Position numbers and translations under genes: made by a program
In this document: one piece after another, positions 1 to 64,000 of the stretch
Layout of the letters: the number at the start of each line of letters is the position of its first letter
Position numbering within the stretch: the first letter of the stretch is position 1
Source of the DNA: Raillietiella orientalis
Lineage: Eukaryota
Assembly: GCA_036172245.1 (NCBI GenBank)
Contig: JAYWIR010000009.1
Coordinates: 1 to 64,000, forward strand
Direction of reading: 5' to 3'
DNA length: 64,000 bases
Notes under the pieces: model-generated
Database searches by the model: none
Told to the model about the DNA's origin: nothing
The model's input: the letters and a program-made list of their open reading frames with translations, nothing else

Positions 1-158
1 GCTGGTCCGACTCGATCGAACTGATCGTCACGAATGTGTACGCCCCAACCTGTGAAAAGAGATAGACCAACAGTACCAGGTTGCTTGAATCCCTCAAGCG
101 CGACTGGCTGGCCAACATGAGCGTGCGCAAGCCTCACCTGATAGCGGGAGATTTCAAT
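1..158 (+). mobile_element. Family B copy 1, APE fragment (host of A1); its 5' part lies outside the window
   Basis: Reads WSDSIELIVTNVYAP..RDWLA..HLIAGDFN, with an in-frame TAG at 63-65. The frame resumes as FNLRLL at 6062. Confidence 0.85.
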
Positions 159-165
159 CGAGTGC

Positions 166-172
166 GGACGTG
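166..172 (+). promoter_or_regulatory. DPE-like GGACGTG at element 5' ends (putative internal Pol II promoter)
   Basis: Also at 16348(-), 23164(-), 27615, 29998, 35911, 41710 and 49629. Matches the DPE consensus RGWCGTG. Confidence 0.55.
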
Positions 173-237
173 TTTTCCTTCGCTCTCGTCTCCGTGCTTT
201 CATCCGCTTCATCTTGGCGTCGTACATTTTGACGACG

Positions 238-2156
238 ATGTTGACCCAACCCAAAGCTACTGAAGTTGGAGGAACAGCATCCGGATCTGCAATCGCGGAA
301 CCGACGGCCGCCTCCACTTCGTCCTTCTCGCCAATGGAAAGGAGATTTGCTGACGTTGCTGCCACAGCAGCCGTCAAAGGGAAACCACTCGACGAGTCGG
401 AGTTGCGGGCATACGTAGCCCAAAGCTATCGACCTGCTCTCCGATATAAGGTGAGTGGTTTTCTTTCTGCGCGCGAAAGGAATCAGTTCAACGATGGACT
501 GACCCGTGTTGGCGTGCGGGAGGAGGACCTTCTCGCCATTATGCCCGTAAAAGACATGGGCTATTTCAAGGTGCGTTGCAAAGACGCTGCACTTGTGCAA
601 CGCTTGCTGCGCAACCCGTTGTCGATCCGTGGCCAGAAGGTCTTCCCGGTCGCCATGGACGACTGATTTGTGGCGGAGATCTTCGACATCGAGTCGGAAA
701 TCTCCGATATTGATATTCGGAAAGCGTTGGCGAAATTCGCCACGGTCCATGCGCTGTGGAGGGTGCGTAGCAACCTCAAGGACTTCCCGTCCATACACAG
801 CGGAGTCGCTGGAGTCCGCCTTACAATGCCGGACCGCCGTCTGCTGCCCATCAAACTACAAGTGAAAGACACGGTCGTTCACCTGCTGTTCGTAAGCAAA
901 GTAAGAACGTGCCAGCAATGCGGGAAGGAGGGGCATTGTTTGGATCAATGCCCCTCTGGAAAATGCCGTTATTGCAAACTATCCGGGAACCAATTGAAAA
1001 ATTGCCCGGATCTATGCCGAAAAAAGGCAGCCGCGGAGCTTCATCTTAAGAAACAAAGCGCGGATAAAAAGAAAAAATCTGCGAAAAATGTGGAGACCCC
1101 ACGGCAGAAATTTTCAAAAAACGCGACGCGGAATGTCGCCCCAAAGCAGCAGGAAACCTCGAACGCGAAGCCCTGCGCGCCCCCTTTCGCGGCAGGGGAG
1201 CCGCAAAAGAAAGGGTGCGGGGAATCCGGGGCAATGGTAAGTCCCCCTAGGCGCAATAGCTGTCCTTCCCAAGCACGCCCGGCTCTTTCGGAGTTCGAGC
1301 AACCGGCAGGGACGTCAATGGACAACGGCGGTAAGTACACTTCCAGTACCGTCAGATCCATTTCTTCACCTCCTGCAGTGGCTGAGAAGCCCAAATCGGG
1401 TAAGAAGGGTTGTGCCGTGTCGACTTCGAAAGTCGGCAAAAAAAAAATCCACGTCGCGATCCAACACTGCGAAAGCGGAGAAAACTCTCACGCCGTCGCA
1501 GTCGGAGAGCAAGCTCTCGACTGGTGCGGATGCCATGCCAACGAAGGGATTGAAAGCCCTTCCGAAGGCAGCGTCCATGACGAGCGTGTCGAAGCCATCC
1601 GAAGTGCTCCCGTCCAAAGACGCGGATGGCTTCAAAGATGGCCATGGAGCACAATCTCCATTTACTGCGCCACGCGAAGTGAGAATCCGTATAGAAGAAG
1701 ACTTCAGCAAAGGTCCCTCGCGCAACTGCGCGTTAGCACCCTGAAAACGCGCGCGCCGGGAAAGCAGCCGTCACCAAAAGCGATGCTCTGGTGACGGAAA
1801 ACGAAAACAGGACAGCTGTCAATCCAGCAGAACCTGTCACTGCTTCGCGGAAGGCCGAAACCCGATCGAACATGCGCCGGTCGGACTCCGAAATGGATGC
1901 CGTTTCGATCACCGAGACGAGGACAACTCGTTCAAAAGCGTGTGTGCGCCGATTAAAAGTAGGCAGCCAGGCAACGCTCGCCGCGAAGCAACGCGACGTC
2001 TCCACGAAACGCGACGGGGTTCAGCCTGGCGTGGACGCATTACATGCATGCAGCACGACAGAGGACGGTGGCGACCGTCCCCTCTAGCCAGTCTTGCTGC
2101 TCGCCGTCTGCTCGCCGGATAAAGCGAGCAAAAAGCCGCCACCTTCCCAGCAGTAA
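238..2156 (+). pseudogene. A1 ORF1 (gag-like, RRM-like region plus 2 CCHC knuckles)
   Basis: CQQCGKEGHCLDQC and CRYCKLSGNQLKNC. Stop at 664-666 and frameshifts. Confidence 0.85.
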
Positions 2157-5100
2157 TTCGGGGAATCGCGTCTTCTCGTCGTCTGTCCGTAACGTGTTGG
2201 AAAGTGAACGGACTACAGAACGACGAGAAGAGGCGATTAGTAGCTAACGCCCTGCGCCCCTTCGAACTCGCGCTCCTGCAGGAGATTCACGTAATCTCTG
2301 ACGAGCAGGCAGCCGAAATTAAGGAGCGCGCAGGCGGAACGCTACATTGGCGGTGCGGCGGCACACACACGTGCGGCGTCGCGTTCCTCGTAAGAGGAAA
2401 AATGGCGGAAGCGGTGCGTAGTGTTCGTTTCGATGACGACGGACGGATAGGCCAGCTTGTCATCAAGTTGTCCGATTCCATCGATTTCGTCGTTACGAAC
2501 GTCTACGCGCCGAGTGGCTCTCGCTACCTCGAAGAAAGAGTAGCCTTCTTTGGTGAGGTGCAGAGCCAGTGGCTCAACAACTCCGGTTTCCAAGTGGCGC
2601 ACCTCGTCGTTGGGGACTTCAACGTCCGCCTGCTCTCCGAAGATTGGAGCCGCCCGAGGGAGCGCGCGCTGCCCATCGAGATGTGCGCGTCCATGCACGC
2701 CGCCAACTTGATGGTCAGCGAACCTGGAATGGAAAGATCGCTCGATCACGTTTTCCTCGATAAAAACCTGCATTCGCGTGTGGGTAGGAGAGGAAGATTG
2801 TTGACTAGGCTTTCTGACCACCACAGGTTGGAGTTTGAGATTCTTCCGCTAGGAAGGGGGCCTCCGTTGCAAAACTGGAGGATGCAGGCATATTGGCTTA
2901 GCCAACCGGAGGGTGCGGAGCATCTACGTGGATACCTCCGAGGCTTTGCCATTCAAGAACTTGGGGACTGGGACGATCTCAAAAGATCTGTCCGCGAGTT
3001 CTGTTGCCAATTCCCCTTGCACCGGCTTCCACGCGGTTTCGGAGAGAATGTGGCCAACAGTAGAGACTTTATGCAGGCCCGCACGTTTTCGAGACGCGCG
3101 GTTGTCGGGCGTCTCGCAGAGTACAAGGCGAGGGCCGAGCGCCAGGTCTGGCAGTCCGGAGCAGCATGCCTGTTGGACGACAAGGGCCAGGAAAGTTTAG
3201 CCCCAGCCGAAGTACGCCGCATTGTGAGACGCTACTACTCCTCTCTGTACGTGGAATTCCCGACGGAGGATATTCTTTCTGAGATACTCCTGTCTCAGGA
3301 TGCTCGTGTTGTCGGCGAGGAGGAACGCGAACGTCACAACGAGCCCTTCACGGCGGATGAATTTTCGTCCGGAATCGCTGGGCTGAAGAGGCGAGAGGCG
3401 CCAGGTGAGGATGGGCTCCCTGCAGAGTTTTCTTAGTGCTTTGATGTGGAGCTGATTCCCTTGATGCTGAAACTCGCGACGCTGATGAGTGAATCCGAAT
3501 ATGTCCCGGATTCCTACCGCTCAACGAAGGTGCGTCTCCTGCCGAAAGGCGAAGACTTGCGTCAACTTAACAACTGGCGTCGGATCACCTTGGTGAACTC
3601 GGACGTCAAGTTGTTTTCCAAGCTGTGGGTCGCGCGGTTAGGAAGTATCGCGGAATCTGTGGTGAGCCCGGAACAAACCTACGCGGTTCCGGGACGATCC
3701 ATGGAGGCGAACATCCTTTTTGCGCGTACATGGATGCAGCTGCAGGAAGTTGTGGCGCAGCAAAGCCAGGCTGCTGCGAAAGTCACTGCCGCAGGCAAGA
3801 AGAGCAGGCGCCGATGGCAGGAGGGAACGCCAGGTGCCTTGGCGGTCGCGGTCGATCTCCACAAGGCGTTCGACTGCGTAAACCAGAAGCTGCTTTTGGA
3901 GCTTATGGAACGCCTTGGGTTCCCGGCGCAACTCCTGCTGTATTTGCGCACGTGCTGGCGCCATGCGCTAACCTGCATTACTTTCAGCGGCTGCCGCGTG
4001 TATGGTATTCCCGTTCGTAGGGGCATCCGACAGGGCGACAGCTTATGCCCGTTGCTCTTCAGCATCTTCTTTGAGTTGGTGCTAAGAGCATACAGGATGA
4101 CGCTGTCTCACTTGCCAAGCTCCTGCCCGGGAACGCCTGCCGTGGCCGCCTACGCTGATAACCTGCTTCTTCTGCTCCCCATGTCCACCACGGCGTCCAG
4201 TGTCGAGGATTTCTTCGACCTGATTCGTCGGGGAGCGGGCATGAGCGTGAACAGAGAGAAGAGCGTGGTCGTTCCTGTGGGTACGTCGTGGAAGGGGCAG
4301 TCCGACTGGATCCGCCTGGGGATCCCCACGGGCGGGTACTTTAAGTACCTTGGCGTTCCGTTGGGCGCTTTCGGCGCAGCCGAAGCGTGGGCGGACTGTC
4401 TTCAGAAAGCAGAGTTGGCCATCAGCCCGTTCTTTAACGGCAAGTTTACCTTGCAGGAACGGGCGACTATTTGGAACACCTTTGTGGCCCCCCTCCTCCG
4501 TCCCCTGTTTTTTGTTTTGGACCCCCCTATGCGGCGAAAAAGCGGGCTAGGTGCCCGCTCAGGAACGCTCTCTGGGGTCCGGCGAGATCCAGGATCCGCC
4601 TTAAAGATTTGTTAGCTCCCCGTCTGGATGCTGGTTTGGGTATCTTGACAATGGAGCGAATCGCACTGCAGGTGCAGTTCCGACTGCTGGCACTGTGTGC
4701 CCAGCTATGGACATCCCCCCTGTGTGTGCCAGCCCGCATTCTCCTGCGGAGATGCGCCGGCAGCGGAGGATTTCTCTCGCTTTTGCCGGGCACTCAATAC
4801 AGGAAGCGGGGTTTCGGGTTTCCATTGCGGCAGTTGACCGCACTTCTGGAAGCTCAATCGTGGATCTTCTGCCGCCCATTAAACTTTGAAGCTTGGCGGC
4901 AGGAGTCTGTTGAATCCTGGGCGGCGTTTCAAGGAATACGCCCTGAAGATCTTCGCCCCCTGCGTCAATTTCTTCCACGATCCTTGGAAGAAGTACTGCA
5001 GGACGAGGTGAAGTTTTCTACCCTGGCTGCCACGCGTCTTGCCGCAGCGCTGTTTGCCCTCAGGGCAAGAAACGACAGTTACCAACCGGCGAGGTGGGAG

Positions 5101-5748
5101 GTTTCCTGCACGATACCGGGAAAAACCAAAATCCTTGGCGCCTGGAAGACGAGTGAGTTGGCGGACGCCGCCACTTCTCGTGTTACTGCAAAGGGACTCC
5201 TCCGGTGGGCAGAAGAACTTGCTGTCACCCCCGAAGAACTTGTAGTCCCTCCACAGTGTATTGACAGTTCGCTGCTCCCCTTTGCTTGGAAACAAGCCGT
5301 GCTGCTTTTTGTTCACTGGAGTTTTCAGTGCAACGAGCGTTGGCATCGTGACTCCGGGGAACTTGCGTCTGCGAACTGCGTTCGGTGCGGATCGACGGAG
5401 TTGATTCCGCACCTACTACTGGACTGCGGTGTCCTACAAGGACTGTGGCGTAGGCTGGCAACAGCACTAATGCATCCCGTGGACACCGCAAGAGACTTTC
5501 TGTGGCGATTCTTCACGCCGAGCGGGCTGTCTCTAAGCGCAAGCATTGCAACCATCGGTTGCATTCGCGCAATAGTTTCCGTCCGCCAGGCGTTGGTAAT
5601 CAACGGACAGCCTCAAGAGGTAATCAGCAAAGCATCCTTCTACATAAGAGCATCCGCTAGATGGCCTCATTTGACAGAGGAGACAAAAAGGAATCTCGCC
5701 GCAATACACCGCCCGTTTACACACCCTCAGCAGCGGCCAACCCGGTGA
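2156..5748 (+). pseudogene. A1 ORF2 (APE-RT-zf-RVT), frameshifted
   Basis: LQE, NVYAP, GDFN, LDH, SDH; APGEDG, DLHKAFD, GIRQGD, YADN, KYLG; CVRCG..HLLLDC. Split over ORFs 2204-3436, 3446-4615 and 4471-5748. Confidence 0.92.
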
Positions 5749-6031
5749 TCATTGCCCTACCCTCCATAAACTAATTTTGTATTTTCTTTTTACACCCGCG
5801 TCCCCATAGGCTCCGGAACATTTGAGGTGCTCATCGTTTAAATCGCCGTGAGTACGGAGCCTAGCCAAAAACCCTTTTCCCTTCCCTCCAGTTTCTGATT
5901 TTTGTTTGTTTCCCCTCATTCCCCCCACGCTGCGAGCGGTTTGTTTAACTGGCCTGCGTGCCGGTAATTTTTCTATGTTCTCTGTCGTTCTCTTGGTTGG
6001 GGACATTGTCCCTGACCAGTTTATTATAATT

Positions 6032-6058
6032 AATAAACGCCCCGGCGTGACCGGGTGA
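6032..6058 (+). other. 3'-terminal AATAAA plus CCCGG/CCGGG hairpin (representative of 11 copies)
   Basis: Also at 9368, 10784(-), 16378(-), 21959, 24686(-), 35866, 39578(-), 47436, 49574 and 55264. Confidence 0.85.
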
Positions 6059-6061
6059 TAA

Positions 6062-9000
6062 ATTTCAATCTCCGTCTGCTAACAGGTGAGCCAGAAACAC
6101 AAGAGAACGCGATGAACGAGTTTTGCGCCGCCATGCGTGCGCGCAACTTGTTCGCGGGTGAGAGGGGAATGGTCCGCAGCATCGACCACGTCTTCCTCGA
6201 CGCTGACCTGTGTTCACGTTTCGGCAAACGGGGGAGGGTTGCGTCGACGTTGTCGGACCATTCCCGGTTAATTTTCGAGATGCGGCCTCGTGACAAGGGA
6301 TTGCCATCCAGGGATTGGCGTCTGCCGGGGGACTGGACGCGACTCTCAGGTGCGAAGGAATACCTTCGCGAATACCTGTGAGGTGTCACGCTCCGGAATC
6401 TCCAGAACTGGGACCTTTTTAAGGAATCGGTATGCGAGTTCTGTGAGCAGTTCCCCCTGGATCGCCTGCCTTCCGGATTCGGCGAGGGTGCTCGCAACCA
6501 TCGGGCCTATTTACAGGCTCGTAGGTACGAGAGAACCCCTAATGTCCGTCGCCTGGCCGAGTACCGCGCCGGGGCCGAACGCCAAGCCTGGCAATCCGGG
6601 TCGGCCAGCTTGCTGGACGACCAGGGCCGGGAATGTTCGTCCCCGGCGTCGGTACGGCATCTCGTGCGGAGTTTCTATTCCTCCCTTTACGCCAGGGAGC
6701 CCCCGGATCGAAACGCCTCTCGGCGCTTGCTTCCGGATGGCGCCCCGGCAACAGGGGAGGAGGAGATGGAAAGCCTCGACGAGCCTTTTACCACCGGCGA
6801 AATTCTCGCCGGTATCAAAAGGCTCAAGAGGCGTAAAGCTCCAGGGGAAGACGGCTTGCCCGCGGAGTTCTTTCAGAGCTTCGCGGAAAAGCTGGCACCC
6901 CTGCTGCTTAAGTTGATCAGGCTGATCCGAGACGAAGGCGATGTTCCCGCCTCGTTTCGGTCAGCCAGAGTGAGGCTCCTTCCGAAAGGGGGAGACCTCA
7001 GGAATTTAAAGAACTGGCGTCCGATCACAATCGTGAATACGGACGCCACGTTGATAGCAGGGCTATGGGCTTCGTGTCTGGGGCAGGTGGCAGAATCCGT
7101 AATTAGCCCGGAGCAGACTTATGCTGTTCCCGGGCGAAGTATGGATGCCAACCTCTTCTTCGCAAGCACATGGGTACACCTGCAGAGAAGAGAGAAGAAA
7201 GGGATAGGGAAAGTCGGCAACCCCACATTGGGGCCGCCAGCCGGGCTGGAAAGGGACCCCCGGGCGGGGAAAGGGGCCCTAGCGCTCGCAGTCGATCTCC
7301 ACAAGGCGTTCGACAGTGTAGACCAGGAACTCCTCTTCGAGCTCCTGGGTCGCATGGGCTTCCCACCCTCCCTGATTTCCTACCTGCGCTCTTGCTGGCG
7401 GAATGCGATGATTACCGTCTGTTTCAGTGGACAGAAGGTGTATGGCGTGCCGGTGCGGCGGGGCATAAGGCAGGGCGATAGCCTCAGCCCCCTGCTCTTT
7501 AGCACCTACTTTGGGTTAATGCTGAGAGCGTACAGGGTGACTTTGGCCCCCTTGCCGAGCTCGTGCCCCGGCACGCCCGCCGTAGCAGCGTACGCCGACG
7601 ATCTTCTGCTCTTGTTGCCAATGTCCACCCTGGCGAAAGCGGTCGGAGACTTCTTCGATCTGCTCAGCCGCGGGACCGGACTGAAGGTTAACAGGGCGAA
7701 GTCGTCGGTTGTGCCAATAGGTGCGGCGTGGGCAGGGCAGCAGGACTGGGTCCGTCTGGGGATCCCCACGGCGAGGTGCTTCAAGTACCTTGGTGTGCCG
7801 TTGGGGGACTACTCCCCTGCGGAAGCGTGGTCCAGCTGCCTCCAAAAAGTCGAGACGGCGATCGGCCCGTTCCTGGAAGGCAAGTTTCACTTGCCGGAAC
7901 GGGCCGCGGTTTGGAACGCCTTCGCGGCCCCCATCCTCCGCCCTTCGCTTTTCGTTTGCCCTTCCACCGTGGAATCCAAGAAGAGGATGAAGGACCTCCT
8001 CCGTATCGCCCTTTGGGGCAAGGGGAGGCCCCGATTCCCACTGAAGGACTTGTGCGCTCCGCGTCGGGACGGCGGTCTTGGCCTCCTGACGCTGGAGCGC
8101 GTGGAGAAGCAGCTGCGGTGGCGAACCGTCGCCATCGCAGCGAAGATGTGGTGCACCCCATGGTGCACTCCAGCCCGCCTCCTGGCCAGCAGTATGTCCC
8201 GGTGCGATGGACTGGCGTCTTTTCTTCTCAGCCGTGTCCGCAAGCTGCGAAGATGCGGCCTACTGCTCGGGCGCATGGCAACATTGGCCAAGGAGAACAG
8301 CTGGATGGTTTGCTGCCCCGCCAACTCCCCCGTTTGGCTGGAGGAAAATATTGGAACGTGGGCAGTGGTTAACCAGACAAGCTACGAGACGTGGAATCGT
8401 CTCCGATGCAGCCCCTACGACCGCTGCACGCTGCGGAATCTCCTGAAGAGTCCAGCAAGATGCACGTGGGCAGAGACGACCTCCCTAGCTACGGCGCTGC
8501 CTTTCCTGAAAAGGGCACTTCACAGCAGCCGGACGCCAAGGTGGCAAGTCTCCTGCTGCATCGAGGGACGCGAGAAGTTGATCAGCGGCTGGACAACAGG
8601 AGAATTGGCCGACGTCACGACCCCGAGCGTCCAGCCCCGAGGACTAAGAAGATGTGGCGAGCTGCTGGCCATCCCTATGGATGTGCTGAAGTGGCCCCCG
8701 CTTCTTCAGGAATCCAGGATCCTGCCCCTTAAGTGGAAAGAGTCGGCGTTGCTTTTGTTGCACTGGGGTCTACCCTGCAACACACGCCGCTCTCACTGGA
8801 CAAGAGGAGTTGTGGATCCTGCGTGTGTCAGGTGCGGAGAGCGGGAATCGCTCTCCCACCTTATTGTGGACTGTGCTGCCCTTCGTCCCCTTTGGGAACG
8901 GTTTGGGACGATCCTCGGTCTCCCAACGGGCAGTTCCCCTAGAGACGTTCTTCGGCCCCTCATAGTGGAGGACGCCCTGCATCCAGCCGCAGCCCTTGCA

Positions 9001-9395
9001 GCCTCGTGCTGCGTCCGAGGCATCGTGGCGGCATGGAGCGACACCAACAAGGAAGAAGTGGGTGAACACGCGAGGGATGTCATCCCATATGAACAACGCT
9101 TCTTGCGGAGAGCTGCTGGATGGCCCCAACTGGGGAATCTACGGATGGACCTCGAGGGCTTCCTTCAACGGATGGGCCCTCCTCTCTGCGAACAGTGATC
9201 CCTTCCCTGCCCCCCAACCTCACTTGTTTGTTTGCCTTTTTGTTTTTATTTTTTTTTTCCCCATCCCCTTTCGCTGCCGGGGAGTGCCACGCCGGGCTGC
9301 GTCCCGGTAGGTCCCGTGCATAAGGCCGTGAGCGGGGCCTGGTACCGCAATTGTAGAGTTTTTTATAAATAAACGCCCCGGGCGTATCCGGGTGG
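6062..9395 (+). mobile_element. Family B copy 1, 3' part (rest of APE, RT, zf-RVT, 3' UTR)
   Basis: Continues the frame of 1-158. Contains the 862-aa ORF 6610-9198. Ends AATAAACGCCCCGGGCGTATCCGGGTGG (9368-9395). Confidence 0.92.
6610..9198 (+). CDS. RT plus zf-RVT portion of B1 ORF2 (open, but the APE end is disrupted)
   Basis: KAPGEDG, WRPIT, DLHKAFD, RQGDSLSP, YADD, KYLG, CVRCG..H...C. Confidence 0.85.
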   Translation: MLDDQGRECSSPASVRHLVRSFYSSLYAREPPDRNASRRLLPDGAPATGEEEMESLDEPFTTGEILAGIKRLKRRKAPGEDGLPAEFFQSFAEKLAPLLLKLIRLIRDEGDVPASFRSARVRLLPKGGDLRNLKNWRPITIVNTDATLIAGLWASCLGQVAESVISPEQTYAVPGRSMDANLFFASTWVHLQRREKKGIGKVGNPTLGPPAGLERDPRAGKGALALAVDLHKAFDSVDQELLFELLGRMGFPPSLISYLRSCWRNAMITVCFSGQKVYGVPVRRGIRQGDSLSPLLFSTYFGLMLRAYRVTLAPLPSSCPGTPAVAAYADDLLLLLPMSTLAKAVGDFFDLLSRGTGLKVNRAKSSVVPIGAAWAGQQDWVRLGIPTARCFKYLGVPLGDYSPAEAWSSCLQKVETAIGPFLEGKFHLPERAAVWNAFAAPILRPSLFVCPSTVESKKRMKDLLRIALWGKGRPRFPLKDLCAPRRDGGLGLLTLERVEKQLRWRTVAIAAKMWCTPWCTPARLLASSMSRCDGLASFLLSRVRKLRRCGLLLGRMATLAKENSWMVCCPANSPVWLEENIGTWAVVNQTSYETWNRLRCSPYDRCTLRNLLKSPARCTWAETTSLATALPFLKRALHSSRTPRWQVSCCIEGREKLISGWTTGELADVTTPSVQPRGLRRCGELLAIPMDVLKWPPLLQESRILPLKWKESALLLLHWGLPCNTRRSHWTRGVVDPACVRCGERESLSHLIVDCAALRPLWERFGTILGLPTGSSPRDVLRPLIVEDALHPAAALAASCCVRGIVAAWSDTNKEEVGEHARDVIPYEQRFLRRAAGWPQLGNLRMDLEGFLQRMGPPLCEQ

Positions 9396-10783
9396 CAACG
9401 CCGAAACCTGTAGGGAGACGGTTCAGGGGAAACTGGTCGCAGAACTCGCGGACTGAGCTCTTCAAGTGGTCCCAGTCCGCGAGCGACTGCATATGGAAGC
9501 CTTGCAGGAACGAGCGAAGATGTTGCGCTGCTCCTGCGAGGCGCAACGAGTCCCCTGGCAAACGCCACGCTGTGGAGGGTGGACCTTTACCGCGCGGGTG
9601 TATTTCTAGCGCGAGCCGTGGATGGTCGGAAAGTTCGGATGGCACTGCCCCACGATTTCCCACCCGCGAACACAGGTGGTTGTCGAGGAACATGTGGTCG
9701 ATCGTCCTCTCCGTCCCGGCGTCACCGGCCAACAAGTTGCGCGCGTGCATGGCAGCGCACATCTCGTTGACCAGCTGTGCGCGAATGTCGGGCGCACCTG
9801 CCAGCAGGCGGACGTTAATGTCCCCGGCAATGAGGTGCGCCTTTTGCATGTCTGCTTCGGCCAGCCAATCTCGCCGCAGGCCTTCGAAGAACGCAGTGCG
9901 TTCCCCGCGCCTGTGGCTTGTGCCGGGCGCGTACACGTTGGTCACGACGAGGTCGATCGCGTCGGACCACTTGTCGACCAGCTGCCCGATTTGACCTTCC
10001 CCGTCGAAGTGCACGTCGCGCAGCGCATTAACGACGGCTGGCTTCAGCATGAAAGCCACACCGCGGGTGTGGTCTCTCCCGTTCTCGTATATGAGCCGCC
10101 CGCCTGCGATCCGTTCGATTTCTTGGGCCTCCCCTGCGTGGAGCACGTGCGTCTCCTGCAGAATCACCAGGTCGAAGTCCCGCAGGCTGGCGGCCACTTC
10201 TCTCCTCTTGCCGTCGTCGCGCAACCCGTTGACGTTCCAACAGATTACGCGCAGTCGCCGGCAGGAGGAGAGTCCACGCGTTGGTGTGTTTATTGTGCTT
10301 GCTTACCGTCCTCCGCCTGCTGTTCAGCAGGCGGGAGTTGTGTATCCATTGCGACGGGCTGCTGCTCGCAAGGAGGCTGTCCGTCGGTGGTTGTGGTGGT
10401 GGTTGGAGGATCCTGCTTGGCCAGGGACGTCTCCGGCGAGGAGTCGCGAGAACTCGCGGACATCGCCTCCCCGTCGTCGTGGTCCGACCGCATTTCCTCC
10501 TCCGCCGGTGGAGGTGCGGAGCGCCGCGGGTTGCCTACCTTGCGGCCCGCTTTGCGCTTCGGGAGAGCGACAGCCGGAGCGTTGCCGGGTTCGGCTTCGG
10601 ACTCGGAAGTCTTCGGTCCTTTCACCTCAGCCGGACGCCTCAAGGCCTTCTTCTGGGCCTTGGGAGGCTGCTGGAGCATGGCTGCCAACTCTTCCGCCGC
10701 CTTGTTGAAGTCCCGGTCGTCGCTGCTCACGCTGGGCTCGCGACTTTGTCGCGGCATCGGCGTTCGCGCGTCGGCGGGTTGTT
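9396..10783 (-). mobile_element. Internal fragment (ORF1 C-terminus plus APE), probably element F, cut by B1 at RLPTGFG and by C1 in ORF1
   Basis: ORF 9220-10224 has LQETH, NVYAP, GDIN, IDH, SDH. ORF 10290-10757 is an ORF1 tail with the AAEELAA motif. Confidence 0.8.
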
Positions 10784-11039
10784 CACACCCGGATGTGCCG
10801 GGGCATTTATTTCATAGAAATAAAATTACAGAAAAATGTCGCGTGGCGAACTTGAAGGTTCACCACTCCAAAACAGCTTGCTGGTCACCGGCTCCGTGCC
10901 GGAGAGGTCCTTCCGATGCGCGGGGATGGGAAATAAAGAAAAACAAAAAGAAACAAAAAGTTCAAATGTGGGGGGGGGGAACAAATGTTCTAGGGTTGGG
11001 AGGGAAGGGAAGGGATCACGGTGCGCGTGGAAAGGTCCT

Positions 11040-14000
11040 CTAGATCCTATTCAGGATCCGCACAAGCTGAGTCCTTTCAGCGCCCAAGTGGCGCCACTTG
11101 CAGACACTGCGCGCGAAAACGCGAGTCCAGTGTAAGGCGTTGCCGGTTGGCTGACGCCTTCTTCTGGTGGCGTTCCAAGCCGCCACTATTCCTCTGATGC
11201 AGCAGAGGACTGCCACACTAGCGGGCGGGGACAAGGCGTCACTACAGAAGAGGCGCCTGAAAACGTCCTTTGGGCCGCATCCGCGCAAGTCCAGGATCGC
11301 TGCGAGACTATCCCATAAAGGGCGGATGGCACTGTACTCGATGAGAAGGTGGGGGAAGGTCTCTTTTTCCTTGCACCGGTCACAATAAGGATCCACAGCC
11401 CCCCGGGTTGTGTGATGAAGGCGTGCTTTAAATGGTAATCCCCAGAGTACCACAAGCAACCCCACATCCTGCTATTTCAGGGGGAGGGATGCACTGTTCC
11501 AGGACGCTGGGAGCTACTTCATCTCCTCCGGAGATAGTCCGAGTAGCTCGCCCCAGCGTCGAATTCCGTTGGGCGGGACACTCGGCGTCGCAGCGTCAGC
11601 TAGCTGCCGAGATGTCCACGCCTTTATCGATTGTGTCCTGCCGCCTATAGTGCAGGACACGGTCCATTTCCCCTGCTCGCTACTGTCCCTGGCATTCACA
11701 AGGAAGGGCAGCACTGGGGCGAGGGGGTTATCAAGGCCCACAGAAGCTTGTCGTGGGACTGCACGATCTCCTGCAGCGTCCAGCGGGCGTGCCTTTTCAT
11801 ACAAGTGTTCCTTGTGCCCGCCGGAACGTGAATCTTTACCCAGGTGGAGACTGACTCGTGCAACCAGGCGGAGTAGTTCCCTGGGAGGCAGGAGATCCAG
11901 GCGTTCTCCCGAACCGCAACAAAGATGCGTCGCAGCATAGAGCCACAGTATGGTCTTCTGCAGACGCGCGCAGACAGAAACTACAAAAGTCCGCCGATTC
12001 CGCAGGCTCGTTGGGCCAGGAGGCGTGCTGGAACGCACCAAGGCGTGTCCCACAATTCTGCCGCAAGGGCGAGAGTCCTGAATCGAAGTTGTAGTTCCAT
12101 GCGCTTTAGCGTAAGTACGCCAAGTCCACCGTCCTTACGTGGAGCGCACTGGTCTTTGAGCCTCACACGGGACCTCCCTTTGCCCCAAAGGACTGTCCTC
12201 AGGAGGCCCGCTGCTCGTTTCCGAATAAAATAAGGGGCGGGGCAAACAAAAAGTAGGGGGCGAAGGAGGGGAGCCGCAAACGCGTGCCACACCGCGGCCC
12301 GTTCCTGCAAGTAGAACTTGCCTTCTTGGAACGGACCGATCGCCAACGCTGCCTTTTGGAGACGGTCGGACCAGGCTTCTGCTGCGCAGAAGTCCCCCAA
12401 CGGTACGCCGAGGTACTTGAAGCACCTGCCCGTGGGGATCCCCAAGCGGATCCAGTCCGACCGTCCAGCCCACGCCGAACCGACGAAGACCATGGACGAC
12501 TTCGCCCTGTTCACCTCCAGACCCGTCCCGCGGCGCAGCATCTCGAAGAAGTCCGCGAGTGCACTCGCCGTGGTGGACCCGGGAAGCAGCAGCAGAAGAT
12601 CGTCTGCATAGGCCGACACGGCAGGCGTGCCGGCACACGAGCTCGGCAGGGTTGCCAGAGTTACCCTGTATGCCCTCAGCACCACCTCGAAGTAGATGCT
12701 GAAGAGCAAGGGGCTCAGGCTGTCACCCTGCCGGATGCCGCGGCGTACGGGCACGCCGTACACGTGCCGGCCGCTGAAACCGATATTGATTGACGCGTTG
12801 CGCCAGCAGGAGCGCAGGTAAGATTGAAGCACGGCATTGAAACCCATGCGTTCCAGGAGCTCCAGAAGGAGATCCTGGTCGATGCAGTCGAATGCTTCGT
12901 GCAAATCGACCGCGACGGCAAAGGCTCCCGCCGAGTCCATCGCACCCTCTGCCCGATCTTCTTGGTCAGAGGGGGGCGCGAGGCTCCCTTGACCGTCCTG
13001 TGCAACGCGTTGTCGCAACTGCCACCATGAGCTGGCGAGGAGCAGGTTGGCCTCCATGGTTCGTCCAAGAACAGCATAGGTCTGCTCGGGACTCACCACG
13101 GAAGCGGCCACCCGCCCCAAACGCTCAGCCCACAACTTGGCATACAACTTTTCGTCCGCATTCACTACTGTGATGGGACGCCAGTTGCCAATGTTGCGTA
13201 AGTCTCCTGACTTCGGCAGGAGACGTACTTTAGCTGACCGGAACGAGGCGGGAACTTCGCCGTGTTCGCGGATCAGCGCACTTAACCTGAGCACCAGGGG
13301 GGCCAGCTCTGGCGCGAAGCGATGGTAAAACTCCGCGGGCAGTCCGTCCTCCCCTGGTGCCTTCCTTCTCTTGAGCCTGTTGATGGCGGAGATGATCTCC
13401 GCCATCGTGAACGGTTCCGCCAATCTGGAACGGTCTTCCTCCTTGAGCGCGGGAGCGCCATCCGGCAGCAGGCGCTGCGCGAAATGGCGCTCAGGTTTTA
13501 GTGGCGCGTACAAGGAGGAATAAAACTCCCGCACGATGCGGCTTACCTGGGCTGGGCTGGAGCGTTTTTGGCCCTGATGATCCAGCAGGCAGGCCGAGCC
13601 TGACTGCCAGGCCTGCCTCTCCGCCTCAGCCTTGAATTCAGCCAGGCGACGGACGTCGGGACGCCGGGAATAACGGCGCGCCTGGAGGTACGCCCGCTCG
13701 TTCCTGACACCCTCACCGAAGCCTGGCGGAAGACGTTCCAGGGGAAACTGGTCGCAAAACTGACGGACTGAGCACTTCATTTCGTCCCAGTCCGCGAGCG
13801 TGTGAAGCTGGAATCCTCGCAGGAAACAGCGTAGATGTTCCGCCGCTCCTGCGAGGCGCAACCAATCCCCTGGCAGGCGCCATGTTTTCAGGGGAGGGCC
13901 CTTATTGCGCGGATGTAACTCGAACACGAGCCGTGGATGGTCGGACAGCTCTGCCGGGAGCGTTCCTCGAGTTCCCACCCGCGTGCACAGGTGGTTGTCG

Positions 14001-14596
14001 AGGAACATGTGGTCGATGTTCCGATCTCTCCCGGCATCGCCGGCCAACAAGTTGCGCGCATGTATGGCTGCGCACAACTCGTTGACCAGCTGTGCTCGTC
14101 CGCTGGGCGCACCTGCCAGCAGGCGGAGATTGAAATCGCCCGCAATGAGGTGCGCCCTTCGCACGCCTGCTTCGGCCAACCAGTCTCGCCGCAAGGTTTC
14201 GAAGAACGCAGTGCGTTTCTCGGCCCTGTGGCTGCTCACCGGAGCGTACAGGTTCGTGACTACGAGGTCGATCGAGTCGGACCACTTGAACACAAGCTGC
14301 CCAACTCGACCATCCCCGTCGAACCGTGCACTGCGCAGTGAGTTGTCGACGGTTGGCTTTAGCAGAAAGGCCACGCCGCAGGAGTTGTCCGTTCCGTTCC
14401 TCCACAGTAGCCGCCCTCCCGCGATTCTTCCGATTTCCTGGACATCTCCCGGTCGGAGAACGTGCGTCTCTTGCAGGAGCACCAGGTCGAAATCTCGCAG
14501 TATGGCGGCTACATCTCGCCTCTTTCCGTCGTCGCGCAACCCGTTGACATTCCAACAGGTGATGCGCAAGCGGCGACAGAAGGCGAGCCCACGCAC
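11040..14596 (-). pseudogene. C1 ORF2 (APE-RT open for 871 aa, C-terminus frameshifted)
   Basis: CWNVNGL, LQETH, GDFN, SDH, YADD. The tail is broken relative to the same region in C2. Confidence 0.9.
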
Positions 14597-14604
14597 TGAT
14601 GCGT

Positions 14605-16272
14605 TTATTGTGGGGTGGAGGCGGCCTCCTCCCTTGCGGGAGGCGGCTTGTTGGCGGCCGTGACGACGGTCGGCTGCTCACACGGGAGCACGTCGTCCAC
14701 AGCGACTTCCATGGGGCTGGCTTCCGAGACACGGATCGGAGAGGGGTCGCCTGGCGCGACGCACATTGCCTCCTCCTCCGTGCCCGAGGACATGGCCTCC
14801 TCCACCTGCGGAGGGGCGACCCGTCTCGGGCCACCGGTCTTCTTGCCAGCCTTCCTCTTCGGCACGGCTGCGGAAGTAGAACAACCGGCTTCGGTTTCGG
14901 ACTCGGAATTTTCCGGGCCCTTCACCGTTGCCGGTCGTCTCAAGGCCTTCTTCTCGGCCTTGGCAGGCTGCCGTAACATGGCTGCCAGCTCTTCCGCGGC
15001 CTGCGCGAAGGTCGCGTCCGTTATGCACGCCGCCTTCTCGCTTTCCGCACCGACGCTTTGCGCAGGCGCGACAGGGGCGGCTTCATCGGTCGGCGCGCAG
15101 ACGTCCTTTGCTGGCAATGCCGGAACGGCATTGTCGTCAGCTGATGGTGACGTCACTGCGGGCACGACCGGCTCAGGATCGACGGTATCGATCGCCTTTA
15201 CCGTTACTTTCTTTACGGCTCTGGCGATCGAGACGCGTTCGATCTTCACCGTACAAGCGCGAACGACCGGTTTCTGCTTTTTCGGCGCCGACTTGTTTAT
15301 CTTTTTTGCCTCCTTCTTCTGGGGCTTCTTCCTTTCTACCTTTTGCCAACCTTCCTTGTTCTCGGCGCTTTCTCCAGCTGGTTGTTCGCTGGTGGATGCC
15401 TGAGTAGCGGGTTGGTCGGCAGGGCGGGGTTCTGCCAGTTGTTGGCTTCGGTCCTTTTGCTTCGGCGTCTCATCCTTTCTCGCGCCTGACGGAACGGACC
15501 TTTTCCGGTTCGGACACATCCGCCTGATGTGCCCCTTCTCCCCACAGCCCAAGCACACGATGTTGGGGCATTTCTTCTTCAGATGCCCCGACACCTGGCA
15601 AAAGCCGCAGTATACGGGTTTCCCCACATACCACAGGTCGATCTCCTCCTCCCCGACCTGCAGTCTGTGGGGTAGCCCACCCTCGGCACGTACCGTCACG
15701 CGCGCAGCGGCGTAACCACTAAATGCCCGGGTGTAACCCAGGACATTGGGTTTTGCCCACAACGCGTGAACGGTCCCGAACTTCTCTAACGATTCTCGCA
15801 CGGCGCTCTTTGCCATGCGCATCGTTATGCCGGTCAAATGCACCACGATGGAGTTGTCCGCCGTGAACGGGAAGATCCTTCTCCCGTTCACGGTGACCGG
15901 CAGACGGAGCAGCTGCTGAGCCATCCCTGCAGACTTGCAGTTCAGCTCAACCAGCTGCCCGCCACTCCATACCGAAAGTCCGAGGAATTCGTCCTCCGGG
16001 ACTTTTAATTTTTTAAAGTCGGCCGCGAACGACCGTAAAACCGCGGGGGAGTACAGGCCACCTACCTTGTATAACAAGGCCGGGTTATACCCGTCGGCCA
16101 TGTAGGCCCGCTGTTCCTCTGCGGGGAGCGGCGCAGGCGCCGCCACCACCGCGCTCCAAGCCCTCGCCGGGGCGGGGGACGATTCCGTGGGGGAGATGGC
16201 CCCCACATCCATGGGCTGGGGGGACGAGGCTCGCTCGCCCCCCTCCGCCGTCTTTGCGGCGTCCTTGGGCAT
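14605..16272 (-). CDS. C1 ORF1, apparently intact gag-like protein (~555 aa)
   Basis: Starts MPKDAAK. CGFCQVSGHLKKKC and CLGCGEKGHIRRMC. No internal stops. Confidence 0.85.
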   Translation of the reverse strand: MPKDAAKTAEGGERASSPQPMDVGAISPTESSPAPARAWSAVVAAPAPLPAEEQRAYMADGYNPALLYKVGGLYSPAVLRSFAADFKKLKVPEDEFLGLSVWSGGQLVELNCKSAGMAQQLLRLPVTVNGRRIFPFTADNSIVVHLTGITMRMAKSAVRESLEKFGTVHALWAKPNVLGYTRAFSGYAAARVTVRAEGGLPHRLQVGEEEIDLWYVGKPVYCGFCQVSGHLKKKCPNIVCLGCGEKGHIRRMCPNRKRSVPSGARKDETPKQKDRSQQLAEPRPADQPATQASTSEQPAGESAENKEGWQKVERKKPQKKEAKKINKSAPKKQKPVVRACTVKIERVSIARAVKKVTVKAIDTVDPEPVVPAVTSPSADDNAVPALPAKDVCAPTDEAAPVAPAQSVGAESEKAACITDATFAQAAEELAAMLRQPAKAEKKALRRPATVKGPENSESETEAGCSTSAAVPKRKAGKKTGGPRRVAPPQVEEAMSSGTEEEAMCVAPGDPSPIRVSEASPMEVAVDDVLPCEQPTVVTAANKPPPAREEAASTPQ

Positions 16273-16377
16273 CTCTGCCCAGGAACAACCGCTCACAGCT
16301 GAAAACCCCGAAAACACGCGCGAGAAAAACGCGGAGCACCACAAAAGCACGTCCACCCTCTCAGGCGGCGGGTTGTT

Positions 16378-18216
16378 CACACCCGGATGTGCCGGGGCAT
16401 TTATTTCTTAGAAATAAAATAACAGAAAAAATGTCCCGTGGCGAACCCGAAGGTTCACCACTCCAAAACAGCTTGCTGGTTACCGGCTCCGTGCCGGAGA
16501 GTTCCTTCCGATGCGCGGGGATGGGAAATAAAGAAAAACAAAAAGAAACAAAAAGTTCAAATGTGGGGGGGGGGAACAAATGTTCTAGGGGTGGGAGGGA
16601 AGGGAAGGGATCACGGTGCGCGTGGAAAGGTCCTCTAGATCCTATTCAGGATCCGCACAAGCTGAGTCCTTTCAGCGCCCAAGTGGCGCCACTTGCAGAC
16701 ACTGCGCGCGAAAACGCGAGTCCAGTGTAAGGCGTTGCCGGTTGGCTGACGCCTTCGTCTGGTGGCGTTCCAAGCCGCCACTATTCCTCTGATGCAGCAG
16801 AGGACTGCTACACTAGCGGGCGGGGACAAGGCGTCACTACAGAAGAGGCGCCTGAAAACGTCCTTTGGGCCGCATCCGCGCAAGTCCAGGATCGCTGCGA
16901 GACTATCCCATAAAGGGCGGATGGCACTGCACTCGATGAGAAGGTGGGGGAAGGTCTCTTTTTCCTTGCACCGGTCACAATAAGGATCCACAGCCCCCCG
17001 GGTTGTGTGATGAAGGCGTGCTTTGAATGGAAGTCCCCAGAGGACCACAAGCAACGCCACATCCTGCCATTTCAGGGGGAGGGATGCACTGTTCCAGGAC
17101 GCTGGGGGCCACTTCATCTCCTCCGGAGATAGTCCGAGTAGCTCGTTCCAGCGTCGAATTCCGTTGGGCGGGACACTCGGCGTCGCAGCGTCAGCTAGCT
17201 GCCGAGATGTCCACGCCTTTATCGATTGTGTCCTGCCGCCTATAGTGCAGGACACGGTCCATTTCCCCTGCTCGCTACTGTCCCTGGCATTCACAAGGAA
17301 GGGCAGCACTGGGGCGAGGGGGGTTATCAAGGCCCACAGAAGCTGGTCGTGGGACTGCACGATCTCCTGCAGCGTCCAGCGGGCGTGCCTTTTCATACAA
17401 GTGTTCCTTGTGCCCGCCGGAACGTGAATCTTTACCCAGGTGGAGACTGACTCGTGCAACCAGGCGGAGTAGTTCCCTGGGAGGCAGGAGATCCAGGCGT
17501 TCTCCCGGACCGCAACGAAGATGCGTCGCAGCATAGAGCCACAGTATGGTCTTCTGCAGACGCGCGCAGACAGAAACGACAAAAGTCCGCCGATTCCGCA
17601 GGCTCGTTGGGCCAGGAGGCGTGCTGGAACGCACCAAGGCGTGTCCCACAATTCTGCCGCAAGGGCGAGAGTCCTGAATCGAAGTTGTATTTCGATGCGC
17701 TCCAGCGTAAGTAAGCCAAGTCCACCGTCCTTCCGTAGAGCGCACAAGTCTTTGAGCCTCACACGGGACCTCCCTTTGCCCCAAAGGACTGTTCTCAGGA
17801 GGCCCGCTGCTCGTTTCCGAATAAAATAAGGGGCGGGGCAAACAAAAAGTAGGGGGCGAAGGAGGGGAGCCGCAAACGCGTTCCACACCGTGGCCCGTTC
17901 CTGCAAGTAGAACTTGCCTTCTTGGAACGGACCGATCGCCAACGCTGCCTTTTGGAGACGGTCGGACCAGGCTTCTGCTGCGCAGAAGTCCCCCAACGGT
18001 ACGCCGAGGTACTTGAAGCACCTGCCCGTGGGGATCCCCAAACGGATCCAGTCCGACCGTCCAGCCCACGCCGAAGCGACGAAGACCATGGACGACTTCG
18101 CCCTGTTCACCTCCAGGCCCGTCCCGCGGCGCAGCAACTCGAAGAAGTCCTCGAGTGCACTCGCCGGGGTGGACCCGGGAAGCAGCAGCAGAAGATCGTC
18201 TGCATAGGCCGACACG
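16378..18216 (-). mobile_element. Element C2, 5'-truncated at the RT motif VSAYADD, tandem with C1
   Basis: Near-identical to C1 10784-12620, with the same 3' hairpin (16378-16405). Confidence 0.9.
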
Positions 18217-19253
18217 CTGCACGCTTTGATTGTTGGGCGTGGCGCGGCCTTCCCCTTGCCCTTCACCACTTTCGCCGGTGCGGGCGCGATTTTTTTAACG
18301 ATTTTTACTTTACGGGTGACCAGCTGCCAGCCTTCCTCGTCGGCAGTCTTTTCTGGGAGCTCCTGTACCGAGTCCCTTTCCTGCTGCGCGACTTTTGTCG
18401 GAGCCGACGGCTGATCCCCTTTTGTGGGGTTTATCACTATTTTTGCCTTCCCTTCCTTCTTTTGCGGAAGTTCCGGCATTGGAGCGACGTTCATCGAGCA
18501 CACCACTTTGGTGTGGCCCTTCGCGCCGCACGTTGGGCAAACTGCATCCGGGCACCGCTTTTTACAATGCCCGAACGACTTACAGTTTCCACAATATTTG
18601 GATTTCCCCACAAACCAAATGTCGACGAACTCGTCGCCAATTTGGAGCTTGTGGGGAAGCTGTACGCTTTCTCGAAGCGTCACGCGCGCGCCTACTCGCC
18701 CACTAAATGCACCGTTCACTCCGAAGGTGTTGGGCTTTCTCCACATCGCGAAAACGCTTGCATATTTTTCCAGTTCAGCGCGGATGGCGTTCTCATCCAT
18801 CCGCACTGTTGTCCCTGTTAGGTGGACCACAATGGAGTGGTCCACCGTGTGTGGAAGTAAATTCCTGCCCTCAAATTTTACGGGCGTGCAGAGCATCTTG
18901 TGGGTAAGAGCTGCATCCTCGCAGATGAGCTCCGCCAACTGCCCTCCGCTCCGTATAGAGAGGCAAAGAATTTCATGGTCGGCAATGCCTATCTTTTTGA
19001 TGGCATTGCCGAACTTTCGCGCCCTTAACGGGGAATATAAATTGCCTACCTTGTACAGGAGGGCCGGATTGTAGCCGTCCTGGATGTAGGATTGGATTTC
19101 GGCGGCGACATCGGGCGTTTCCGCCGCTGCCACCGCGCTCCAGGCCCTCGCCGTAGTGGAGGGTTCAGAAGAAGTGGTGGGGCGTGATCCCACCTCCTTT
19201 GGCTTGAGAGACGCGCTCTTCCCGCCTCCCTCACCTGAAACTGCGGCGTTCAC
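16635..19253 (-). CDS. Chimeric open frame: F ORF1 N-terminus fused in-frame to C2 RT C-half plus zf-RVT (872 aa)
   Basis: The junction reads PTIKACSV|SAYADDLLL. No stops in the ORF track. Confidence 0.6.
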   Translation of the reverse strand: MNAAVSGEGGGKSASLKPKEVGSRPTTSSEPSTTARAWSAVAAAETPDVAAEIQSYIQDGYNPALLYKVGNLYSPLRARKFGNAIKKIGIADHEILCLSIRSGGQLAELICEDAALTHKMLCTPVKFEGRNLLPHTVDHSIVVHLTGTTVRMDENAIRAELEKYASVFAMWRKPNTFGVNGAFSGRVGARVTLRESVQLPHKLQIGDEFVDIWFVGKSKYCGNCKSFGHCKKRCPDAVCPTCGAKGHTKVVCSMNVAPMPELPQKKEGKAKIVINPTKGDQPSAPTKVAQQERDSVQELPEKTADEEGWQLVTRKVKIVKKIAPAPAKVVKGKGKAAPRPTIKACSVSAYADDLLLLLPGSTPASALEDFFELLRRGTGLEVNRAKSSMVFVASAWAGRSDWIRLGIPTGRCFKYLGVPLGDFCAAEAWSDRLQKAALAIGPFQEGKFYLQERATVWNAFAAPLLRPLLFVCPAPYFIRKRAAGLLRTVLWGKGRSRVRLKDLCALRKDGGLGLLTLERIEIQLRFRTLALAAELWDTPWCVPARLLAQRACGIGGLLSFLSARVCRRPYCGSMLRRIFVAVRENAWISCLPGNYSAWLHESVSTWVKIHVPAGTRNTCMKRHARWTLQEIVQSHDQLLWALITPLAPVLPFLVNARDSSEQGKWTVSCTIGGRTQSIKAWTSRQLADAATPSVPPNGIRRWNELLGLSPEEMKWPPASWNSASLPLKWQDVALLVVLWGLPFKARLHHTTRGAVDPYCDRCKEKETFPHLLIECSAIRPLWDSLAAILDLRGCGPKDVFRRLFCSDALSPPASVAVLCCIRGIVAAWNATRRRRQPTGNALHWTRVFARSVCKWRHLGAERTQLVRILNRI

Positions 19254-19352
19254 AGGAATTTCTGCCTGTCAACGGCCGCAAAACACACACGAAACACCAG
19301 AAAAGAAAAACTCCCTATCCACGGAGCGCACAACAATTGCGTCCGCCCTGCA
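18217..19352 (-). mobile_element. Element F, 5' UTR plus ORF1 N-terminus
   Basis: ARAWSAV..GYNPALLYKVGNLYSP, CGNC..GHC..C, CPTC..GH..C. 5' motif CAGGGCGGACG near 19350. Confidence 0.82.
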
Positions 19353-21988
19353 CCGCGCAGTCAAGCTGCTTCTTCCGACGGTCAACCCTGCTATCGACGA
19401 GGAGGATCGCGCCAGATTGGATTGGCCCTTCACGGCGGAAGAAGTATCTTTTGCCATAGCGGGCCTGAAGAGGCGTAATGCGCCTTAAGAGGATGGCCTG
19501 CCCGCGGAGTTCTTTCAGTGCTTTGCGGCGGAGCTCATCCCCCTGGTGCTAAGCCTTTCCTCGCTGATGCGTGAGACGGGAGATGTTCCCGCTTCTTTCC
19601 GCTCAGCAAAGGTGCGGGTCCTGCCGAGAGGCGGTGATTTACGCCACCTCAGCAACTGGCGTCCGATCACCTTGGTGAATTCGGACGTCAAGTTGTTCTC
19701 CAAACTGTGGGTCGTTCGGCTGGAGAGAATCGCGGAGTCTCTGGTAAGTCCAGAGCAGACGTATGCTGTTCCGGGGCGGTCCATGGAAGCGAATCTCTTC
19801 TTCGTGCGAACATGGATCGAGTTGCAGCAGCGCGTGGCGCAGCAGAGCCAGGCAGCCGAAATCGCTGCTGCCAAAGGAAAGCATCCGTGTTCAAGGCACG
19901 ATGGAACGCCGGGAGCCTTAGCGGTCGCCGTCGATCTCTGCAAAGCGTTCGAAAGCGTGAACCAGGACCTCCTCCTGGAGCTTCTAAAACGCCTAGGCCT
20001 CCCGACGCACCTCATCGCCTACTTGCGCTCCTGCTGGCGTTACGCGTTATGCTGTATCTCTTTCAGCGGGCGTCACGTGTACGGTGTTCCCATACGGCGG
20101 GGTATCAGGCAGGGAGACGGCTTATGCCCCTTGCTCCTCAGCATCCTCTTTGAGTTAGTGCTGAGGGCGTACAGGCTAACGCTGGCTAACCTGCCGAGCT
20201 CCTTTCCGGGAACTCCGGCCGTGGCCGCCTATGCTGACGACCTTCTCCTGCTGCTGCCCATGTCCACCCTGGCGTCCAGGCTCGAGGACTTCTTCGAGCT
20301 CATTCGTCGGGGGGCGGGCCTGATCGTCAACAGGAGGAAATCAACCGTTGTACCGGTTGGGGCAGTCGGACTGGATCCGCCTGGGGATCCCCACGGGCAG
20401 GTGCTTGAAGTACCTCGGCGTTTCCTTGGGCGCCTTCTGTCCAGCAGAAGCGTGGTCGGACTGCCTTCACAAGGCCGAGACTGCTCTGGGCCCGCTCCAA
20501 GGCGGCAGGTTTCTCCTGTCGGAACGGGCCTTTCTGTGGAACATTTTCGTTGCCTCCCTCCTCCGTCCCCTCTTTTTTGTTTGTCCCCCTCCCTACTCGG
20601 CTAAGCGCCGGGCGCAACGCCTGTTGCGTAACGCCCTCTGGGGACCGGCGAGGTCAAGGATGCGCCTGAAGGACTCGGCGGCTCCTCGGCGGGATGCAGG
20701 ATTGGGCATCCTGACGCTGGAGTGGATCGGACTGCTAGTGCAGTTCCGCATGCTGGCACTTTGTGCGCAGCTCTGGACTACTCCCTGGTGTGCTTTAGCG
20801 CGGCTGCTGCTGCGGCGCAGCACGGGTGGCGACGGACTACGTTCGTTGCATCTGCGCACGGAGCGCGCCCAGAGAGGATTCGGCTTCCCTTTGAAGCAGC
20901 TCGCCACGCTTCTGGGAAAGCATGAGTGGATCTCCTGCGGCCGATGAACTTCAACGCCTGGAGGCAGGAAGCCTTGTCCTGGGCAGCGCAACAGGATGTG
21001 TCCCGTTTAGAACTCCGTTGCGTGAAACTTTCCCCATACTTTCCAGTGAGGTAGGTGCTGGAAGACCCGGACCAGTGGACACGCCTAGCCGCTACGCCAT
21101 TCGCCGAAGCACTGTGTGCACTGATGGTGCGAGATGACATTGACCTGCCGGCGAGGTGGGAGATCACTTGCGAAATCGCAGGCGAAACCCGACTGCGGGG
21201 CGGTTGGCGGACTTGCGAAGTGGCAGACGCTGCCACACTTCGCATTCTTGCAAAGGGGCTTCTCCGGTGGAGTGAGCTCCTCGGGGTGCCCAACGATGAA
21301 CTTGTGGTCCCTTCTGCGTGCTTCGACGCGACTCTCTTCCCCCTTCGGTGGAAGCAGGACGCTTTTCTACTGGTGCATTGGGGCTTGTTCTGCAACCAGC
21401 GGGCGCACCTGATTTCCGGGGGAGTTGCGTCCCCGAACTGTGCCAAATGCGGAGCGGTAGAATCGCTTCCGCATATGCTGTTTGAGTGCGGTGCCCTCCA
21501 GGAGCATTGGCAGCGGCTGTCTCCAGCGCTCCTGCACCCTGGACGCACCGCACTGGATTGGATGCGCCGCTTCTACACGCGTGGCGGTCTTTCTCTTGGA
21601 GCGGTCGTCGCAATGATCTGCTGCGTCCGCGCCATTATCAGGTCCCGTCACGTATTGCAGAGGCGAGCAGTCCCAACATCGGTCCCCGACACAGCAGCCT
21701 GCAACCTGCAAATGGCTGCCGGGTGGCCACATCTTGGAGCAGAAGTGAGTACGGAGATCGGCGGCATTCACCGCTGGTTCTGAGAATAGGAACGGTTAGA
21801 CTGTATACCCCTGTCCCCGCCCTCATACCCAGTTTATTTATTTATTGTCCCACCCCGTCCCGTTCCGAACTCTCAGTGTGCCCGGACTGTGTTCCGGGAA
21901 ATCTACTCCCCATTTTCTGTTCCCCTTGCCTGGGAACACAGTTCTCAGTTGATATTATAATAAACGTCCCGGCGCAACCGGGTAATAA
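19353..21988 (+). mobile_element. Element D, 3' half (RT, zf-RVT, 3' UTR)
   Basis: RT ORF 19546-20604 (YADD) and zf-RVT 21055-21783. Ends AATAAACGTCCCGGCGCAACCGGGTAATAA (21959-21988). Confidence 0.9.
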
Positions 21989-23181
21989 ACGACAACGCTG
22001 CATTCTTTTTTTTGCTCGCTTGCCTGCTGTTTTTTCTGGCGGTACGCGAGCTTTTTCTCCTTCCTTCTCTCCTTCTTTGATTTTTTGGCCGTAGCCACCT
22101 GCCACCCAGGCTCCTGGCTATTTCCCTCGACTTGTTCGGCGTTGCTCGCCGGTGTCTCGGGTGCGGCCTGGGCCTTGGGCGCGGGTAGCAAGCCTTCCGG
22201 CAAATTTCGCTGCCAGCCTTTTCTGCAGAAGCCGGGCTAGTTATTTAAGGTTTCTCTTGGAAATCACCCGCTCTGTTGCTTTTGGGCACACCTCCCTCGT
22301 GTGGCCCATTGTGCCGCATACTTGGCACTGCACGTTGGGACACCTGTTTTTGAGGTGGCCCGACGAATTGCAGAATCCACAGTATTTCGGCTTCCCCACA
22401 TACCAGAGGTCGACGGTTTTGCCTTCGACCACCAGGTTGTGGGAAGAGTGCAGCCCTCCCGAACGGTCACGCGCGCAGTCGTGAGGCCGTTTTGTAGCTC
22501 CGTGTAGTCCTCGAGAGGACTAAGTTTCGTCCACTGCGCGTGGACCGTTCCAAAGTGTTCTAGAGCGGCGCGAACCTGTTCTTTGCGCATTCGCGTGGTT
22601 ACGCCTAACAGGTGGACCACCATGCTGCGGTCCGCCGTAGTGGGGAGGAGCCTGCGGGTCCCCATCACAACGGGGGTTTTAAGCAGTCGTTGGGCCAGCT
22701 CTGCTTGTTTGCAGATGAACTCAACGTACTGACCCCTGCTGCGGATGATCATAGCGCTGAGCTCCTCCTCTTTAGATCGAGAGCGCGCATGTCCTTTTAG
22801 AAGGCGCGCGCGCTCTCTAAAGAATATCGATTGCCTACCTTGTAGAACAATGAGAGGTTGTAGCCCTCCTCTACATAGGCCGACAATTCCGTCGCGGCTG
22901 TAGGCGATGGCGCCGACACAACGGCGGTCCACGCCCGCGCTGCAGCGGGGACTGATTCTGTGGCGGCGGATGCCCTCACCTCTATCGCCTGTAAGGGCGA
23001 CGTTGCCGCCGCCCCCTGGCTCTCCATCGCATCTGGGGTCGTCGTTGCCGCTGTCCCCTGGCTATCCCTGGTGTTCGCGTCAGGCATCGCTGCCTGATCG
23101 ACCACCGAACCACACGACGCTTGCACTGGGGGAGACTTCCTGGCACGAGGAGCACCGAGAAAACACGTCCACCCTGTAGCA
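21989..23181 (-). mobile_element. Element E, 5' UTR plus ORF1 N-terminal part (same family as I)
   Basis: AARAWTAVVSAPSPTAATELSAYVEEGYN and CCHC x2. 5' CAGGGTGGACGTGTTTT. Confidence 0.85.
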
Positions 23182-24685
23182 CGCAAGGCGCTCGTCTGAG
23201 TGGACCAGGAGCTCCTCCTGGAGCTTCTGCATCGCATGGGCTTCCTTCCTACATTAACGGCGTACCTGCGCTCCTGCTTGCGAGCCGCGTTAACAAACAT
23301 CTGTTTCAGATGGCAGAACGTGTACGGCGTGCCGGTGCGCCGCGGGATTTGGCAGGACGATAGCCTCAGTCCTCTGCTCTTTAGCACCTATTTCGAGTTG
23401 GTGCTGTGAGCATTCAGGATGACTTTTGCTGCCTTGCCATGTTCGTGGTTGGCACGCCTGCCGTGTCCGCATATGCCGACGATCTCCTGCTACTGCACCC
23501 AATGTCCGCTTCGGCAACGGCAGTCGAATATTTGCTCGACCTGCTAAGCCGTGGGACATGGCTACGTGTCAAAAGTGAAAATCGTCGATGGTGACAGTTG
23601 GACGACGTGGGTAGGACGGCCTGACTGGATCCGCCTGGGTATCCCGACTGACAAACTTCTGAAGTATTTTGGCGTTCCGCTGGGGGACTTCTGCCCGTCA
23701 GAAGCATGGTCAGGCTGTCTTCAGAAAGTGGACTTGGCGATCCGCCCGTTCCTGTAGGGGAAGTTCCACTTGCCGAAACGGGCCGCAGTATGGAACGCTT
23801 TTGCGGCTCCCTTCGCGTTCTACTTTTTGTTTGCCACGTTCCTAGAGAAATAAAAAAGAGGACCAAGGACCTCCTGCGCATCGCTCTTTGGGGCAAGGGG
23901 AGGCCCTGACTCCCTTTGATGGACTTGTGCGCTCCTCGTCGTGATGGTGGTTTAGGCCTCCTGCCGCTGGAGCGCATGGAAATTCAGCTGCGATGGCGAA
24001 CCTTGGCCATCGCAGCCAAGCTGTGGAGCACCCCCTGGTGTGTTCTCGCCCACCTCCTCGCTAGACGTGCATCCGGACCGGGAGGAATCGCATCTCTTCT
24101 ATTATGTCGTGGAAGGAAGACAAGAAGTTGCGGCCTTCTCTTCGGACGAGTAGCCACCCTGGCGAGGGAGAATGCTTGGATGATCTGCAGCCCCGTCAAC
24201 TCCAGCGCATGGCTGGATGAAACAGTTGGAACGTAAGCTGTAGTGAATAAGAGGAGCCACGTGACATGGACTAGCCTGCTACGCGGCCGATACGCCTGCT
24301 GCATTCTACGCGAGATCATGGAGTGCTCAGCCAGAAGCACGTGGGCAGAGGCGACTTGCCTGGCGTCGGTGCTACCCTTCCTACGTAGGGCAATCGTCAG
24401 CAGCCGGACGCCGAGGTGGCAGGTCTCTTGCCGTATCGCAGGCAGCGAAAAACTGTTCAGCGGTTGGACAATGGGACAGCTAGCGGACGCTACAACCCAT
24501 TACGTCCTTCCGCAAGGACTAAAAGAATGGGGCGAGCTGCTCGGCATCACGACTGATGAGCTGAAGTGACCCCCAGTAATAACTGAAACCAGTATCCTTC
24601 CCCTCAAATGGCACGATTTTGCGCTGTTGCTGTTGCACTGGGGACTGCCCTGCAATTCATGCCGTCATCACTGAACACGGGGAAG
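23182..24685 (+). mobile_element. Element M, decayed RT C-half fragment
   Basis: Starts at a degenerate RKAFD..VDQELLLEL. GIWQDDSLSP, YADD, KYFG. Ends at LHWGLPCN..HH*TRG. Confidence 0.85.
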
Positions 24686-27602
24686 TTTTCACCCGGTCAC
24701 GCCGGGGAGTTTATTAAAAAACACTTTACATTTGCAGTACTAGGTTCCGCTAAGGCAAATATTTCATGAGACCTGCCAGGAAGCCGGTTCTGAGGCCAGC
24801 TTGTCCTCCTCGGCAGCGGAGGGGATAGGAGGTAAAACAAAAAAGAAAAATAAATGAAATACCAAAAATAAACTATTTGGGGGGCTGGGAAGGGATCACA
24901 ACCCGCTAGAGGAAGAGACTGTTGTTTCCAGGATACCCTCGAGGTACCTCGTCATAGCTCCAAGATGGGACCAGCCAATCGCGATTCGCAGGTAGCGACC
25001 CGCGTGTACGATGAGATCCCTGTCGCTGCTTCCTCTGTTGGCTGCGCTCCAGGCGGCCACAATCCCTCGGAGGCAGCAGAGCGCTGCCAGGGTTAAGGCT
25101 GGTGTCAGGGCGTGTCGCACGAAGAGGAGTCTCACAACGTCTCTGGGGGTACTGCCGAACGGCATAGGGAGGGTCGTAGCATAACGTTCCCACAAGGGCC
25201 GGAGGGCAGCGCAGTCCACTAACAGATGGGGAGGGATTCCTTCTCTCCGCACACTGCACAGTTCTGTCCCACGTTCCCCAACGTCCAGTGGTGGCGGCGC
25301 GCGTTGCAGGGAAGACCCCAGTGCAACAACAACAGCGCCGTTTCCTGCCACTTGAGGGGGAGGGTAGATGCGTCTCTAAATAACGGGGGCCACTCTCGGT
25401 CATCCGCAGGGATGCCCAGCATCTCGCCCCATCTCCGTATTCAATGCGGGTGAACGCTTGGGGTTGCGGCGTCTGCCAGTTCCCTCATTGTCCACCCGCT
25501 TAGATCCTTCTCTTTGCCCGCTATCCGGCAGGAGACTTGCCATCTCGGCTTCCGGCTGTTTTGAAGCGCCCTTCGTAGGAAGGGCAGCGCTGTGGCCAGT
25601 GGGGTCGTCTCCGCCCAAGTGCTTCTGGTGGGACACACGATCATGTTCCGCAGCGTGCAGCGGGTGTAGATGCCGGTCCGCAGGCGGTTGCAGGATTCTC
25701 AACTGATGTGTTTCAAGTTTGCCCACGTTCCAACTGTTTCTTCCAGCCATGCGCTGAAGTTGGCAGGGCTGCAGGCCATCCACCCGTTCTCCTTTCCCAG
25801 GGTAGCCATGCGTCCCAGGAGAAGTCCGCATCTTTTTTTCCGGCCGGGGCACAGAAGAAAAGACGCGAGTCCTTCACTCCCGAACACACATCTGGCGAGA
25901 AGGCGGGCTGGAACGCACCAAGGGGTGTTCCACATTTTCGCTGCGATGGCTAGAGTGCGCCATCGCAGCTGTGTTTCCATTTGCTTCATCGTCAGAACGC
26001 TAAGACCTCCGTCCCAACGTGGAGCGCACAAATCCTTTAAAGGCACACGAGGCCTCCCGCCGCCCCACAGCACGATGCGTAGGAGGTCCTTTGTTCTTTT
26101 TTTCAGTTCACATGGTACAGGGCAAACAAAAAGCAGAGGGCGAAGGAGGGCCGCGAACGCGTTCCACACCGCGGCCCGTTCCGGCAAGTGAAGCTTGCCT
26201 CCCAGGAACGGACCGATCGTTGACTCCACTTTTTGGAGACGACCTGATCAGGCTTCTGACTGACAGAAGTCTCCCAACGGAACGCCGAGGTACTTTAAGT
26301 AGCTGTCCGTGGGGATCCCCATGCGGATCCAATCAGGTCGTCCTGCCCACGTAGCACCAACCGCAATCAGCGATGACTTCGTCCTGTTCACCTGTAGTCC
26401 TGTCCCACGGCTCAACAAGTCGAAGAAATCTTCGACTGCCGAAGCCGAGGCGGACAAGGGCAGCAGGAGCAAAAGATCGTCAGCGTACGCCGACACGGCC
26501 GGCGTACCTGGACACGAGCTTTCCAAAGCAGCCAATGTCACCATGTATGCTCTCAGCACCAGTTCGAAATAGGTGCTGAAGAGTAGGGGACTCAGGCTGT
26601 CGCCCTGCCGGATGCCGCGCCTCACCGGTACGCCGAACACATGCTGTCCTCTGAAAAATACGTTAATGATCGCATTGCGCCATCAGGCGCGCAGGTAACC
26701 CAGTAAAGTGTCCGGAAAGCCCATGCGATCCAGGAGTTCCAGAAGAAGTTCCTCGTCCACGCAATTGAACGCTTTGTGCAGATCGAATGCGATCGCTAAA
26801 CCCCCTTCCCTTCCCGGCATGCCCTTGTTTGCCGCGCTGGCGTTCCCAAATTAGATTTGTCGTCATTTTGTTCTTTTTTCTTCTCTTTTTCTTCGTACTG
26901 TAGATTGAACCATGTGCTGGCGAAGAACAGGTTCGCTTCCATGCTTCGCACGGGAACAACGTACGTCTGTTCCGGGCTGACGAAGCTGTCAGCTACATGT
27001 CCCAGTCGCGCAGCCCACAGTGCGACCAGCAGCTTGGCGTCCGTGATCACTATCGTGATCGGACGCCAGTTGCTTAATTTTCTGAGGTCTGCTCCCTTAG
27101 GGAGGAGCCTCACCCTGGTTGAGCGAAACGAGGAAGGAACATCGCCTTGGTCTCGGATCAACGATGTCAGTTTGAGTACCAGGGGGGTCAGCCCTGCGAC
27201 AAAGCACTGAAACAACTCCGCCGGCAGGCCGTCCTCCCCTGACGCCTTTTGAGATTTTAATCGCGGTGATGATTTCCCCGGTCGTAAAAGGCTCGTCGAG
27301 GCTTTCTTTCTCCTCCTCATCTATGGCCGGGGCTCCATCTGGAAGCAGGCGCCGCGAAGCGTCCCACTCCGCAGGTGCCCTTGCGTATAGACAGGAGTAA
27401 AATCCGCGCACGAGGCGACGCGTCGAAGCAGGCTCCGAGTGTTCCTGGTCCAAATCGTCCAGCACGCTAGTCGGTCCGGTTTGCCATGCTTGACGCTCGG
27501 CCCTGGCTTTGTATTCCGCCAAGCGACGGACGTCAGGGGTATTTGCGAAACGACGGGCGTGCAAATACGCCCTTTTGTTGCGAGCTCCTTCTCCAAATCC
27601 CC
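24686..27602 (-). mobile_element. Element G, 3' half (linker, RT, zf-RVT, 3' UTR), decayed
   Basis: Starts at GFGEGARN. RT motifs in ORFs 26796-27320 and 26248-26640. 3' AATAAACTCCCCGGCGTGACCGGGTGAAAA. Confidence 0.9.
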
Positions 27603-29990
27603 TCTGTGGAGAGAGGACGTGCTTTTCCTGCGCTCCGCCTGCGTAGCAAGGCGAGTGGTATTTTGCTGAGTGGTTTGTGCGTGCACATCGTCGGTGTCCG
27701 ATGGCAGCGTTGCCAGAGGAAACCGCGATGGAAGTAGGCGTGAGGGAGGCTTGTTCGTCCCCACAGCCTACTGGATCAGGGGCATCCGCCCCGGAATCGT
27801 CCCCTGCAACGCCGAGGTCATGGAGCGCCATGGTGGCCGCGCCTAGCGTGGAAGCGATGGCCGAGATGGAAGCCTACAAGAAAGCGGGGTATTAACCCTC
27901 GCTAGTCTACAAGGTAGGCAGCCTTTTTGATGGGCGAACTGCACGCGCCTTTAAGAAGGCGCTGCACAACGCCACTATCTTCGAAAAAGATCTCGACGGC
28001 CTCTCCGTCCTCAGCGGCGGGCAGCGGGTCGAGGTGGTATACAAAGATATCCCCTTGGCCCGACGCCTGATCACCGATCCGCTGATCGTTGATGGTCGGA
28101 AGATCTTGCCGGTGACGACGGACCGCTCGGTGGTGGTCCATCTCACTGGGATCTCCAGTCGCATGACTAGGTCAACGGCTCGTGAACAGTTGCAAAAGCA
28201 CCCAGAACTGCACGCGTTGTGGCCGAAGTCCACGATTTTCCAAGGCTACAATAGCCTTTTCGGAGGTCAAGCTGCGGCGCGTATCACCGTAAAAGAGAGT
28301 GGTGCGCTTCCCCACAAGCTGGAGGTCAGCCAAAAAGCGGTGGACCTCTGGTACGTGGGGAAAAGCCAATTTTATGGCTACTGCAATGCAGTAGGGCATC
28401 TACGAAAAAGGTGCCCGAAAATTGTGTGCCACCTATGCGGCGAAAAAGGTCACGTTCGGCGCGTGTGCCCCAAGCGCATCACCCCGGTGCCCCCTGCCGC
28501 CAAAAAGGCTCAGGGAAAACGTGGAAAGCTGATAGAAAGACCAGCTCGCGAAAATGGCCGTTCCCAACTGCCAGCCTCCCTTCCTTTCGTAGAGACGTCG
28601 GAGGAAAAAGCTCCCTTGAACGCGGAAATGGAAGAGGGTTGGCAGCTGGTTCAGGCCAGAAAAGAAAAAAATAAAAGGAAAGTGATGCCAGAAGAAAAGT
28701 CGAAGAAGAAAACTGCCGGCAACAAGAAAAAAGCCGCGCCGCTTCCAAAAAAAAAACAACTCCGCGAATGCTCGGTGGCACTAGAACGCTAAGCCGTTCC
28801 TGCCGAGGCCACCCGCGGCAATGTTCAGCAAACAGCTGATACGGACGCGATGAATACTCGCGTGGACGAGCCCATTCTACGTTTAGAGGGTGAGACGCGA
28901 GACTCGCGCGCCGACAGCCAGGACGCCGCGCTCGATAAAGTCGCGGAGGAGCCCGCGGCAACGGTCGCTGCTGGCGAAGACGCGGCCTTCCAGAAAGCGG
29001 CGGAGGAGCTCCCAGCAACACTCGCCGAGCGCGAAACCCCGTCGCGCAAGGGCGCACGCAGGTGAGCTCCGACGAAGAAGGCCCCCGCAGGTGAGTGCGA
29101 CCTGGGGGCCGGAAGCGGATCCTCCTCCTCGGAGGCACCCCCAAGGAAGTCGGGACGCAAGTCCCAGAAACCCAGGAGGAGCCTCCCCTCCACCAGCGAG
29201 GAGGAGAAGCCGGAACGAAGCGGCAGCGTGGGAATCACGGAGGGGGAACACCCACGCCCGGAAGCCGTCGAGTCGGCCACCCCCATGGAGGAGGGTGAGC
29301 ACGGGGGTGAAGTCCTCCCTGCAGTAGCGACACCTGAGCTGCCCGAACCCATGGAGGAGGGCGAACAGGTAGGCGCGACTCCACCTGCGGGTGATCCGGC
29401 CGACGCGGCGGCACCGATGGAGGAGGAAGAACAGGTGCCTCCAGTACCTGTCCCCCCTTCCCCTCCACCTAGGGTCCCGCCCCAGCATGCGGCGGACGCC
29501 TCATCGCCGTTTTCCCAGGACTAACACCTGGGCTCGCCAGTCGCCGTCGGATTCGCGCGGCCCTTGGAACGTCAACGGGCTGCGCGACGACGGCAACAGG
29601 CGAGATACGGCCGACAACCTGCCTGAGCTCGACCTGGTGCTGCTGCAGGAGATCCACGTGATCACCGCGGCAGACGCCAGGGAGATCGAGGCGATCGCGG
29701 GGGGTCGGTTGTATTGGCGATGCGGCCTCCGCAACACCTGCAGGGTGGCGTTCTTCGTGAAGCCGGCCATCGACGCTGCCGTAAAGGGCGTGCGGTTTGA
29801 TGACGACGATCGGATCGGTCAGCTGATTCTCAGCTGGTCCGATTCGATCGAACTGATCGTCACGAATGTGTACGCCCCAACCGGTGAAAAGAGATAGAGC
29901 AACAGTACCAGGTTGCTTGAATCCCTCAAGCGCGACTGGCTGGCCAACACGAACGTGCGCAAGCCTCACCTGATAGCGGGAGATTTCAAT
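27603..29990 (+). mobile_element. Family B copy 2, 5' part (5' UTR, ORF1, APE up to GDFN)
   Basis: GGACGTG at 27615. ORF1 knuckles in ORF 28034-28792. WNVNGL, LQEIH. TAG at 29895-29897. Confidence 0.88.
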
Positions 29991-32900
29991 CGAGTGCGGA
30001 CGTGTTTTTCTTCGCTCTCGTCTCCGTGCTTTCATCCGCTTCATCTTGCCGTCGTATATTTTGACGACGATGTCGACCCAACTAGAAGCTACTGAAGTTG
30101 GATGAACAGCATTCGGATCTGTAATCGCGGAACCGACGGCCGCCTCCACTTCGTCTTTCTCGCCAATAGAGAGGAGTTTTGCTGACGTTGCTGCCACAGC
30201 AGCCGTCAAAGGGAAACCACTCGACGAGTCGGAGTTGCGGGCATACGTAGCCCAAGGCTATAGACCTGCTCTCCGATAAAAGGTGAGTGGTTTTCTTTCT
30301 GCGCGCGACGGGAATCAGTTCAACGATGAACTGACCCGTGTTGGCGTGCCGGAGGAGGACCTTCTCGCCATTATGCCCGTAAAAGACATGGGCTATATCA
30401 AGTTGCGTTGCAAAGACGCTGCACTTGTGCAACGCTTGCAGCGCACCCCGTTGTCGATCCGTGGACAGAAGGTCTTCCCGGCCGCCATGGACGACTCATT
30501 TGTGGTGGAGATTTTCGACATCGAGTCGGAAATCTCCGATACTGATATTCGGAACGCGTTGGCGAAATTCGCCACGGTCCATGCGCTGTGGAGGGTGCGT
30601 AGCAACCTCAAGGACTTCCCGTCCATACACAGCGGAGTCGCTGGAGTCCGGCTTACAATGCCGGACCGCCGTCTGCTGCCCACGAAACTACAGGTGAAAG
30701 ACAGGGTCGTTCACCTGTGGTTCGTGGGCAAAGTAAAAACCTGCGAGCAATGCGGGAAGGAGGGGCATTGTTTGGATCAATGCCCCTCTGGAAAATGCCG
30801 TTATTGCAAACTATCCGGGCACCAATTGAAAAATTGCCCGGAACTTTTGCGAAAAAAGGCAGCCGCGGAGCTTCATTTTAAAAAACAAAGCGTGGATGAA
30901 AAGAAAAAATCTGCGAAAAACCTGGAGACCCCACGGCAGAAATTCGGTAAAAACGCGAGGCGGAATGTCGCCCCAAAGCAGCAGGAAACCACGCACGCGA
31001 AGCCCTCCGCACCCCCTCTCGCGGCAGGGGAGCCGCAAAAGAAAGGGTGCGGGGAATCCGGGGCAATGGTAAGTCCCCCTATGCGCAATAGCAGTCCTTC
31101 CCAAGCACGCCCGGCTCTCTCGGAGATCAAGCAACCCACGGGGACGTCAATGGACAACGGCGGTAAGGACACTTCCAGTACCGTCAGATCCATTCCTTCA
31201 CCTCCTGCAGTGGCTGAGAAGCCCAAATCGGGTAAGAAGGGTTGTGCCGTTTCGACTTCGAAAGTCGGCAAAAAAAAATCCGCGTCGCGATCCAACACCG
31301 CGAAAGCGGAGAAAAATCTCACGCCGTCGAAGTCGGAGAGCAAGCTCTCGACTGGCGCGGATGCCATGCCAACGAAGGGATTAAAAGCCCTTCCGAAAGC
31401 AGCGTCCATGACGAGCGTGTCGGAGCCATCGAAAGTGCTCCCGTCCAAATACGCGGATGGCTTCAAAGATGGCCATGGAGCACAATCTCCATTTACGGCG
31501 CCACGCGAAGTGAGGAACCATAATGAAGTAAAGAAGACTTCAGCAAAGGTCCCTCGTGCAACTGCGCGTGAGCACTCTGAAAACGCGCGCGCCGGGAAAG
31601 CAGCCGTCACCAAAAGCGATGCTCTGGTGACGGAAAACGAAAACAGGACAGCTGTCAATCTAGCAGAACCTGTCACTGCTTCGCAGAAGGCGGAAACCCG
31701 ATCGAACATGCGCCGGTCGGACTCCGAAATGGATGCCGTTCCGATCACCGAGACGAGGACAACTCGCTCGAAAGCGTGTGCGCGCCGATCAAAAGTAGGC
31801 AGCCAGGCAACGCTCGCCGCGAAGCAACGCGAAGTCTCCACGAAACCCGACGGGGTTCAGCCTGGCGTGGAGGCATTACATGCATGAAGCACGACAGAGC
31901 ACGGTGGCGACCGTCCCCTCCAGCCAGTCGTGCTGCTCGCCGTCTGCTCGCCGGATAAAGCGAGCAAAAAGCTGCCACCTTCCCAGCAGTAATGCGGGGA
32001 ATCGCGTCTTCTCGTCGTCTGTCCGTAACGTGTTGGAACGTGAACGGTCTGCACAACGACGAGAAGAGGCGATTAGTAGCCAACGCCCTGCGCCCCTTCG
32101 ACCTCGCGCTGCTGCAGGAGATTCACGTAATCTCCGACGAGCAGGCAGCCGAAATCGAGGAGCGCGCAGGCGGAACGCTACATTGGCGGTGCGGCGGCGC
32201 ACACACGTGCGGCGTCGCGTTCCTCGTAAAAGGAAAAATGGCGGAAGCGGTGCGTAGTGTTCGTTTCGATGACAACGGACGGATAGGCCTGCTTGTCATC
32301 AAGTGGTCCGAGTCCATCGATCTCGTCGTTACGAACGTCTACGCGCAGATTGGCTCTCGCTACCTCGAAGAAAGAGTAGCTTTCTTTCGTGAGGTGCAGA
32401 GCCAGTGGCTCAACAACTCCGGCTTCCAAGTGGCGCACCTCGTCGCTGGGGACTTCAACGTCCGCCTGCTCTCCGACGATTGGAGCCGCCCGAGGGAGCG
32501 CGCGCTGCCCATCGAGATGTGCGCGTCCGTGCACGCCGCCAGCTTGATGGTCAGCGGACCTGGAATGGAAAGATCGCTCGATCACGTTTTCCTCGATGAA
32601 AACCTGCATTCGCGTGTGGGTAGGAGAGGAAGATTGTTGACTAGGCTTTCTGACCACCAGAGGTTAAAGTTTGAGATCCTTCCGCCAGGCAGGGGGCCTC
32701 CGTTGCAAAACTGGAGGATGCAGGCGGATTGGCTTAGCCACCCGGAGGCTGCGAAGCATCTACGTGGATACCTCCGAGGCTTTGCCATTCAATAACTTGC
32801 GGACTGGGACGATCTCAAAAGATCTGTCCGCGAGTTCTGCTGCCAATTCCCCGTGCACCGGCTTCCACGCGGTTTTGGAGAGGGTGTGGCCAACAGTAGA

Positions 32901-35895
32901 GACTTTCTGCAGGCCCGCACGTGTTCGAGACGCGCCTATGTCGGGCGTCTGGCAGAGTACAAGGCGAGGTCCGAGCACCAGGTCTGGCAGTCCGGAGCAG
33001 CATGCCTGTTGGACGACAAGGGCCAGGAATGTTCGGCCCCAGCCGAAGTACGCCGCATTGTGAGACGCTATCACTCCTCTCTGTACGCGGAATCCCCGAC
33101 GAAGGATATTCTTTCTGAGATACTCCTGTCTCAGGATGCTCGTGTTGTCGGCGAAGAGGAACGCGAACGTCTCGACGAGCCCTTCACGGCGGATGAATTT
33201 TCGTCCGCCATCGCTGGGCTGAAGAGACGAAAGGCGCCAGGCGAGGATGGGCTCCCTGCAGAGTTTTATCAGTGCTTTGCAGTGGAGCTCATTCCCTTGA
33301 TGCTGAAACTCGCGACGCTGATGAGTGAATCCGGGAATGTCCCGGATTCCTTCCGCTCAGCGAAGGTGCGTCCCCTGCCGAAAGGCGGAGACTTGCGCCA
33401 ACTTAACAACTGGCGTCCGAGCACCTTGGTGAACTCGGACGTCAGGTTGTTTTCCAAGCTGTGGGTCGCGCGGTTAGGAAGAATCGCGGAATCTGTGGTG
33501 AGCCCGGAACAAACCTACGCGGTTCCGGGACGATCCATGCAGGCGAACATCCTTTTCGCGCGTACATGGATGCAGCTGCAGGAAGTTCTGGCGCAGCAAA
33601 GCCAGGCTTCTGCGAAAGTCACTGCCGCAGGCAAAAAGAACAGGCGCCGACGGCAGGAGGGAACGCCAGGTGCCTTGGCGGTCGCGGTCGATCTCCACAA
33701 GGCGTTCGACTGCGTAAACCAGAAGCTGCTTTTGGAGCTTATGGAACGCCTTGGGTTCCCGGCGCAACTCCTGCTGTATTTGCGCGCGTGCTGGCGCCAC
33801 GCGCTAACCTGGATCACTTTTAGCGGCTGCCGCGTGTATGGTATTCCCGTTCGTAGGGGCATCCGACAGGGCGATAGCTTAAGCCCGTTGCTCTTCAGCA
33901 TCTTCTTTGAGTTGGTGCTAAGAGCATACAGGCTGACGCTGTCTCACTTGCCAAGCTCCTGCCCGGGAACGCCTGCCGTGGCCGCCTACGCTGATGACCT
34001 GCTTCTTCTGCCCCCCATGTCCACCCCGGCGTCCAGTGTCGAGGATTTCTTCGACCTGATTCGTGGGGGAGCGGGCGTGAGCTTGAACAGAGAGAAGAGC
34101 GTGGTCGTTCCTGTGGGTACGTCGTGGGAGGGGCAGTCCGACTGGATCCGCCTGAAAAACCCCACGGGCGGGTACTTTAAGTACCTTGGTGTTCCGTTGG
34201 GCGCTTTCGACGCAGCCGAAGCGTGGGCGGACTGTCTTCAGAAAGCAGAGTTGGCCATCAGCCCGTTCTTTAACGGCAAGTTTACCTTGCAGGAACGGGC
34301 GACTATTTGGAACACCTTTGTGGCCCCCCTCCTCCGTCCCCTGTTTTTTGTTTTGGACACCCCCTGTGCGGCAAAACAGCGGGCTAAGCGCCTGCTCAGG
34401 AACGCTCTCTGGGGTCCGGCGAGATCCAGGATCCGCCTTAAATATTTGTCAGCTCCGCGTCGGGATGCTGGTTTGGGTATCCTGACAATGGAGCGAATCG
34501 GACTGCAGGTGCAGTTCCGACTGCTGGCACGGTGTGCCCAGCTATGGACATCCCCCCTGTGTGTACCAGCTCGCATTCTCCTGCGGAGATGCGCCGGCAG
34601 CGGAGGATTTCTCTCGCTTTTGCCTGGCACTCAATACAGGAAGCGGGGTTTCGGTTTTCCATTGCGGCAGTTGACCGCACTTCTGGAAGCACACTCTTGG
34701 ATCTCCTGCCGCCCAATGAACTTCGAAGCTTGGCGGCAGCAGTCTGTTGAATCCTGGGCGGCGTTCCAAGGAATACGCCCTGAAGATCTTCGCCCCCTGC
34801 GCCAATTTTTTCCACGATCCTTGGAAGTACTGCAGGACGAGGTGAAGTTTTCTACCCTGGCTGCCACGCCTCTTGCCGCAGCGCTGTCTGCCCTCAGGGC
34901 AAGAAACGACAGTTACCAACCGGCGAGGTGGGAGGTTTCCTGCACGATAGCGGGAAGAACCAAACTCCTTGGCACCTGGAAGACAAGTGAGTTGGCGGAC
35001 GCCGCCCCTCCTCGTGTTACTGCAAAGGGACTCCTCCGGTGGGCAGAAGAACTTGCTGTCACCCCCGAAGAACTTGTAGTCCCTCCACAGTGTATGGACA
35101 GTTCGCTGCTCCCCCTTGCTTGGAAACAAGCCGTGCTGCTTTTCGTTCACTGGGGTTTTCAGTGCAACGAGCGTTGGCATCGTGACTCCGGGGGACTTGC
35201 GTCTGCAAACTGCGTTCGATGCGGATCGACGGAGTCGATTCCGCACCTACTTCTGGACTGCGGTGTCCTACAAGGACTCTGGCGTAGGCTGGCAACGGCA
35301 CTATTGCATCCCGTGGACACCGCAAGAGACTTGCTGCGACGATTCTTCACGCCGAGCGGGCTTTCACTAAGCGCAAGGATTGCAACCATCGGTTGCATAC
35401 GCGCGATAGTTTCCGTCCGCCAGGCGTTGGTAATCAACGGACAGCACCAAGAGGTAATCAGCAAAGCATCCTTCTACATGGGAGCATCCGCTACATGGCC
35501 TCATTTGACAGAGGAGACAAAGAGGAATCTCGCCGCAATACACCGCCGGTTTACACACCCTCATCAGCGGCCAACCCGGTGATCATTGCCCTACCCTCCA
35601 TAAACTAAATTTGTATTTTCTTTTTACACCCGCGTCCACATAGGCTCCGGAACATTTTAGGTGCTCATCGTATAAATCCCCGTGAGTACGGAGCCTAACC
35701 AAAAACCCGTTACCCTTCCCTCCAGTTTTTGATTTTTGTTTGTTTCCCCTCATTCCCCCGACGCTGCGAGCGGTTTGTTTACCAGGCCTGCGTGCCGGTA
35801 ATTTTTCTATGTTCTCTGTCGTTCTCTTGGTTGGGGACATTGTCCCTGACCAGTTTATTATTATTAATAAACGCCCCGGCGTGACCGGGTGATAA
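29991..35895 (+). mobile_element. Element A2, full length
   Basis: ATTTCAAT at 29983-29990 and 35896-35903. Near-identical to A1. 3' hairpin 35866-35892. Confidence 0.93.
31992..35582 (+). pseudogene. A2 ORF2 (~1196 codons, single premature TAA at 32793-32795); best template for the family protein
   Basis: ORFs 31992-32795 and 32853-35582 are in the same frame. All APE, RT and zf-RVT motifs present. Confidence 0.92.
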
Positions 35896-35903
35896 ATTTC
35901 AAT

Positions 35904-38900
35904 CGAGTGCGGACGTGTTTTTCTTCGCTCTCGTCTCCGTGCTTTCATCCGCTTCATCTTGGCGTCGTATATTTTGACGACGATGTCGACCCAACCCGAA
36001 GCTACTCAAGTTGGAGGAACAGCATCCGGATCTGCAATCGCGGAACCGACGGCCGTCTCCACTTCGTCTTTCACGCCAATGGAGAGGAGTTTTGCTGACG
36101 TTGCTGCCACAAAAGCCGTCAAAGGGAAACCACTCGACGAGTCGGAGTTGCGGGCATACGTAGCCCAAGTCTAAGGACCTGCTCTCCGATATAAGGTGAG
36201 TGGTTTTCTTTCTGCGCGCGACGGGAATCAGTTCTACGATGAACTGAACCGTGTTGGCGTGCGGGAGGAGGACCTCCTCGCCATTATGCATGTAAAGGAT
36301 ATGGGCTATTTCAAGGTGCGTTGCAAAGACGCTGCACTTGTGCAACGCTTGCTGCGCACACCGTTGTCGATCCGTGGCCAGAAGGTCTTCCCGGCCGCCA
36401 TGGACGACTCATTTGTGGCGGAGATTTTCGACATCGAGTCCGAAATCTCCGATATTGATATTCGGGACGCGTTGGCGAAATTCGCCACGGTCCATGCGCT
36501 GTAAAGTGTGCGTAGGAGCCTCAAGGACTTCCCGTCCATACACAGCAGAGTCGCTGGAGTCCGGCTTACAATGCCGGACCGCCGTCTGCTGCCCACCAAA
36601 CTACAGGTGAAAGAAACGGTCGTTCACCTGCGGTTCGTGGGCACAGTAAGAACGTGCGAGCATTGCGGGAAGGAGGTGCATTGTTTGGATAAATGCCCCT
36701 CTGGAAAATGCCGTTATTGCAAACTATCCGGGCACCAATTGAAAAATTGCCCCGATCTTTTGCGAAAAAAGGCAGCCGCGGAGCATCATCTTGAGAAACA
36801 AATCGCGGAGAAAAAGAAAAAATCTGCGAATAACCTGGAGACCCCACGGCAGAAATTCCGAAAAAACGCGAGGCAGTATGTCGCCCCAAAGCAGCAGGAA
36901 ACCTCGCAAGCGAAGTCCTGCGCGCCCGCTCTCGCGGCAGGGGAGCCGCAAAAGAAAGGGTGCAGGGAATCCGGGGCAATGGTAAGTCCCCCTAGGCGCA
37001 ATAGCTGTCCTTCCCAAGCACGCCCGGCTCTTTCGGAGTTCGAGCAACCCGCGGGGACGTCAATGGACAACGGCGGTAAGGACACTTCCAGTACCGTCAG
37101 ATCCATTTCTTCACCTCCTGCAGTGGCTGAGAAGCCCAAATCGGGTAAGAAGGGTTGTGCCGTGTCGACTTCGAAAGCCGGCAAAAAAAAATCCGCGTCG
37201 CGATCCAACACCGCGAAAGCGGAGAAAAATCTCACGCCGTCGCAGTCGGAGAGCAAGCTCTCGACTGGCGCGGATGCCATGCCAACGAAGGGATTAAAAG
37301 CCCTTCCGAAAGCAGCGTCCATGACGAGCGTGTCGGCGCCATCGAAAGTGCTCCCGTCCAAAGACGCGGATGGCTTCAAAGATGGCCATGGAGCACAATC
37401 TCCATTTACGGCGCCACGCGAAGTGAGGAACCGTAATGAAGTAAAGAAGACTTCAGCAAAGGTCCCTCATGCAACTGCGCGTCAGCAGGCTGAAAACGCG
37501 CGCGCCGGGAAAGCAGCCGTCACCAAAAGCGATGCTCTGGTGACGGAAAACGAAAACAGGACAGCTGTCAATCCAGCAGCACCTGTCACTGCTTCGCGGA
37601 AGGCGGAAACCCGATCGAACATGCGCCGGTCGGACTCCGAAATGGATGCCGTTCCGATCACCGAGACGAGGACAACTCGTTCGAAAGCGTGTGCGCGCCG
37701 ATCAAAAGTAGGCAGTCAGGCAACGCTAGCCGCGAGGCCACGCGAAGTCTCCACGAAACCCGACGGGGTTAAGCTTGGCGTGGAGGCATTACATGCATGC
37801 AGCACGACAGAGGACGGTGGCGACCGTCCCCTCCAGCCAGTCGTGCTTCTCGCCGTCTGCTCGCCGGATAAAGCGAGCAAAAAGCAGCCACCTTCCCAGC
37901 AGTAATGCGGGGAATCGCGTCTAATCGCGAGAAGAGGCGATTAGTAGCCAACCCTCTGCGCCCCTTCGACCTCGCGCTCCTGCAGGAGATTCACGTAATC
38001 TCCGACGAGCAGGCACCCGAAATCGAGGAGCGCGCAGGCGGAACGCTACATTGGCGGTGCGGCGGCGCACACACGTGCGGCGTCGCGTTCCCCGTAAAAG
38101 GAAAGTTGGCGGAAGCGGTGCGTAGTGTTCTTTTCGATGACGACGGACGGATAGGCCTGCTTGTCATCAAGTGGTCCGAGTCCATCGATCTTGTCGTTAC
38201 GAACGTCTACGCGCCGAGTAGCTCTCGCTATCTCGAAGAAAGAGTAGCCTTCTTTGGTGACGTGCTGAGCCACTGGCTCAAGAACTCCGGTTTCCAAGTG
38301 GCGCACCTCGTCGCTGGGGACTTCAACGTCCGCCTGCTCTCCGACGATTGGAGCCGCGCGAGGGAGCGCGCGCTGCCCATCGAGATGTGCGCGTCCGTGC
38401 ACGCCGCCAACTTGATGGTCAGCGAACCTGGAATGGGAAGATCGCTCGATCACGTTTTCTTCGATGAAAACCTGCATTTGCGTGTGGGTAGGAGAGGAAG
38501 ATTGTTGACTAGACTTTCTGACCACCACAGGTTGGAGTTTGAGATCCTTCCGCCAGGCAGGGGGCCTCCGTTGCAAAGCTGGAGGATGCAGGCGGATTGG
38601 CTTAGCCAACCGGAGGCTGCGGAGCATCTACGTGGATACCTCCTGGGCTTTGCCATTCAAGAACTTGCGGACTGGGACGATCTCAAAAGATCTGTCCGCG
38701 AGTTCTGTTGCCAATTCCCCTTGCACCGGCTTCCACGCGGTTTCGGAGAGGGCGTGGCCAACAGTAGAGACTTTCTGCAGGCGCGCACGTTTTCGAGACG
38801 CGCGGATGTCGGGCGTCTCGCAGAGTACAAGGCGAGGGCCGAGCGCCAGGTCTGGCAGTCCGGAGCAGCATGCCTGTTGGACGACAAGGGCCAGGAATGT

Positions 38901-39577
38901 TCGGCCCCAGGCGAAGTACGCCGCATTGTGAGACGCTACTACTCCTCGCTCTACGCGGAATCCCCGACGGAGGATATTCTTTCTGAGATACTCCTGTCTC
39001 AGGATGCTCGTGTTGTCGGCGAGGAGGAACGCGAACGTCTCGAAGAGCCCTTCACGGCGGATAAATTTTCGTCCGCTATCGCTGGGCTGAAAAGACGAAA
39101 GGCGCCAGGCGAGGATGGGCTCCCTGCAGAGTTTTATCAGTGCTTTGAAGTGGAGCTCATTCCCTTGATGCTGAAACTCGCGACGCTGATGAGTGAATCC
39201 GGGAATGTCCCGGATTCCTTCCGCTCAGCGAAGGTGCGTCTCCTGCCGAAAGGCGGAGACTTGCGCCATCTTAACAACTGGCGTCCGATCACCTTGGTGA
39301 ACTCGGAAGTCAAGTTGTTTTCCAAGCTGTGGGTCGCGCGGTTAGGAAGTATCGCGGAATCGGTGGTGAGCCCGGAACAAACCTACGCGGTTCCGGGACG
39401 ATCCATGGAGGCGAACATCCTTTTCGCGCGTACATGGATGCAGCTGCAGGAAGTTGTGGCGAAGGAAAGCCAGGCTGCTGCGAAAGTCACTGCCGCAGGC
39501 AAAAAGAACAGGCGCCGACGGCAGGAGGGAACGCCAGGTGCCTTGGCGGTCGCGGTCGATCTCCACAAGGCGTTCGA
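35904..39577 (+). mobile_element. Element A3, 5' part, tandem with A2, cut at DLHKAFD
   Basis: Same 5' end CGAGTGCGGACGTG. ORF1 36508-37905. ORF2 from 37905 has lost the WNVNGL segment. Confidence 0.9.
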
Positions 39578-41698
39578 TTTTCACCCGGATTTCTCCGAGT
39601 CGTTTATTAAAAAAATAAACTTTGTAAACAAATTATTAATGGCTGTGGCAATGCTCCAGCCAGAAGCTAAGAACCGCGGCGCCTGCCAATTCACCGGTTT
39701 TTAGACCGGTACGGTCCACCAAGGCAGCAGGGGAAAGGGGAAAAACAAAAAAAACTAAACAAACAAAAAAAAAAAAAAACAAAGGGTGGGAGGGAACGGG
39801 AAGGGATCACTGTTGCCGCTGGGGCCGCATCAACCCTCTCAGGATGCTGGCAAGCTCTTGTTTGTTGTGAACATCCAGGTGGGACCATCGCGACGCCCTC
39901 CTCAGGAATTCGGAGGCGCACTGGATGGCTTCCTGATCGCTACGTCCTCCCGTTGCCGTGCTCCAGGCGGCGACGATCCCAGGAAGGCAGCACAAGGCTG
40001 CTATCGATGACGCTGGCCGCACAGCGTCGGCAACGAAGAAGGCTTTTAGTGTGTCTTTGGGGTTGCCGCAAGGGATACCGATGGCCGCGGCAAAGCGGAA
40101 CCAAAGGGGCCGAAGGGCAACACAATCCACTAGGAGGTGGGGGAGGGACTCCCGTTCCCCGCACCTTACACAATTGGGATCCACCGCTCCCCAGGTCCAG
40201 TGGTGTCGACGGGCGTTGCAGGGGAGTCCCCAGTGCTGCAACAAAAATGCCGACTCTTGCCATTTTAGGGGGAGGATGGAAGTGTTCATAAGAATCGGGG
40301 GCCAGTTCAGATGTTCAATCGGAACATCCTTCAGCGCTACCCAGCGCAGAAGTCCATTAGGAGGCGTACTCGGGGTCTCAGCATCAGTTAGCTGGCCCAT
40401 CTTCCACTCTCTCTGCTTCTTCTCCTTCCTGGAGATTTTTATTGTAACCTACCACTTCGCCGCAACATCGCTGTCCTGATATTCCACTAGGGAGTCCAGC
40501 GCAGCAGAGAGGGCGGTTCTTCCTCACCACGCTCTCTTCTTAGGATCCTCCAGGATCTCACGGAGCGTGCAACTTCTGTAACACCCAACCAGGAACCTTC
40601 GTTCCTGATGGGAGGGTTGCATGCCGAACTGTCCCAACGTACGAACGGTTTCCTGCAACCAGGCACTACCGTTCGTGGGGAGACAGGTGATCCATCCTTG
40701 ATTTTTCCTTGCCAGCGCAGCCACCCTCCGTAGCTGAAGCCCACATCGGTTGATGCGGCTTCGATGGAGTGCAAGAAACGACGTAAGTCCCGTCTTGCCG
40801 GTGGCTTGCTGAAGGAGGAGACGTGCAGGGACGCACCAACAGGTGCACCACAACTCCGGCACAAGTGCCAAACTCCGGAACTGGAGCTACTGCTCCAGCC
40901 GCTCCAATGTCAGGAGGCCGAGATCACCGTCCTTACGTGCAGCGCACAAGTCTTTGAGCCTCACACGGGACCTCCCTTTGCCCCAAAGGACTGTCCTCAG
41001 GAGGCCCGCTGCTCGTTTCGGAATAAAATACGGGGCGGGGCAAACAAGTAGTAGGGGGCGAAGGAGGGGAGCCGCAAACGCGTTCCACACAGCGGCCTGT
41101 TCCTGCAAGTAGAACTTGCCTTCTTGGAACGGAACGATCGCCAACGCTGCCTTTTGGAGACGGTCGGACCAGGCTTCTGCTCCGCAGAAGTCCCCCAAAG
41201 GTACGCCGAGGTAGTGAAGCACCTGCCCGTGGGGATCCCCAAGCGGATCCACTCCAACCGTCCAGCCCACGCCGAACCGACGAAGACCATGGACGACTTC
41301 GCCCTGTTCACCTCCAGGCCCGTCCCGCGGCGCAGCAACTCGAAGAATTCCTCGAGCGCACTCGCCGGGGTGGACCCGGGAAGCAGCAGCAGAAGATCGT
41401 CTGCATAGGCCGACACGGCAGGCGTGCCGGCACACGAGATCGGCAGGGTTGCCAGAGTTACCCTGTGTGCTCCCAGCACCACCTCGAAGTAGATGATGAA
41501 GAGTAAGGGGCTCAGGCTGTCACCCTGCCGGATACCGCGGCGGACTGGCACGCCGTACACGTGGCGGCCGCTGCAACCAATATTAATTGACGCGTTGCGT
41601 TAGCAGGAGCGCAGGTAGGACTGGAGCTCGGCCGGGAAACCCATGCGTTGCAGGAGCTCCAAAAGCAGTTCCTGTTCGACACAGTCGAAAGCTTTACG
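39578..41698 (-). mobile_element. Element H, 3' half (from KAFD to the 3' end)
   Basis: RQGDSLSP, YADD, zf-RVT ORF 39807-40400. 3' AATAAACGACTCGGAGAAATCCGGGTGAAAA. Confidence 0.88.
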
Positions 41699-44600
41699 TC
41701 GGCTAGTGCGGACGTGTTTCCTGGGTGCTCCTGGTGCCGGGAACCGTCCCTAGGTGTAGGCTTCGTGTGTGGTGGTGGTCGATCAGGCAGCAATGCCTGA
41801 CGCGACCACCAGTACGTGTCAGGGGGCGGTGGCAACGTCGCCTCCTGAAGAAATGGAGTGCCAGGTGGCGGCGGCAACGTCGCCTCTAGAGAAGGTGGTG
41901 TGCCAGGGGGCGGCGGCAACGTCGCCTTCAGTGGCGAAGGAGGTGGGGGCGTTCGCCCTCACAAAACCGGTCCCCGCTGCAGCGCGGGCGGGGAGCGCCG
42001 TCGTGTCGGCGCCATCGCCTACAGCCGCGGCGGAATTATCTGCCCATGTGGAAGAGGGGTATAACCCATCACTATTCTACAAGGTAGGAAATTTGTATTC
42101 TGCTGAGAGTGCGCGCGCCTTTTCGAAGGGGATGCGCGCTCTCGATGTTAAAGAAGAGGAGCTCTGCGCTATGACCATTCGTAGCGGGGGGCAGTACGTA
42201 GAGGTGATCTGCAAACATGCAGATCTGGCCCAACGTCTGCTTAAAACCCCCGTGGTAATGGGGACACGCAGGCTCCTTCCCGTTACGGCGGACCACAGTA
42301 TGGTGGTCCACCTTTTAGGAGTTACCGCGCGGATGCGGAAAGAACAGTTACGCGCCGCGTTGGGAAAAGAAGGCACGGTCCATGCAGTATGGACCAAGCC
42401 TAGTCCTTTCGAGGACTATACCACTGTTCAGTGCGGCCTCACGGCTGCCCGTGTAACCGTTCGGAAGGGCTCTACCCTTCCCCACAAACTGGTAGTCGAC
42501 GGAGAAAGCGTCGACCTCTGGTACGTGGGGAAGCCCAAATACTGTGGCTTCTGCAACACGTCGGGACACCTCAAAAGGAGGTGCCCCAACGTACAGTGCC
42601 TGGTATGCGGGACAATGGGCCACACGAAGGAAGTGTGTCCACAATCCGCTGTGCGCGTGGTTTCCGCGAGGAACCTAAAAAAAAGCGCGCGGTTGCTTCA
42701 GAAAAAACTGGCGGCGAAGGCTGCCGCTCAAGCTGTGCCACCCACTCCCGTGGTCCAGGCCTCAGCCGACACCCCGGCAACGAATGCCGAAAAGATTGAC
42801 AAAAGCGGTCAGGTGTTGGAATAGCAAGAAGTCACAGCGAAAAAGAAAAAAAAGTCGAAGAAAGAACGACGAATCGAAAAAAAGCTCGCCTACCAAAATA
42901 AAAAACAGCAGGTTAGCGAGAATTTAAAAGAATGTAGCGTCGTCGTGGAACGCGTCCCCGCCGAACGCCGCAAGGTAGAAATCGCTGCTACCGACGAGCA
43001 ACCCACTGTTGAAAATGTCAACAGCGTGGGGAGCGAACCGGCGGAAGCGTCCATCATCGAGACCGTGATCGATGACGCCGCCTTCGAGCGTGCGGCGGAG
43101 GAGCTGGCTGCATCGTTGCAGCCAGACCCGTCCAAGGCTGGCAAAAATGCAGTGAGGCGTTCGGCCTCCACCGAGGAGTCGGTAACTTCCGACCCCGAAG
43201 CGCAGGCCGGAAACCAAGTTTCCATCACCGCGGCACCCCGCCGGAAGGCTGGAAGGAAATCCAGCAAACCCCGGAAAGCCCCTCTCCAGGTCGAAGGCGT
43301 GGAGATCACTTCCGACTGCGAGGGTGCCATGAGCGTGGGAGAATCCCGGGAGTCGTCACCCGAGAGACCACCACGCACAGACACGGAGGAGATGGAGGGG
43401 GTTGAAGCCGGAAAGGTACCCAAGGTGCCTGAGGAGGCTGAAACCCTAATGGTCATCTCACCCGCCTCGGAAGAGGCGGGTTCCCCCACACCGTCATCTT
43501 TCCGGCAGTAATGCCGCGAATCTCCTCCCGCAGTCCTCTGCGCATCGCCGTTTGGAACGTGAACGGCATGACAGACGCCGGCAGGAGACGAGACATGGCC
43601 GCCATTCTAGGATCGTTCGACCTTGTGCTGCTGCAGGAGATCCATGTGATCTCTGCAGAACAAGCGCAGGAGATCGAACGCATCTACGGAGGGCGGCTGT
43701 GGTATCGGTGTGGAACATCGAGAAGCTGTGGTGTCGCTTACCTGCTTCGGTCCGCCATCGAGGCCGCCGCCCGTGGAATTCGGTTCGACGATCACGGTCG
43801 TGTCGGCCAGCTGACTCTCAGCTGGTCCGACTCGATCGACCTGATCGTTATGAACGTTTACGCCCCGAGCGGAGCCGACCTGACGAACAGGAGGGCCAGG
43901 AAAGAATTTTTACTTGCACTCCATAGCGACTGGTTGACCGAGGCAGGCGTGCGGAATGCCCATCTGGTTGCAGGCGATTTTAACGTTCGTCTGAAACCGG
44001 ATGGGCCGAATCACGAGCGTGACCTCGTCAACGAGGTGTGCGCGGCGGTGCACACTTGTAATTTGTTGGCCAGTGTACCAGGGATGGAGGACAACATCGA
44101 TCACGTGTTCCTTGACGAGCACCTGTGCACTCGTGTGGGCAGGCCCTGCAAGATGCCGTGCGAGTTGACTGACCATCGACCAATCGTGATTGAAATCCAT
44201 CCGCGCGACAGGGGCCCCCCCTCGTCAGCGTGGCGTTTGCCAGGGGACTGGCTGAAGCTCCCGGACGCGACGGAACATCTCCGCACGTTTACACGGAGCT
44301 TTAGGATGCAGACACTTCAGGATTGGGACAGCTTTAAACGGTCGGTCCAGGAGTTCTGGGACCAGTTCCCTCTGCACCGCCTACCTGCGGGATTTGGGGA
44401 CGGGGTACGTAACGAACGAGCCTATCTGCAGGCTCGCCGTTACGCCAGGACCCCCGACATCCGCAGGCTGGCGGAATACAAAGCGGGAGCCGAGAGGCAA
44501 GCCTGGCAGTCAGGATCGGCCAGCTTGCTGGACGATCAGGGCCAGGAGCATTCGGCACCCGCTCAGATCCGCGGTCTGCTGCGGCGTTTTTACTCCTCCC

Positions 44601-45246
44601 TGTACGCAAGAACGCCTCCCGAGCGGGATTTCTCACGAATCCTGCTTCCGATAGGCGCACCTGCGATCGGGGAAGAGGAGAAAAAGTCTCTCGACGAGTC
44701 TTTCACGATGGGCGAGATCATCTCTACCATCGGAAAGCTCAAGAGGCGAAAGGCTCCAGGGGAGGACGGCCTGTCCGCGGAGTTTTATCAAAATTTCGCG
44801 GCTGAACTAACCCCTCTGGTACATCAACTCACCTTGCTGATACGCGAGACAGGTGACGTTCCCGCCTCGTTTCGTTCGGCAAAGGTGCGGCTTCTCCCTA
44901 AGGGAGGAGATCTGAGGAGCATGAACTACTGGCGTCCCATCACAATAGTGAATGCGGATGCCAAGTTGATAGCTAAGGTTTCGGCTGAGCGTCTGGGACG
45001 GGTTGCAAACGCCTTCACCAGCCCGGAACAGACGTATGCTGTTCCGGGGCGAAGCATGGAGGCGAACCTGTTCCACGCTTCCACCTGGCTAGAGCTCCAA
45101 CACGAAAGGGGCTTGATGCGCACCGGGAATTCCGGTGAGTCTGTCAGTCATGCGACGGATGGTCGGATGGGGGAAGGAGTACTTGCGGTCGCTGTCGACT
45201 TGCGTAAAGCATTCGACAGCGTCGACCAGAATCTCCTGCTGGAGCT
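41699..45246 (+). mobile_element. Element I, 5' part (ORF1, APE, RT N-half)
   Basis: GGACGTG at 41710. ORF1 41793-43511 with one stop at 42822. TAATG overlap. ORF2 open to DLRKAFDSVDQNLLLEL. Confidence 0.9.
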
Positions 45247-45252
45247 TCGACT

Positions 45253-47465
45253 GCGTTCGACTGCGTAAACCAGAAGCTGCTTTTGGAGCTTATGGAACGC
45301 CTTGGGTTCCCGGAGCAACTACTGCTGTATTTGCGCGCGTGCTGGCGCCACGCGCTAACCTGCATCACTTTTAGCGGCTGCCGCGTGTATGGTATTCCCG
45401 TTCGTAGGGGCATCCGACAGGGCGACAGCTTAAGCCCGTTGCTCTTCAGCATCTTCTTTGAGTTGGTGCTAAGAGCATACAGGCTGACGCTGTCTCACTT
45501 GCCAAGCTCCTGCCCGGGAACGCCTGCCGTGGCCGCCTACGCTGATGACCTGCTTCTGTTGACCATGTCCACCCCGGCAGCATCGCTTGAAGACTTCTTT
45601 GAGTTGATTCGTCGCGGTGCGGGCGTGAGCGTTAACAGGAGTAAGTGTATGGTTCTTCCGGTGGGTGCGACGTGGGAGGGGCAGTCCGACTGGATCGACC
45701 TGGGGATCTCCACGGGCAGGTACCTCAGGTACCTTGGCGTGCCGTTGGGCGACTTCTGCATCTCAGAAGCGTGGTCGGACTGCCTTCGGAAGGCAGAGCG
45801 TGCACTTGGCCCGTTTTCACGAGGCGAGTTCGTCTTGCCGGAACGGGCATGCATCTGGAACACCTTCGTTGCCCCCCTCCTCCGCCCCCTGTTTTTTCTT
45901 TGTCCTCCCCCCCAGGAAGTCAATATCTGGGCGCAGCGCCTTCTACGCAAAGCGTTGTGGGGCGCTGCAAGATCCCGTGTTAGACTTAAAGACTTGGTGG
46001 CGCCGCGTCAGGATACAGGCTTGGGCACCCTCGACTTAAACAGTATCGACCTGCAGGTGCAGTTTCCCATTCTGCGTCTCTGTGCTTAGCTGTAGTGTAC
46101 GCCGTGGTGCTTACCCGTACACTTTCTACTCAGGCGTTGTACGGGAAGCGAGGGACTGCTTTCGTTGCTACCCCACTTTCGGCACACCAGAATAGGGTTT
46201 GGCTTCCGGCTGAGGCAGCTGTCCTCACTGCTGGAAGCCCAAAGCTGGATCTCCTGCCGCCCCATGAACATTAATGCATGGCGGCAGGAATCTTTTTCAT
46301 CGTGGGCAGCTTCCGAAGGAACGCGCCCGGAAGATCTTCGACGCCTGCGACTTCTCCTCAGTCATCAAATGAACGAAGTCATGGAGGACAAGAAGTTGTC
46401 GGATCGTCTGGCCGCCACACCACTCGCCGCAGCGCTGTCTGCCCTCAGGGCAAGCAACGACGGTTGCCTACCGGCGGAATGGGAGTTCTCCTGCAAAATA
46501 GCGGGAGTCAGTAAGCTCCTCGGCAGCTGGACGACAACGGAGCTGGTGCAAGCCGCCACACCTCGGAATCGGCCGAAGGGCCTGCTTCGGTGGAGCGAAC
46601 ATTTAAGTGTGCCCCCCGGAGATAGTGGTTCCCCCCGTTTGTTTGGACAGCTCCGTGTTCCCCCTTAAGTGGAAACAAGATGTGCTGCTCTTTTTACATT
46701 GTGCATTACACTGTAATAGGCAGCGAAGCATCGTTTACGGGGGAGCTGCTTTGCCAAACTGTTTAAGGTGCGGAGAGATCGAATCTTTTCCGCACCCTTT
46801 GCCGGACTGCGGTGACCTCCGGGAACTGTGGCGAAGCCTCACTTCGGCCCTCATGCCACAAGGAGGCACTGCCATTGATGTGCTGCGGCGCTTCTTCAGC
46901 AGAAATGGACTTTCGGTTGGCGCGATTGTCGCAACCATGTGTTGCGTTCGCGCCATCGTGAAGGCCCGCTACGCCCTGGAGTTGTCATCGCAGCGAAGGG
47001 AGGCTCACCTGCTTGCAGCTCAATTCATGGAGAAGGCTTCAAGGTGGTCTCATCTTCGTGACAAGGTGAATCAGGACATCACCGGCATACATCGCCGGTT
47101 TACACACCTTTGAGAACGGCGTAATCCGGTTACCCCTGTTACCTCTCGCCTACCCATACCCCGTCCCCGTTCGTTCGGTAAAATTTCCGGTGCCCATGCT
47201 TTTATCCCCGTGTCTTCCAGAGCGATCCCAAAGACCCCTATCCCGTCCTCCTAATTCATTGTTTTTATTTTACTTTGGTTTCTATGTGTTCCCCGCCCTC
47301 CCACACCGTTCGCAAAACTGTTACTCTGGCCTGCGTGTTAGCAATATTCTCGTCATTCTTGTTCATTCGTCGAATAAGAGTTTGGTTTTTAACTAATCTA
47401 TTTTGTATAATTGGTTTTTTGGTTATGTTATATGGAATAAACGTCCCGGCGTGACAGGGTGAGAA
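45253..47465 (+). mobile_element. RT C-half: A-family sequence (to ~45560) switching to an A-related family L, with its 3' end
   Basis: GCGTTCGACTGCGTAAACCAGAAG matches A2 at 33711. Diverges after YADD. Ends AATAAACGTCCCGGCGTGACAGGGTGAGAA. Confidence 0.82.
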
Positions 47466-49601
47466 ATTTCCATAAGGCGTTCGACTGTGTAGACCGGGAA
47501 CTCCTTTTGGAGCTCCTGGGTCGCCTGGGCTTCCCACCCTCGTTGATATCCTTCCTGCGCTCTTGCTGGCGGAATGCGATGATTACCGTCTCTTTCAGCG
47601 GCCACAAGGTGTATGGCGTGCCGGTGCGGCGGGGCATAAGGCAGGGAGATCGACTCAGCCCCCTGCTCTTTCGCACGTACTTTCAGTTGGTGCTGAGAGC
47701 GTACCGGGTGACTTTGGCCCCCTTGCAGAGCTCGTGCCCCGGCACGCCCGCCTTATGTGTTTATGGCGATGATCTTCAGCTCCTGCTACCTATGTCCACC
47801 CCGGCGAAGGCGGTCGGAGATTTCTTCGACCTGCTCAACCGCGGGACCGGACAGCAGGTGCACAGGGCGAAGTCGTCATTGTTGCCAGTTGGTGCGGCGT
47901 GGGCAGGGCAGCAGGACTGGGTCCGTTTGAGGATCCTCACGGCGAGGTGCATCAAGTACCTTGGTGTGCCGTTGGGGGACTTCTACCCTGTGGAAGCGTG
48001 GTCCAGCTGCCTCCAAAAAGTCGAGACGGCGATCGGCTCGTTCCTAGAAGGCAAGTTTCACTTGCCGGAACGAACCGCGGTTTGGAACAACTTGGCGGCC
48101 CCCATCCTCCGCCCCTTGCTTTTTGTTTGCCCCGCCCCAGGAGTTTTTAAAAAGAGGACGAAGGACCTCCTCCGCATCGCCCTTTGGGGAAAGGGGAGGC
48201 ACTGAGACCCTTTGAAGGACCTTTGCGCTCCTCGTCGGGGCGGCGGACTTAGCCTCCTGACGCTGGAGCGCGTATAGAAACAGCTGCGATGGCATACCCT
48301 CGCCATCGCAGCGAAGATGTGGAGCACCCCGTGGTGCATTCCGGCTCGCCTCCTAGCCAGTCGTGTGTCCCGGTGCGAGGGACTCGCGTCTTTTCTTCTG
48401 TGCCCCGGCCGGAAGATCAGAAGATGCGGCCTACAGCTCGGGCGCATGGCATCGTTGGCCATGGAGAACAGCTGGATAGTTTGCTGCCCCGCCAACTCCT
48501 CCGCTTCGCTGGAGGAGAACATCGGAACGTGGGCAGTAGTGAATCAGCAAAGCCACGTAACGTGGAATCGTCTCTGAGGCAGACCCTATGCCCGATGCAC
48601 GTTGCAGAATCTCCTGGAGAGTCCAGCAAGATGCACGTGGGCAGAGACGACCTCCCTAGCTACGGCGCTGCCCTTCCTGAAGAGGGCACTTCACAGCAGC
48701 CGGACGCCAAGGTGGCAAGTCTCCTGCTGCATCAAGGGACGCGAAAAGTTGATCAGCGGCTGGACAACAGGAGAACTGGCAGACGCCACGACCTCGAGCG
48801 TCCAGCCGCGAAAACTAATAAGATGGGGCGAGCTGCTGGCCATCCCTATGGATGTGCTGAAGTGGCCCCCGCTTCTTCAGGAATCCAGGATCCTGCCCCT
48901 TAAGTGGAAAGAGTCGGCGTTGCTGTTGTTGCATTGGGGTCTACCCTGCAACGCACGCCGCTCTCACTGGACAAGGGGAGTTGTGGATCCTGCGTGTGTC
49001 AGGTGCGGAGAGCGGGAATCGCTCTCCCACCTTATTGTGGACTGTGCTGCCCTTCGTCCCCTTTGGGAACGGTTTGGGACGATCCTCGGTCTCCCAACGG
49101 GCAGTTCCCCGAGAGACGTTCTTTAGGCCGGAAGAGGGGCCGGAGACGTTCTTCGGCCCCTCTTCGTGAAGGACGCCCTGCAGCCAGCCGCAGCCCTTGC
49201 AGCCTTGTGCTGCGTCCGAGGCATCGTGGCGGCATGGAGCGACACCAACAAGGAAGGAGTGTGTCAACACGCGAGGGATGTCATCCCATATGCCCAACGC
49301 TTCTTGCGAAGAGCTGCCGGATGGCCCCAACTGGGGAATATGCAGACTGACCTCGAGGGCTTCGTTCGATGGATGGGCCCTCTCCACAGCGAACAGTGAT
49401 CCCTTCCCTGCCCTCCAACTTCTTTTAGTTTGTTTCTTTTTATTTTACTTTTTGTCTTATCCCCATCCCCCTTCGCTGTCGGGGAGTGCCACGCCGGGCT
49501 GCGTCCCGGTGTCCCGACAGGTCCTGTGTTTACGGCCGTGGTGGGGCCTTGTACCACGCATGTAAAGTTTATTAATAAACGCCCCGGGCGTACCCGGGTG
49601 A
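47466..49601 (+). mobile_element. Family B 3' part (from HKAFD), probably the distal half of B2
   Basis: Closely similar to B1 7295-9395. 3' hairpin 49574-49600. Confidence 0.87.
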
Positions 49602-49616
49602 TAACGCCCAATCCCC

Positions 49617-52600
49617 GCTGTGGTGAGCGGACGTGCTTTTCCTGCGCTCCGCCTGCGTGGCAAAGCGAGTGTTTTTTCTTCTTGAGTGATTTGTGGGTGC
49701 ACATCGTCGGTGTCCGATGGCAGCGTTGCCAGAGGACACCGCGATGGAAGTAGGCGTGATGGAGGCTTGTTCGTCCCCACAGCCTACTGGATTAGGGGCA
49801 TGCGCCCCGGAATCGTCCCCGGCGACGCCGAGGTCATGGAGCGCCATGGTGGCCGCGCCTAGCGTGGAAGCCATGGCCGAGATGGAAGCCTACAAGAAAG
49901 CGGGGTATAAACCCTCGCTAGTCTACAAGGTAGGCAACCTTTTCGATGGGCGAACTGCACGCGCCTTTACGAAGGCGCTGCAGAACGCCAATATTTTTGA
50001 AAAAGATCTCGACGGCCTCTGCGTCCTCAGCGGCGGGCAGCGGGTCGAGGTGGTATGCAAGGATATCACCTTGGCCCGACACCTGATCACCGACCCGCTG
50101 ATCGTTGATGGTCGGAAGATCTTGCCGATAACGATGGACCGCTCGGTGGTGGTCCATCTCACTGGGATCTCAAGTCGCATGACGAGGTCAGCGGTTCGAG
50201 AACAGCTTCAAAAGCACGGAGAAGTGCACGCGTTGTGGCCGAAGTCCACGATTTTCCAAGGCTACAATAGCCTTTTTGGAGGTCAAGCTGCGGCGCGTAT
50301 CACAGTAAAAGAGGGTGGTGCGCTTCCCCAGAAGCTGGAGGTCTGCCAAGAAGCGGTGGACCTCATGGTACGTGGGGAAACGCCAATTTTGTGGCTACTG
50401 CAATGCAGTGGGGCATCTACGAAAAAGGTGCCCGAACATTGTGTGCCACCTATTCGGCGAAAAGGGTCACGTTCGGCGTGTGTGCCCCAAACGCCCCACC
50501 CCGGTGCCCCCTGCCGCCAAAAAGGCTCAGGGAAAACGTGGAAAGCTGGTAGAAAGACCAACTCGCGAAAATGGCCGTTCCGAACTGCCAGCCTCCCTTC
50601 CTCCCGTACAGACGTCGGAGGAAAGAGCTGTCTTGAACGCGGAAATGGAGGAAGGTTGGCAACTGGTTCAGGCCAGAAAAGAAAAAAATAAAGAAAAAGT
50701 GATGCCAGAAGAAAAGTCGCAGAAGAAAACTGCCGGCAACAAGAAAAAAGCCACGCCGCTTTCAAAAAAAAAACAACTCCGCGAATGCTCGGTGGCACTG
50801 GAACCCTAAGCCGTTCCTGCCGAGTCCGCCCGCGGCAATGTTCGCGGAACAGCTGATGCGGACGCGATGAATACTCGCGTAGACAAGCCCATTCTACGTT
50901 TAGAGGGTGAGACGCGAGACTCGCGCGCCGACAGCCAGGACGACGCGCTCGATAAAGTCGCAGAGGAGCCCGCGGCAACGGTCGCCGCTGGCGAAGACGC
51001 GGCCTTCGAGAAAGCGGCCGAGGAGCTCGCAACAACGGTCGCCGCTGGCGAAGACGCGCCCTTCGAGAAAGCGGCGGAGCTCCCAGCAACGCTCGTCGAG
51101 CGCGAAACCCCGTCGCGCAAGGGCGTACGCAGGTCGGCTCCGACGAACATGGCCCCCGCAGGTGAGTGCGACCTCGGGGCCGGAAGCGGATCCTCCTCCT
51201 CGGAGGCACCTCCAGGAAGTCGGGACGCAAGTAACAGAAACCCAGGAGGCGCCTCCCCTCCACCAGCGAGGAGAAACCGGAAGGAAGCGGCAGCGTGGGA
51301 ATCCCGGAGGGGGAACACCCACGCCCGGAAGCCATCGAGTCGGCCACCCCCATGGAGGAGGGTGAGCAGGGGGGTGAAGTCCTCCCTGCAGTCGCGAAAC
51401 CTGAGCAGCCCGAACCCATGGAGGAGGGCGAACAGGTAGGCGCGACTCCACCTGCGGGTGATCCGGCCGACGCGGCGGCACCGATGGAGGAGGAAGAACA
51501 GGTGCCTTCAGTACCTGTCCCCCCTCCCCCTCCACCTAGCGTCCCGCCCCAGCAGGTGGCCGACGCATCATCGCCGTTTTCCCAGGACTGACACCTGGGC
51601 TCGCCAGCCGCCGTCGTATTCGCGCGGCCTGTTGTAACGTCAACGGGCTGCGCGACGACGGCAACAGGCGAGATACGGCCGACACCCTGCGTGAGCTCGA
51701 CCTGGCGCTGCTGCAGGAGATCCACGTGATTACCGCGGCAGACACCCAGAAGATCGAGACGATCGCGGGGAGTCGGTTGTATTGGCGATGCGGCCTCCGC
51801 AACACCTGCGGGGTCGCGTTCTTCGTGAAGCCGGCCATCGACGCTGCCGTAAAGGGCGTGCGGATTTTTGACGACGGTCGGATCGGTCAGCTGATTCTCA
51901 GCTGTTACGACTCGATCGACCTAATCGTCCCAAACGTGTATGGTCCCAGCGGCAAACAGGGGTACCGCGACCGCACCAGGCTGCTGGAAACCCTGAAGCG
52001 CGACTGGCTGGCGGATACCAATGTGCGAAAGGCTCACTTGATAGCGGGAGATTTCAATCTCCGCCTGCTAAGAGGTGAGCCTGAAACACAAGAGAACGCG
52101 ATGAACGAGTTGTGCGTTGCCATGCGTACGCGCAACTCGTTCCTCCCGGATTGCCAGGATGATATTCGAGGTTATGTCTCGCGACAAAGGACTCCCGTCG
52201 AGGGCCTTGCGGCTGCCTGGGGAGTGGACGCGGCTCTCAGTTGCGAAGGAACACCTTCGTCGATTTCTGAGAGGCGTCACCCTCCGGAATCTCGCTGACT
52301 GGGACCTCTTTAAGGAATCGGTCCGCGAGTTCTCCGAGCAGTTCCCCTTGGAACGCCTGCGCCCCGGATTTGGCGAGGGCCCTGGCAACCATCGGGCCTA
52401 TTTACAGGCCCTCCGGTACGAGAGAACCCTCAACGTCCGTCGCCTAGCAGAATACCGAGCCGGGGCCGAGCGCCATGCCTGGCAATCCGGGTCGGCCAGC
52501 TTGCTGGACGACCAGGGCCTGGAACGCTCGGCCCCACCCGCGATCAGGCACCTCTTGCGACGGTTCTACTCCTCCCTCTACGCCAAGGCACCCCCAGAGC

Positions 52601-55291
52601 GTGATGCCTCGCGGCTCCTGCTTCCGGACGGAGCTCCGGCAATAGGGGAGGAAGAAACCATTAGCCTCGACGAGCCTTTTAGCACCGGCGAAATTCTCGC
52701 CGGTATTAAAAGGCTCAAGAGGAGGAAAGCTCCAGGGGAGGACGGCCTGCCCGCGGAGTTCTTCCAATGCTTCGCGACAGAGTTGGCACCCCTGGAGCTT
52801 CAGTTGACCAGGCTGATCGGAGACGAAGGTGGCGTTCCCGCCTCGTTTCGGTCAGCCAGAGTGAGGCTTCTCCCTAGGGGAGGAGACCTGAAAACACTGA
52901 ACAATTGGCGTCCTGTCACAATTGTGAACACGGACGCCAAGCTGATTGCTGGGCTGTGGGCTTCGCGTGTAGGACAGGTGGCAGACTCCATAAGTAGCCT
53001 GGAGCAGACATACGCTGTTCCCGGGCGAAGTATGGATCCCAACCTGTTCTTGGCGAGCACATGGTTCCATATCCAAAAATGTCACAGAGAAACAGTGACA
53101 AGGATTGGCAACCCCACTTTGGGGCCGCCAGCTGGGCTGGGAAAGGACACCAAGGCAGAGAAGGGGGCCCTAGCGATCGCAGTCGATCTGCCCAAAGCGT
53201 TCGATTGCGTGGACCAGGAACTTCTTCTGGAGCTCCTGGATCGCATGGGCTTTCCGGACACTTTACTGGGTTACCTACGCGCCTGATGGCGCAATGCGAT
53301 CATTAACGTATTTTTCAGAGGACAGCATGTGTTCGGCGTACCGGTAAGGCGCGGCATCCGGCAGGGCGACAGCCTGAGTCCCCTACTCTTCAGCACCTAT
53401 TTCGAACTGGTGCTGAGAGCATACATGGTGACATTGGCTGCTTTGGAAAGCTCGTGTCCAGGTACGCCGGCCGTGTCGGCGTACGCTGACGATCTTTTGC
53501 TCCTGCTGCCCTTGTCCGCCTCGGCTTCGGCAGTCGAAGATTTCTTCGACTTGTTGAGCCGTGGGACAGGACTACAGGTGAACAGGACGAAGTCATCGCT
53601 GATTGCGGTTGGTGCTACGTGGGCAGGACGACCTGATTGGATCCGCATGGGGATCCCCACGGACAGCTACTTAAAGTACCTCGGCGTTCCGTTGGGAGAC
53701 TTCTGTCAGTCAGAAGCCTGATCAGGTCGTCTCCAAAAAGTGGAGTCAACGATCGGTCCGTTCCTGGAAGGCAAGCTTCACTTGCCGGAACGGGCCGCGG
53801 TGTGGAACGCGTTCGCGGCCCTCCTCCTTCGCCCTCTGCTTTTTGTTTGCCCTGTACCCCGTGAACTGATATAAAGAACAAAGGACCTCCTACGCATCGT
53901 GCTGTGGGGCGGCGGGAGGCCTCGTGTGCCTTTAAAGGATTTGCGCGCTCCACGTTGGGACGGAGGTCTTAGCGTTCTGACGATGGAGCAAATGGAAACA
54001 CAGCTGCGATGCCGCACCCTAGGCATCGCTGCAAAGACGTGGAACACCCCCTGGTGCGTCCCGGCCCGCATCTTCGCCAACCGTGTATCGAGGACGCAAG
54101 AACTAGCGTCTTTCCTTCTGTGCCCCGGTCGGAACGTCAGGAGATGCGGCGTTCTCCTTGGGCGCCTGGAATCCCTGGTGAGAGAGAACGGTTGGACGGT
54201 ATGCAGCCCCGCCAACTCCTCCGCTTGGCTGGAGGAATCCGTTGGGACGTGGGCCAAGCTGAACCTCCATACTGGACGTGAATGGAACCGCCTTGGACTC
54301 GGCCCCAACGCCTGCTGCACCCTACGGACCACTCTGGAGTGTCCCGCCAGGAGCACGTGGGCAGAGACCACCCCTTTGGCTTCGACGCTGCCCTTCCTAC
54401 GAAGGGCTCTAACCAGCGGCCGGACGCCGAAGTGGCACGTCTCCTGCCGGATCGCAGGCAGGAAGAAGAAAATGAGCCGTTGGACCATGGGTGAACTGGC
54501 AGATGCCACGATCCCGAGTGCCTTCCCGCGTGGACTTGTTAGATGGGGCGAGCTGCTCGGCATCCCGACGGATGACCTGAAGTGGCCCCCAGTATTAATC
54601 GGATCCAGGCTTCTCCCGCTAAAGTAGCAAGAGTCGGCAGTGCTCCTGTTGCACTGGGGTTTACCATGCAACGCGCGCCGCTTCCACTGGACGCGAGGAA
54701 GTGTAAGCCCTGAGTGTGCCACGTGTGGGGAGCGGGAATCGCTCCCGCACCTTCTAGTTGACCGTGCTGCCATCCGACTAATGCGGGAACGGTTCGGGAC
54801 GACCCTCGGGCTCCCAATGGGCAGCGCGTCCAGAGACGTTCTTCGGCCCCTCTTCGTGCGGAACGCCCTGAAGCCCGCCGCAGCCCTCGCAGCCCTCTGC
54901 TGCATCCGGGACATCGTGGCGGCCTGGAGCGACATTATCGACGAAGGAGTGGATGCCAACGGGAGGGAAGTCATCCCGTATGCTGTGAGCTTCATGCGAA
55001 GTGCTGCGAGATGGCCCCATCTGGGACAAACGCAGAAGGACCTGGAGGGCATCCTGCGAAGGATGGGCCCTCCTCATTATGGATAGTGATCCCTTCCCCT
55101 ACCCCCAAACTCCTTTTGTTTTCCTTTAATTTATTTTTTTTTGTTTTCTCCCAAGCTGCGCTCCACTGCCGAGGAGCGTCACGCCGGGCTCCGTCCCGGC
55201 GTCCCGGCAGGTCCGGTGTTGTGCGGCCTTTAGTGGGGCCTCGTACCACGTTTTTGTAGTTTCAATAAACGCCCCGGGCGTACCCGGGTGG
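49617..55291 (+). mobile_element. Family B copy 3, full length, decayed and mosaic
   Basis: Same 5' end as B2 (GGACGTG at 49629). ORF1, APE with uninterrupted GDFNLRLL, RT, zf-RVT. 3' hairpin 55264-55291. Confidence 0.92.
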
Positions 55292-57571
55292 CATCCCCAA
55301 ATCCCCAGGGCAAGCGGTGCACAGGGAACTCCTCGCAGAACTCGCGGACCGAGGTCTTCATGCCGTCCCAGTCTTGGAGATTCTGGAGGATGAGCCTCCC
55401 AGTACTTGGCAGAGATGTTCCGCGGCACCTCAGATGCGCGTCCAGTCCCCGAGCAGACGCCACGCCCTTGATGGTGGTCCTTTGTCGCGAGGCATAACCT
55501 CGAATATCAACCGGAAATGGTCCGATAGCGTCGACGGAAGTTTCCCTCGTCTGCCGACCCGTGGGCACGGGTCGGCGTCAAGGAAGACGTGGTCTACGTT
55601 TTAAACTATTTCCGATAGGTCCCCCAAAAAGTTGCGCGTGCGCACAGCAGCGCACAGCTCGTTGGCTGCGTCTTTTTCCCCGCAAGGCACACCTGAGAGC
55701 AGGCGGATGTTGAAATCCCCACCGATCAGATGCACTTTGCGTACGTTTGTATCCGCCGGACAGTCGTGCTTCAGGGTTTCGAGGAACCGGGAACGTTCCC
55801 GTACCCGCATCCTCCGCTCGGAGCGCACACATTGGTCACGACATCGTCGATCGAGTCGGACCACCTAAGGATGAGCTGGCCAACCCGACTGTCCTTGTTG
55901 AAGCGTACGTCCTTGACGAAGGCGGGGACTGCTGGCTTCATAAAAAAGGCGACGCCACAGGTGTTGCGAGCGCCGCATTGCCAAAACAGACGACCACCTG
56001 CAATCCTCTCGATCTCCTGGGCGTTCTCCGCGGTGATCACGTGGATCTCCTGCAGGAGCGCCAGTTCGAAGTCGCGCAGGGTGTCGGCCGTATCCCGCCT
56101 GTTGCCGTCGTCGCGCAGCCCGTTCACGTTCCAGCAGGGTACGCGGATCCTACGCCGACAGGCGAGCCCAGGTGTTAATCCTGGGAAAGTGGCAATGGGG
56201 CTTCGCCACCTTGTCGGGCTGGACGCTAGGAGGAGGGGGTGCGTCGCGCACCGCGTCTCCCTCCTCCATGGGGGACGTGTCTTCGTCAGGGCCGTGCAGA
56301 GGAACGGGCGGTTTCACCCACCTGAACTTCCTCCTCCATGGGGGTCGCCAGCTGCACGGTGTCGAGAAATGAGAGATTCCCACCCTCGCCTCCCATGCTG
56401 CCGGCTTCCCCCTCGGGTGCCAGTTCATCCTCCTCCTTGATCCGTATGCGCCTCCTGGGATTCTGGGACTTGCGTCCCGTCTTCTTTGGTGGCGCCTCCG
56501 TTGAGGAGGACGCACTTCCGGCATCCGGTTCGGCCTCACCTGCATCCGGAGCCTTCCCCGCGGCCGGCCTTCGTAAGCCTTTCCGGGAGTTCTTCTCACG
56601 GCCTTGCAGTTCTGCCTCGAGTTCTTCCACCGACTGCTGGAAGGCGGCCTCCTCGATCGCGTCGAGCGTGGCGCGCGGTTCCCCCTCTGTTTCGCCAGAG
56701 GGTTCACCATCGAACGTCGCGGCTTCGGCGGACGCGAGGGGGGGGATTGCTCCCCCGGTGGCGGCATCGGGTGCCTCCACACGTTCTAATTTTACCGAAC
56801 ACGCGCGGAGCTTTTCGCGGCACGGTTTTTCGCGCTGCGTTTTTGTTTTCCCCGCGCTTCGTTCGGGACTCCAGGGCTTTCTTCTGGGCTGTACCGTCTG
56901 CCAGCCTTCGCCGTCGCCAGCGTCGTCGGGAGTGCTCTCAACCGACGTTTGCTGCGATGGCTTAGGGACTGGCATCTGGCTCCTTACGGCCTGCTTCATG
57001 GTATTCGTCTCTCCCACCCGTTTCCCCTTTGCCTTTTTGGCAGCGGGAGGGACCGGGATTTCTCGTCTTGGGCACACCTTGCGGATGTGGCTCTTGTTTC
57101 CACATAAGTGGCATTGGATGTTTGGGCACCGTTTTTTTAGATGCCCTGTAGCATCGCAATGGCCACAATATTTGGGCTTTCCCACGTACCAAACATCGAC
57201 TTTTTCTTCGCCGATATTCAGTTTGTGGGGAAGCCCACCATTCTCCAGTAGTGTGACGCGGGCAGCGGCCATCCCACTGAATAGCTTTCCGTACGTTCGG
57301 AACACATTGGGTTCGTCCCAATACGCGTGCACTCTACTGTGTTTTGACAACTCCTCATGGACGCTGGTTTTGTCCATTCGGAGTGATACGCCCGTGAGGT
57401 GGACCACGACGGAGCGGTCCTCCGTCACAGGGAAGATCCTGCGGCCGTCCACCGTAATAGGGGTGTTCAGCAGTGGCTGCGCCAGACTTGCCTCTTTGCG
57501 TGTCAGCTTAACTCGCTGGCCCCCACTAAGGAAGGATAGGCCTAAAAGGTCCTCCTCCCTCACGTTCAACC
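55292..57571 (-). mobile_element. Element K (most of ORF1 plus APE up to RLPWGFG), probably the 5' half of G
   Basis: CGHC..GH..C, CHLC..SH..C, WNVNGL, LQEIH, GDFN. Ends at the motif where G begins. Confidence 0.85.
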
Positions 57572-58625
57572 TTTGGTTTTTTTTGTGTTTCTTTAGGTTT
57601 TTTGTTTGATACGACTTTCCAGCCTTCCTCTTCGGCAGTTGGCTCAGAAGTCTCCTTTTGGGGCTCCTGCTCCTTGTGCACGACTTCTTCTGAGGTCTGC
57701 TGTTGGTCGCTCGTTTTATTTTCTGCCTTCTTCCCCTCATTTGTCGAAGGGGCTGAAGGCGTTGTCGCGGCGTTTTTCGGGCACACAGCACTAGTGTGAC
57801 CCTTAAAGCCACACGTTGGGCATGTGGCGTCCGGGCATCTCTTTTTGAGATGACAAAACGTGTTGCACACCCCACAGTATTTTTCCTTCCCCACGTACAG
57901 AGGTCAACGAGCTCGTCGTTGACTTCCAGCTTGTGGGGAAGTTCTTTGTTTTCGCGGAGAGTTACGCGTGCGGCAACTCGCCCACTGAATGCGCCTCGAT
58001 AAGTAAAGGTGTTGGGCTTCGACCACATCGCGTATATCTCCGCGAACTTGTTGATTTCAGTGCGGATGGCTTCGTCGCTCATCCGCACCGTTGTACCGGT
58101 TAGGTGGATCACCATGGAGTGATCCACCGTGTGTGGGAGGAGATTCCGCCCTTCGAACGGAACGGGCGTGCAGAGCAGTTTGTGCATGAGCGCTGCATCT
58201 CTGCAGATGAGCTCCGCGAACTGCCCCCCGCTCCGAACCGAGAAGCACAGAATCTCCTCGTCAGAGATACCCATCCTACGGATGGCGTTTCCAAATTTCC
58301 GCGTTGTAAGCGGAGAATATAAATTTTCTATCTTGTAAACGAGGGCAGGGTTGTAGCCCTCCTTTATGTAGGCCTGTACTTCGGCGGCCACGTCCGGCGG
58401 AGCCGCCGCGGCCACTTTATTCCATGCCCTCGTCGGGGCGGCGGGGGCCGATTTTGTGGTGGGGCATGACATTACATCCATGGGTTGAGGACACGTGGGT
58501 CTCACGCCTCCCGTCGCAGGTGCTGAGGCGTCTTCAGGCATTGCTGCCTTCCAACGGCCGCACTTCCACTGGATCTGCTTTCTTGTTTCGTTCAAGGGAG
58601 CTAGTGAAAAACGTGTCGCGTTTAA
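57572..58625 (-). mobile_element. Element N, 5' UTR plus ORF1 N-terminus (F-like family)
   Basis: TRAWNKVAAAAPPDVAAEVQAYIKEGYNPALVYK; knuckles CGVC..CHL..C and CPTC..GH..C. Confidence 0.82.
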
Positions 58626-58639
58626 AACTCCTGTTCGCC

Positions 58640-59662
58640 TTTGCTTCTTTGCCAGGTTAGGGTGGGTCGGGACCCGTGCAACGTAGGCACGGACTATGGT
58701 GATGGAAATGGGAGCAAGGAATAGCCGGATAATCCGTTACCATGGATGCCGAATCTTGGCCCCGGACCTCCCGCGCATGCTGGAGGTTGATTGTTGACTT
58801 GCCGGTCAGAAGACCTCGAAGGAGCTGTTGCAATCGCCTTCCGCAGGTTACAAGCAGGAATGGCCCTAGTCGATCGTTCCTCACTCCCATGGACAGTCAG
58901 CTCGGGTTTCTCGCCTCCGCAGTAATGTGCGAACGCGGCTGTTTATCCCATCAGGCAAGCTCTTTGCGATCGCCCTTACCTTGTTCTCTACCACTTGTCG
59001 AGAACGGAGTGTTCCCGTGGGATCCAAGGCAGCGAAGGCGCGAAATGGAAGTTTCCGCGTTTTCTTCCTTTCTGTGGGACGGGTCGGTGGGCTACCGCTT
59101 CCGTGGGAAGGCAACGCGCGAGTGCGCGCTCACGAGTGGGCAAGGCGAGGGCGACGGAAAATCGTCTGTCGAGGACAGCGAAGTCCTCCTGAACCGTGTA
59201 TGAGCTTTCTCGACGCGCATGCGAAGTGTCTTCTTCCGCTCGCAGGCTGCAGGCTTTTGCTCCCTTTTCGTGCACCTGTTTCCGAAGGTCGGATGCGTAT
59301 TTCAGCGACCCCGCGTTGGCTGCTCAACCCTGACATCGCGGATGGGCAGTTGCTCCGGAAACGGCATCTTCCGCGTTAGTGTGCTTTGCGAGCTCGTGTG
59401 CATCGGTCTAAGTGCTCCCTCTGCGCGAGGAACACGGTGCTTTTTTTTGTCCACGGTGAGAACTCCCTTCAACATGGAGGGCTTCGAGCGAGAGGGTATC
59501 TCCAAAGGACAGAAAGAATGCATTTGGAAACGGAGGGCTTGCTAGAGGAAGACGCAAGCACATTAGTGCACTTGTCGATCTCCTTATGGAATCGTTTCTG
59601 TCCAACATGCAATTCTTAGTTTCAAATTGGTTTTCTCATCTTCAATAAACGCTCCGGGCCAT
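58640..59662 (+). mobile_element. Older, diverged 3' end of a related non-LTR element
   Basis: RHLPR*..RARVHRSKCSLC resembles the zf-RVT segment. Ends AATAAACGCTCCGGG (59644), where the GC content drops. Confidence 0.45.
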
Positions 59663-60077
59663 CAGATAATAAACCAAGGATGAATTTTTTTTTCTTTCGA
59701 GATGAAGTTTCTGTCCTTATCGGATCGTACACATAGTCCAATAAGGACGAACCATACATTTGAAGCCGTCAGATTGGTGTGCGACAACACTCAGGACTTT
59801 CTTGTGTTTTTGGTTACATAGACGATATGCATGTCTCACCAAATCAACTCTGAGATTATAGGGGTGTTTAGGCATTGTGGTCACTCAACTGTGTATGAGG
59901 AAGCCGGATGTGAAAAAGCCTCACCCAATTCAAAAATCTCATACTCCTCCAAACAAGTCCCAGAACCATGGCAACATGGGTCACCAAACAATCAGGATGA
60001 AGATACCTGTGAGAACAAGGTAAAATAAAAAAAATTAATTAACATTAACCTGGGTTTCCTATGTCCATTAGGTTGTA

Positions 60078-60312
60078 CCACAGACCTATAGGGATGTATG
60101 GGATATCACAGACCTGTAGGGATGAATCACAGACCTATAGGAATGTATGGGATATCACAGACCTGTAGGGATGAATCACAGACCTATAGGGATGAATCAG
60201 ACCTATACGGATGAATCAGACCTATACGGATGAATCAGACCTATACGGATGAATCACAGACATATACCGACGAATCACAGGCCTAGAGGTGTGAATCACA
60301 CATCTATAGGGG
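60078..60312. repeat. Minisatellite with core CAGACCTATA(G/C)GGATG; units of 28, 21 and 19 bp
   Basis: About 11 visible units, e.g. CACAGACCTGTAGGGATGAAT and CAGACCTATACGGATGAAT x3. Confidence 0.9.
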
Positions 60313-60394
60313 TGCATTCGAACCAGCTAAAAAAGAGTTGCTTATACAGTTCCTTACTGACGAGACAGTTCCTTCTAATGCATCTCCTAGTTTA

Positions 60395-60920
60395 GATATT
60401 ACAACTTATTAAAGATGGAAAATCTGAGACCTGGATACCACACATACTGGTAAACCACACAAGATTTTATACAAAGAACATAAACTTCGTAAAAGAATGC
60501 TTTAGAAAACACTAAGTGGCTCAACCAACAGTTGAGCCACTAACGAGATTACAATTATGCTGTCAACTTAATCTACTCTTTATATTAAAATCTCCACCAC
60601 ACCAACGCAACATTACTGGTTCAGCAACCCAAAAGGAAAGTGGAAAAGCAACAGCTAAACACCTCTATCCTCCAATAGGAAACGCCATATACTTGAAACA
60701 GCAGACGCCGCACACCCATATCAAGGTGAAAAAATAGTCATAATTGACTTCACTAAAGACAACAATGAAAATGCTCTATCGCGATTTATAGAAAGAATAA
60801 GACGGTATCATCATGAATCCTAAATATCAAGGTAAAATTAAATGTTTCAATGCACCACACGTGATCATATTTGCCAACTGGGAACCAGATACAACCAAAC
60901 TCAGCGAAGATGGATTGTGA
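60395..60920 (+). pseudogene. rep: Endogenous CRESS-DNA-virus Rep remnant (SF3 helicase domain), frameshifted
   Basis: Manual translation across frameshifts gives PPHQRNI.YWFSNPKG.SGK (Walker A), YQGEKIVIIDF (Walker B) and DGIIMNPKYQGKIKCFNAPHVIIFANWEPDTTKLSED (B', motif C). Confidence 0.8.
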
Positions 60921-61019
60921 AACGAATAGAAGAACCACAGAGAAAGAAAACCATGCTCACCATAAATAATGAAGGCATTATTGTTGAACTCCAACAAAAG
61001 CAATAAAAATTTATTTCAC

Positions 61020-61330
61020 CAATCAGGGCAACGAGCATTTTAAAATTGAAAGTACATAGTACGATGCAAACGAACAGGGGAATGAGCTTTCAAATGAAAT
61101 CCATCCAACCAAGCACTAGGCACGTTAAACCCAGATATATGCTTGATAATATTTCCATACAAGCCCATAACTCTAACCTTCATATCGTATGCATTATCGG
61201 TATCACTTCCGTCTCCTAATATAGATATCACCAAGCAAATTAGTTTCCAACTGAACTACAGGAGTATAAACTGATCCCTTTCCAGACTACCCTATTGTTC
61301 GTTGCCACGCATTTAGCAGCTGGAACATAT
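61020..61330 (-). pseudogene. Possible capsid C-terminus of the same CRESS virus (convergent with rep)
   Basis: ORF 61040-61234 ends ..RLHRTMYFQF. Convergent orientation, with opposed AATAAA signals at 61002-61015. Confidence 0.35.
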
Positions 61331-61599
61331 GTTGAAGGTGGGTGTCAGTGAACCAAACTCCAACATATCATTGTATTCATTGTATATATATACAAGATTA
61401 TGAAAGTATATGTTCTGTTTTGTTTCTGTATGGAATAAAACGGAATATTCAATGAATTTGCGAATTCGGAATTCAAAAGGTATGGATTGACGAGAGCATC
61501 AAAATGACTCAAAAAAAAAATTTGACTCCTTTAGAATCTGTCATTTTCGTCAATTCGTGCAAAACATGGATGGTTCGACAGATGCAAGACCTGACAGGC

Positions 61600-62112
61600 A
61601 GCTCAAGAATCACCCATCCTTCTGCAAAAGCATCAATTTGCGAAACCTACGAAAACATGGAGTTATTAGAATCCCTACTGGTACACGGACTATATGTACT
61701 CTTTGAATACGGTGCCATAGCCTGGCTTCTCTCCTCTCTTCCCTGCTTCTCGTTCCTATTTTGGGGTCCTCTGCCTTGTGGAGGGGAGAAAGCCACCTAC
61801 TAGTAGACTGCTATCTTTCGGACAATGTGGAAACACTTCTTCATTAACCCTCAAATCCCTTAAACTATATGAGAACTGGCGGAGCTCCTTTTCACTAGGA
61901 GAGGCCACCTACCTCGGCGATCGTAACCGTTGCTACAGCGGCATAATAGCAGTTTGCCTCCCACCCTTCCATGTGAATCTCGCATCACAACCTGTTCGCG
62001 ACCAGTGGTCCTTTCTGGACTGTAATCGAAGAAATAATTCCACAACGAATGAACACTGTTTTCTAGTGACTGCTTTTCTAATGACCTTACAATAAATGCC
62101 CCGGCGTGACTC
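61600..62112 (+). mobile_element. Degenerate 3' end of another element with the same terminal motif
   Basis: AATAAATGCCCCGGCGTGAC at 62091-62110. Weak zf-RVT-like ICETYE..HG..LFE..W upstream. Confidence 0.4.
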
Positions 62113-62846
62113 ACTGGACATAAAACTCGTTGTTAGTAGGTATATTTAGTGCACACTACTATCAAGCCATCTTCATTTTCTGGTGCATCAATTCTGAATA
62201 ACCCTCCCTGAAAAATTCCCGTATCGAATGGTACACCTAGCCTCAGTGATCATAGGATAAAAGCTCGAACTCAGAAACGAAAATAAAGCAATACAAGCAA
62301 TGTATGAAAAGGTGCATCACTCAAAGAAAGGTGCACGAATGAGTGGAGGAGTTTACGAATGACACAATGAGTGCATCCGACGCAGACAATCCAGACCTGA
62401 CTGTGGCAACAGCAAACCATGTCGAAAAAGTAAATCCCCTCGTTGAATGCAACAGACGTACGCTACCACTATTGAAGCAGTCTACATAGTCTACATATTG
62501 CACATAATGCGCACCACCATAGAGAACACTGGTGGAGAACCTATGGCACGCGTGCCAGTAGTTCCACGGACGAAAATTTTCGCGGCATGCCATTAAGTAA
62601 AAAAAAAAAGTTAATCACAAAACTAATTTGAATCCTATCAGTCGACCAATTTGCTTAGAATTCCAGGACTTCCCCTTGTGGAATCACACGTGTTTGTCAT
62701 GCATTTTCGACTGTACAATCGCCAGTGTGCACAAATAAAGTACGGCACTTGTATTATTGTTGTGAATGCGACGACTTTCTGAAGATAAAGTTTTTAGTGA
62801 AGGTGTGTATTATTCTTTGATATTTCTTCTTACCGTACTAAATAAC

Positions 62847-63400
62847 ATGGATGTTCAACATATAAAACAAAAACTATCGGAATCCAGCAATTTTGACTTC
62901 CAAACCAGGTGGACTGCAAATTATGGCATGACCAACAAAGATAATACAGCTGTATGTGTCGTACGTTCAGAAACAGTTGCATGTAGGACGTCGTAAGTAA
63001 ATCGGCATTATAAGAGGAAGGAAGCGTAAATCGCTCCTTGAGATAAGACGAACAGAAAAAATTCATTACTCAGGCAATTGAAAACAGAAACATTCAATTA
63101 AACGCCTTGATAGAGTTTATCGGAAATCGTTCAAATATAACCCCCGCTACTTTTTTCGTTTCAAATGAAATTGCCAAACATGGAAAACCAGAACAGGGAA
63201 AACATCATTCCAAGAATGAAAGATATGCCATTGGCCAGAAACACTTTGAAAGACAGAATATTGGAAATGGCGAAAATACGACGTATAAGCAAAAAATTGA
63301 TATAAAAATCTTCCGCTTGAATTTCTCTTTGCCTTGAAAAAAGTACCAGCGTGGTAAGGATGGCAGCAGGGAACCCTTTGCACGATATGTATTGGCATAG
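62847..63400 (+). pseudogene. hAT-superfamily (GTF2IRD2/Charlie/SPIN-like) transposase N-terminal remnant
   Basis: FQTRWTANYG..K..AVCVV.SETVA..NRHY (BED-like) and ATFFVSNEIAKHGKP. Confidence 0.6.
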
Positions 63401-64000
63401 CAATTTTCCGCTACCTCACGAATGTTTCTTTGCCAAGTTGATATTTCCCTCTCCGGAGAAGCATTGATAAGACTTTTCATCACAATTGATTCGATTCTGT
63501 AAAATGCATAGTGATATGCAACTCTTGTCTTCATGCAGGATTGTCACCCACAAATATTTCCTTACTAATACATCACTAAACATTAGTAAGCTATGGCAAC
63601 CGTATGGCTGTAGAGTCGGGTAGCCGCTATCTCCAGGTATCGGCGGAACGACACAACCGGGAGATGCACTCTTTGAACGGTAATATACGGTTCTACACTG
63701 AGGAAGGGTGGAGTCGTTTAGAAACCGCTCAAGAGTTGCACCACTATGCCTGGGGCACCGAGGCGGTAAAAAACACATAAATGTGAGTGTTCATTTCGTG
63801 CTACTCGCTGTGGTTACCGGTTGCTCCACAATGTAAGTGCAGCAATGGGCTTCTGAGAAGCTTCAGGGTGATGAAATTTGATGGTGGAAGCACTTGCAAG
63901 TTAATACATAATAAAAATGCGTAAATTTCATTTGAAATGGTAAAATAGCAATTCCAACCAGGCTCAACACTGTTTAAGTTCCTTCATGGACACAAAATAA

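Follow-up and report, generated by a model that had tools for sequence, protein, structure and literature searches.

Known safe targets of site-specific LINEs include rDNA, telomeres, small-RNA genes, microsatellites and transposons of other classes. R1 and R2 in 28S rDNA, the telomere-specific SART and TRAS elements, and HeT-A, TART and TAHRE insert by site-specific target-primed reverse transcription into a multicopy 'safe' target, where they form head-to-tail arrays. In the case of HeT-A, TART and TAHRE, several LINE families share one niche. The Tx1 clade offers further examples. According to the accessible text of PMC4494074, Tx1 targets the piggyBac-type transposon Tx1D, Keno targets U2 snRNA genes, and Kibi and Koshi target microsatellites. 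The same text describes crocodilian Tx1-Mar in Mariner-N4_AMi, Tx1-8_Crp and Tx1-4_AMi in LTR retrotransposons and Tx1-9_AMi in Harbinger, and reports that target-specific insertions mobilized by Tx1 form tandems sandwiching the target-site duplication (TSD). Zepp nests, as described in the available parts of PMC8226300, PMC3446292 and PMC9940879, are tandem-like arrays tied to centromeres and made up largely of 3' fragments from a single family. Plant LTR retrotransposons show family-specific nesting into particular regions of other retrotransposons (PMC6911290, accessible part).

The window analysed here, a 64,000-nucleotide stretch of Raillietiella orientalis DNA, holds a nest of LINEs. Positions 1-59,672 (~59 kb) are occupied wall to wall by non-LTR retrotransposons with APE and RT, of about 10 lineages. 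The GC content is ~58% in the nest versus 40% outside; per 2-kb bin it is 0.53-0.62 up to 60 kb and 0.40 at 60-64 kb. Self-similarity within the window reaches position 58,562. On the basis of a degenerate 3'-end motif at 59,644-59,665, the boundary is put at ~59,672, close to the end at 59,662 proposed by the sequence-only reading. Among 11 copies, six lineages are distinguished at >=80% RT-core identity, and C-alpha/C', T1, G'', G'a and Z are further lineages represented by 5' parts only, which makes the earlier count of about 10 families fair. With one ORF2 as query, tblastn finds 31 ORF2 pieces on both strands, and ORF1 pieces map similarly. Both ORFs are intact in none of the copies within the window. 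Searches inside the nest for a tRNA, Rfam RNA gene or microsatellite as an alternative real target found none, and Pfam gave no match in three frames each of the low-GC flank (60,301-61,004) and of the rightmost segment, Z.

The elements are APE-type non-LTR retrotransposons. Of the 20 longest stop-to-stop frames, 10 contain Exo_endo_phos and/or RVT_1 (Pfam); one 898-aa frame carries both (E 2e-15 and 3e-22, respectively), as do other copies. LTRs are absent, 5' and 3' termini are defined, and TSDs measure 9, ~12 and 10 bp. Several copies (D', E, H3, F, F') start internally, some of them not through truncation but because a later insertion split them. In ORF1 frames of 535-600 aa, direct reading shows two CX2CX4HX4C knuckles; the Pfam zf-CCHC match is marginal (E 2.7e-4), and two other ORF1s have no match. 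A CxxC...H...C pattern follows the RT in the translations, with zf-RVT at 21-24 bits, below the gathering score of 27.5. The closest solved relative in the PDB is human L1 ORF2p (E 1e-45), with R2 proteins at ~1e-14, a coarse comparison given that solved structures cover only the L1 ORF2p and R2 groups. By this sequence comparison no other LINE group is as near to the RT as L1 ORF2p, which places the elements in the L1 superclade (L1/Tx1). The lineage is nearly unsampled: among 1.84 billion cluster representatives, one metagenomic fragment exceeds 36% identity, and the matched homologue clusters are generic RVT/Exo_endo_phos. The named proteins among the 10 matches looked up are one from a sea turtle and one from a pseudoscorpion; the high score of the sea-turtle protein is due to four repeated RT pieces at ~30% identity each.

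All families share their termini. The 5' end is a leader of ~30 nt (GGACGTG-YTTT), and the 3' end lacks poly(A) and runs AATAAA, 5-bp hairpin, GTG-NNAA. The 3' motif has 11 matches in the window plus the degenerate one at 59,644. GGACGTG has 12, namely eight 5' leaders and four internal occurrences; two additional degenerate leaders lie at 19,347 and 58,619. A compensatory change is seen in one of the five hairpin pairs, so the stem is conserved but not proven by covariation. A metagenome scan with the 3'-end motif returned eight loci, all on high-GC contigs; none is similar to ORF1 or ORF2 of the window, and they were rejected as chance matches. Every terminus whose flank could be resolved had been described as abutting other elements. 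This applies to 21 of 22, if target-site spacers are counted along with elements as neighbours; the exception is the outermost 3' end (~59,672), which adjoins low-GC DNA.

The locus is best explained as a nest of L1-superfamily LINEs formed by repeated target-primed reverse transcription, in which the endonucleases of at least two families recognize short sites in the coding sequence of relatives. We assign this reading a probability of roughly two in three. For families A and H, there is good support for sequence-specific insertion into the ORFs of relatives; D probably also sits at a fixed site within another LINE's ORF. Junctions of A, H and D combine 9-13-bp sites, clean termini, TSDs and tandems that sandwich a TSD. 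Because GDFN and KAFD are catalytic motifs, insertion at them disrupts ORF2 of the target.

Family A is found as two insertions and one tandem copy at the 9-bp sequence ATTTCAATC, the GDFN codons of the H-type APE, in sense orientation; in H-type elements the context is GGAG-ATTTCAATC-TCC. At the left edge of the window, an H-type APE part ends at GDFN (H1a, 1-159, plus strand; tblastn reference aa 116-167). Full-length A1 follows (160-6061, plus), with TSD copies at 151-159 and 6062-6070, and then the remainder of H1 from GDFN to the 3' end (H1b, 6062-9398, plus), in which a 938-aa frame is open at 6382-9198. In the second instance the host is B (27603-29991, plus), which keeps an H-type 5' end, ORF1 and the APE as far as GDFN and shares 90% identity with H2. 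It is interrupted by full-length A2 (29992-35895, plus), whose ORF1 is open and whose ORF2 has one in-frame stop. A3 (35905-39577, plus) lies head-to-tail with A2 behind exactly one target-site copy, the 9-bp spacer at 35896-35904, and is cut by F at KAFD+11. Two of the five exact GATTTCAATC sites in the window are occupied; the GDFN site of H2 (52051-59) is an empty A target, as is a perfect A site in D. A1 and A2 are 94.7% identical and their H-type flanks agree at 145 of 150 positions (H1a versus B 29833-29982). Positions 1-6070 and 29833-35904 align as a single block, flank included, and both A-in-H junctions may go back to a single, later duplicated event.

H-type elements occupy two sites, with a ~12-bp target at the linker GFG codons in antisense, including one TSD-sandwiched tandem. 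The flanking duplication is CYCCAAATCCCC, and CGCCGAAACC in the second host. The first host is the D-like T1, whose segment T1a (9399-10771, minus) starts at the GFG codons, where the H1 3' end interrupts it, and extends backwards into ORF1. The second is G (24686-27602, minus), an H2-related element present from its 3' end to GFG, with its other half, G'a (55295-57570, minus), running from GFG back to ORF1 aa ~130. Between the halves lie B with its insertions, and then H3 (47466-49604, plus) and H2. H3 is an H1-like 3' part from KAFD-8 to the 3' end and is probably the remainder of B. Full-length H2 (49617-55294, plus) follows it head-to-tail, with one target-site copy, the 12-nt spacer at 49605-49616, between the units; the other two of the three copies of the site are at 27591-27602 and 55295-55306. 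GFG sites are empty in seven of nine elements. The composites H1|T1 and H2|G'a are 74% identical while their long frames stay open, and are therefore taken as separate events. The sequence-only reading had weighed a single duplication as the source of the shared junctions; this origin is countered by the divergence of the H composites and may apply to A-in-H. Its observation that families recur at the same codon in fixed orientation is borne out by A (GDFN, sense) and H (GFG, antisense).

The third case is D (10782-16365, minus), a full-length element in ORF1 of T1. It is flanked by the 10-bp sequence CAACCCGCCG at 10772-10781 and at 16366-16375, the latter a spacer: D and D' (16376-18216, minus) are head-to-tail with one site copy between them. 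D', 97.6% identical to D, is 5'-truncated and starts from the RT YADD codons. T1 resumes as T1b (18217-19357, minus), its 5' end and ORF1 to the ACSV motif, with the degenerate leader at 19,347.

The remaining segments are as follows. The broken end of E (19358-21988, plus), an A-related copy from ORF2 aa ~392 to the 3' end, adjoins the T1 5' end, and its 3' end interrupts ORF1 of C' after ECSVV. C' (21989-23175, minus) comprises a C-alpha-type 5' leader and part of ORF1, 75% identical to C; its 5' end adjoins F' just upstream of KAFD, in antisense (boundary 23,175-23,183). F' (23176-24685, plus) carries RT from ~KAFD-9 to the C-terminal Cys-His motif, where it is cut by the G 3' end. F (39578-41703, minus) extends from the 3' end to 8 nt upstream of KAFD and is a mosaic: its RT core is D-like at 93% and its C-terminal part is different. 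C-alpha (41704-45245, plus) has the 5' leader, ORF1, APE and RT up to ~KAFD+40. C-beta (45246-47465, plus) is an A-like 3' half, with an RT core 86% identical to A; it begins with a duplicated 10-mer, TTCGACTGCG, at 45246-45265 and its 3' end adjoins H3 at ATTTCCAT. An interpretation of C as a single element flanked by inverted RT halves was dropped in favour of a C-alpha/C-beta chimera with a 10-nt duplication. G'' (57571-58628, minus), a T1-like 5' leader and ORF1 part, is fused in frame to G'a, giving an 816-aa open frame at 56286-58736. Z (58629-59672, plus) is a weakly defined, GC-rich segment of ~1 kb ending in the degenerate 3' motif next to the 40% GC DNA. Z is possibly the 3' remainder of F', judging by an 8-residue SPLLLC-like motif and by geometry; low-stringency tblastn of C-terminal ORF2 parts against Z gave nothing better than E ~0.03, and the search for a TSD at the F'-Z continuity found none.

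An alternative dispenses with target specificity: segmental duplication, ectopic recombination, gene conversion or template switching at conserved stretches could in principle produce the recurrent junctions after insertion. Besides the A1/A2 block aligned through its flank, H2 and G are 92-100% identical along a 900-nt tract and ~70% identical around it, F and H2 are mosaics, and C and G''/G'a are chimeras, the latter in frame within ORF1. Recombination, however, does not create complete termini (5' leader, 3' hairpin) at an internal codon together with a 9-12-bp duplication, and the tandem spacers are target sequence. The H1|T1 and H2|G'a composites are also too diverged, with frames open, to be neutral copies of one event. 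We hold rearrangement as the general cause to be quite improbable. Still less credence is due to an assembly artefact, in which collapsed or chimerically joined repeats would have produced junctions absent from the organism. Repeats are dense and some copies are 94-99% identical; yet TSDs match on either side, split elements can be paired with their complementary halves, the nesting is hierarchical, and most joined partners are <80% identical, a divergence that assemblers do not confuse.

Breakpoints are clustered within elements. Among 17 internal breakpoints, placed approximately on a generic element, six pairs lie <=2 nt apart, compared with a mean of 0.12 in simulations under a uniform null, and none of 200,000 simulations reached six. 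Six breakpoints fall in one 60-nt window, matched by one of 200,000 simulations; these are within ~50 nt of RT KAFD. The KAFD group is heterogeneous: two 3' junctions (differing in offset and strand), two 5' junctions and two ends of one deletion. In two instances a C-alpha-type element has its 5' end 3-9 nt upstream of KAFD, in antisense, and homologous exchange likewise begins in this region. Two more breakpoints coincide at the ORF1 'CSV' motif. The proposal that relatives' ORFs are the target is well supported for A at GDFN and H at GFG; KAFD as a dedicated target is not supported, given this heterogeneity. Extreme conservation of the sites is not supported either: in a nucleotide scan computed without the chimeric C, they rank at the 67th-90th percentile, a moderate value.

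Regional targeting as in Zepp is a further alternative. Elements would home to a chromatin domain (e.g. a centromere or TE island) with weak local nicking preference, and the junction repeats would be partly duplication. Targeting copies already present, L1-type Zepp and ZeppL give rise to GC-rich nests (PMC8226300 and PMC3446292, in their available parts), and the present nest is a GC peak beside 40% GC DNA. Many of its perfect sites are unoccupied. For G, E, T1 and F the sites used are different and occur once each, so a fixed target is not shown for every family. Against this, insertions into hosts that share only 74% identity repeat the same nucleotide position, TSD and orientation. TSD-sandwiched tandems occur three times, and breakpoints coincide far more often than under the uniform null. 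Regional homing as the main cause appears unlikely; the two kinds of targeting can coexist.

Under sequence-specific insertion into relatives, the following course is envisaged. (i) The bottom-strand nick by APE would fall at the site's left edge. (ii) The 3' hairpin RNA would be used for priming. (iii) A second nick 9-12 nt away would generate the TSD and regenerate the site, leaving it open to another insertion. (iv) The A-like C-beta may have used a near-cognate site, ATTTCCATA, and the KAFD region and ORF1 'CSV' motif may be additional hot spots. (v) Each insertion breaks the target's ORF2 and adds new sites, so that the nest could grow while host genes are spared. For the whole window, two nesting chains can be proposed. 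In one, F'/Z would have received G; G, B and H2; these, A2 and A3; these, F; and F, C-alpha. In the other, F' would have received C'; C', E; E, T1; and T1, both H1 (with A1 inside it) and D' and D. Reconstruction gives a nest of six or more levels. Added to these would be three later events: one deletion between two KAFD regions (C-alpha|C-beta), gene conversion over one tract of ~900 bp (H2/G) and mosaic exchange of RT modules.

A more far-reaching version is tentative, and we are inclined to doubt it. The nest would house a guild of site-specific LINE families, each with an endonuclease evolved to cut the catalytic-motif (APE GDFN, RT KAFD), linker or ORF1 codons of other members. These mutual parasites would live in a self-extending nest and need no host repeat as safe harbour. 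Family A would hit H-type elements, H-type would hit D-like and H-like elements, and a D-like mosaic would hit A. Reciprocal targeting and the killing of competitors, both proposed by the sequence-only reading, are conjectural.

If targeting of relatives is confirmed, it would supply a concrete mechanism, at the level of sequence, for how nests made only of LINEs are seeded and grow, Zepp-type clusters (in part centromeric) among them. TE-versus-TE competition would become directly testable on defined 9-13-bp sites. The APE domains would be natural enzymes with new long specificities, of value for understanding, and possibly re-using, targeted retrotransposition.

The novelty first claimed for reciprocal targeting was too strong: Zepp/ZeppL nests (PMC8226300) and transposon-targeting Tx1 families (PMC4494074) are already described in the accessible portions of those papers. 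A literature search that covered few subscription journals and not Repbase Reports found no account of LINEs whose targets are coding motifs of other LINEs. R1/R2 and telomeric LINEs differ in inserting into host repeats, rDNA and telomeres, rather than into the catalytic codons of another LINE. Plant LTR nests, in the part of PMC6911290 available, are integrase-based with regional preference, whereas here APE sites are nucleotide-precise and tandems sandwich a TSD. In Zepp (Coccomyxa/Chlorella) and ZeppL (Chlamydomonas), L1-type LINEs insert into existing copies and build localized GC-rich nests of tens of kb (PMC8226300, PMC3446292 and PMC9940879, available parts), and the present locus shows the same nested insertion and clustering. 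As those nests are described, it is set apart by ~10 lineages, full-length copies, precise internal coding-site targets and an orientation fixed per family. Target-specific Tx1 LINEs are likewise APE LINEs; their position and orientation within a multicopy target, in many cases a transposon, are fixed, and their tandems sandwich one TSD (accessible text of PMC4494074). Families A, H and D display this target preference and tandem structure within one window, a likeness in behaviour. Unlike Tx1 LINEs, the elements described here target coding motifs that belong to related LINEs (APE GDFN, linker GFG and an ORF1 site), and several families in one locus appear to target each other.

The nest, about 59 kb of nested APE- and RT-encoding LINEs, is best explained, with a probability of about 0.68, by sequential TPRT, in which APE domains with long (9–13 bp) specificities act at sites in relatives' ORFs. 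The DNA is presumably eukaryotic. GC content is 0.53–0.62 in each 2-kb bin of the window to 60 kb, and 0.40 past that point. Exo_endo_phos and/or RVT_1 domains are present in 10 of the 20 longest stop-to-stop frames of the window. Mapping by tblastn with a single ORF2 query (window 31959–35582, 1207 codons, one stop) places 31 ORF2 pieces on both strands, which are adjoined by ORF1 proteins with two CCHC knuckles. No copy retains both ORFs intact; the longest surviving frames reach up to 938 codons. Among solved proteins, human L1 ORF2p is nearest (E 1e-45), with R2 at ~1e-14, and membership of the L1 superclade is supported. The label 'Tx1-like' denotes a resemblance in behaviour only. The best public relative of the ORF2s is one 619-aa metagenomic fragment, with 56–67% identity to every family of the window. 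Besides this fragment, 1.84 billion cluster representatives, searched exhaustively, contained no match above 36% identity. With one fragment at 66% identity and the rest not above 36%, the lineage is almost unsampled. A metagenome scan with the 3'-end motif gave only bacterial matches, attributable to chance. No tRNA genes, Rfam RNA genes or microsatellites occur within the nest as possible true targets.

All lineages share their termini. The 3' end consists of AATAAA, then a hairpin with a 5-bp stem, then GTG-NNAA, and lacks poly(A). Eleven such ends lie in the window, besides a degenerate one at 59,644. The hairpin sequence is conserved and includes one compensatory pair only. The common 5' leader carries GGACGTG-YTTT, located 5–12 nt in from the element's first base. 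GGACGTG has 12 matches in the window, eight of them in such leaders, at the 5' ends at 160, 27,603, 29,992, 35,905, 41,704 and 49,617 on the plus strand and 16,365 and 23,175 on the minus strand; two further leaders, at 19,347 and 58,619, are degenerate. About 30 nt of leader (GGACGTG-YTTT...GCTC) are kept among lineages whose ORF2s are only ~50% identical, and could act as an initiator or promoter, or as a 5' RNA signal. The sequence-only reading held that every terminus with a resolvable flank abuts another element, and for 21 of 22 termini the neighbour is another element or a spacer of target-site sequence. The terminus adjoining low-GC DNA is the outermost 3' end (~59,672).

Copy A1 of family A (160–6061) carries ATTTCAATC on each side, and its host, the H-type element H1, reads ...GGGAG|ATTTCAATC|TCCG..., corresponding to the GDFN codons of APE. 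The H-type element H2 has the same site uninterrupted at 52,051, and a further GDFN site lies in D at 14,128. Copy A2 (29992–35895) is inserted in a further H-type element, B, at the same nucleotide as A1 in H1. Copy A3 follows A2 head-to-tail, and precisely one copy of the 9-bp site separates them. Exact GATTTCAATC sites number five in the window, two of which are occupied; A's own GDFN codons (GACTTCAACG) have three mismatches to the site in 10 bases. The visible A1 flank matches the B flank at 145 of 150 positions while the A1 and A2 elements are 94.7% identical, so both junctions could descend from duplication of one block of H with its A insertion. Even then, the site must have been hit a second time to give the A2–A3 tandem. 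Under TPRT into relatives' ORF sites chosen by the APE domain, the target-site duplication (TSD) would restore the target, allowing repeat hits that would produce tandems.

The H-type elements occupy the GFG codons of the linker. The H1 3' end adjoins the D-like minus-strand element T1 at CGCCGAAACC, the antisense of these codons. Copies of a ~12-nt sequence, C[TGC]CC[AC]AATCCCC, antisense of GGGGATTTGG, lie at the B 5' end, in the spacer between H3 and H2, and at the H2 3' end. They link two complementary halves, G (24686–27602) and G'a (55295–~57570), of one H2-related minus-strand element. Identity between the H1|T1 and H2|G'a composites is only 74%, and their long frames are still open; they therefore record separate insertions, in which distinct subfamilies entered distinct hosts, each antisense and at the same codons. 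Of the nine linker GFG sites, two hold an insertion. The earlier claim that families recur at the same codon in fixed orientation is borne out by H-type elements, antisense at GFG in two hosts, and by A, found twice at GDFN. Misassembly, by which such junctions would be artefacts, is very improbable. For A and H, site-specific insertion into relatives' ORFs has firm support.

For D it is likely. D and its 5'-truncated copy D' form a tandem with 97.6% identity, and their spacer CAACCCGCCG is also the 3' flank in the T1 ORF1. In T1, the D' 5' junction follows the Cys codon of the ACSV motif of ORF1 by 12 nt; in C', a C-alpha-type element, ORF1 is cut by the A-related element E, whose 3' end lies 14 nt past the Cys codon of the same CSV motif (ECSVV). 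Six breakpoints in the window surround the RT motif KAFD. (i) The 3' end of the mosaic element F in A3 lies at +11, antisense. (ii) The 5' end of C-alpha, the 5' half of chimera C, lies on F at -8, antisense, and (iii) that of C' lies on the RT piece F' at about -9, antisense; both boundaries are placed only to within a few bases. (iv) The 3' end of C-beta, the 3' half of chimera C, lies on H3 at -8, sense. (v, vi) An internal join with a duplicated 10-mer connects C-alpha at about +40 to C-beta at +6. The A-like C-beta shares 86% RT-core identity with A, and its flank ATTTCCATA agrees with A's 9-base site at 7 positions; from these bases, its insertion looks like a near-cognate A-site hit rather than a KAFD-directed event. 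At 45,246–45,265, the direct 10-nt duplication TTCGACTGCG joins the C-type 5' half to the A-like 3' half and shifts ORF2 out of frame, resembling an end-joining footprint near KAFD. For the C-alpha type, with two 5' junctions only, fixed site choice is no more than possible. G, E, T1 and F are seen in one instance each, and their site specificity is unsupported; among these junctions, the G 3' end interrupts F' within its C-terminal Cys-His motif, and the T1 5' end falls at about residue 392 of the E ORF2. Zepp-like targeting of a region is an unlikely explanation of the nest.

When 17 internal breakpoints were placed on a generic 5.6-kb element and compared with 200,000 uniform simulations, six pairs lay within 2 nt of each other (simulated mean 0.12), a number reached in none of the simulations. 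Six breakpoints fell inside one 60-nt window, as in one of the 200,000. Coordinates in this test are approximate, its null is uniform, and the pair formed by the two A sites may be non-independent. Rearrangement without target specificity is rated less probable still than regional targeting. The target sites encode catalytic motifs or other conserved protein motifs; in a three-family alignment, their nucleotide conservation ranks only at the 67th–90th percentile among 12-nt windows.

The insertions can be unwound in order. On the right, F'/Z, whose 3' end is at the host border, received G, which received B and H2 at GFG; B received A2 and A3 at GDFN, A3 received F at KAFD, and F received C-alpha. 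On the left, F' received C', C' received E, and E received T1, which received H1 (itself the host of A1) and D'/D. The stretch at 39.5–47.5 kb is explained by a single deletion that joined the KAFD region of C-alpha to that of an A-like copy within B. Continuity of F' with Z is weakly suggested by a short motif; no TSD was found for this link. Z (58,629–59,672) is ~1 kb of GC-rich DNA ending in a decayed 3'-end motif, with no similarity to the rest of the window and no Pfam match; it may be the tail of the oldest, founder element.

Exchange followed insertion. In the mosaic element F, a D-like RT core (93%) is combined with a different C-terminal part, and H2 is mosaic relative to B and H1. 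Across a ~900-nt RT-core tract, H2 (53,160–54,060, plus strand) and the inverted G (about 26,810–25,910, minus strand) share 92–100% identity, with more than 400 nt at 100%; they are ~70% identical outside the tract, which starts ~35 nt upstream of KAFD and reflects either recent gene conversion or a recombinant module common to both. G'a and G'' (a T1-like 5' leader with part of ORF1) form an in-frame ORF1 chimera: an 816-aa ORF1 (56,286–58,736, minus strand), with a duplicated RRM-like/CCHC unit, is open across their junction. An 877-aa fusion (16,635–19,268, minus strand) joins the T1 ORF1 to a D' RT beginning exactly at the YADD box. These two frames, open across element junctions, reflect either chance in GC-rich DNA or in-frame chimeras. 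Tandem repeats also occur in frame in the C ORF1 N-terminus (42 nt; 41,816–41,927) and the H2 ORF1 linker (57 nt; 50,949–51,106). In the low-GC flank, ~400 nt from the nest border, a satellite-like array (60,079–60,311) has roughly 10 copies of a unit of about CACAGACCTATAGGGATGA, with periods of 19–21, 28 and 49 nt.

The nest should interest transposon specialists, on evidence from one locus. The full-text literature searched, with incomplete coverage, yielded no description of fixed LINE targets at coding motifs of other LINEs. Targets reported for families of the Tx1 clade include U2 genes, microsatellites, the piggyBac-type Tx1D, Mariner, LTR elements and Harbinger, and tandems arising from target-specific insertions of that clade sandwich a TSD (PMC4494074).

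Follow-up and report, generated by a model that had tools for sequence, protein, structure and literature searches.

Every family B terminus in the 64-kb stretch of DNA analysed here (the window) lies antisense at one and the same base of the DNA encoding the ORF2 motif LPxGFG(E/D)G. Family B appears to be a jumping gene for which other jumping genes (LINEs) serve as the landing pad, and the independent evidence amounts to at least three insertion events in two host sites of this one window.

Family B junctions in the ORF2 motif

All three B-type 3′ ends (9394, 49600, and 55290) and both B-type 5′ ends (27603 and 49617) in the 64-kb window were found in the antisense orientation and in the same phase at LPxGFG(E/D)G (Table 1). 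The B terminus at 9394 (...CCGGGTG) continues into GCAA and CGCCGAAACC, the host sense strand of which encodes RLPTGFG. The terminus at 55290 is followed by GCAT and CCCCAAATCCCC, corresponding to RLPWGFG in host sense. At 49600, ATAA and CGCCCAATCCCC come next, and the following B copy begins immediately thereafter with its 5′ end at 49617; CTCCAAATCCCC occupies positions 27591–27602 immediately before the B 5′ end at 27603. The original prediction had quoted these junction sequences, and we recovered them at the coordinates it gave; the identical phase and the antisense orientation were likewise borne out. Its wording that B "always" lands at the same base holds for every B terminus in the window, and this one window is the scope of the statement. 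Of its four junction contexts, the sequences stand, but they do not represent four independent sites and reduce to two host sites, namely H1 and a split host composed of E and H2.

Table 1. Elements, host fragments, and duplicated target sequences in the window
Feature	Position	Strand	Description
A1, full-length family A	160..6061	+	in sense at GDFN codons of H0
H0, B element (9368 copy of the original prediction)	6062..9398	+	GDFN codons to 3′ end; 938-aa open frame; tail GCAA
H1, F-group host	9399..10781	-	open APE frame of 302 aa ending ...RLPTGFG at 9399
F1 (10782-16365), F2 (16376-18218)	10782..18218	-	tandem pair, in sense upstream of ORF2 in H1
I (minus, ~21993-23183) and N (plus, 23184-24685)	21993..24685	.	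I 5′ end antisense at KAFD of N
E, downstream half of B-group host	24686..27602	-	LPxGFG to 3′ end; tail AAAA
5′ duplication copy in E	27591..27602	-	host sense GGGGATTTGGAG then AAGGAGCTCGC; 11/12 vs H2 flank
B2, 5′ part of B element	27603..29991	+	Bref coordinates 2-2443, 90% identity; cut at GDFN by A2
A2 (29992-35895), spacer ATTTCAATC, A3 (35905-39577)	29992..39577	+	tandem family A pair at GDFN of B2
D, 3′ part of element	39578..41695	-	antisense at KAFD of A3
G (41696-45252) and J	41696..47465	+	G: 5′ end, ORF1, APE, RT start; J: KAFD to 3′ end, tail AGAA
B′, 3′ part of B element	47466..49604	+	KAFD codons to 3′ end; tail ATAA
Spacer B′/Bref, retained duplication copy	49605..49616	-	12 nt, host sense GGGGATTGGGCG; 10/12 vs H2 flank
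Bref, full-length family B	49617..55294	+	5′ terminus with GGACGTGCTT motif; ORF1/ORF2 frameshifted
Bref 3′ end	49617..55294 (element)	+	3′ module AATAAACGCCCCGGGCGTACCCGGGTG and tail GCAT
3′ copy of Bref 12-bp duplication in H2	55295..55306	-	host sense GGGGATTTGGGG, within RLPWGFG
H2, upstream half of B-group host	55295..58640	-	5′ end, ORF1 with CCHC knuckles, APE to LPWGFG

The target-site duplication, originally put at ~15 bp, is better put at 12 bp, since the additional bases belong to the 4-nt tail of the element itself. The homology of H1 to F1 and that of H2 to Bref both end at GGNG. The following 3–4 nt (GCAA, GCAT, and ATAA) fit the variable NNAA tail of all other element families in the window and do not fit the GAG-GG of the host. 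Expressed in Bref coordinates, H2 extends up to 2760 and E starts from 2750, an overlap that corresponds to the duplication length. In host sense, the 12-bp duplication (inferred length) reads GGGGATTYGGNG. No perfect 12-bp copy was found for B; perfect duplications occur elsewhere, with 9 bp for family A and 10 bp for family F.

GGGGATT stands at the start of the E flank, of the spacer, and of the H2 flank alike, and the TGG codon at this place is present in H2 only. Judged by these sequences, all three probably go back to a single host site with a tandem B array, and E and H2 are probably the same element. The presumed host at 49602 is a mere 12-nt spacer between two tandem B copies, and comparable spacers separate the tandem pairs at 35896–35904 and 16366–16375 in addition to that at 49605–49616. 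For the H0 insertion, the 5′ junction falls beyond the window, the 5′ part of H0 being the segment 1–159 that was split off by A1.

The chance that a second, independent insertion hits the same base and strand of a ~5.7-kb host is ~1 in 11,400. Occupancy is nevertheless partial, as seven LPxGFG sites in the window (in H0, A1, A2, A3, G, F1, and Bref) are intact and unoccupied, and we saw no sequence feature in the window that distinguishes used from unused sites.

Divergence of the hosts and alternative explanations

A global alignment of H1 (9399–10302) with H2 (55295–56260) revealed 61% nucleotide identity (595/975 columns), or 64% when 892 aligned columns were considered. The APE tree placed H1 with F1 (79%) and H2 with Bref (75%), that is, in different clades. 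Third codon positions differed 1.5–2.6 times more than second positions in 8/8 comparisons, indicating that the host lineages diverged while coding and not as dead duplicates. H1 has retained its open APE frame, and the H2 copy is decayed and carries frameshifts. Both continue to their own 5′ termini (H1 resumes at 18219–19362, past the F1/F2 insertion), and E continues to its own 3′ terminus, so that the hosts represent whole halves of elements. The inserted copies have diverged too, with identities of 73–76% for H0 versus Bref, 73% for B′ versus Bref, and 87.5% for B′ versus H0; the upstream edge of B′ is the 3′ junction of J. E, which would have a B-group APE (75%) if joined to H2, has the RT most closely related to that of Bref (86% identity in the RT region). 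Yet its 3′ end is found in element N, in antisense orientation within the zinc-finger region, that is, not at LPxGFG. Thus, target choice does not simply follow RT relatedness.

Among the alternatives, the best surviving one, although improbable, is that the site is chosen by nucleic-acid homology, whether read-through B RNA or cDNA anneals to conserved LINE sequence, the RT switches templates, or recombination takes place at conserved motifs. The recurrent sites GDFN, LPxGFG, and KAFD are indeed the most conserved stretches of ORF2, and a 7-nt microhomology is present at the G/J junction (45252/45253). According to PMC4494074, a downstream target in read-through transcripts is said to strengthen R2-/R1-type targeting. 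However, the B terminus (…GGGTG-NNAA) is not complementary to the target sequence beside it, and both motif and orientation differ between families. Complete termini, antisense orientation, and a staggered duplication are the signature of two nicks rather than of homologous exchange.

Segmental duplication or unequal crossing-over might have copied a single B-in-host junction, which would reduce the evidence to one insertion without site specificity. Such copying has parallels in the window: segment 1–6070 is 94.7% identical to 29833–35904, including 159 nt of host flank at 96.9%, and 10772–12620 is 97.6% identical to 16366–18216. For the LPxGFG junctions we nevertheless consider it very unlikely. 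The 61–64% identity of H1 and H2, their assignment to different clades, and the excess of third-position differences are not explained by simple duplication. A dead duplicate that had drifted so far would have lost its open frames, whereas H1 retains 302 aa and one of the adjoining B copies, which are just 73–76% identical, retains 938 aa. Both the view that the hosts at 9396 and 55292 belong to different families and the view that duplication is inadequate to account for their shared junction, put forward in the original prediction, are upheld by these data.

It is hardly credible that B retrotransposes as a composite unit together with a transduced 3′ flank, an antisense APE fragment, and thereby inherits its junction. 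Copying of composites as a unit is suggested by H0 with A1 and B2 with A2, the host flanks of which are 97% identical (154/159 positions); the H0 and B2 copies may descend from one B-with-A composite, although they reside in different hosts. The flanks at the B junctions, however, are not short tags, since H1 and H2 include APE and ORF1 and reach as far as their own 5′ termini, and E reaches its own 3′ terminus. H1 and H2 furthermore fall into different clades, and a transduced non-coding flank would have lost the open frame of H1. Equally hard to credit is an assembly artefact with repeats collapsed or mis-joined at conserved motifs: repeat-dense regions are prone to error, but the junctions lie at element termini with tails and duplications and not within shared sequence, neighbouring copies (60–90% identical) are too divergent for an assembler to collapse, and one deletion suffices for the nest to be parsed as ordered nesting.

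Other elements of the nest and relatives of family B

Nested LINE sequence accounts for ~59.7 kb of the 64 kb. Eight 5′ termini carry the full 5′ motif and two a variant, and there is one clear 5′ truncation (F2). Insertion at fixed sites is not confined to family B. A1 is flanked by a perfect 9-bp duplication, ATTTCAATC, at 151–159 and 6062–6070, within the codons of the endonuclease motif GDFN, and the 10-bp sequence CAACCCGCCG of the F1/F2 pair is found at 10772–10781 and 16366–16375. The RT motif KAFD harbours D, G, and I in antisense orientation, with insertion points no more than 1 nt apart, in hosts (A3, D, and N) that belong to three clades; A3 is cut there by D, and the 5′ end of G in turn interrupts the KAFD codons of D. 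G and J are joined at 45252/45253, and the 3′ end of J lies in sense at KAFD of B′. The joint chance estimate is ~6e-12. Segment O (58645–59666) was considered as the missing end of N and rejected, as its similarity, in protein and DNA alike, is confined to the last 19 nt.

Poly(A) tracts do not occur. A putative 3′ stem-loop comprises five predicted pairs, all of which are near-invariant, with 0 compensatory changes. TGTAA motifs near the 3′ ends hinted at a green alga as the source, but this idea was abandoned, since the flank is non-coding with 36–48% GC and carries no hint of such an origin beyond these motifs, and an AATAAA signal is present.

With CCHC knuckles in ORF1 and APE, RT, and a C-terminal zinc motif in ORF2, family B is in all likelihood an L1/Tx1-like, APE-type LINE, as judged from its sequence. 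Pfam detected RVT_1 in 8/11 frames scanned and Exo_endo_phos together with RVT_1 in the same frame in 3/11; zf-CCHC was found in ORF1, and zf-RVT remained below the cut-off. The APE of Bref is frameshifted but alignable. A representative protein search with the H0 frame returned 423 proteins at E<=1e-30, of which only two metagenome fragments share 66–68% identity; the next match (35%), a turtle gene model containing repeated RT pieces, is uninformative. Protein Atlas returned generic APE/RT clusters only, Rfam gave no match across the whole window, and none of the 619 candidates from a protein search with the H1 junction peptide (residues 255–360) scored; a protein search with an ORF of the flank likewise gave no scoring match. 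In the metagenome scan, the A/B 3′ module (21 specified bases) had 0 matches, and the ORF2 alignment confirmed five loci among 150 candidate stretches, all distant (23–41% identity). The single match of the 3′-module pattern in genome contigs, at the end of a bacterial-looking contig with a long open frame that we tentatively take to be PEP carboxykinase, was judged to be due to chance.

Proposed mechanism and comparison with known systems

The B sites most probably arise by target-primed reverse transcription with a sequence-specific, Tx1-type-like APE endonuclease that has LINE coding motifs as its targets. The junction positions and orientation, the divergence of the hosts, the duplication, and the tandem spacer can be read directly from the DNA. 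We infer that specificity derives from the APE domain rather than from another part of the protein or RNA, and we likewise infer the order of the two nicks. According to this model, the B endonuclease would recognise the DNA encoding LPxGFG(E/D)G, ~40 residues past the APE domain of related LINEs, and nick the host sense strand after GGN-TTY-GGN-G; GGATTYGGNGAGGG contains the bond predicted to be nicked by the B APE/ORF2 protein. The freed 3′-OH would prime reverse transcription of the B RNA, which would terminate with ...CCGGGTG-NN-AA, ~20 nt past the AATAAA signal. Cleavage of the second strand 12 bp away would yield an antisense B copy with the 12-bp duplication on both sides. Since most of the site is restored by the duplication, further B copies could land beside earlier ones and form head-to-tail arrays with the 12-mer in between. 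In this nest, B would be one member of a guild that also comprises family A, which uses GDFN in sense, and the elements D, G, and I, which use KAFD in antisense.

A broader reading is quite possible, although we stop short of favouring it. A guild of related LINE families may divide ORF2 motifs among themselves, with family A in sense at GDFN in the endonuclease, family B in antisense at LPxGFG in the linker, and a third group in antisense at KAFD in the RT active-site region. Selection preserves these motifs in all competitors as well as in the elements, and the target could therefore not easily mutate away. Insertions would disable the ORF2 of rivals and add targets, resulting in a self-enlarging "LINE reef" in otherwise AT-rich DNA, with retrotransposons as hyperparasites of retrotransposons. 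If true, transposons would exploit the constrained coding motifs of other transposons as a safe haven that cannot escape, and this would account for the ability of dense, GC-rich LINE islands, among them those proposed as algal centromeres, to grow at a single locus and leave host genes undamaged. Site-specific LINEs are natural models for programmable, RNA-templated gene insertion, and any further target specificity of an APE endonuclease adds to the picture of how these small nucleases read DNA. Closely related elements with at least three different 12-bp-scale sites would constitute a compact comparative system for specificity determinants.

CCHC knuckles in ORF1 and a C-terminal zinc motif in ORF2 are typical of Tx1/L1 elements, and those of the nest elements fit. 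The likeness to Tx1 is one of features. The nearest database proteins share <=~35% identity outside the two metagenome fragments, and the database matches bear no clade names. As described in PMC4494074 and PMC6719617, APE-type LINEs of the Tx1 clade insert at a fixed position and orientation inside other transposons, with positions that differ by family: Tx1L in the Tx1D piggyBac transposon of Xenopus, Tx1-Mar in Mariner-N4_AMi, Tx1-8_Crp and Tx1-4_AMi in LTR retrotransposons, and Tx1-9_AMi in Harbinger. Tandem copies that sandwich the target duplication are also on record there (PMC4494074), and the nest families resemble them in using repeated targets and in their tandem insertions around a duplication. 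The Tx1-clade targets described are DNA transposons, LTR elements, small RNA genes, and microsatellites, whereas those in the nest are coding motifs that belong to LINEs of the same superfamily, B's own group included, and at least three nest families partition three motifs of one ORF. LINEs targeting LINE coding motifs were not found in the literature searched; the supplements of PMC4494074 may list Tx1 families with LINE targets.

Clusters of nested LINE copies, as in the window, are also formed by the L1-type elements Zepp (Coccomyxa/Chlorella) and ZeppL (Chlamydomonas). In contrast to Zepp, several divergent families are involved here, each with a fixed base and some in antisense. Two further contrasts are provisional: Zepp arrays are described as mostly 3′ ends owing to 5′ truncation, whereas full 5′ motifs prevail in the window, and a base-precise target is not described for Zepp in the literature consulted.

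R1 and TRAS/SART elements, which are specific for rDNA and telomeres, have an APE endonuclease that nicks in a sequence-specific manner, and their insertions show precise junctions and a fixed orientation. The endonuclease of R1Bm is the subject of PMC1919474. R1 and TRAS/SART target multicopy genes and repeats of the host, whereas the targets in the window are other retrotransposons. With the target supplied by other retrotransposons, the niche grows with each insertion.

Junctions of family B within the LPxGFG motif

Family B is a group of LINE copies (H0, B2, B' and Bref) lying antisense in the ORF2 linker motif LPxGFG(E/D)G of other LINEs. Three B-type 3' modules are present in the window, and the flanks beyond their 4-nt tails are listed in the table. 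The opposite strand of the first flank closes an open or formerly open frame with ...REFCDQFPLNRLPTGFG, and that of the third does so with ...REFCEEFPVHRLPWGFG. Two B-type 5' ends were found, at 27603 and 49617, preceded by CTCCAAATCCCC and CGCCCAATCCCC, respectively. The junction sequences and the phase of the original prediction were thus correct.

Coordinates of family B and A features and of the insertions at the KAFD codons (for B, the position at which GGGTG ends)
Feature	Position	Strand or orientation	Site or flank
B 3' flank past 4-nt tail	9394	+	CGCCGAAACCTGTAGGG
B 3' flank past 4-nt tail	49600	+	CGCCCAATCCCC
B 3' flank past 4-nt tail	55290	+	CCCCAAATCCCCAGGG
A1	160-6061	+	sense at GDFN of B-type host; flanked by 151-159 and 6062-6070
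A2	29992-35895	+	tandem with A3
A3	35905-39577	+	tandem with A2
D 3' end in A3	39577/39578	antisense	KAFD
G 5' end in D	41695/41696	antisense	KAFD
I 5' end in N	23183/23184	antisense	KAFD
J 3' end in B'	47465/47466	sense, few bases upstream of antisense site	KAFD

Intact LPxGFG sites, seven in the window (H0, A1, A2, A3, G, F1 and Bref), read GGN-TTY-GGN-GA(G/C)-GG; these seven sites without an insertion count against B targeting. When the F-group host H1 is aligned with its relative F1, the homology breaks after GGN-G, and the same holds for the B-group host half H2 and Bref. The bases past GGN-G at the B junctions (TTG, ATG and TTA in host sense) mismatch the host AGG. In reverse complement, they are NNAA-type tails as on every family. 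On the 5' side, the host restarts at GG-GGA-TTT-GGA-G-AAGGAGCTCGC. Since H1/H2 homology stops at GGN-G and the 5' side resumes at GG-GGA-TTT-GGA-G, the proposed target-site duplication of ~15 bp has to be replaced by an inferred one of 12 bp (GGGGATTYGGNG), the extra bases being element tail. The overlap of H2 (up to 2760) and the second host half, E (from 2750), in Bref coordinates matches this length. A perfect duplication was found in none of the B copies, which is a further point against B targeting.

Hosts and number of B insertion events

We compared the hosts on either side of these junctions. H1 (9399-10302) and H2 (55295-56260) are 61% identical in a global alignment (595/975 columns) and 64% identical across 892 aligned columns. 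In a tree of the endonuclease (APE) region, H1 groups with F1 (79%) and H2 with Bref (75%), with strong support for both pairs. Across the APE domain, H1 has kept an open frame of 302 aa. In 8/8 pairwise comparisons made, the third codon position differs most and the second least, e.g., 0.35 / 0.26 / 0.47 for first, second, and third positions of H1 vs H2 and 0.19 / 0.14 / 0.35 for H0 vs Bref. This third-position excess indicates that the host and B lineages accumulated their differences while active and constrained by coding, and did not drift as duplicates of a single locus. The inserted copies themselves are 73-76% (H0 vs Bref), 73% (B' vs Bref) and 87-89% (H0 vs B') identical. The prediction that hosts of different families are entered in one phase, which simple duplication does not explain, is therefore supported by the identity values, the separate APE groups, and the coding-type divergence.

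The host halves are also complete. H1 reaches its own 5' terminus at ~19362, beyond the tandem F2-F1 insertion, H2 extends to ~58640, and E (24686-27602) begins at the motif and ends with a 3' terminus of its own. On all these grounds, simple duplication is excluded, and so is a transduced 3' tag as the origin of the common junction.

GGGGATT opens the E flank, the spacer, and the H2 flank alike, and among all copies, H2 alone has at this place a codon that ends in GG (TGG). The 12-mers of E and H2 agree at 11/12 positions, those of the spacer and H2 at 10/12. From these sequences, we interpret E and H2 as belonging to a single B-group host, each being one half. If so, the region between them, 27603-55294, is a tandem B array holding later insertions, and at least three B insertion events took place: H0 into H1, B2/B' into E/H2, and Bref into E/H2. 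The window would then contain two B host sites, one F-group and one B-group. A second independent insertion would hit the same base on the same strand of a 5.7-kb host with a chance of ~9e-5. Metagenome, genome-contig, and protein searches revealed no further copies outside the window.

Architecture of the nest and further target sites

GC-rich LINE sequence (56-62%) makes up ~59.7 kb of the 64-kb window; the final 4.4 kb have 36-48% GC and lack long frames. The long frames contain Exo_endo_phos (APE) and RVT_1 domains, with sub-threshold zf-RVT scores at the C-terminus, and the upstream ORF carries CCHC knuckles, an architecture of the L1/Tx1 type. The whole window can be described as an ordered nesting given one deletion, which is a model and not a proof. 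In one branch, N contains I, I contains M, and M contains H1, which holds F2, F1, and H0, the latter holding A1. In the other, N also contains E/H2 with B2, B', and Bref; B2 holds A2 and A3, A3 contains D, D contains G, and B' holds J. The G/J joint (45252/45253, within 45206-45300) is ~40 nt out of register, with a 7-nt microhomology (TTCGACT), just past the KAFD codons. A single deletion here would account exactly for all halves missing from the nest. A GC-rich 1-kb piece without ORF2 similarity, O (58645-59666), has a degenerate version of the common 3' module that terminates exactly where the non-coding DNA of 36-48% GC (59667-64000) starts. O could represent a non-autonomous founder, or else the decayed end of N.

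Targeting of this kind extends beyond B. In B-type hosts, family A is inserted in sense at GDFN, the catalytic motif of the APE. A1 is flanked by a perfect 9-bp duplication, ATTTCAATC, and the A2/A3 spacer is the identical 9-mer. The 5' junctions of A1 and A2 are not independent, as their 159-nt host flank is 96.9% identical (154/159). Compared with the used target (GGAGATTTCAAT), the GDFN codons of A itself (GGGGACTTCAAC) carry only synonymous differences, which hints at self-avoidance. A B element bearing an A insertion is present twice (1-6070 and 29833-35904, 94.7% identity) beside different hosts; a disabled composite may have been copied in one piece, perhaps by mobilisation in trans.

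The RT motif D-L-H-K-A-F-D was used four times and is a second hot spot of insertion. The antisense KAFD hosts of D, G, and I belong to three RT clades, their junctions lie within 1 nt of one another, and they imply a duplication of 11-12 bp (CAAGGCGTTCGA). The tandem pair F1 and F2 in H1 shows a perfect 10-bp CAACCCGCCG repeat (within 10772-10786 and 16366-16380). F2 carries a 5' truncation at about residue 673, and its 5' joint (18216-18219) lacks the expected repeat. Four other junctions have a single occurrence: E sits in the zinc-finger region of N, M has entered ORF1 of I, H1 interrupts M at about residue 387, and O lies in AT-rich DNA. The end of E (24686-24690) lies antisense just ahead of the zinc motif CxxC...H...C in N (N 24600-24685). 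In the RT region, no other element is as close to Bref as E (86% identity), yet the E terminus is at a site different from that of B, which counts against B targeting, and it carries the family A version of the 3' palindrome. This combination suggests modular exchange between families.

Element termini, priming, and comparison with known LINEs

Twelve ends share a 3' module of AATAAA(C/T), a short GC palindrome, CCGGGTG, and a 4-nt tail of NNAA form (ATAA, GCAA, AGAA, ATAA, GCAT, AAAA, AAAA, TGAA, TGAA, ATAA); two more ends, at 21992 and 59666, are variants. The predicted 3' stem showed no compensatory change, all 5 pairs being near-invariant, so that the structure is not demonstrated. GGACGTG(C/T)TT occurs ~6-14 nt from the first base in eight 5' ends, with variant forms in H1 and H2. 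The last 30 nt are nearly identical (e.g., 6031-6061, 9367-9398, and 55263-55294) and the 5' motif is common across all families, at an internal identity of only 55-75%. Because of these common termini, the proteins of one family may be usable by the others.

The insertions bear the signature of target-primed reverse transcription that follows two sequence-directed nicks: their termini are complete, their orientation is fixed, the duplication is staggered, and spacers separate the tandem copies. The first nick would fall on the host coding strand after GGNG, that strand priming the B cDNA, and the second on the opposite strand, 12 nt away. The AATAAA signal lies ~20 nt ahead of the element end, the last bases are AA, and poly(A) tracts were absent from the element 3' ends in the window. 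The final AA suggests that priming occurs right where a poly(A) tail begins.

In R1 and TRAS, the APE domain carries target specificity. For Tx1L, a passage of PMC4494074 cites work tying this domain to target specificity. By analogy with these three elements, we infer that B specificity is carried by the APE domain. A B-type APE (82-88% identity) goes with the LPxGFG target in Bref, B2, and H0, and in the RT region, H0 and Bref are only 73% identical despite this common target. Targets that track the 5'/APE half are consistent with APE-borne specificity.

We found no report of LINEs targeting LINE coding motifs in a literature collection with few subscription papers and little of Repbase Reports. 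In Zepp and ZeppL, clusters form when new copies insert into those already present; in contrast to the insertions seen here, the relevant passages describe 5'-truncated 3'-end arrays and give no base-precise target (PMC8226300, PMC3446292). As cases of one transposable element targeting another, a review (PMC6719617) names Tx1 into Tx1D and Tourist into Tourist. Tx1-clade LINEs, according to passages of PMC4494074, occupy fixed positions and orientations in DNA transposons or LTR elements, and their tandem copies sandwich the duplication.

Follow-up and report, generated by a model that had tools for sequence, protein, structure and literature searches.

Why do several LINEs that lie nested in one another break off at the same few codons of their RT? 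The question is raised by a single 64-kb stretch of Raillietiella orientalis DNA (GCA_036172245.1, JAYWIR010000009.1:1-64000; hereafter, the window), in which related GC-rich APE+RT LINEs are nested at a density of ~13 interruptions per 60 kb. These elements have a common 5' end of 6-12 nt followed by GGACGTG, and a common 3' end composed of AATAAA, a stem-loop and an A-rich tail; AATAAA and a 5-pair stem-loop occur at 11/11 of the 3' ends in the window, and the tail behind the stem-loop is a 4-nt A-rich one, with no poly(A). All families are collinear with the tblastn ruler. The Pfam domains Exo_endo_phos and RVT_1 were found in ORF2 of H1, A3 and I, with the APE at the N-terminus and the RT behind it, and zf-RVT scored 21-24 bits in the nest LINEs, under its cutoff of 27.5. 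In ORF1, zf-CCHC reached 21.3 bits in H1 (cutoff 20.8), CCHC knuckles are visible by eye in E, and I gave a weak AIR2-like match only.

The nest has the insertion traits of APE-type LINEs: LTRs are absent, and target duplications of 9, 10 and 8 bp can be seen on both sides of their inserts. Several 5' ends are complete, the tandem junctions of B1 and H1 having the same 5' architecture; 5' truncation or interruption is seen in, among others, H2 and the composite inside A3. Only a tail and a duplication lie between the members of the tandem arrays A2-A3, C2-B1 and H2-H1. Inter-family recombination and gene conversion are frequent, which weakens arguments from lineage; furthermore, composites are able to move as units, so that two copies of one junction need not stem from separate insertions.

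Junctions at the RT motif A

The original prediction held that the families E, I and H land antisense and site-specifically in the (H/R)KAFD codons of motif A, and the junctions bear this out: three separate events were found in three host lineages, namely E into M, I into an H3-type element, and an H3-type element into A3 (Table 1). The sample in the window comprises two E/I 5' ends and one H3-type 3' end.

At the E/M junction (23181/23182, + strand), ...GTCCACCCTGTAGCA is followed by CGCAAGGCGCTCG: on the left lies the reverse complement of the E 5' end (TGCTACAGGGT+GGACGTGTTTT), and on the right the RT fragment M, which reads R-K-A-L-V*-V-D-Q-E-L-L-L-E-L. The 5' end of E thus adjoins its antisense host at the R-K-A codons, as does that of I at 41698/41699, where ...GTCGAAAGCTTTACG is followed by TCGGCTAGTGC+GGACGTGTTTC, with H3 antisense on the left, reading (R)KAFDCVEQELLLELL, and the I 5' end on the right. 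The equal spacing claimed for E and I is also present, being 11 nt from host to GGACGTG in each. At 39577/39578, ...GATCTCCACAAGGCGTTCGA gives way to TTTTCACCCGGATTTCTCCGAGTCGTTTATT, that is, to A3 (DLHKAFD) and then the reverse complement of the H3 3' end, built of AATAAA, the stem-loop CTCGGA/TCCGGG, GTG and AAAA; this end adjoins A3 right after ...AAGGCGTTCGA, as had been noticed.

Table 1. Features of the nest discussed in the text (positions in the window)
Feature	Position	Strand	Description
A1 (160-6061) in C1	151-6070	+	sense insertion at APE motif GDFN; ATTTCAATC at 151-159 and 6062-6070
E	21989-23181	-	5'UTR + degenerate ORF1 (CCHC knuckles) of an E/I-family LINE; complete 5' end at 23181; interrupted at 21989 by 3' end of family F (A-like2)
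M	23182-24685	+	host RT fragment from CGC AAG GCG (R-K-A, motif A) to ~aa 1075 of ruler; interrupted after 24685 by D3 3' end (antisense)
B/C array (B2 ... C2, B1)	27593-55306	+	antisense insertion in D element at RLPWGFGE
Target in A2	33696-33709	+	intact, unoccupied; CACAAGGCGTTCGA
A3 N-part	35905-39577	+	5' end, ORF1, ORF2 up to ...CAC AAG GCG TTC GA; tandem behind A2
Left copy of duplication	39570-39577	+	8 bp, GCGTTCGA; flanks insert in A3
H3	39578-41698	-	RT from motif A R codon to 3' end; AAAA tail 39581-39578
I	41699-45247	+	complete 5' end, ORF1, ORF2 APE; stops 45 nt past R codon
Filler	45248-45252	+	CGACT, 5 nt; truncated end of insert
A3 C-part	45253-45552	+	291/295 aligned nt identical to A2
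Right copy of duplication	45253-45260	+	GCGTTCGA; start of A3 C-part
C2	47471-49604	+	RT fragment from CAT AAG GCG TTC GAC, same codon as M and H3
Target in A1	3860-3873		intact
Target in C1	7300-7313		intact
Target in B1	53191-53204		intact

The geometry fits one antisense site, with the 5' ends toward the C-terminal part of the host and the 3' end toward its N-terminal part. Both E/I 5' ends (2/2, a small sample) fall on the same host nucleotide, at the H/R codon ahead of KAFD, in the different hosts M and H3, and the H3-type 3' end lies 14 bp away. The target duplication of ~14 bp proposed from this arrangement stands only in part: the evidence supports a stagger of 8 bp or more, which is compatible with 12-14 bp, but the figure of 14 bp is pieced together across events, and the single event in the window with both flanks at motif A (39578-45252 in A3) has 8 bp plus filler. 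Moreover, the CG of the CGY codon possibly belongs to the element and not to the host, in which case the duplication would be 12 bp instead of 14.

The claim that such a target is hard to escape by mutation fared similarly. The 14 bp take in H/R-K-A-F plus two bases from the second Asp codon, and rank 317 of 3520 in cross-family nucleotide conservation; this places them in the top 9%, but the constraint is looser than claimed and the site is not its peak. As the metal-binding Asp of motif A we take the middle residue of V-D-L, two codons upstream.

Kinship, alternative origins and clustering

Positions 45253-45552 are A3's own continuation, both parts of A3 being 96-99% identical to A2; hence 39578-45252 (H3 and the 5' part of I) is one insert with both flanks, the 8-bp duplication standing on its two sides. 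Behind it, the A3 C-part passes at ~45553, by an in-register switch, into the 65%-identical family G (45553-47465). I keeps an intact motif A of its own (DLRKAFD, 45197-45217) and carries an APE domain in ORF2 (within 43442-45247). The most plausible reading of the insert is an H3-type element whose motif A was already occupied by I; the H3+I composite would have been copied as a single RNA, 5'-truncated inside I.

E and I do form one family, with ~80% nucleotide identity over ~1.19 kb of 5'UTR+ORF1, and are mutual closest relatives, other families aligning to them over at most 141 nt. The three hosts were also rightly called different, since identity comparison places M, H3 and A in distinct lineages: M and H3 are 71% identical over the first 660 nt counted from motif A and 55% identical beyond, up to +1460, and A is 66-70% identical to each of them. 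On the other hand, the proposal that E/I elements have H as their 3' half, I having struck its own kind, is not supported. H3 is a mosaic with H1 (counted from motif A, 82% identical over nt 0-120, ~94% over 120-780 and ~55% in the remainder; the stretch 40925-41600 is ~94% identical), and its 3' 1.3 kb is unlike all other families in the window. The 5' half of H1 in turn differs from E/I: its 5'UTR/ORF1 is not alignable with theirs, its ORF2 N-part is 63-66% identical to that of I, and its target is a different one. I and H3 overlap by 45 nt only, at 35/45 identical positions against 31-37/45 for I and other families, so that I is no closer to H3. No E/I 3' half, complete E/I copy, or E or I 3' junction occurs within the 64-kb window. 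The CGY Arg codon common to I, H3 and M was dropped as a lineage marker, because CGC and CAC are one CpG transition apart.

Among other origins of these junctions, E/M and I/H3 might be diverged copies of one ancestral E/I insertion into an RT, spread later as a composite, in trans or by duplication. The H3+I unit apparently moved into A3 in one piece, gene conversion is common in the nest, and a blastn alignment of 22996-23814 with 41884-41064 spans both junctions at 73%. Nevertheless, a single old event appears improbable, given that the identity between M and H3 falls below that between E and I, and further still in the 3' direction, where M is ~72% identical to C1, C2 and D3; that the 94% block of H3 is common to H1, in which it runs unbroken through motif A; and that A3/H3 adds another hit on this site, bounded by a duplication of its own.

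We also give little credence to an artefact of homology boundaries, in which inter-family conservation, starting at motif A after a variable linker, would favour this point for recombination, conversion, template switching and mis-joins. Motif A is indeed the start of most cross-family blastn alignments, the 98% block of B1/D3 begins ~23 nt ahead of the K codon, A3 and G switch in register at 45553, and I meets the A3 C-part at near-homologous positions. However, homologous exchange or a k-mer mis-join would yield in-register joints of the same orientation, and the three junctions are complete termini set against a host of opposite orientation, with no sequence common at the joint; to this is added the 8-bp direct duplication around the A3 insert.

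Twin priming, the process known from L1 inversions, would turn I (inverted 5' part) and H3 (3' part) into the halves of one RNA in A3, with I/H3 as the inversion joint and not an insertion; for this, the KAFD strand of the target would act as an internal primer on the KAFD region of the element. Read in the H3 orientation, the layout is exactly the expected one (an inverted segment from an internal point to the 5' end, then a sense segment to the 3' end), the 45-nt overlap lies at motif A, and the internal point has its homologue in the target. One RNA, however, predicts a near-identical overlap, and at 35/45, a level that unrelated families also attain, twin priming was rejected and is held to be improbable. 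The likeness of both A3 parts to A2 argues against it too, and it leaves the identical E/M joint unexplained, because the likely end of M is AT-rich DNA and not a motif A: region 58634-59680, the expected remainder of M, is without coding homology to any family and holds just one degenerate AATAAACGCTCCGGGC, near 59643.

The breaks also cluster. Twelve RT copies were counted in which the motif A region is present or is itself the break point; the motif is intact in eight (A1, A2, C1, B1, F, H1, D3 and I) and broken within ~17 bp in 4/12 (M, H3, A3 and C2), the fourth break, in C2, being preceded by the G 3' end and ATTTC (47466-47470). Random nested insertion with meaningless coincidences can be set aside as very improbable: in so dense a nest, 13 random breaks in 5.8 kb would bring at least three within 20 bp with P ~0.010, but at least four with P ~1.3e-4 and both E/I 5' ends onto one host nucleotide and strand with ~8.6e-5, and the GDFN and GFGE sites recur as well, each with duplications.

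Sister families and candidate mechanism

Insertion into coding motifs, antisense included, is wider than motif A. Family A uses GDFN, in sense orientation and with a 9-bp duplication (two host junctions in the window), and B/C uses GFGE, antisense and with a 10-bp duplication, at three host junctions in two host families (D1 and D2/D3); the B/C array is flanked by CCAAATCCCC at 27593-27602 and 55297-55306. Sequencing run X1 (0.21 of sampled words), compared with 22001-42000 at 85% likeness, contains related copies; its depth is low over 36008-40009. Among the matches listed, at least three contigs extend the A 3' end by TCCGCCTGCTAAC..., a GDFN-host flank unlike that of the window, at least two have another flank at the same end, and none has a loose end at 23181, 39577 or 41699. 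One contig spans 29965-33716, from the A 5' end to 7 nt beyond the break site, which is suggestive only.

The reading that we prefer, with a probability of about 0.72, is that E/I-type elements and the owner of the H3 3' end are site-specific APE-type LINEs inserting antisense into (H/R)KAFD of other LINEs of the same clade. The endonuclease would be the determinant of specificity, and the domain in I would be predicted to nick a duplex carrying GATCTCCACAAGGCGTTCGACTGCG at defined positions. The predicted first nick would fall in the host sense strand after ...AAGGCGTTCGA; the freed 3'-OH would prime reverse transcription on the A-rich tail behind the conserved 3' stem-loop, and the opposite strand would be cut 8-14 bp off, adjoining the H/R codon, with 12-14 bp as the stagger that we infer. 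A cut next to this codon would thus leave a full-length copy flush with it and a short target duplication.

Whether four or more related LINE lineages in the nest make up a guild, homing into one another's conserved coding motifs, is, in our judgement, an even bet. The guild sites would be KAFD and GFGE, both antisense, GDFN, in sense orientation, and two further ones, an ORF1-end site and a C-terminal zinc-finger site; the endonuclease of every lineage would be retuned to a motif of its own. Elements of such a guild may seek safe havens, disable competitors and perhaps seed gene conversion between families, and the nest would grow Russian-doll-like from one founder in ordinary AT-rich DNA.

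Relation to known systems and significance

A search with the A ORF2 protein returned one close match, the metagenome fragment P0001 (56% identity, 619 aa, intact DLRKAFD), followed by matches of at most 28%; the N side of P0001 is closest to I (68%) and its C side to C1 and H1 (66%), which gives no I-H3 link. I ORF2 had no close match against longer proteins. The best named protein match was a Danio 'pol-like protein' (28% identity), and in the Atlas the closest clusters are RVT_1+zf-RVT families in which Chordata is the commonest taxon. A 5-sequence RT alignment found one locus in metagenome contigs (27% identity, uninformative), and the 3' hairpin pattern gave 0 matches in metagenome contigs and 0 in viral contigs; its one match in genome contigs, in a bacterial protein-coding contig, was read as chance. 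Searches of the open full-text literature turned up no LINE that targets the RT or APE motif of a different LINE.

The known targets of site-specific LINEs are rDNA, telomeric repeats, small RNA genes, microsatellites and, in one case, a DNA transposon. The Tx1 clade includes Tx1L of Xenopus laevis, which lies in the DNA transposon Tx1D, as well as Keno, Kibi and Koshi, all with sequence-specific targets (PMC4494074, PMC4640811). The nest resembles these elements in its APE+RT organisation and sequence-specific targets, the target of Tx1 itself being another transposon; the database matches (28% named match, Atlas clusters, zf-RVT) are no more than hints in the same direction. Unlike in the Tx1 clade, the targets in the nest are coding motifs of other autonomous LINEs of the nest's own clade, several families each having a motif of their own, and identity to database LINEs is at most 28%, bar the 56% metagenome fragment.

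Zepp/ZeppL, of the L1 clade in green algae, also insert into existing copies, forming clusters and tandem arrays; as described there, self-targeting has no defined motif and the arrays are chiefly 5'-truncated 3' ends (PMC8226300). In the nest, by contrast, sites are nucleotide-exact and cross-family, frequently in antisense orientation; full-length 5' ends are numerous and poly(A) is absent. Zepp has a poly(A) tail. In R1, the APE endonuclease cleaves the two strands of its fixed, multicopy target (PMC1919474). With R1-clade and other rDNA- or repeat-specific LINEs the nest has in common precise 5' ends, no long poly(A), tandem copies and a short fixed duplication, a comparison of features and not of kinship; the R1 target, however, is a host rRNA gene, and that of the nest another mobile element. 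The R1 duplication is 14 bp. Those homing endonucleases and mobile introns whose sites are codons of conserved catalytic residues likewise aim at sequence held constant by selection on target function, although their machinery is unrelated and the 'host gene' of the nest is itself selfish.

If the preferred reading is true, the nest would plainly show transposons that parasitise and disable their own kind, by way of the catalytic-domain codons of other LINEs, and would account for the formation of dense LINE islands that spare host genes. Its APE endonucleases, with their different and known DNA targets, would form a natural series in which the target choice of LINEs could be studied and re-engineered, and an arms race legible in the synonymous sites of RT motifs would be predicted.

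Make-up of the nest and termini of its elements

Non-LTR retrotransposons rich in GC (55-62%) are densely nested across bases 1-59,700 of the window, and non-coding, AT-rich DNA (40% GC) lies beyond ~59,700. Using the ORF2 of copy A2 (31959-35582, 1207 aa) as a ruler in tblastn, together with self-blastn, ~20 fragments from roughly ten families (letters, with digits for copies) were mapped. Their long ORFs contain Exo_endo_phos (APE) and RVT_1, together with weak zf-RVT and CCHC matches. The best named protein match is a Danio 'pol-like protein' (28%), and the Atlas clusters matched are RVT_1+zf-RVT, with Chordata as the commonest taxon; domain architecture and best matches point to a placement of these LINEs on the L1/Tx1 side. 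Hardly any trace of the clade turned up elsewhere: one 619-aa metagenome protein fragment (P0001, 56%) was found, and other scans beyond the window (3' hairpin pattern, RT-alignment loci, longer proteins against the ORF2 of I) were empty or irrelevant.

Both termini are common to all families. At the 5' end, GGACGTG(T/C)TTT comes after 6-12 variable nt. The 3' end is made up of AATAAA, a 5-pair stem-loop (CCCGG...CCGGG), then GTG and an A-rich tail of 4 nt, poly(A) being absent from these ends in the window. The stem-loop is kept in 11/11 of the 3' ends there, with no compensatory changes. The elements are nested in the order A1 in C1, C1 in Dx, Dx in F, F in E, and E in the RT fragment M. From this order, the ORF2 and 3' end of E would be expected some 13 kb upstream of window base 1, provided that no further element is nested in between, and the N-terminal part of M in that region as well. 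The leftover stretch at the far edge (see the table) has no coding homology to the nest families, its sole trace being a decayed AATAAA-hairpin near 59643, and may be what erosion has left of the 3' end of M, the outermost element. Directly outside the nest lies a tandem repeat array (60079-60311; periods of 19, 21 and 49 bp; unit ATCACAGACCTATAGGGATGA), and farther on a short ORF that resembles the N-terminal region of domesticated hAT/ZBED-like animal proteins, a hint at an animal host.

Positions and orientation of insertion joints and edge features
Feature	Position	Orientation or strand	Remarks
A1 in C1, APE motif GDFN (GGA GAT TTC AAT)	160-6061	sense	between two ATTTCAATC copies
B/C junction, C1 into D1	9394-9402	antisense	
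B/C junctions in D3/D2, B2 5' end and B1 3' end		antisense	
D3 3' end	24686	antisense	in M C-terminal zinc-finger region; single case
F 3' end	21988	antisense	in E ORF1; single case
Dx 5' end	~aa 372 (in F)	antisense	single case
Head-to-tail tandem pairs A2-A3, C2-B1, H2-H1	35896-35904, 49601-49616, 16355-16379		tail and target duplication alone between
Leftover stretch, D2 5' end to AT-rich DNA	58634-59680		~1 kb
Short ORF	62766-62996	+	contains ...FDFQTRWTANYGM...

Antisense junctions at RT motif A

The original prediction placed ends of families E, I and H antisense in the RT motif DL(H/R)KAFD (motif A); on re-reading of the sequence its three junction positions (E/M, H3/I and A3/H3) proved exact, and the observation is confirmed at the junctions. 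The complete 5' end of E (-, 23181) adjoins M, which starts CGC AAG GCG, and that of I (41699) adjoins antisense H3, an RT running from motif A to the 3' end, which starts CGT AAA GCT TTC GAC. The E/I-type 5' end starts GGACGTGTTTYCT..., and 11 nt separate host from GGACGTG in both E and I, this spacer being partly common to the two (GCTA..G). The 3' tail of H3 (39578) comes directly after ...CAC AAG GCG TTC GA of A3. Since the 5' ends face the C-terminal part of the host and the 3' end its N-terminal part, the geometry fits a single antisense insertion site.

E and I are ~80% identical across ~1.19 kb of 5'UTR and ORF1, and the remaining families can be aligned to them over at most 141 nt. 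As for the hosts, M and H3 are 71% identical just past motif A and 55% farther on, a region where M is ~72% identical to C1, C2 and D3, and A is 66-70% identical to M and to H3; M, H3 and A are thus different lineages, and the two E/I junctions are separate events, not copies of one. KAFD is preceded by an Arg codon (CGY) in M (23182), H3 (41698), I (45203) and P0001, and by His (CAC) in most families; as a lineage marker this codon was given no weight, CGC and CAC differing by one CpG transition.

A fourth break is found in C2 (47471), which starts CAT AAG GCG TTC GAC, at the same codon as M and H3, and is preceded by the 3' tail of family G and ATTTC; the ATTTCCAT before C2 could be a remnant of the family A duplication (ATTTCAATC) or a mutated ATCTCCAC of motif A. 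With C2 included, breaks within ~17 bp at motif A affect 4 of the 12 RT copies, the other 8 being intact. For 13 random breaks in 5.8 kb, P is ~1.3e-4 for at least four within 20 bp and ~0.010 for at least three; P is ~8.6e-5 for the a-priori pair of E/I 5' ends, of which the window has no others, falling on one base and strand. The 14-nt KAFD window ranks 317/3520 for cross-family conservation, and is conserved, not uniquely so.

The junctions are best explained by site-specific antisense insertion at motif A, with a probability of about 0.7 on an evidence base of one window and fragments of one sequencing run with related copies (X1). As a caveat, in-register switches at motif A, where conservation between families begins past a variable linker, would produce breaks there with no need for an endonuclease. 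B1 (53171-54011, +) and D3 (26798-25961, -) have in common an inverted 841-bp block (98%; 14 mismatches, 1 gap) with ~73% identical flanks, which starts ~23 nt ahead of the motif A K codon and looks as if an element had recently undergone gene conversion with its host element; a similar block is common to H1 and H3. Such switches, however, leave the antisense joints of complete termini with the host unexplained.

The insert in A3 and the identity of H

Positions 45253-45552 match A2 at 291/295 aligned positions (98-100% over 300 nt) and represent the C-part of A3, which then changes in register to the 65%-identical family G (45253-47465 in all). With this C-part at 45253, 39578-45252 is one insert in A3 with both flanks inside the window, made up of H3 (-) and the 5' 3.5 kb of I (+), with a 5-nt filler at the I end and GCGTTCGA on both sides (39570-39577 and 45253-45260). 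The A3/G element may be a recombinant, or the recombination product of two A-type insertions; between its 3' end and C2, host C is without aa 168-582. In the simplest history, I would have entered motif A of an H3-type element, and the composite H3+I RNA would then have been reverse-transcribed from the H3 3' end into motif A of A3, the copy being truncated inside I, near its own motif A. The same insert would result from two successive insertions followed by a deletion ending 6 nt inside the duplication, a history that requires a coincidence. Under either history there are three motif A integrations: E entered M, I entered an H3-type element, and an H3-type element entered A3.

The expected 14-bp target duplication stands in part. 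It is plausible from the full-length E and I ends, which lie 6 bp farther out than the 8-bp duplication, but the only complete event gives 8 bp; 14 bp is a value drawn across events, perhaps across families. If the CG of the CGY codon is part of the element, the length falls to 12 bp.

The idea that H is the 3' half of E/I, and with it that I had hit its own kind, found no support. From motif A onwards, H3 and H1 are 82% (nt 0-120), ~94% (nt 120-780) and ~55% (past that) identical, steps that make H3 a mosaic; the 5' half of H1 is not E/I-like, and I and H3 agree at 35/45 positions of their 45-nt overlap (unrelated pairs, 31-37/45). H1 and H2 have another site: they lie in a D element, in its ORF1-end region, in sense orientation. 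Twin priming, with I and H3 as halves of one RNA, is rejected on the same overlap, because two copies produced at a single moment should hardly differ. It can be said that the element to which the H3 3' end belongs has its site in common with E/I, and it may share their machinery.

Insertion at other coding motifs and known systems

Sister families occupy other motifs. A2 lies in B2 at the same GDFN place as A1 in C1, an empty GDFN site being kept in B1 (at 52051), and the A2-A3 spacer is the 9-mer ATTTCAATC only. Among the X1 contigs listed, the A 3' end is followed by a GDFN-host flank unlike the window's in 3 and continues otherwise in 2. The B/C family lies antisense at RLP(W/T)GFGE of two D lineages, with CCAAATCCCC at 27593-27602 and 55297-55306, on both sides of a 27.7-kb array. 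The tandem pairs, split only by tail and duplication, are like the arrays of other site-specific LINEs. At 16635-19268 (-), the N-terminal 193 aa of a D-type ORF1 are joined to the C-part of the H2 RT (from aa 673) in a single open frame of 877 aa, which marks the joint where the H2-H1 tandem insertion is 5'-truncated.

Known targets are a DNA transposon for Tx1, snRNA genes and microsatellites for other Tx1-clade elements (PMC4494074), and existing Zepp copies for Zepp (PMC8226300). No report of LINEs aimed at other LINEs' coding motifs was found in searches of the open literature, which covers part of the field. Insertion at motif A belongs to a wider habit, probably a new one, in which related LINE families home into each other's conserved coding motifs.
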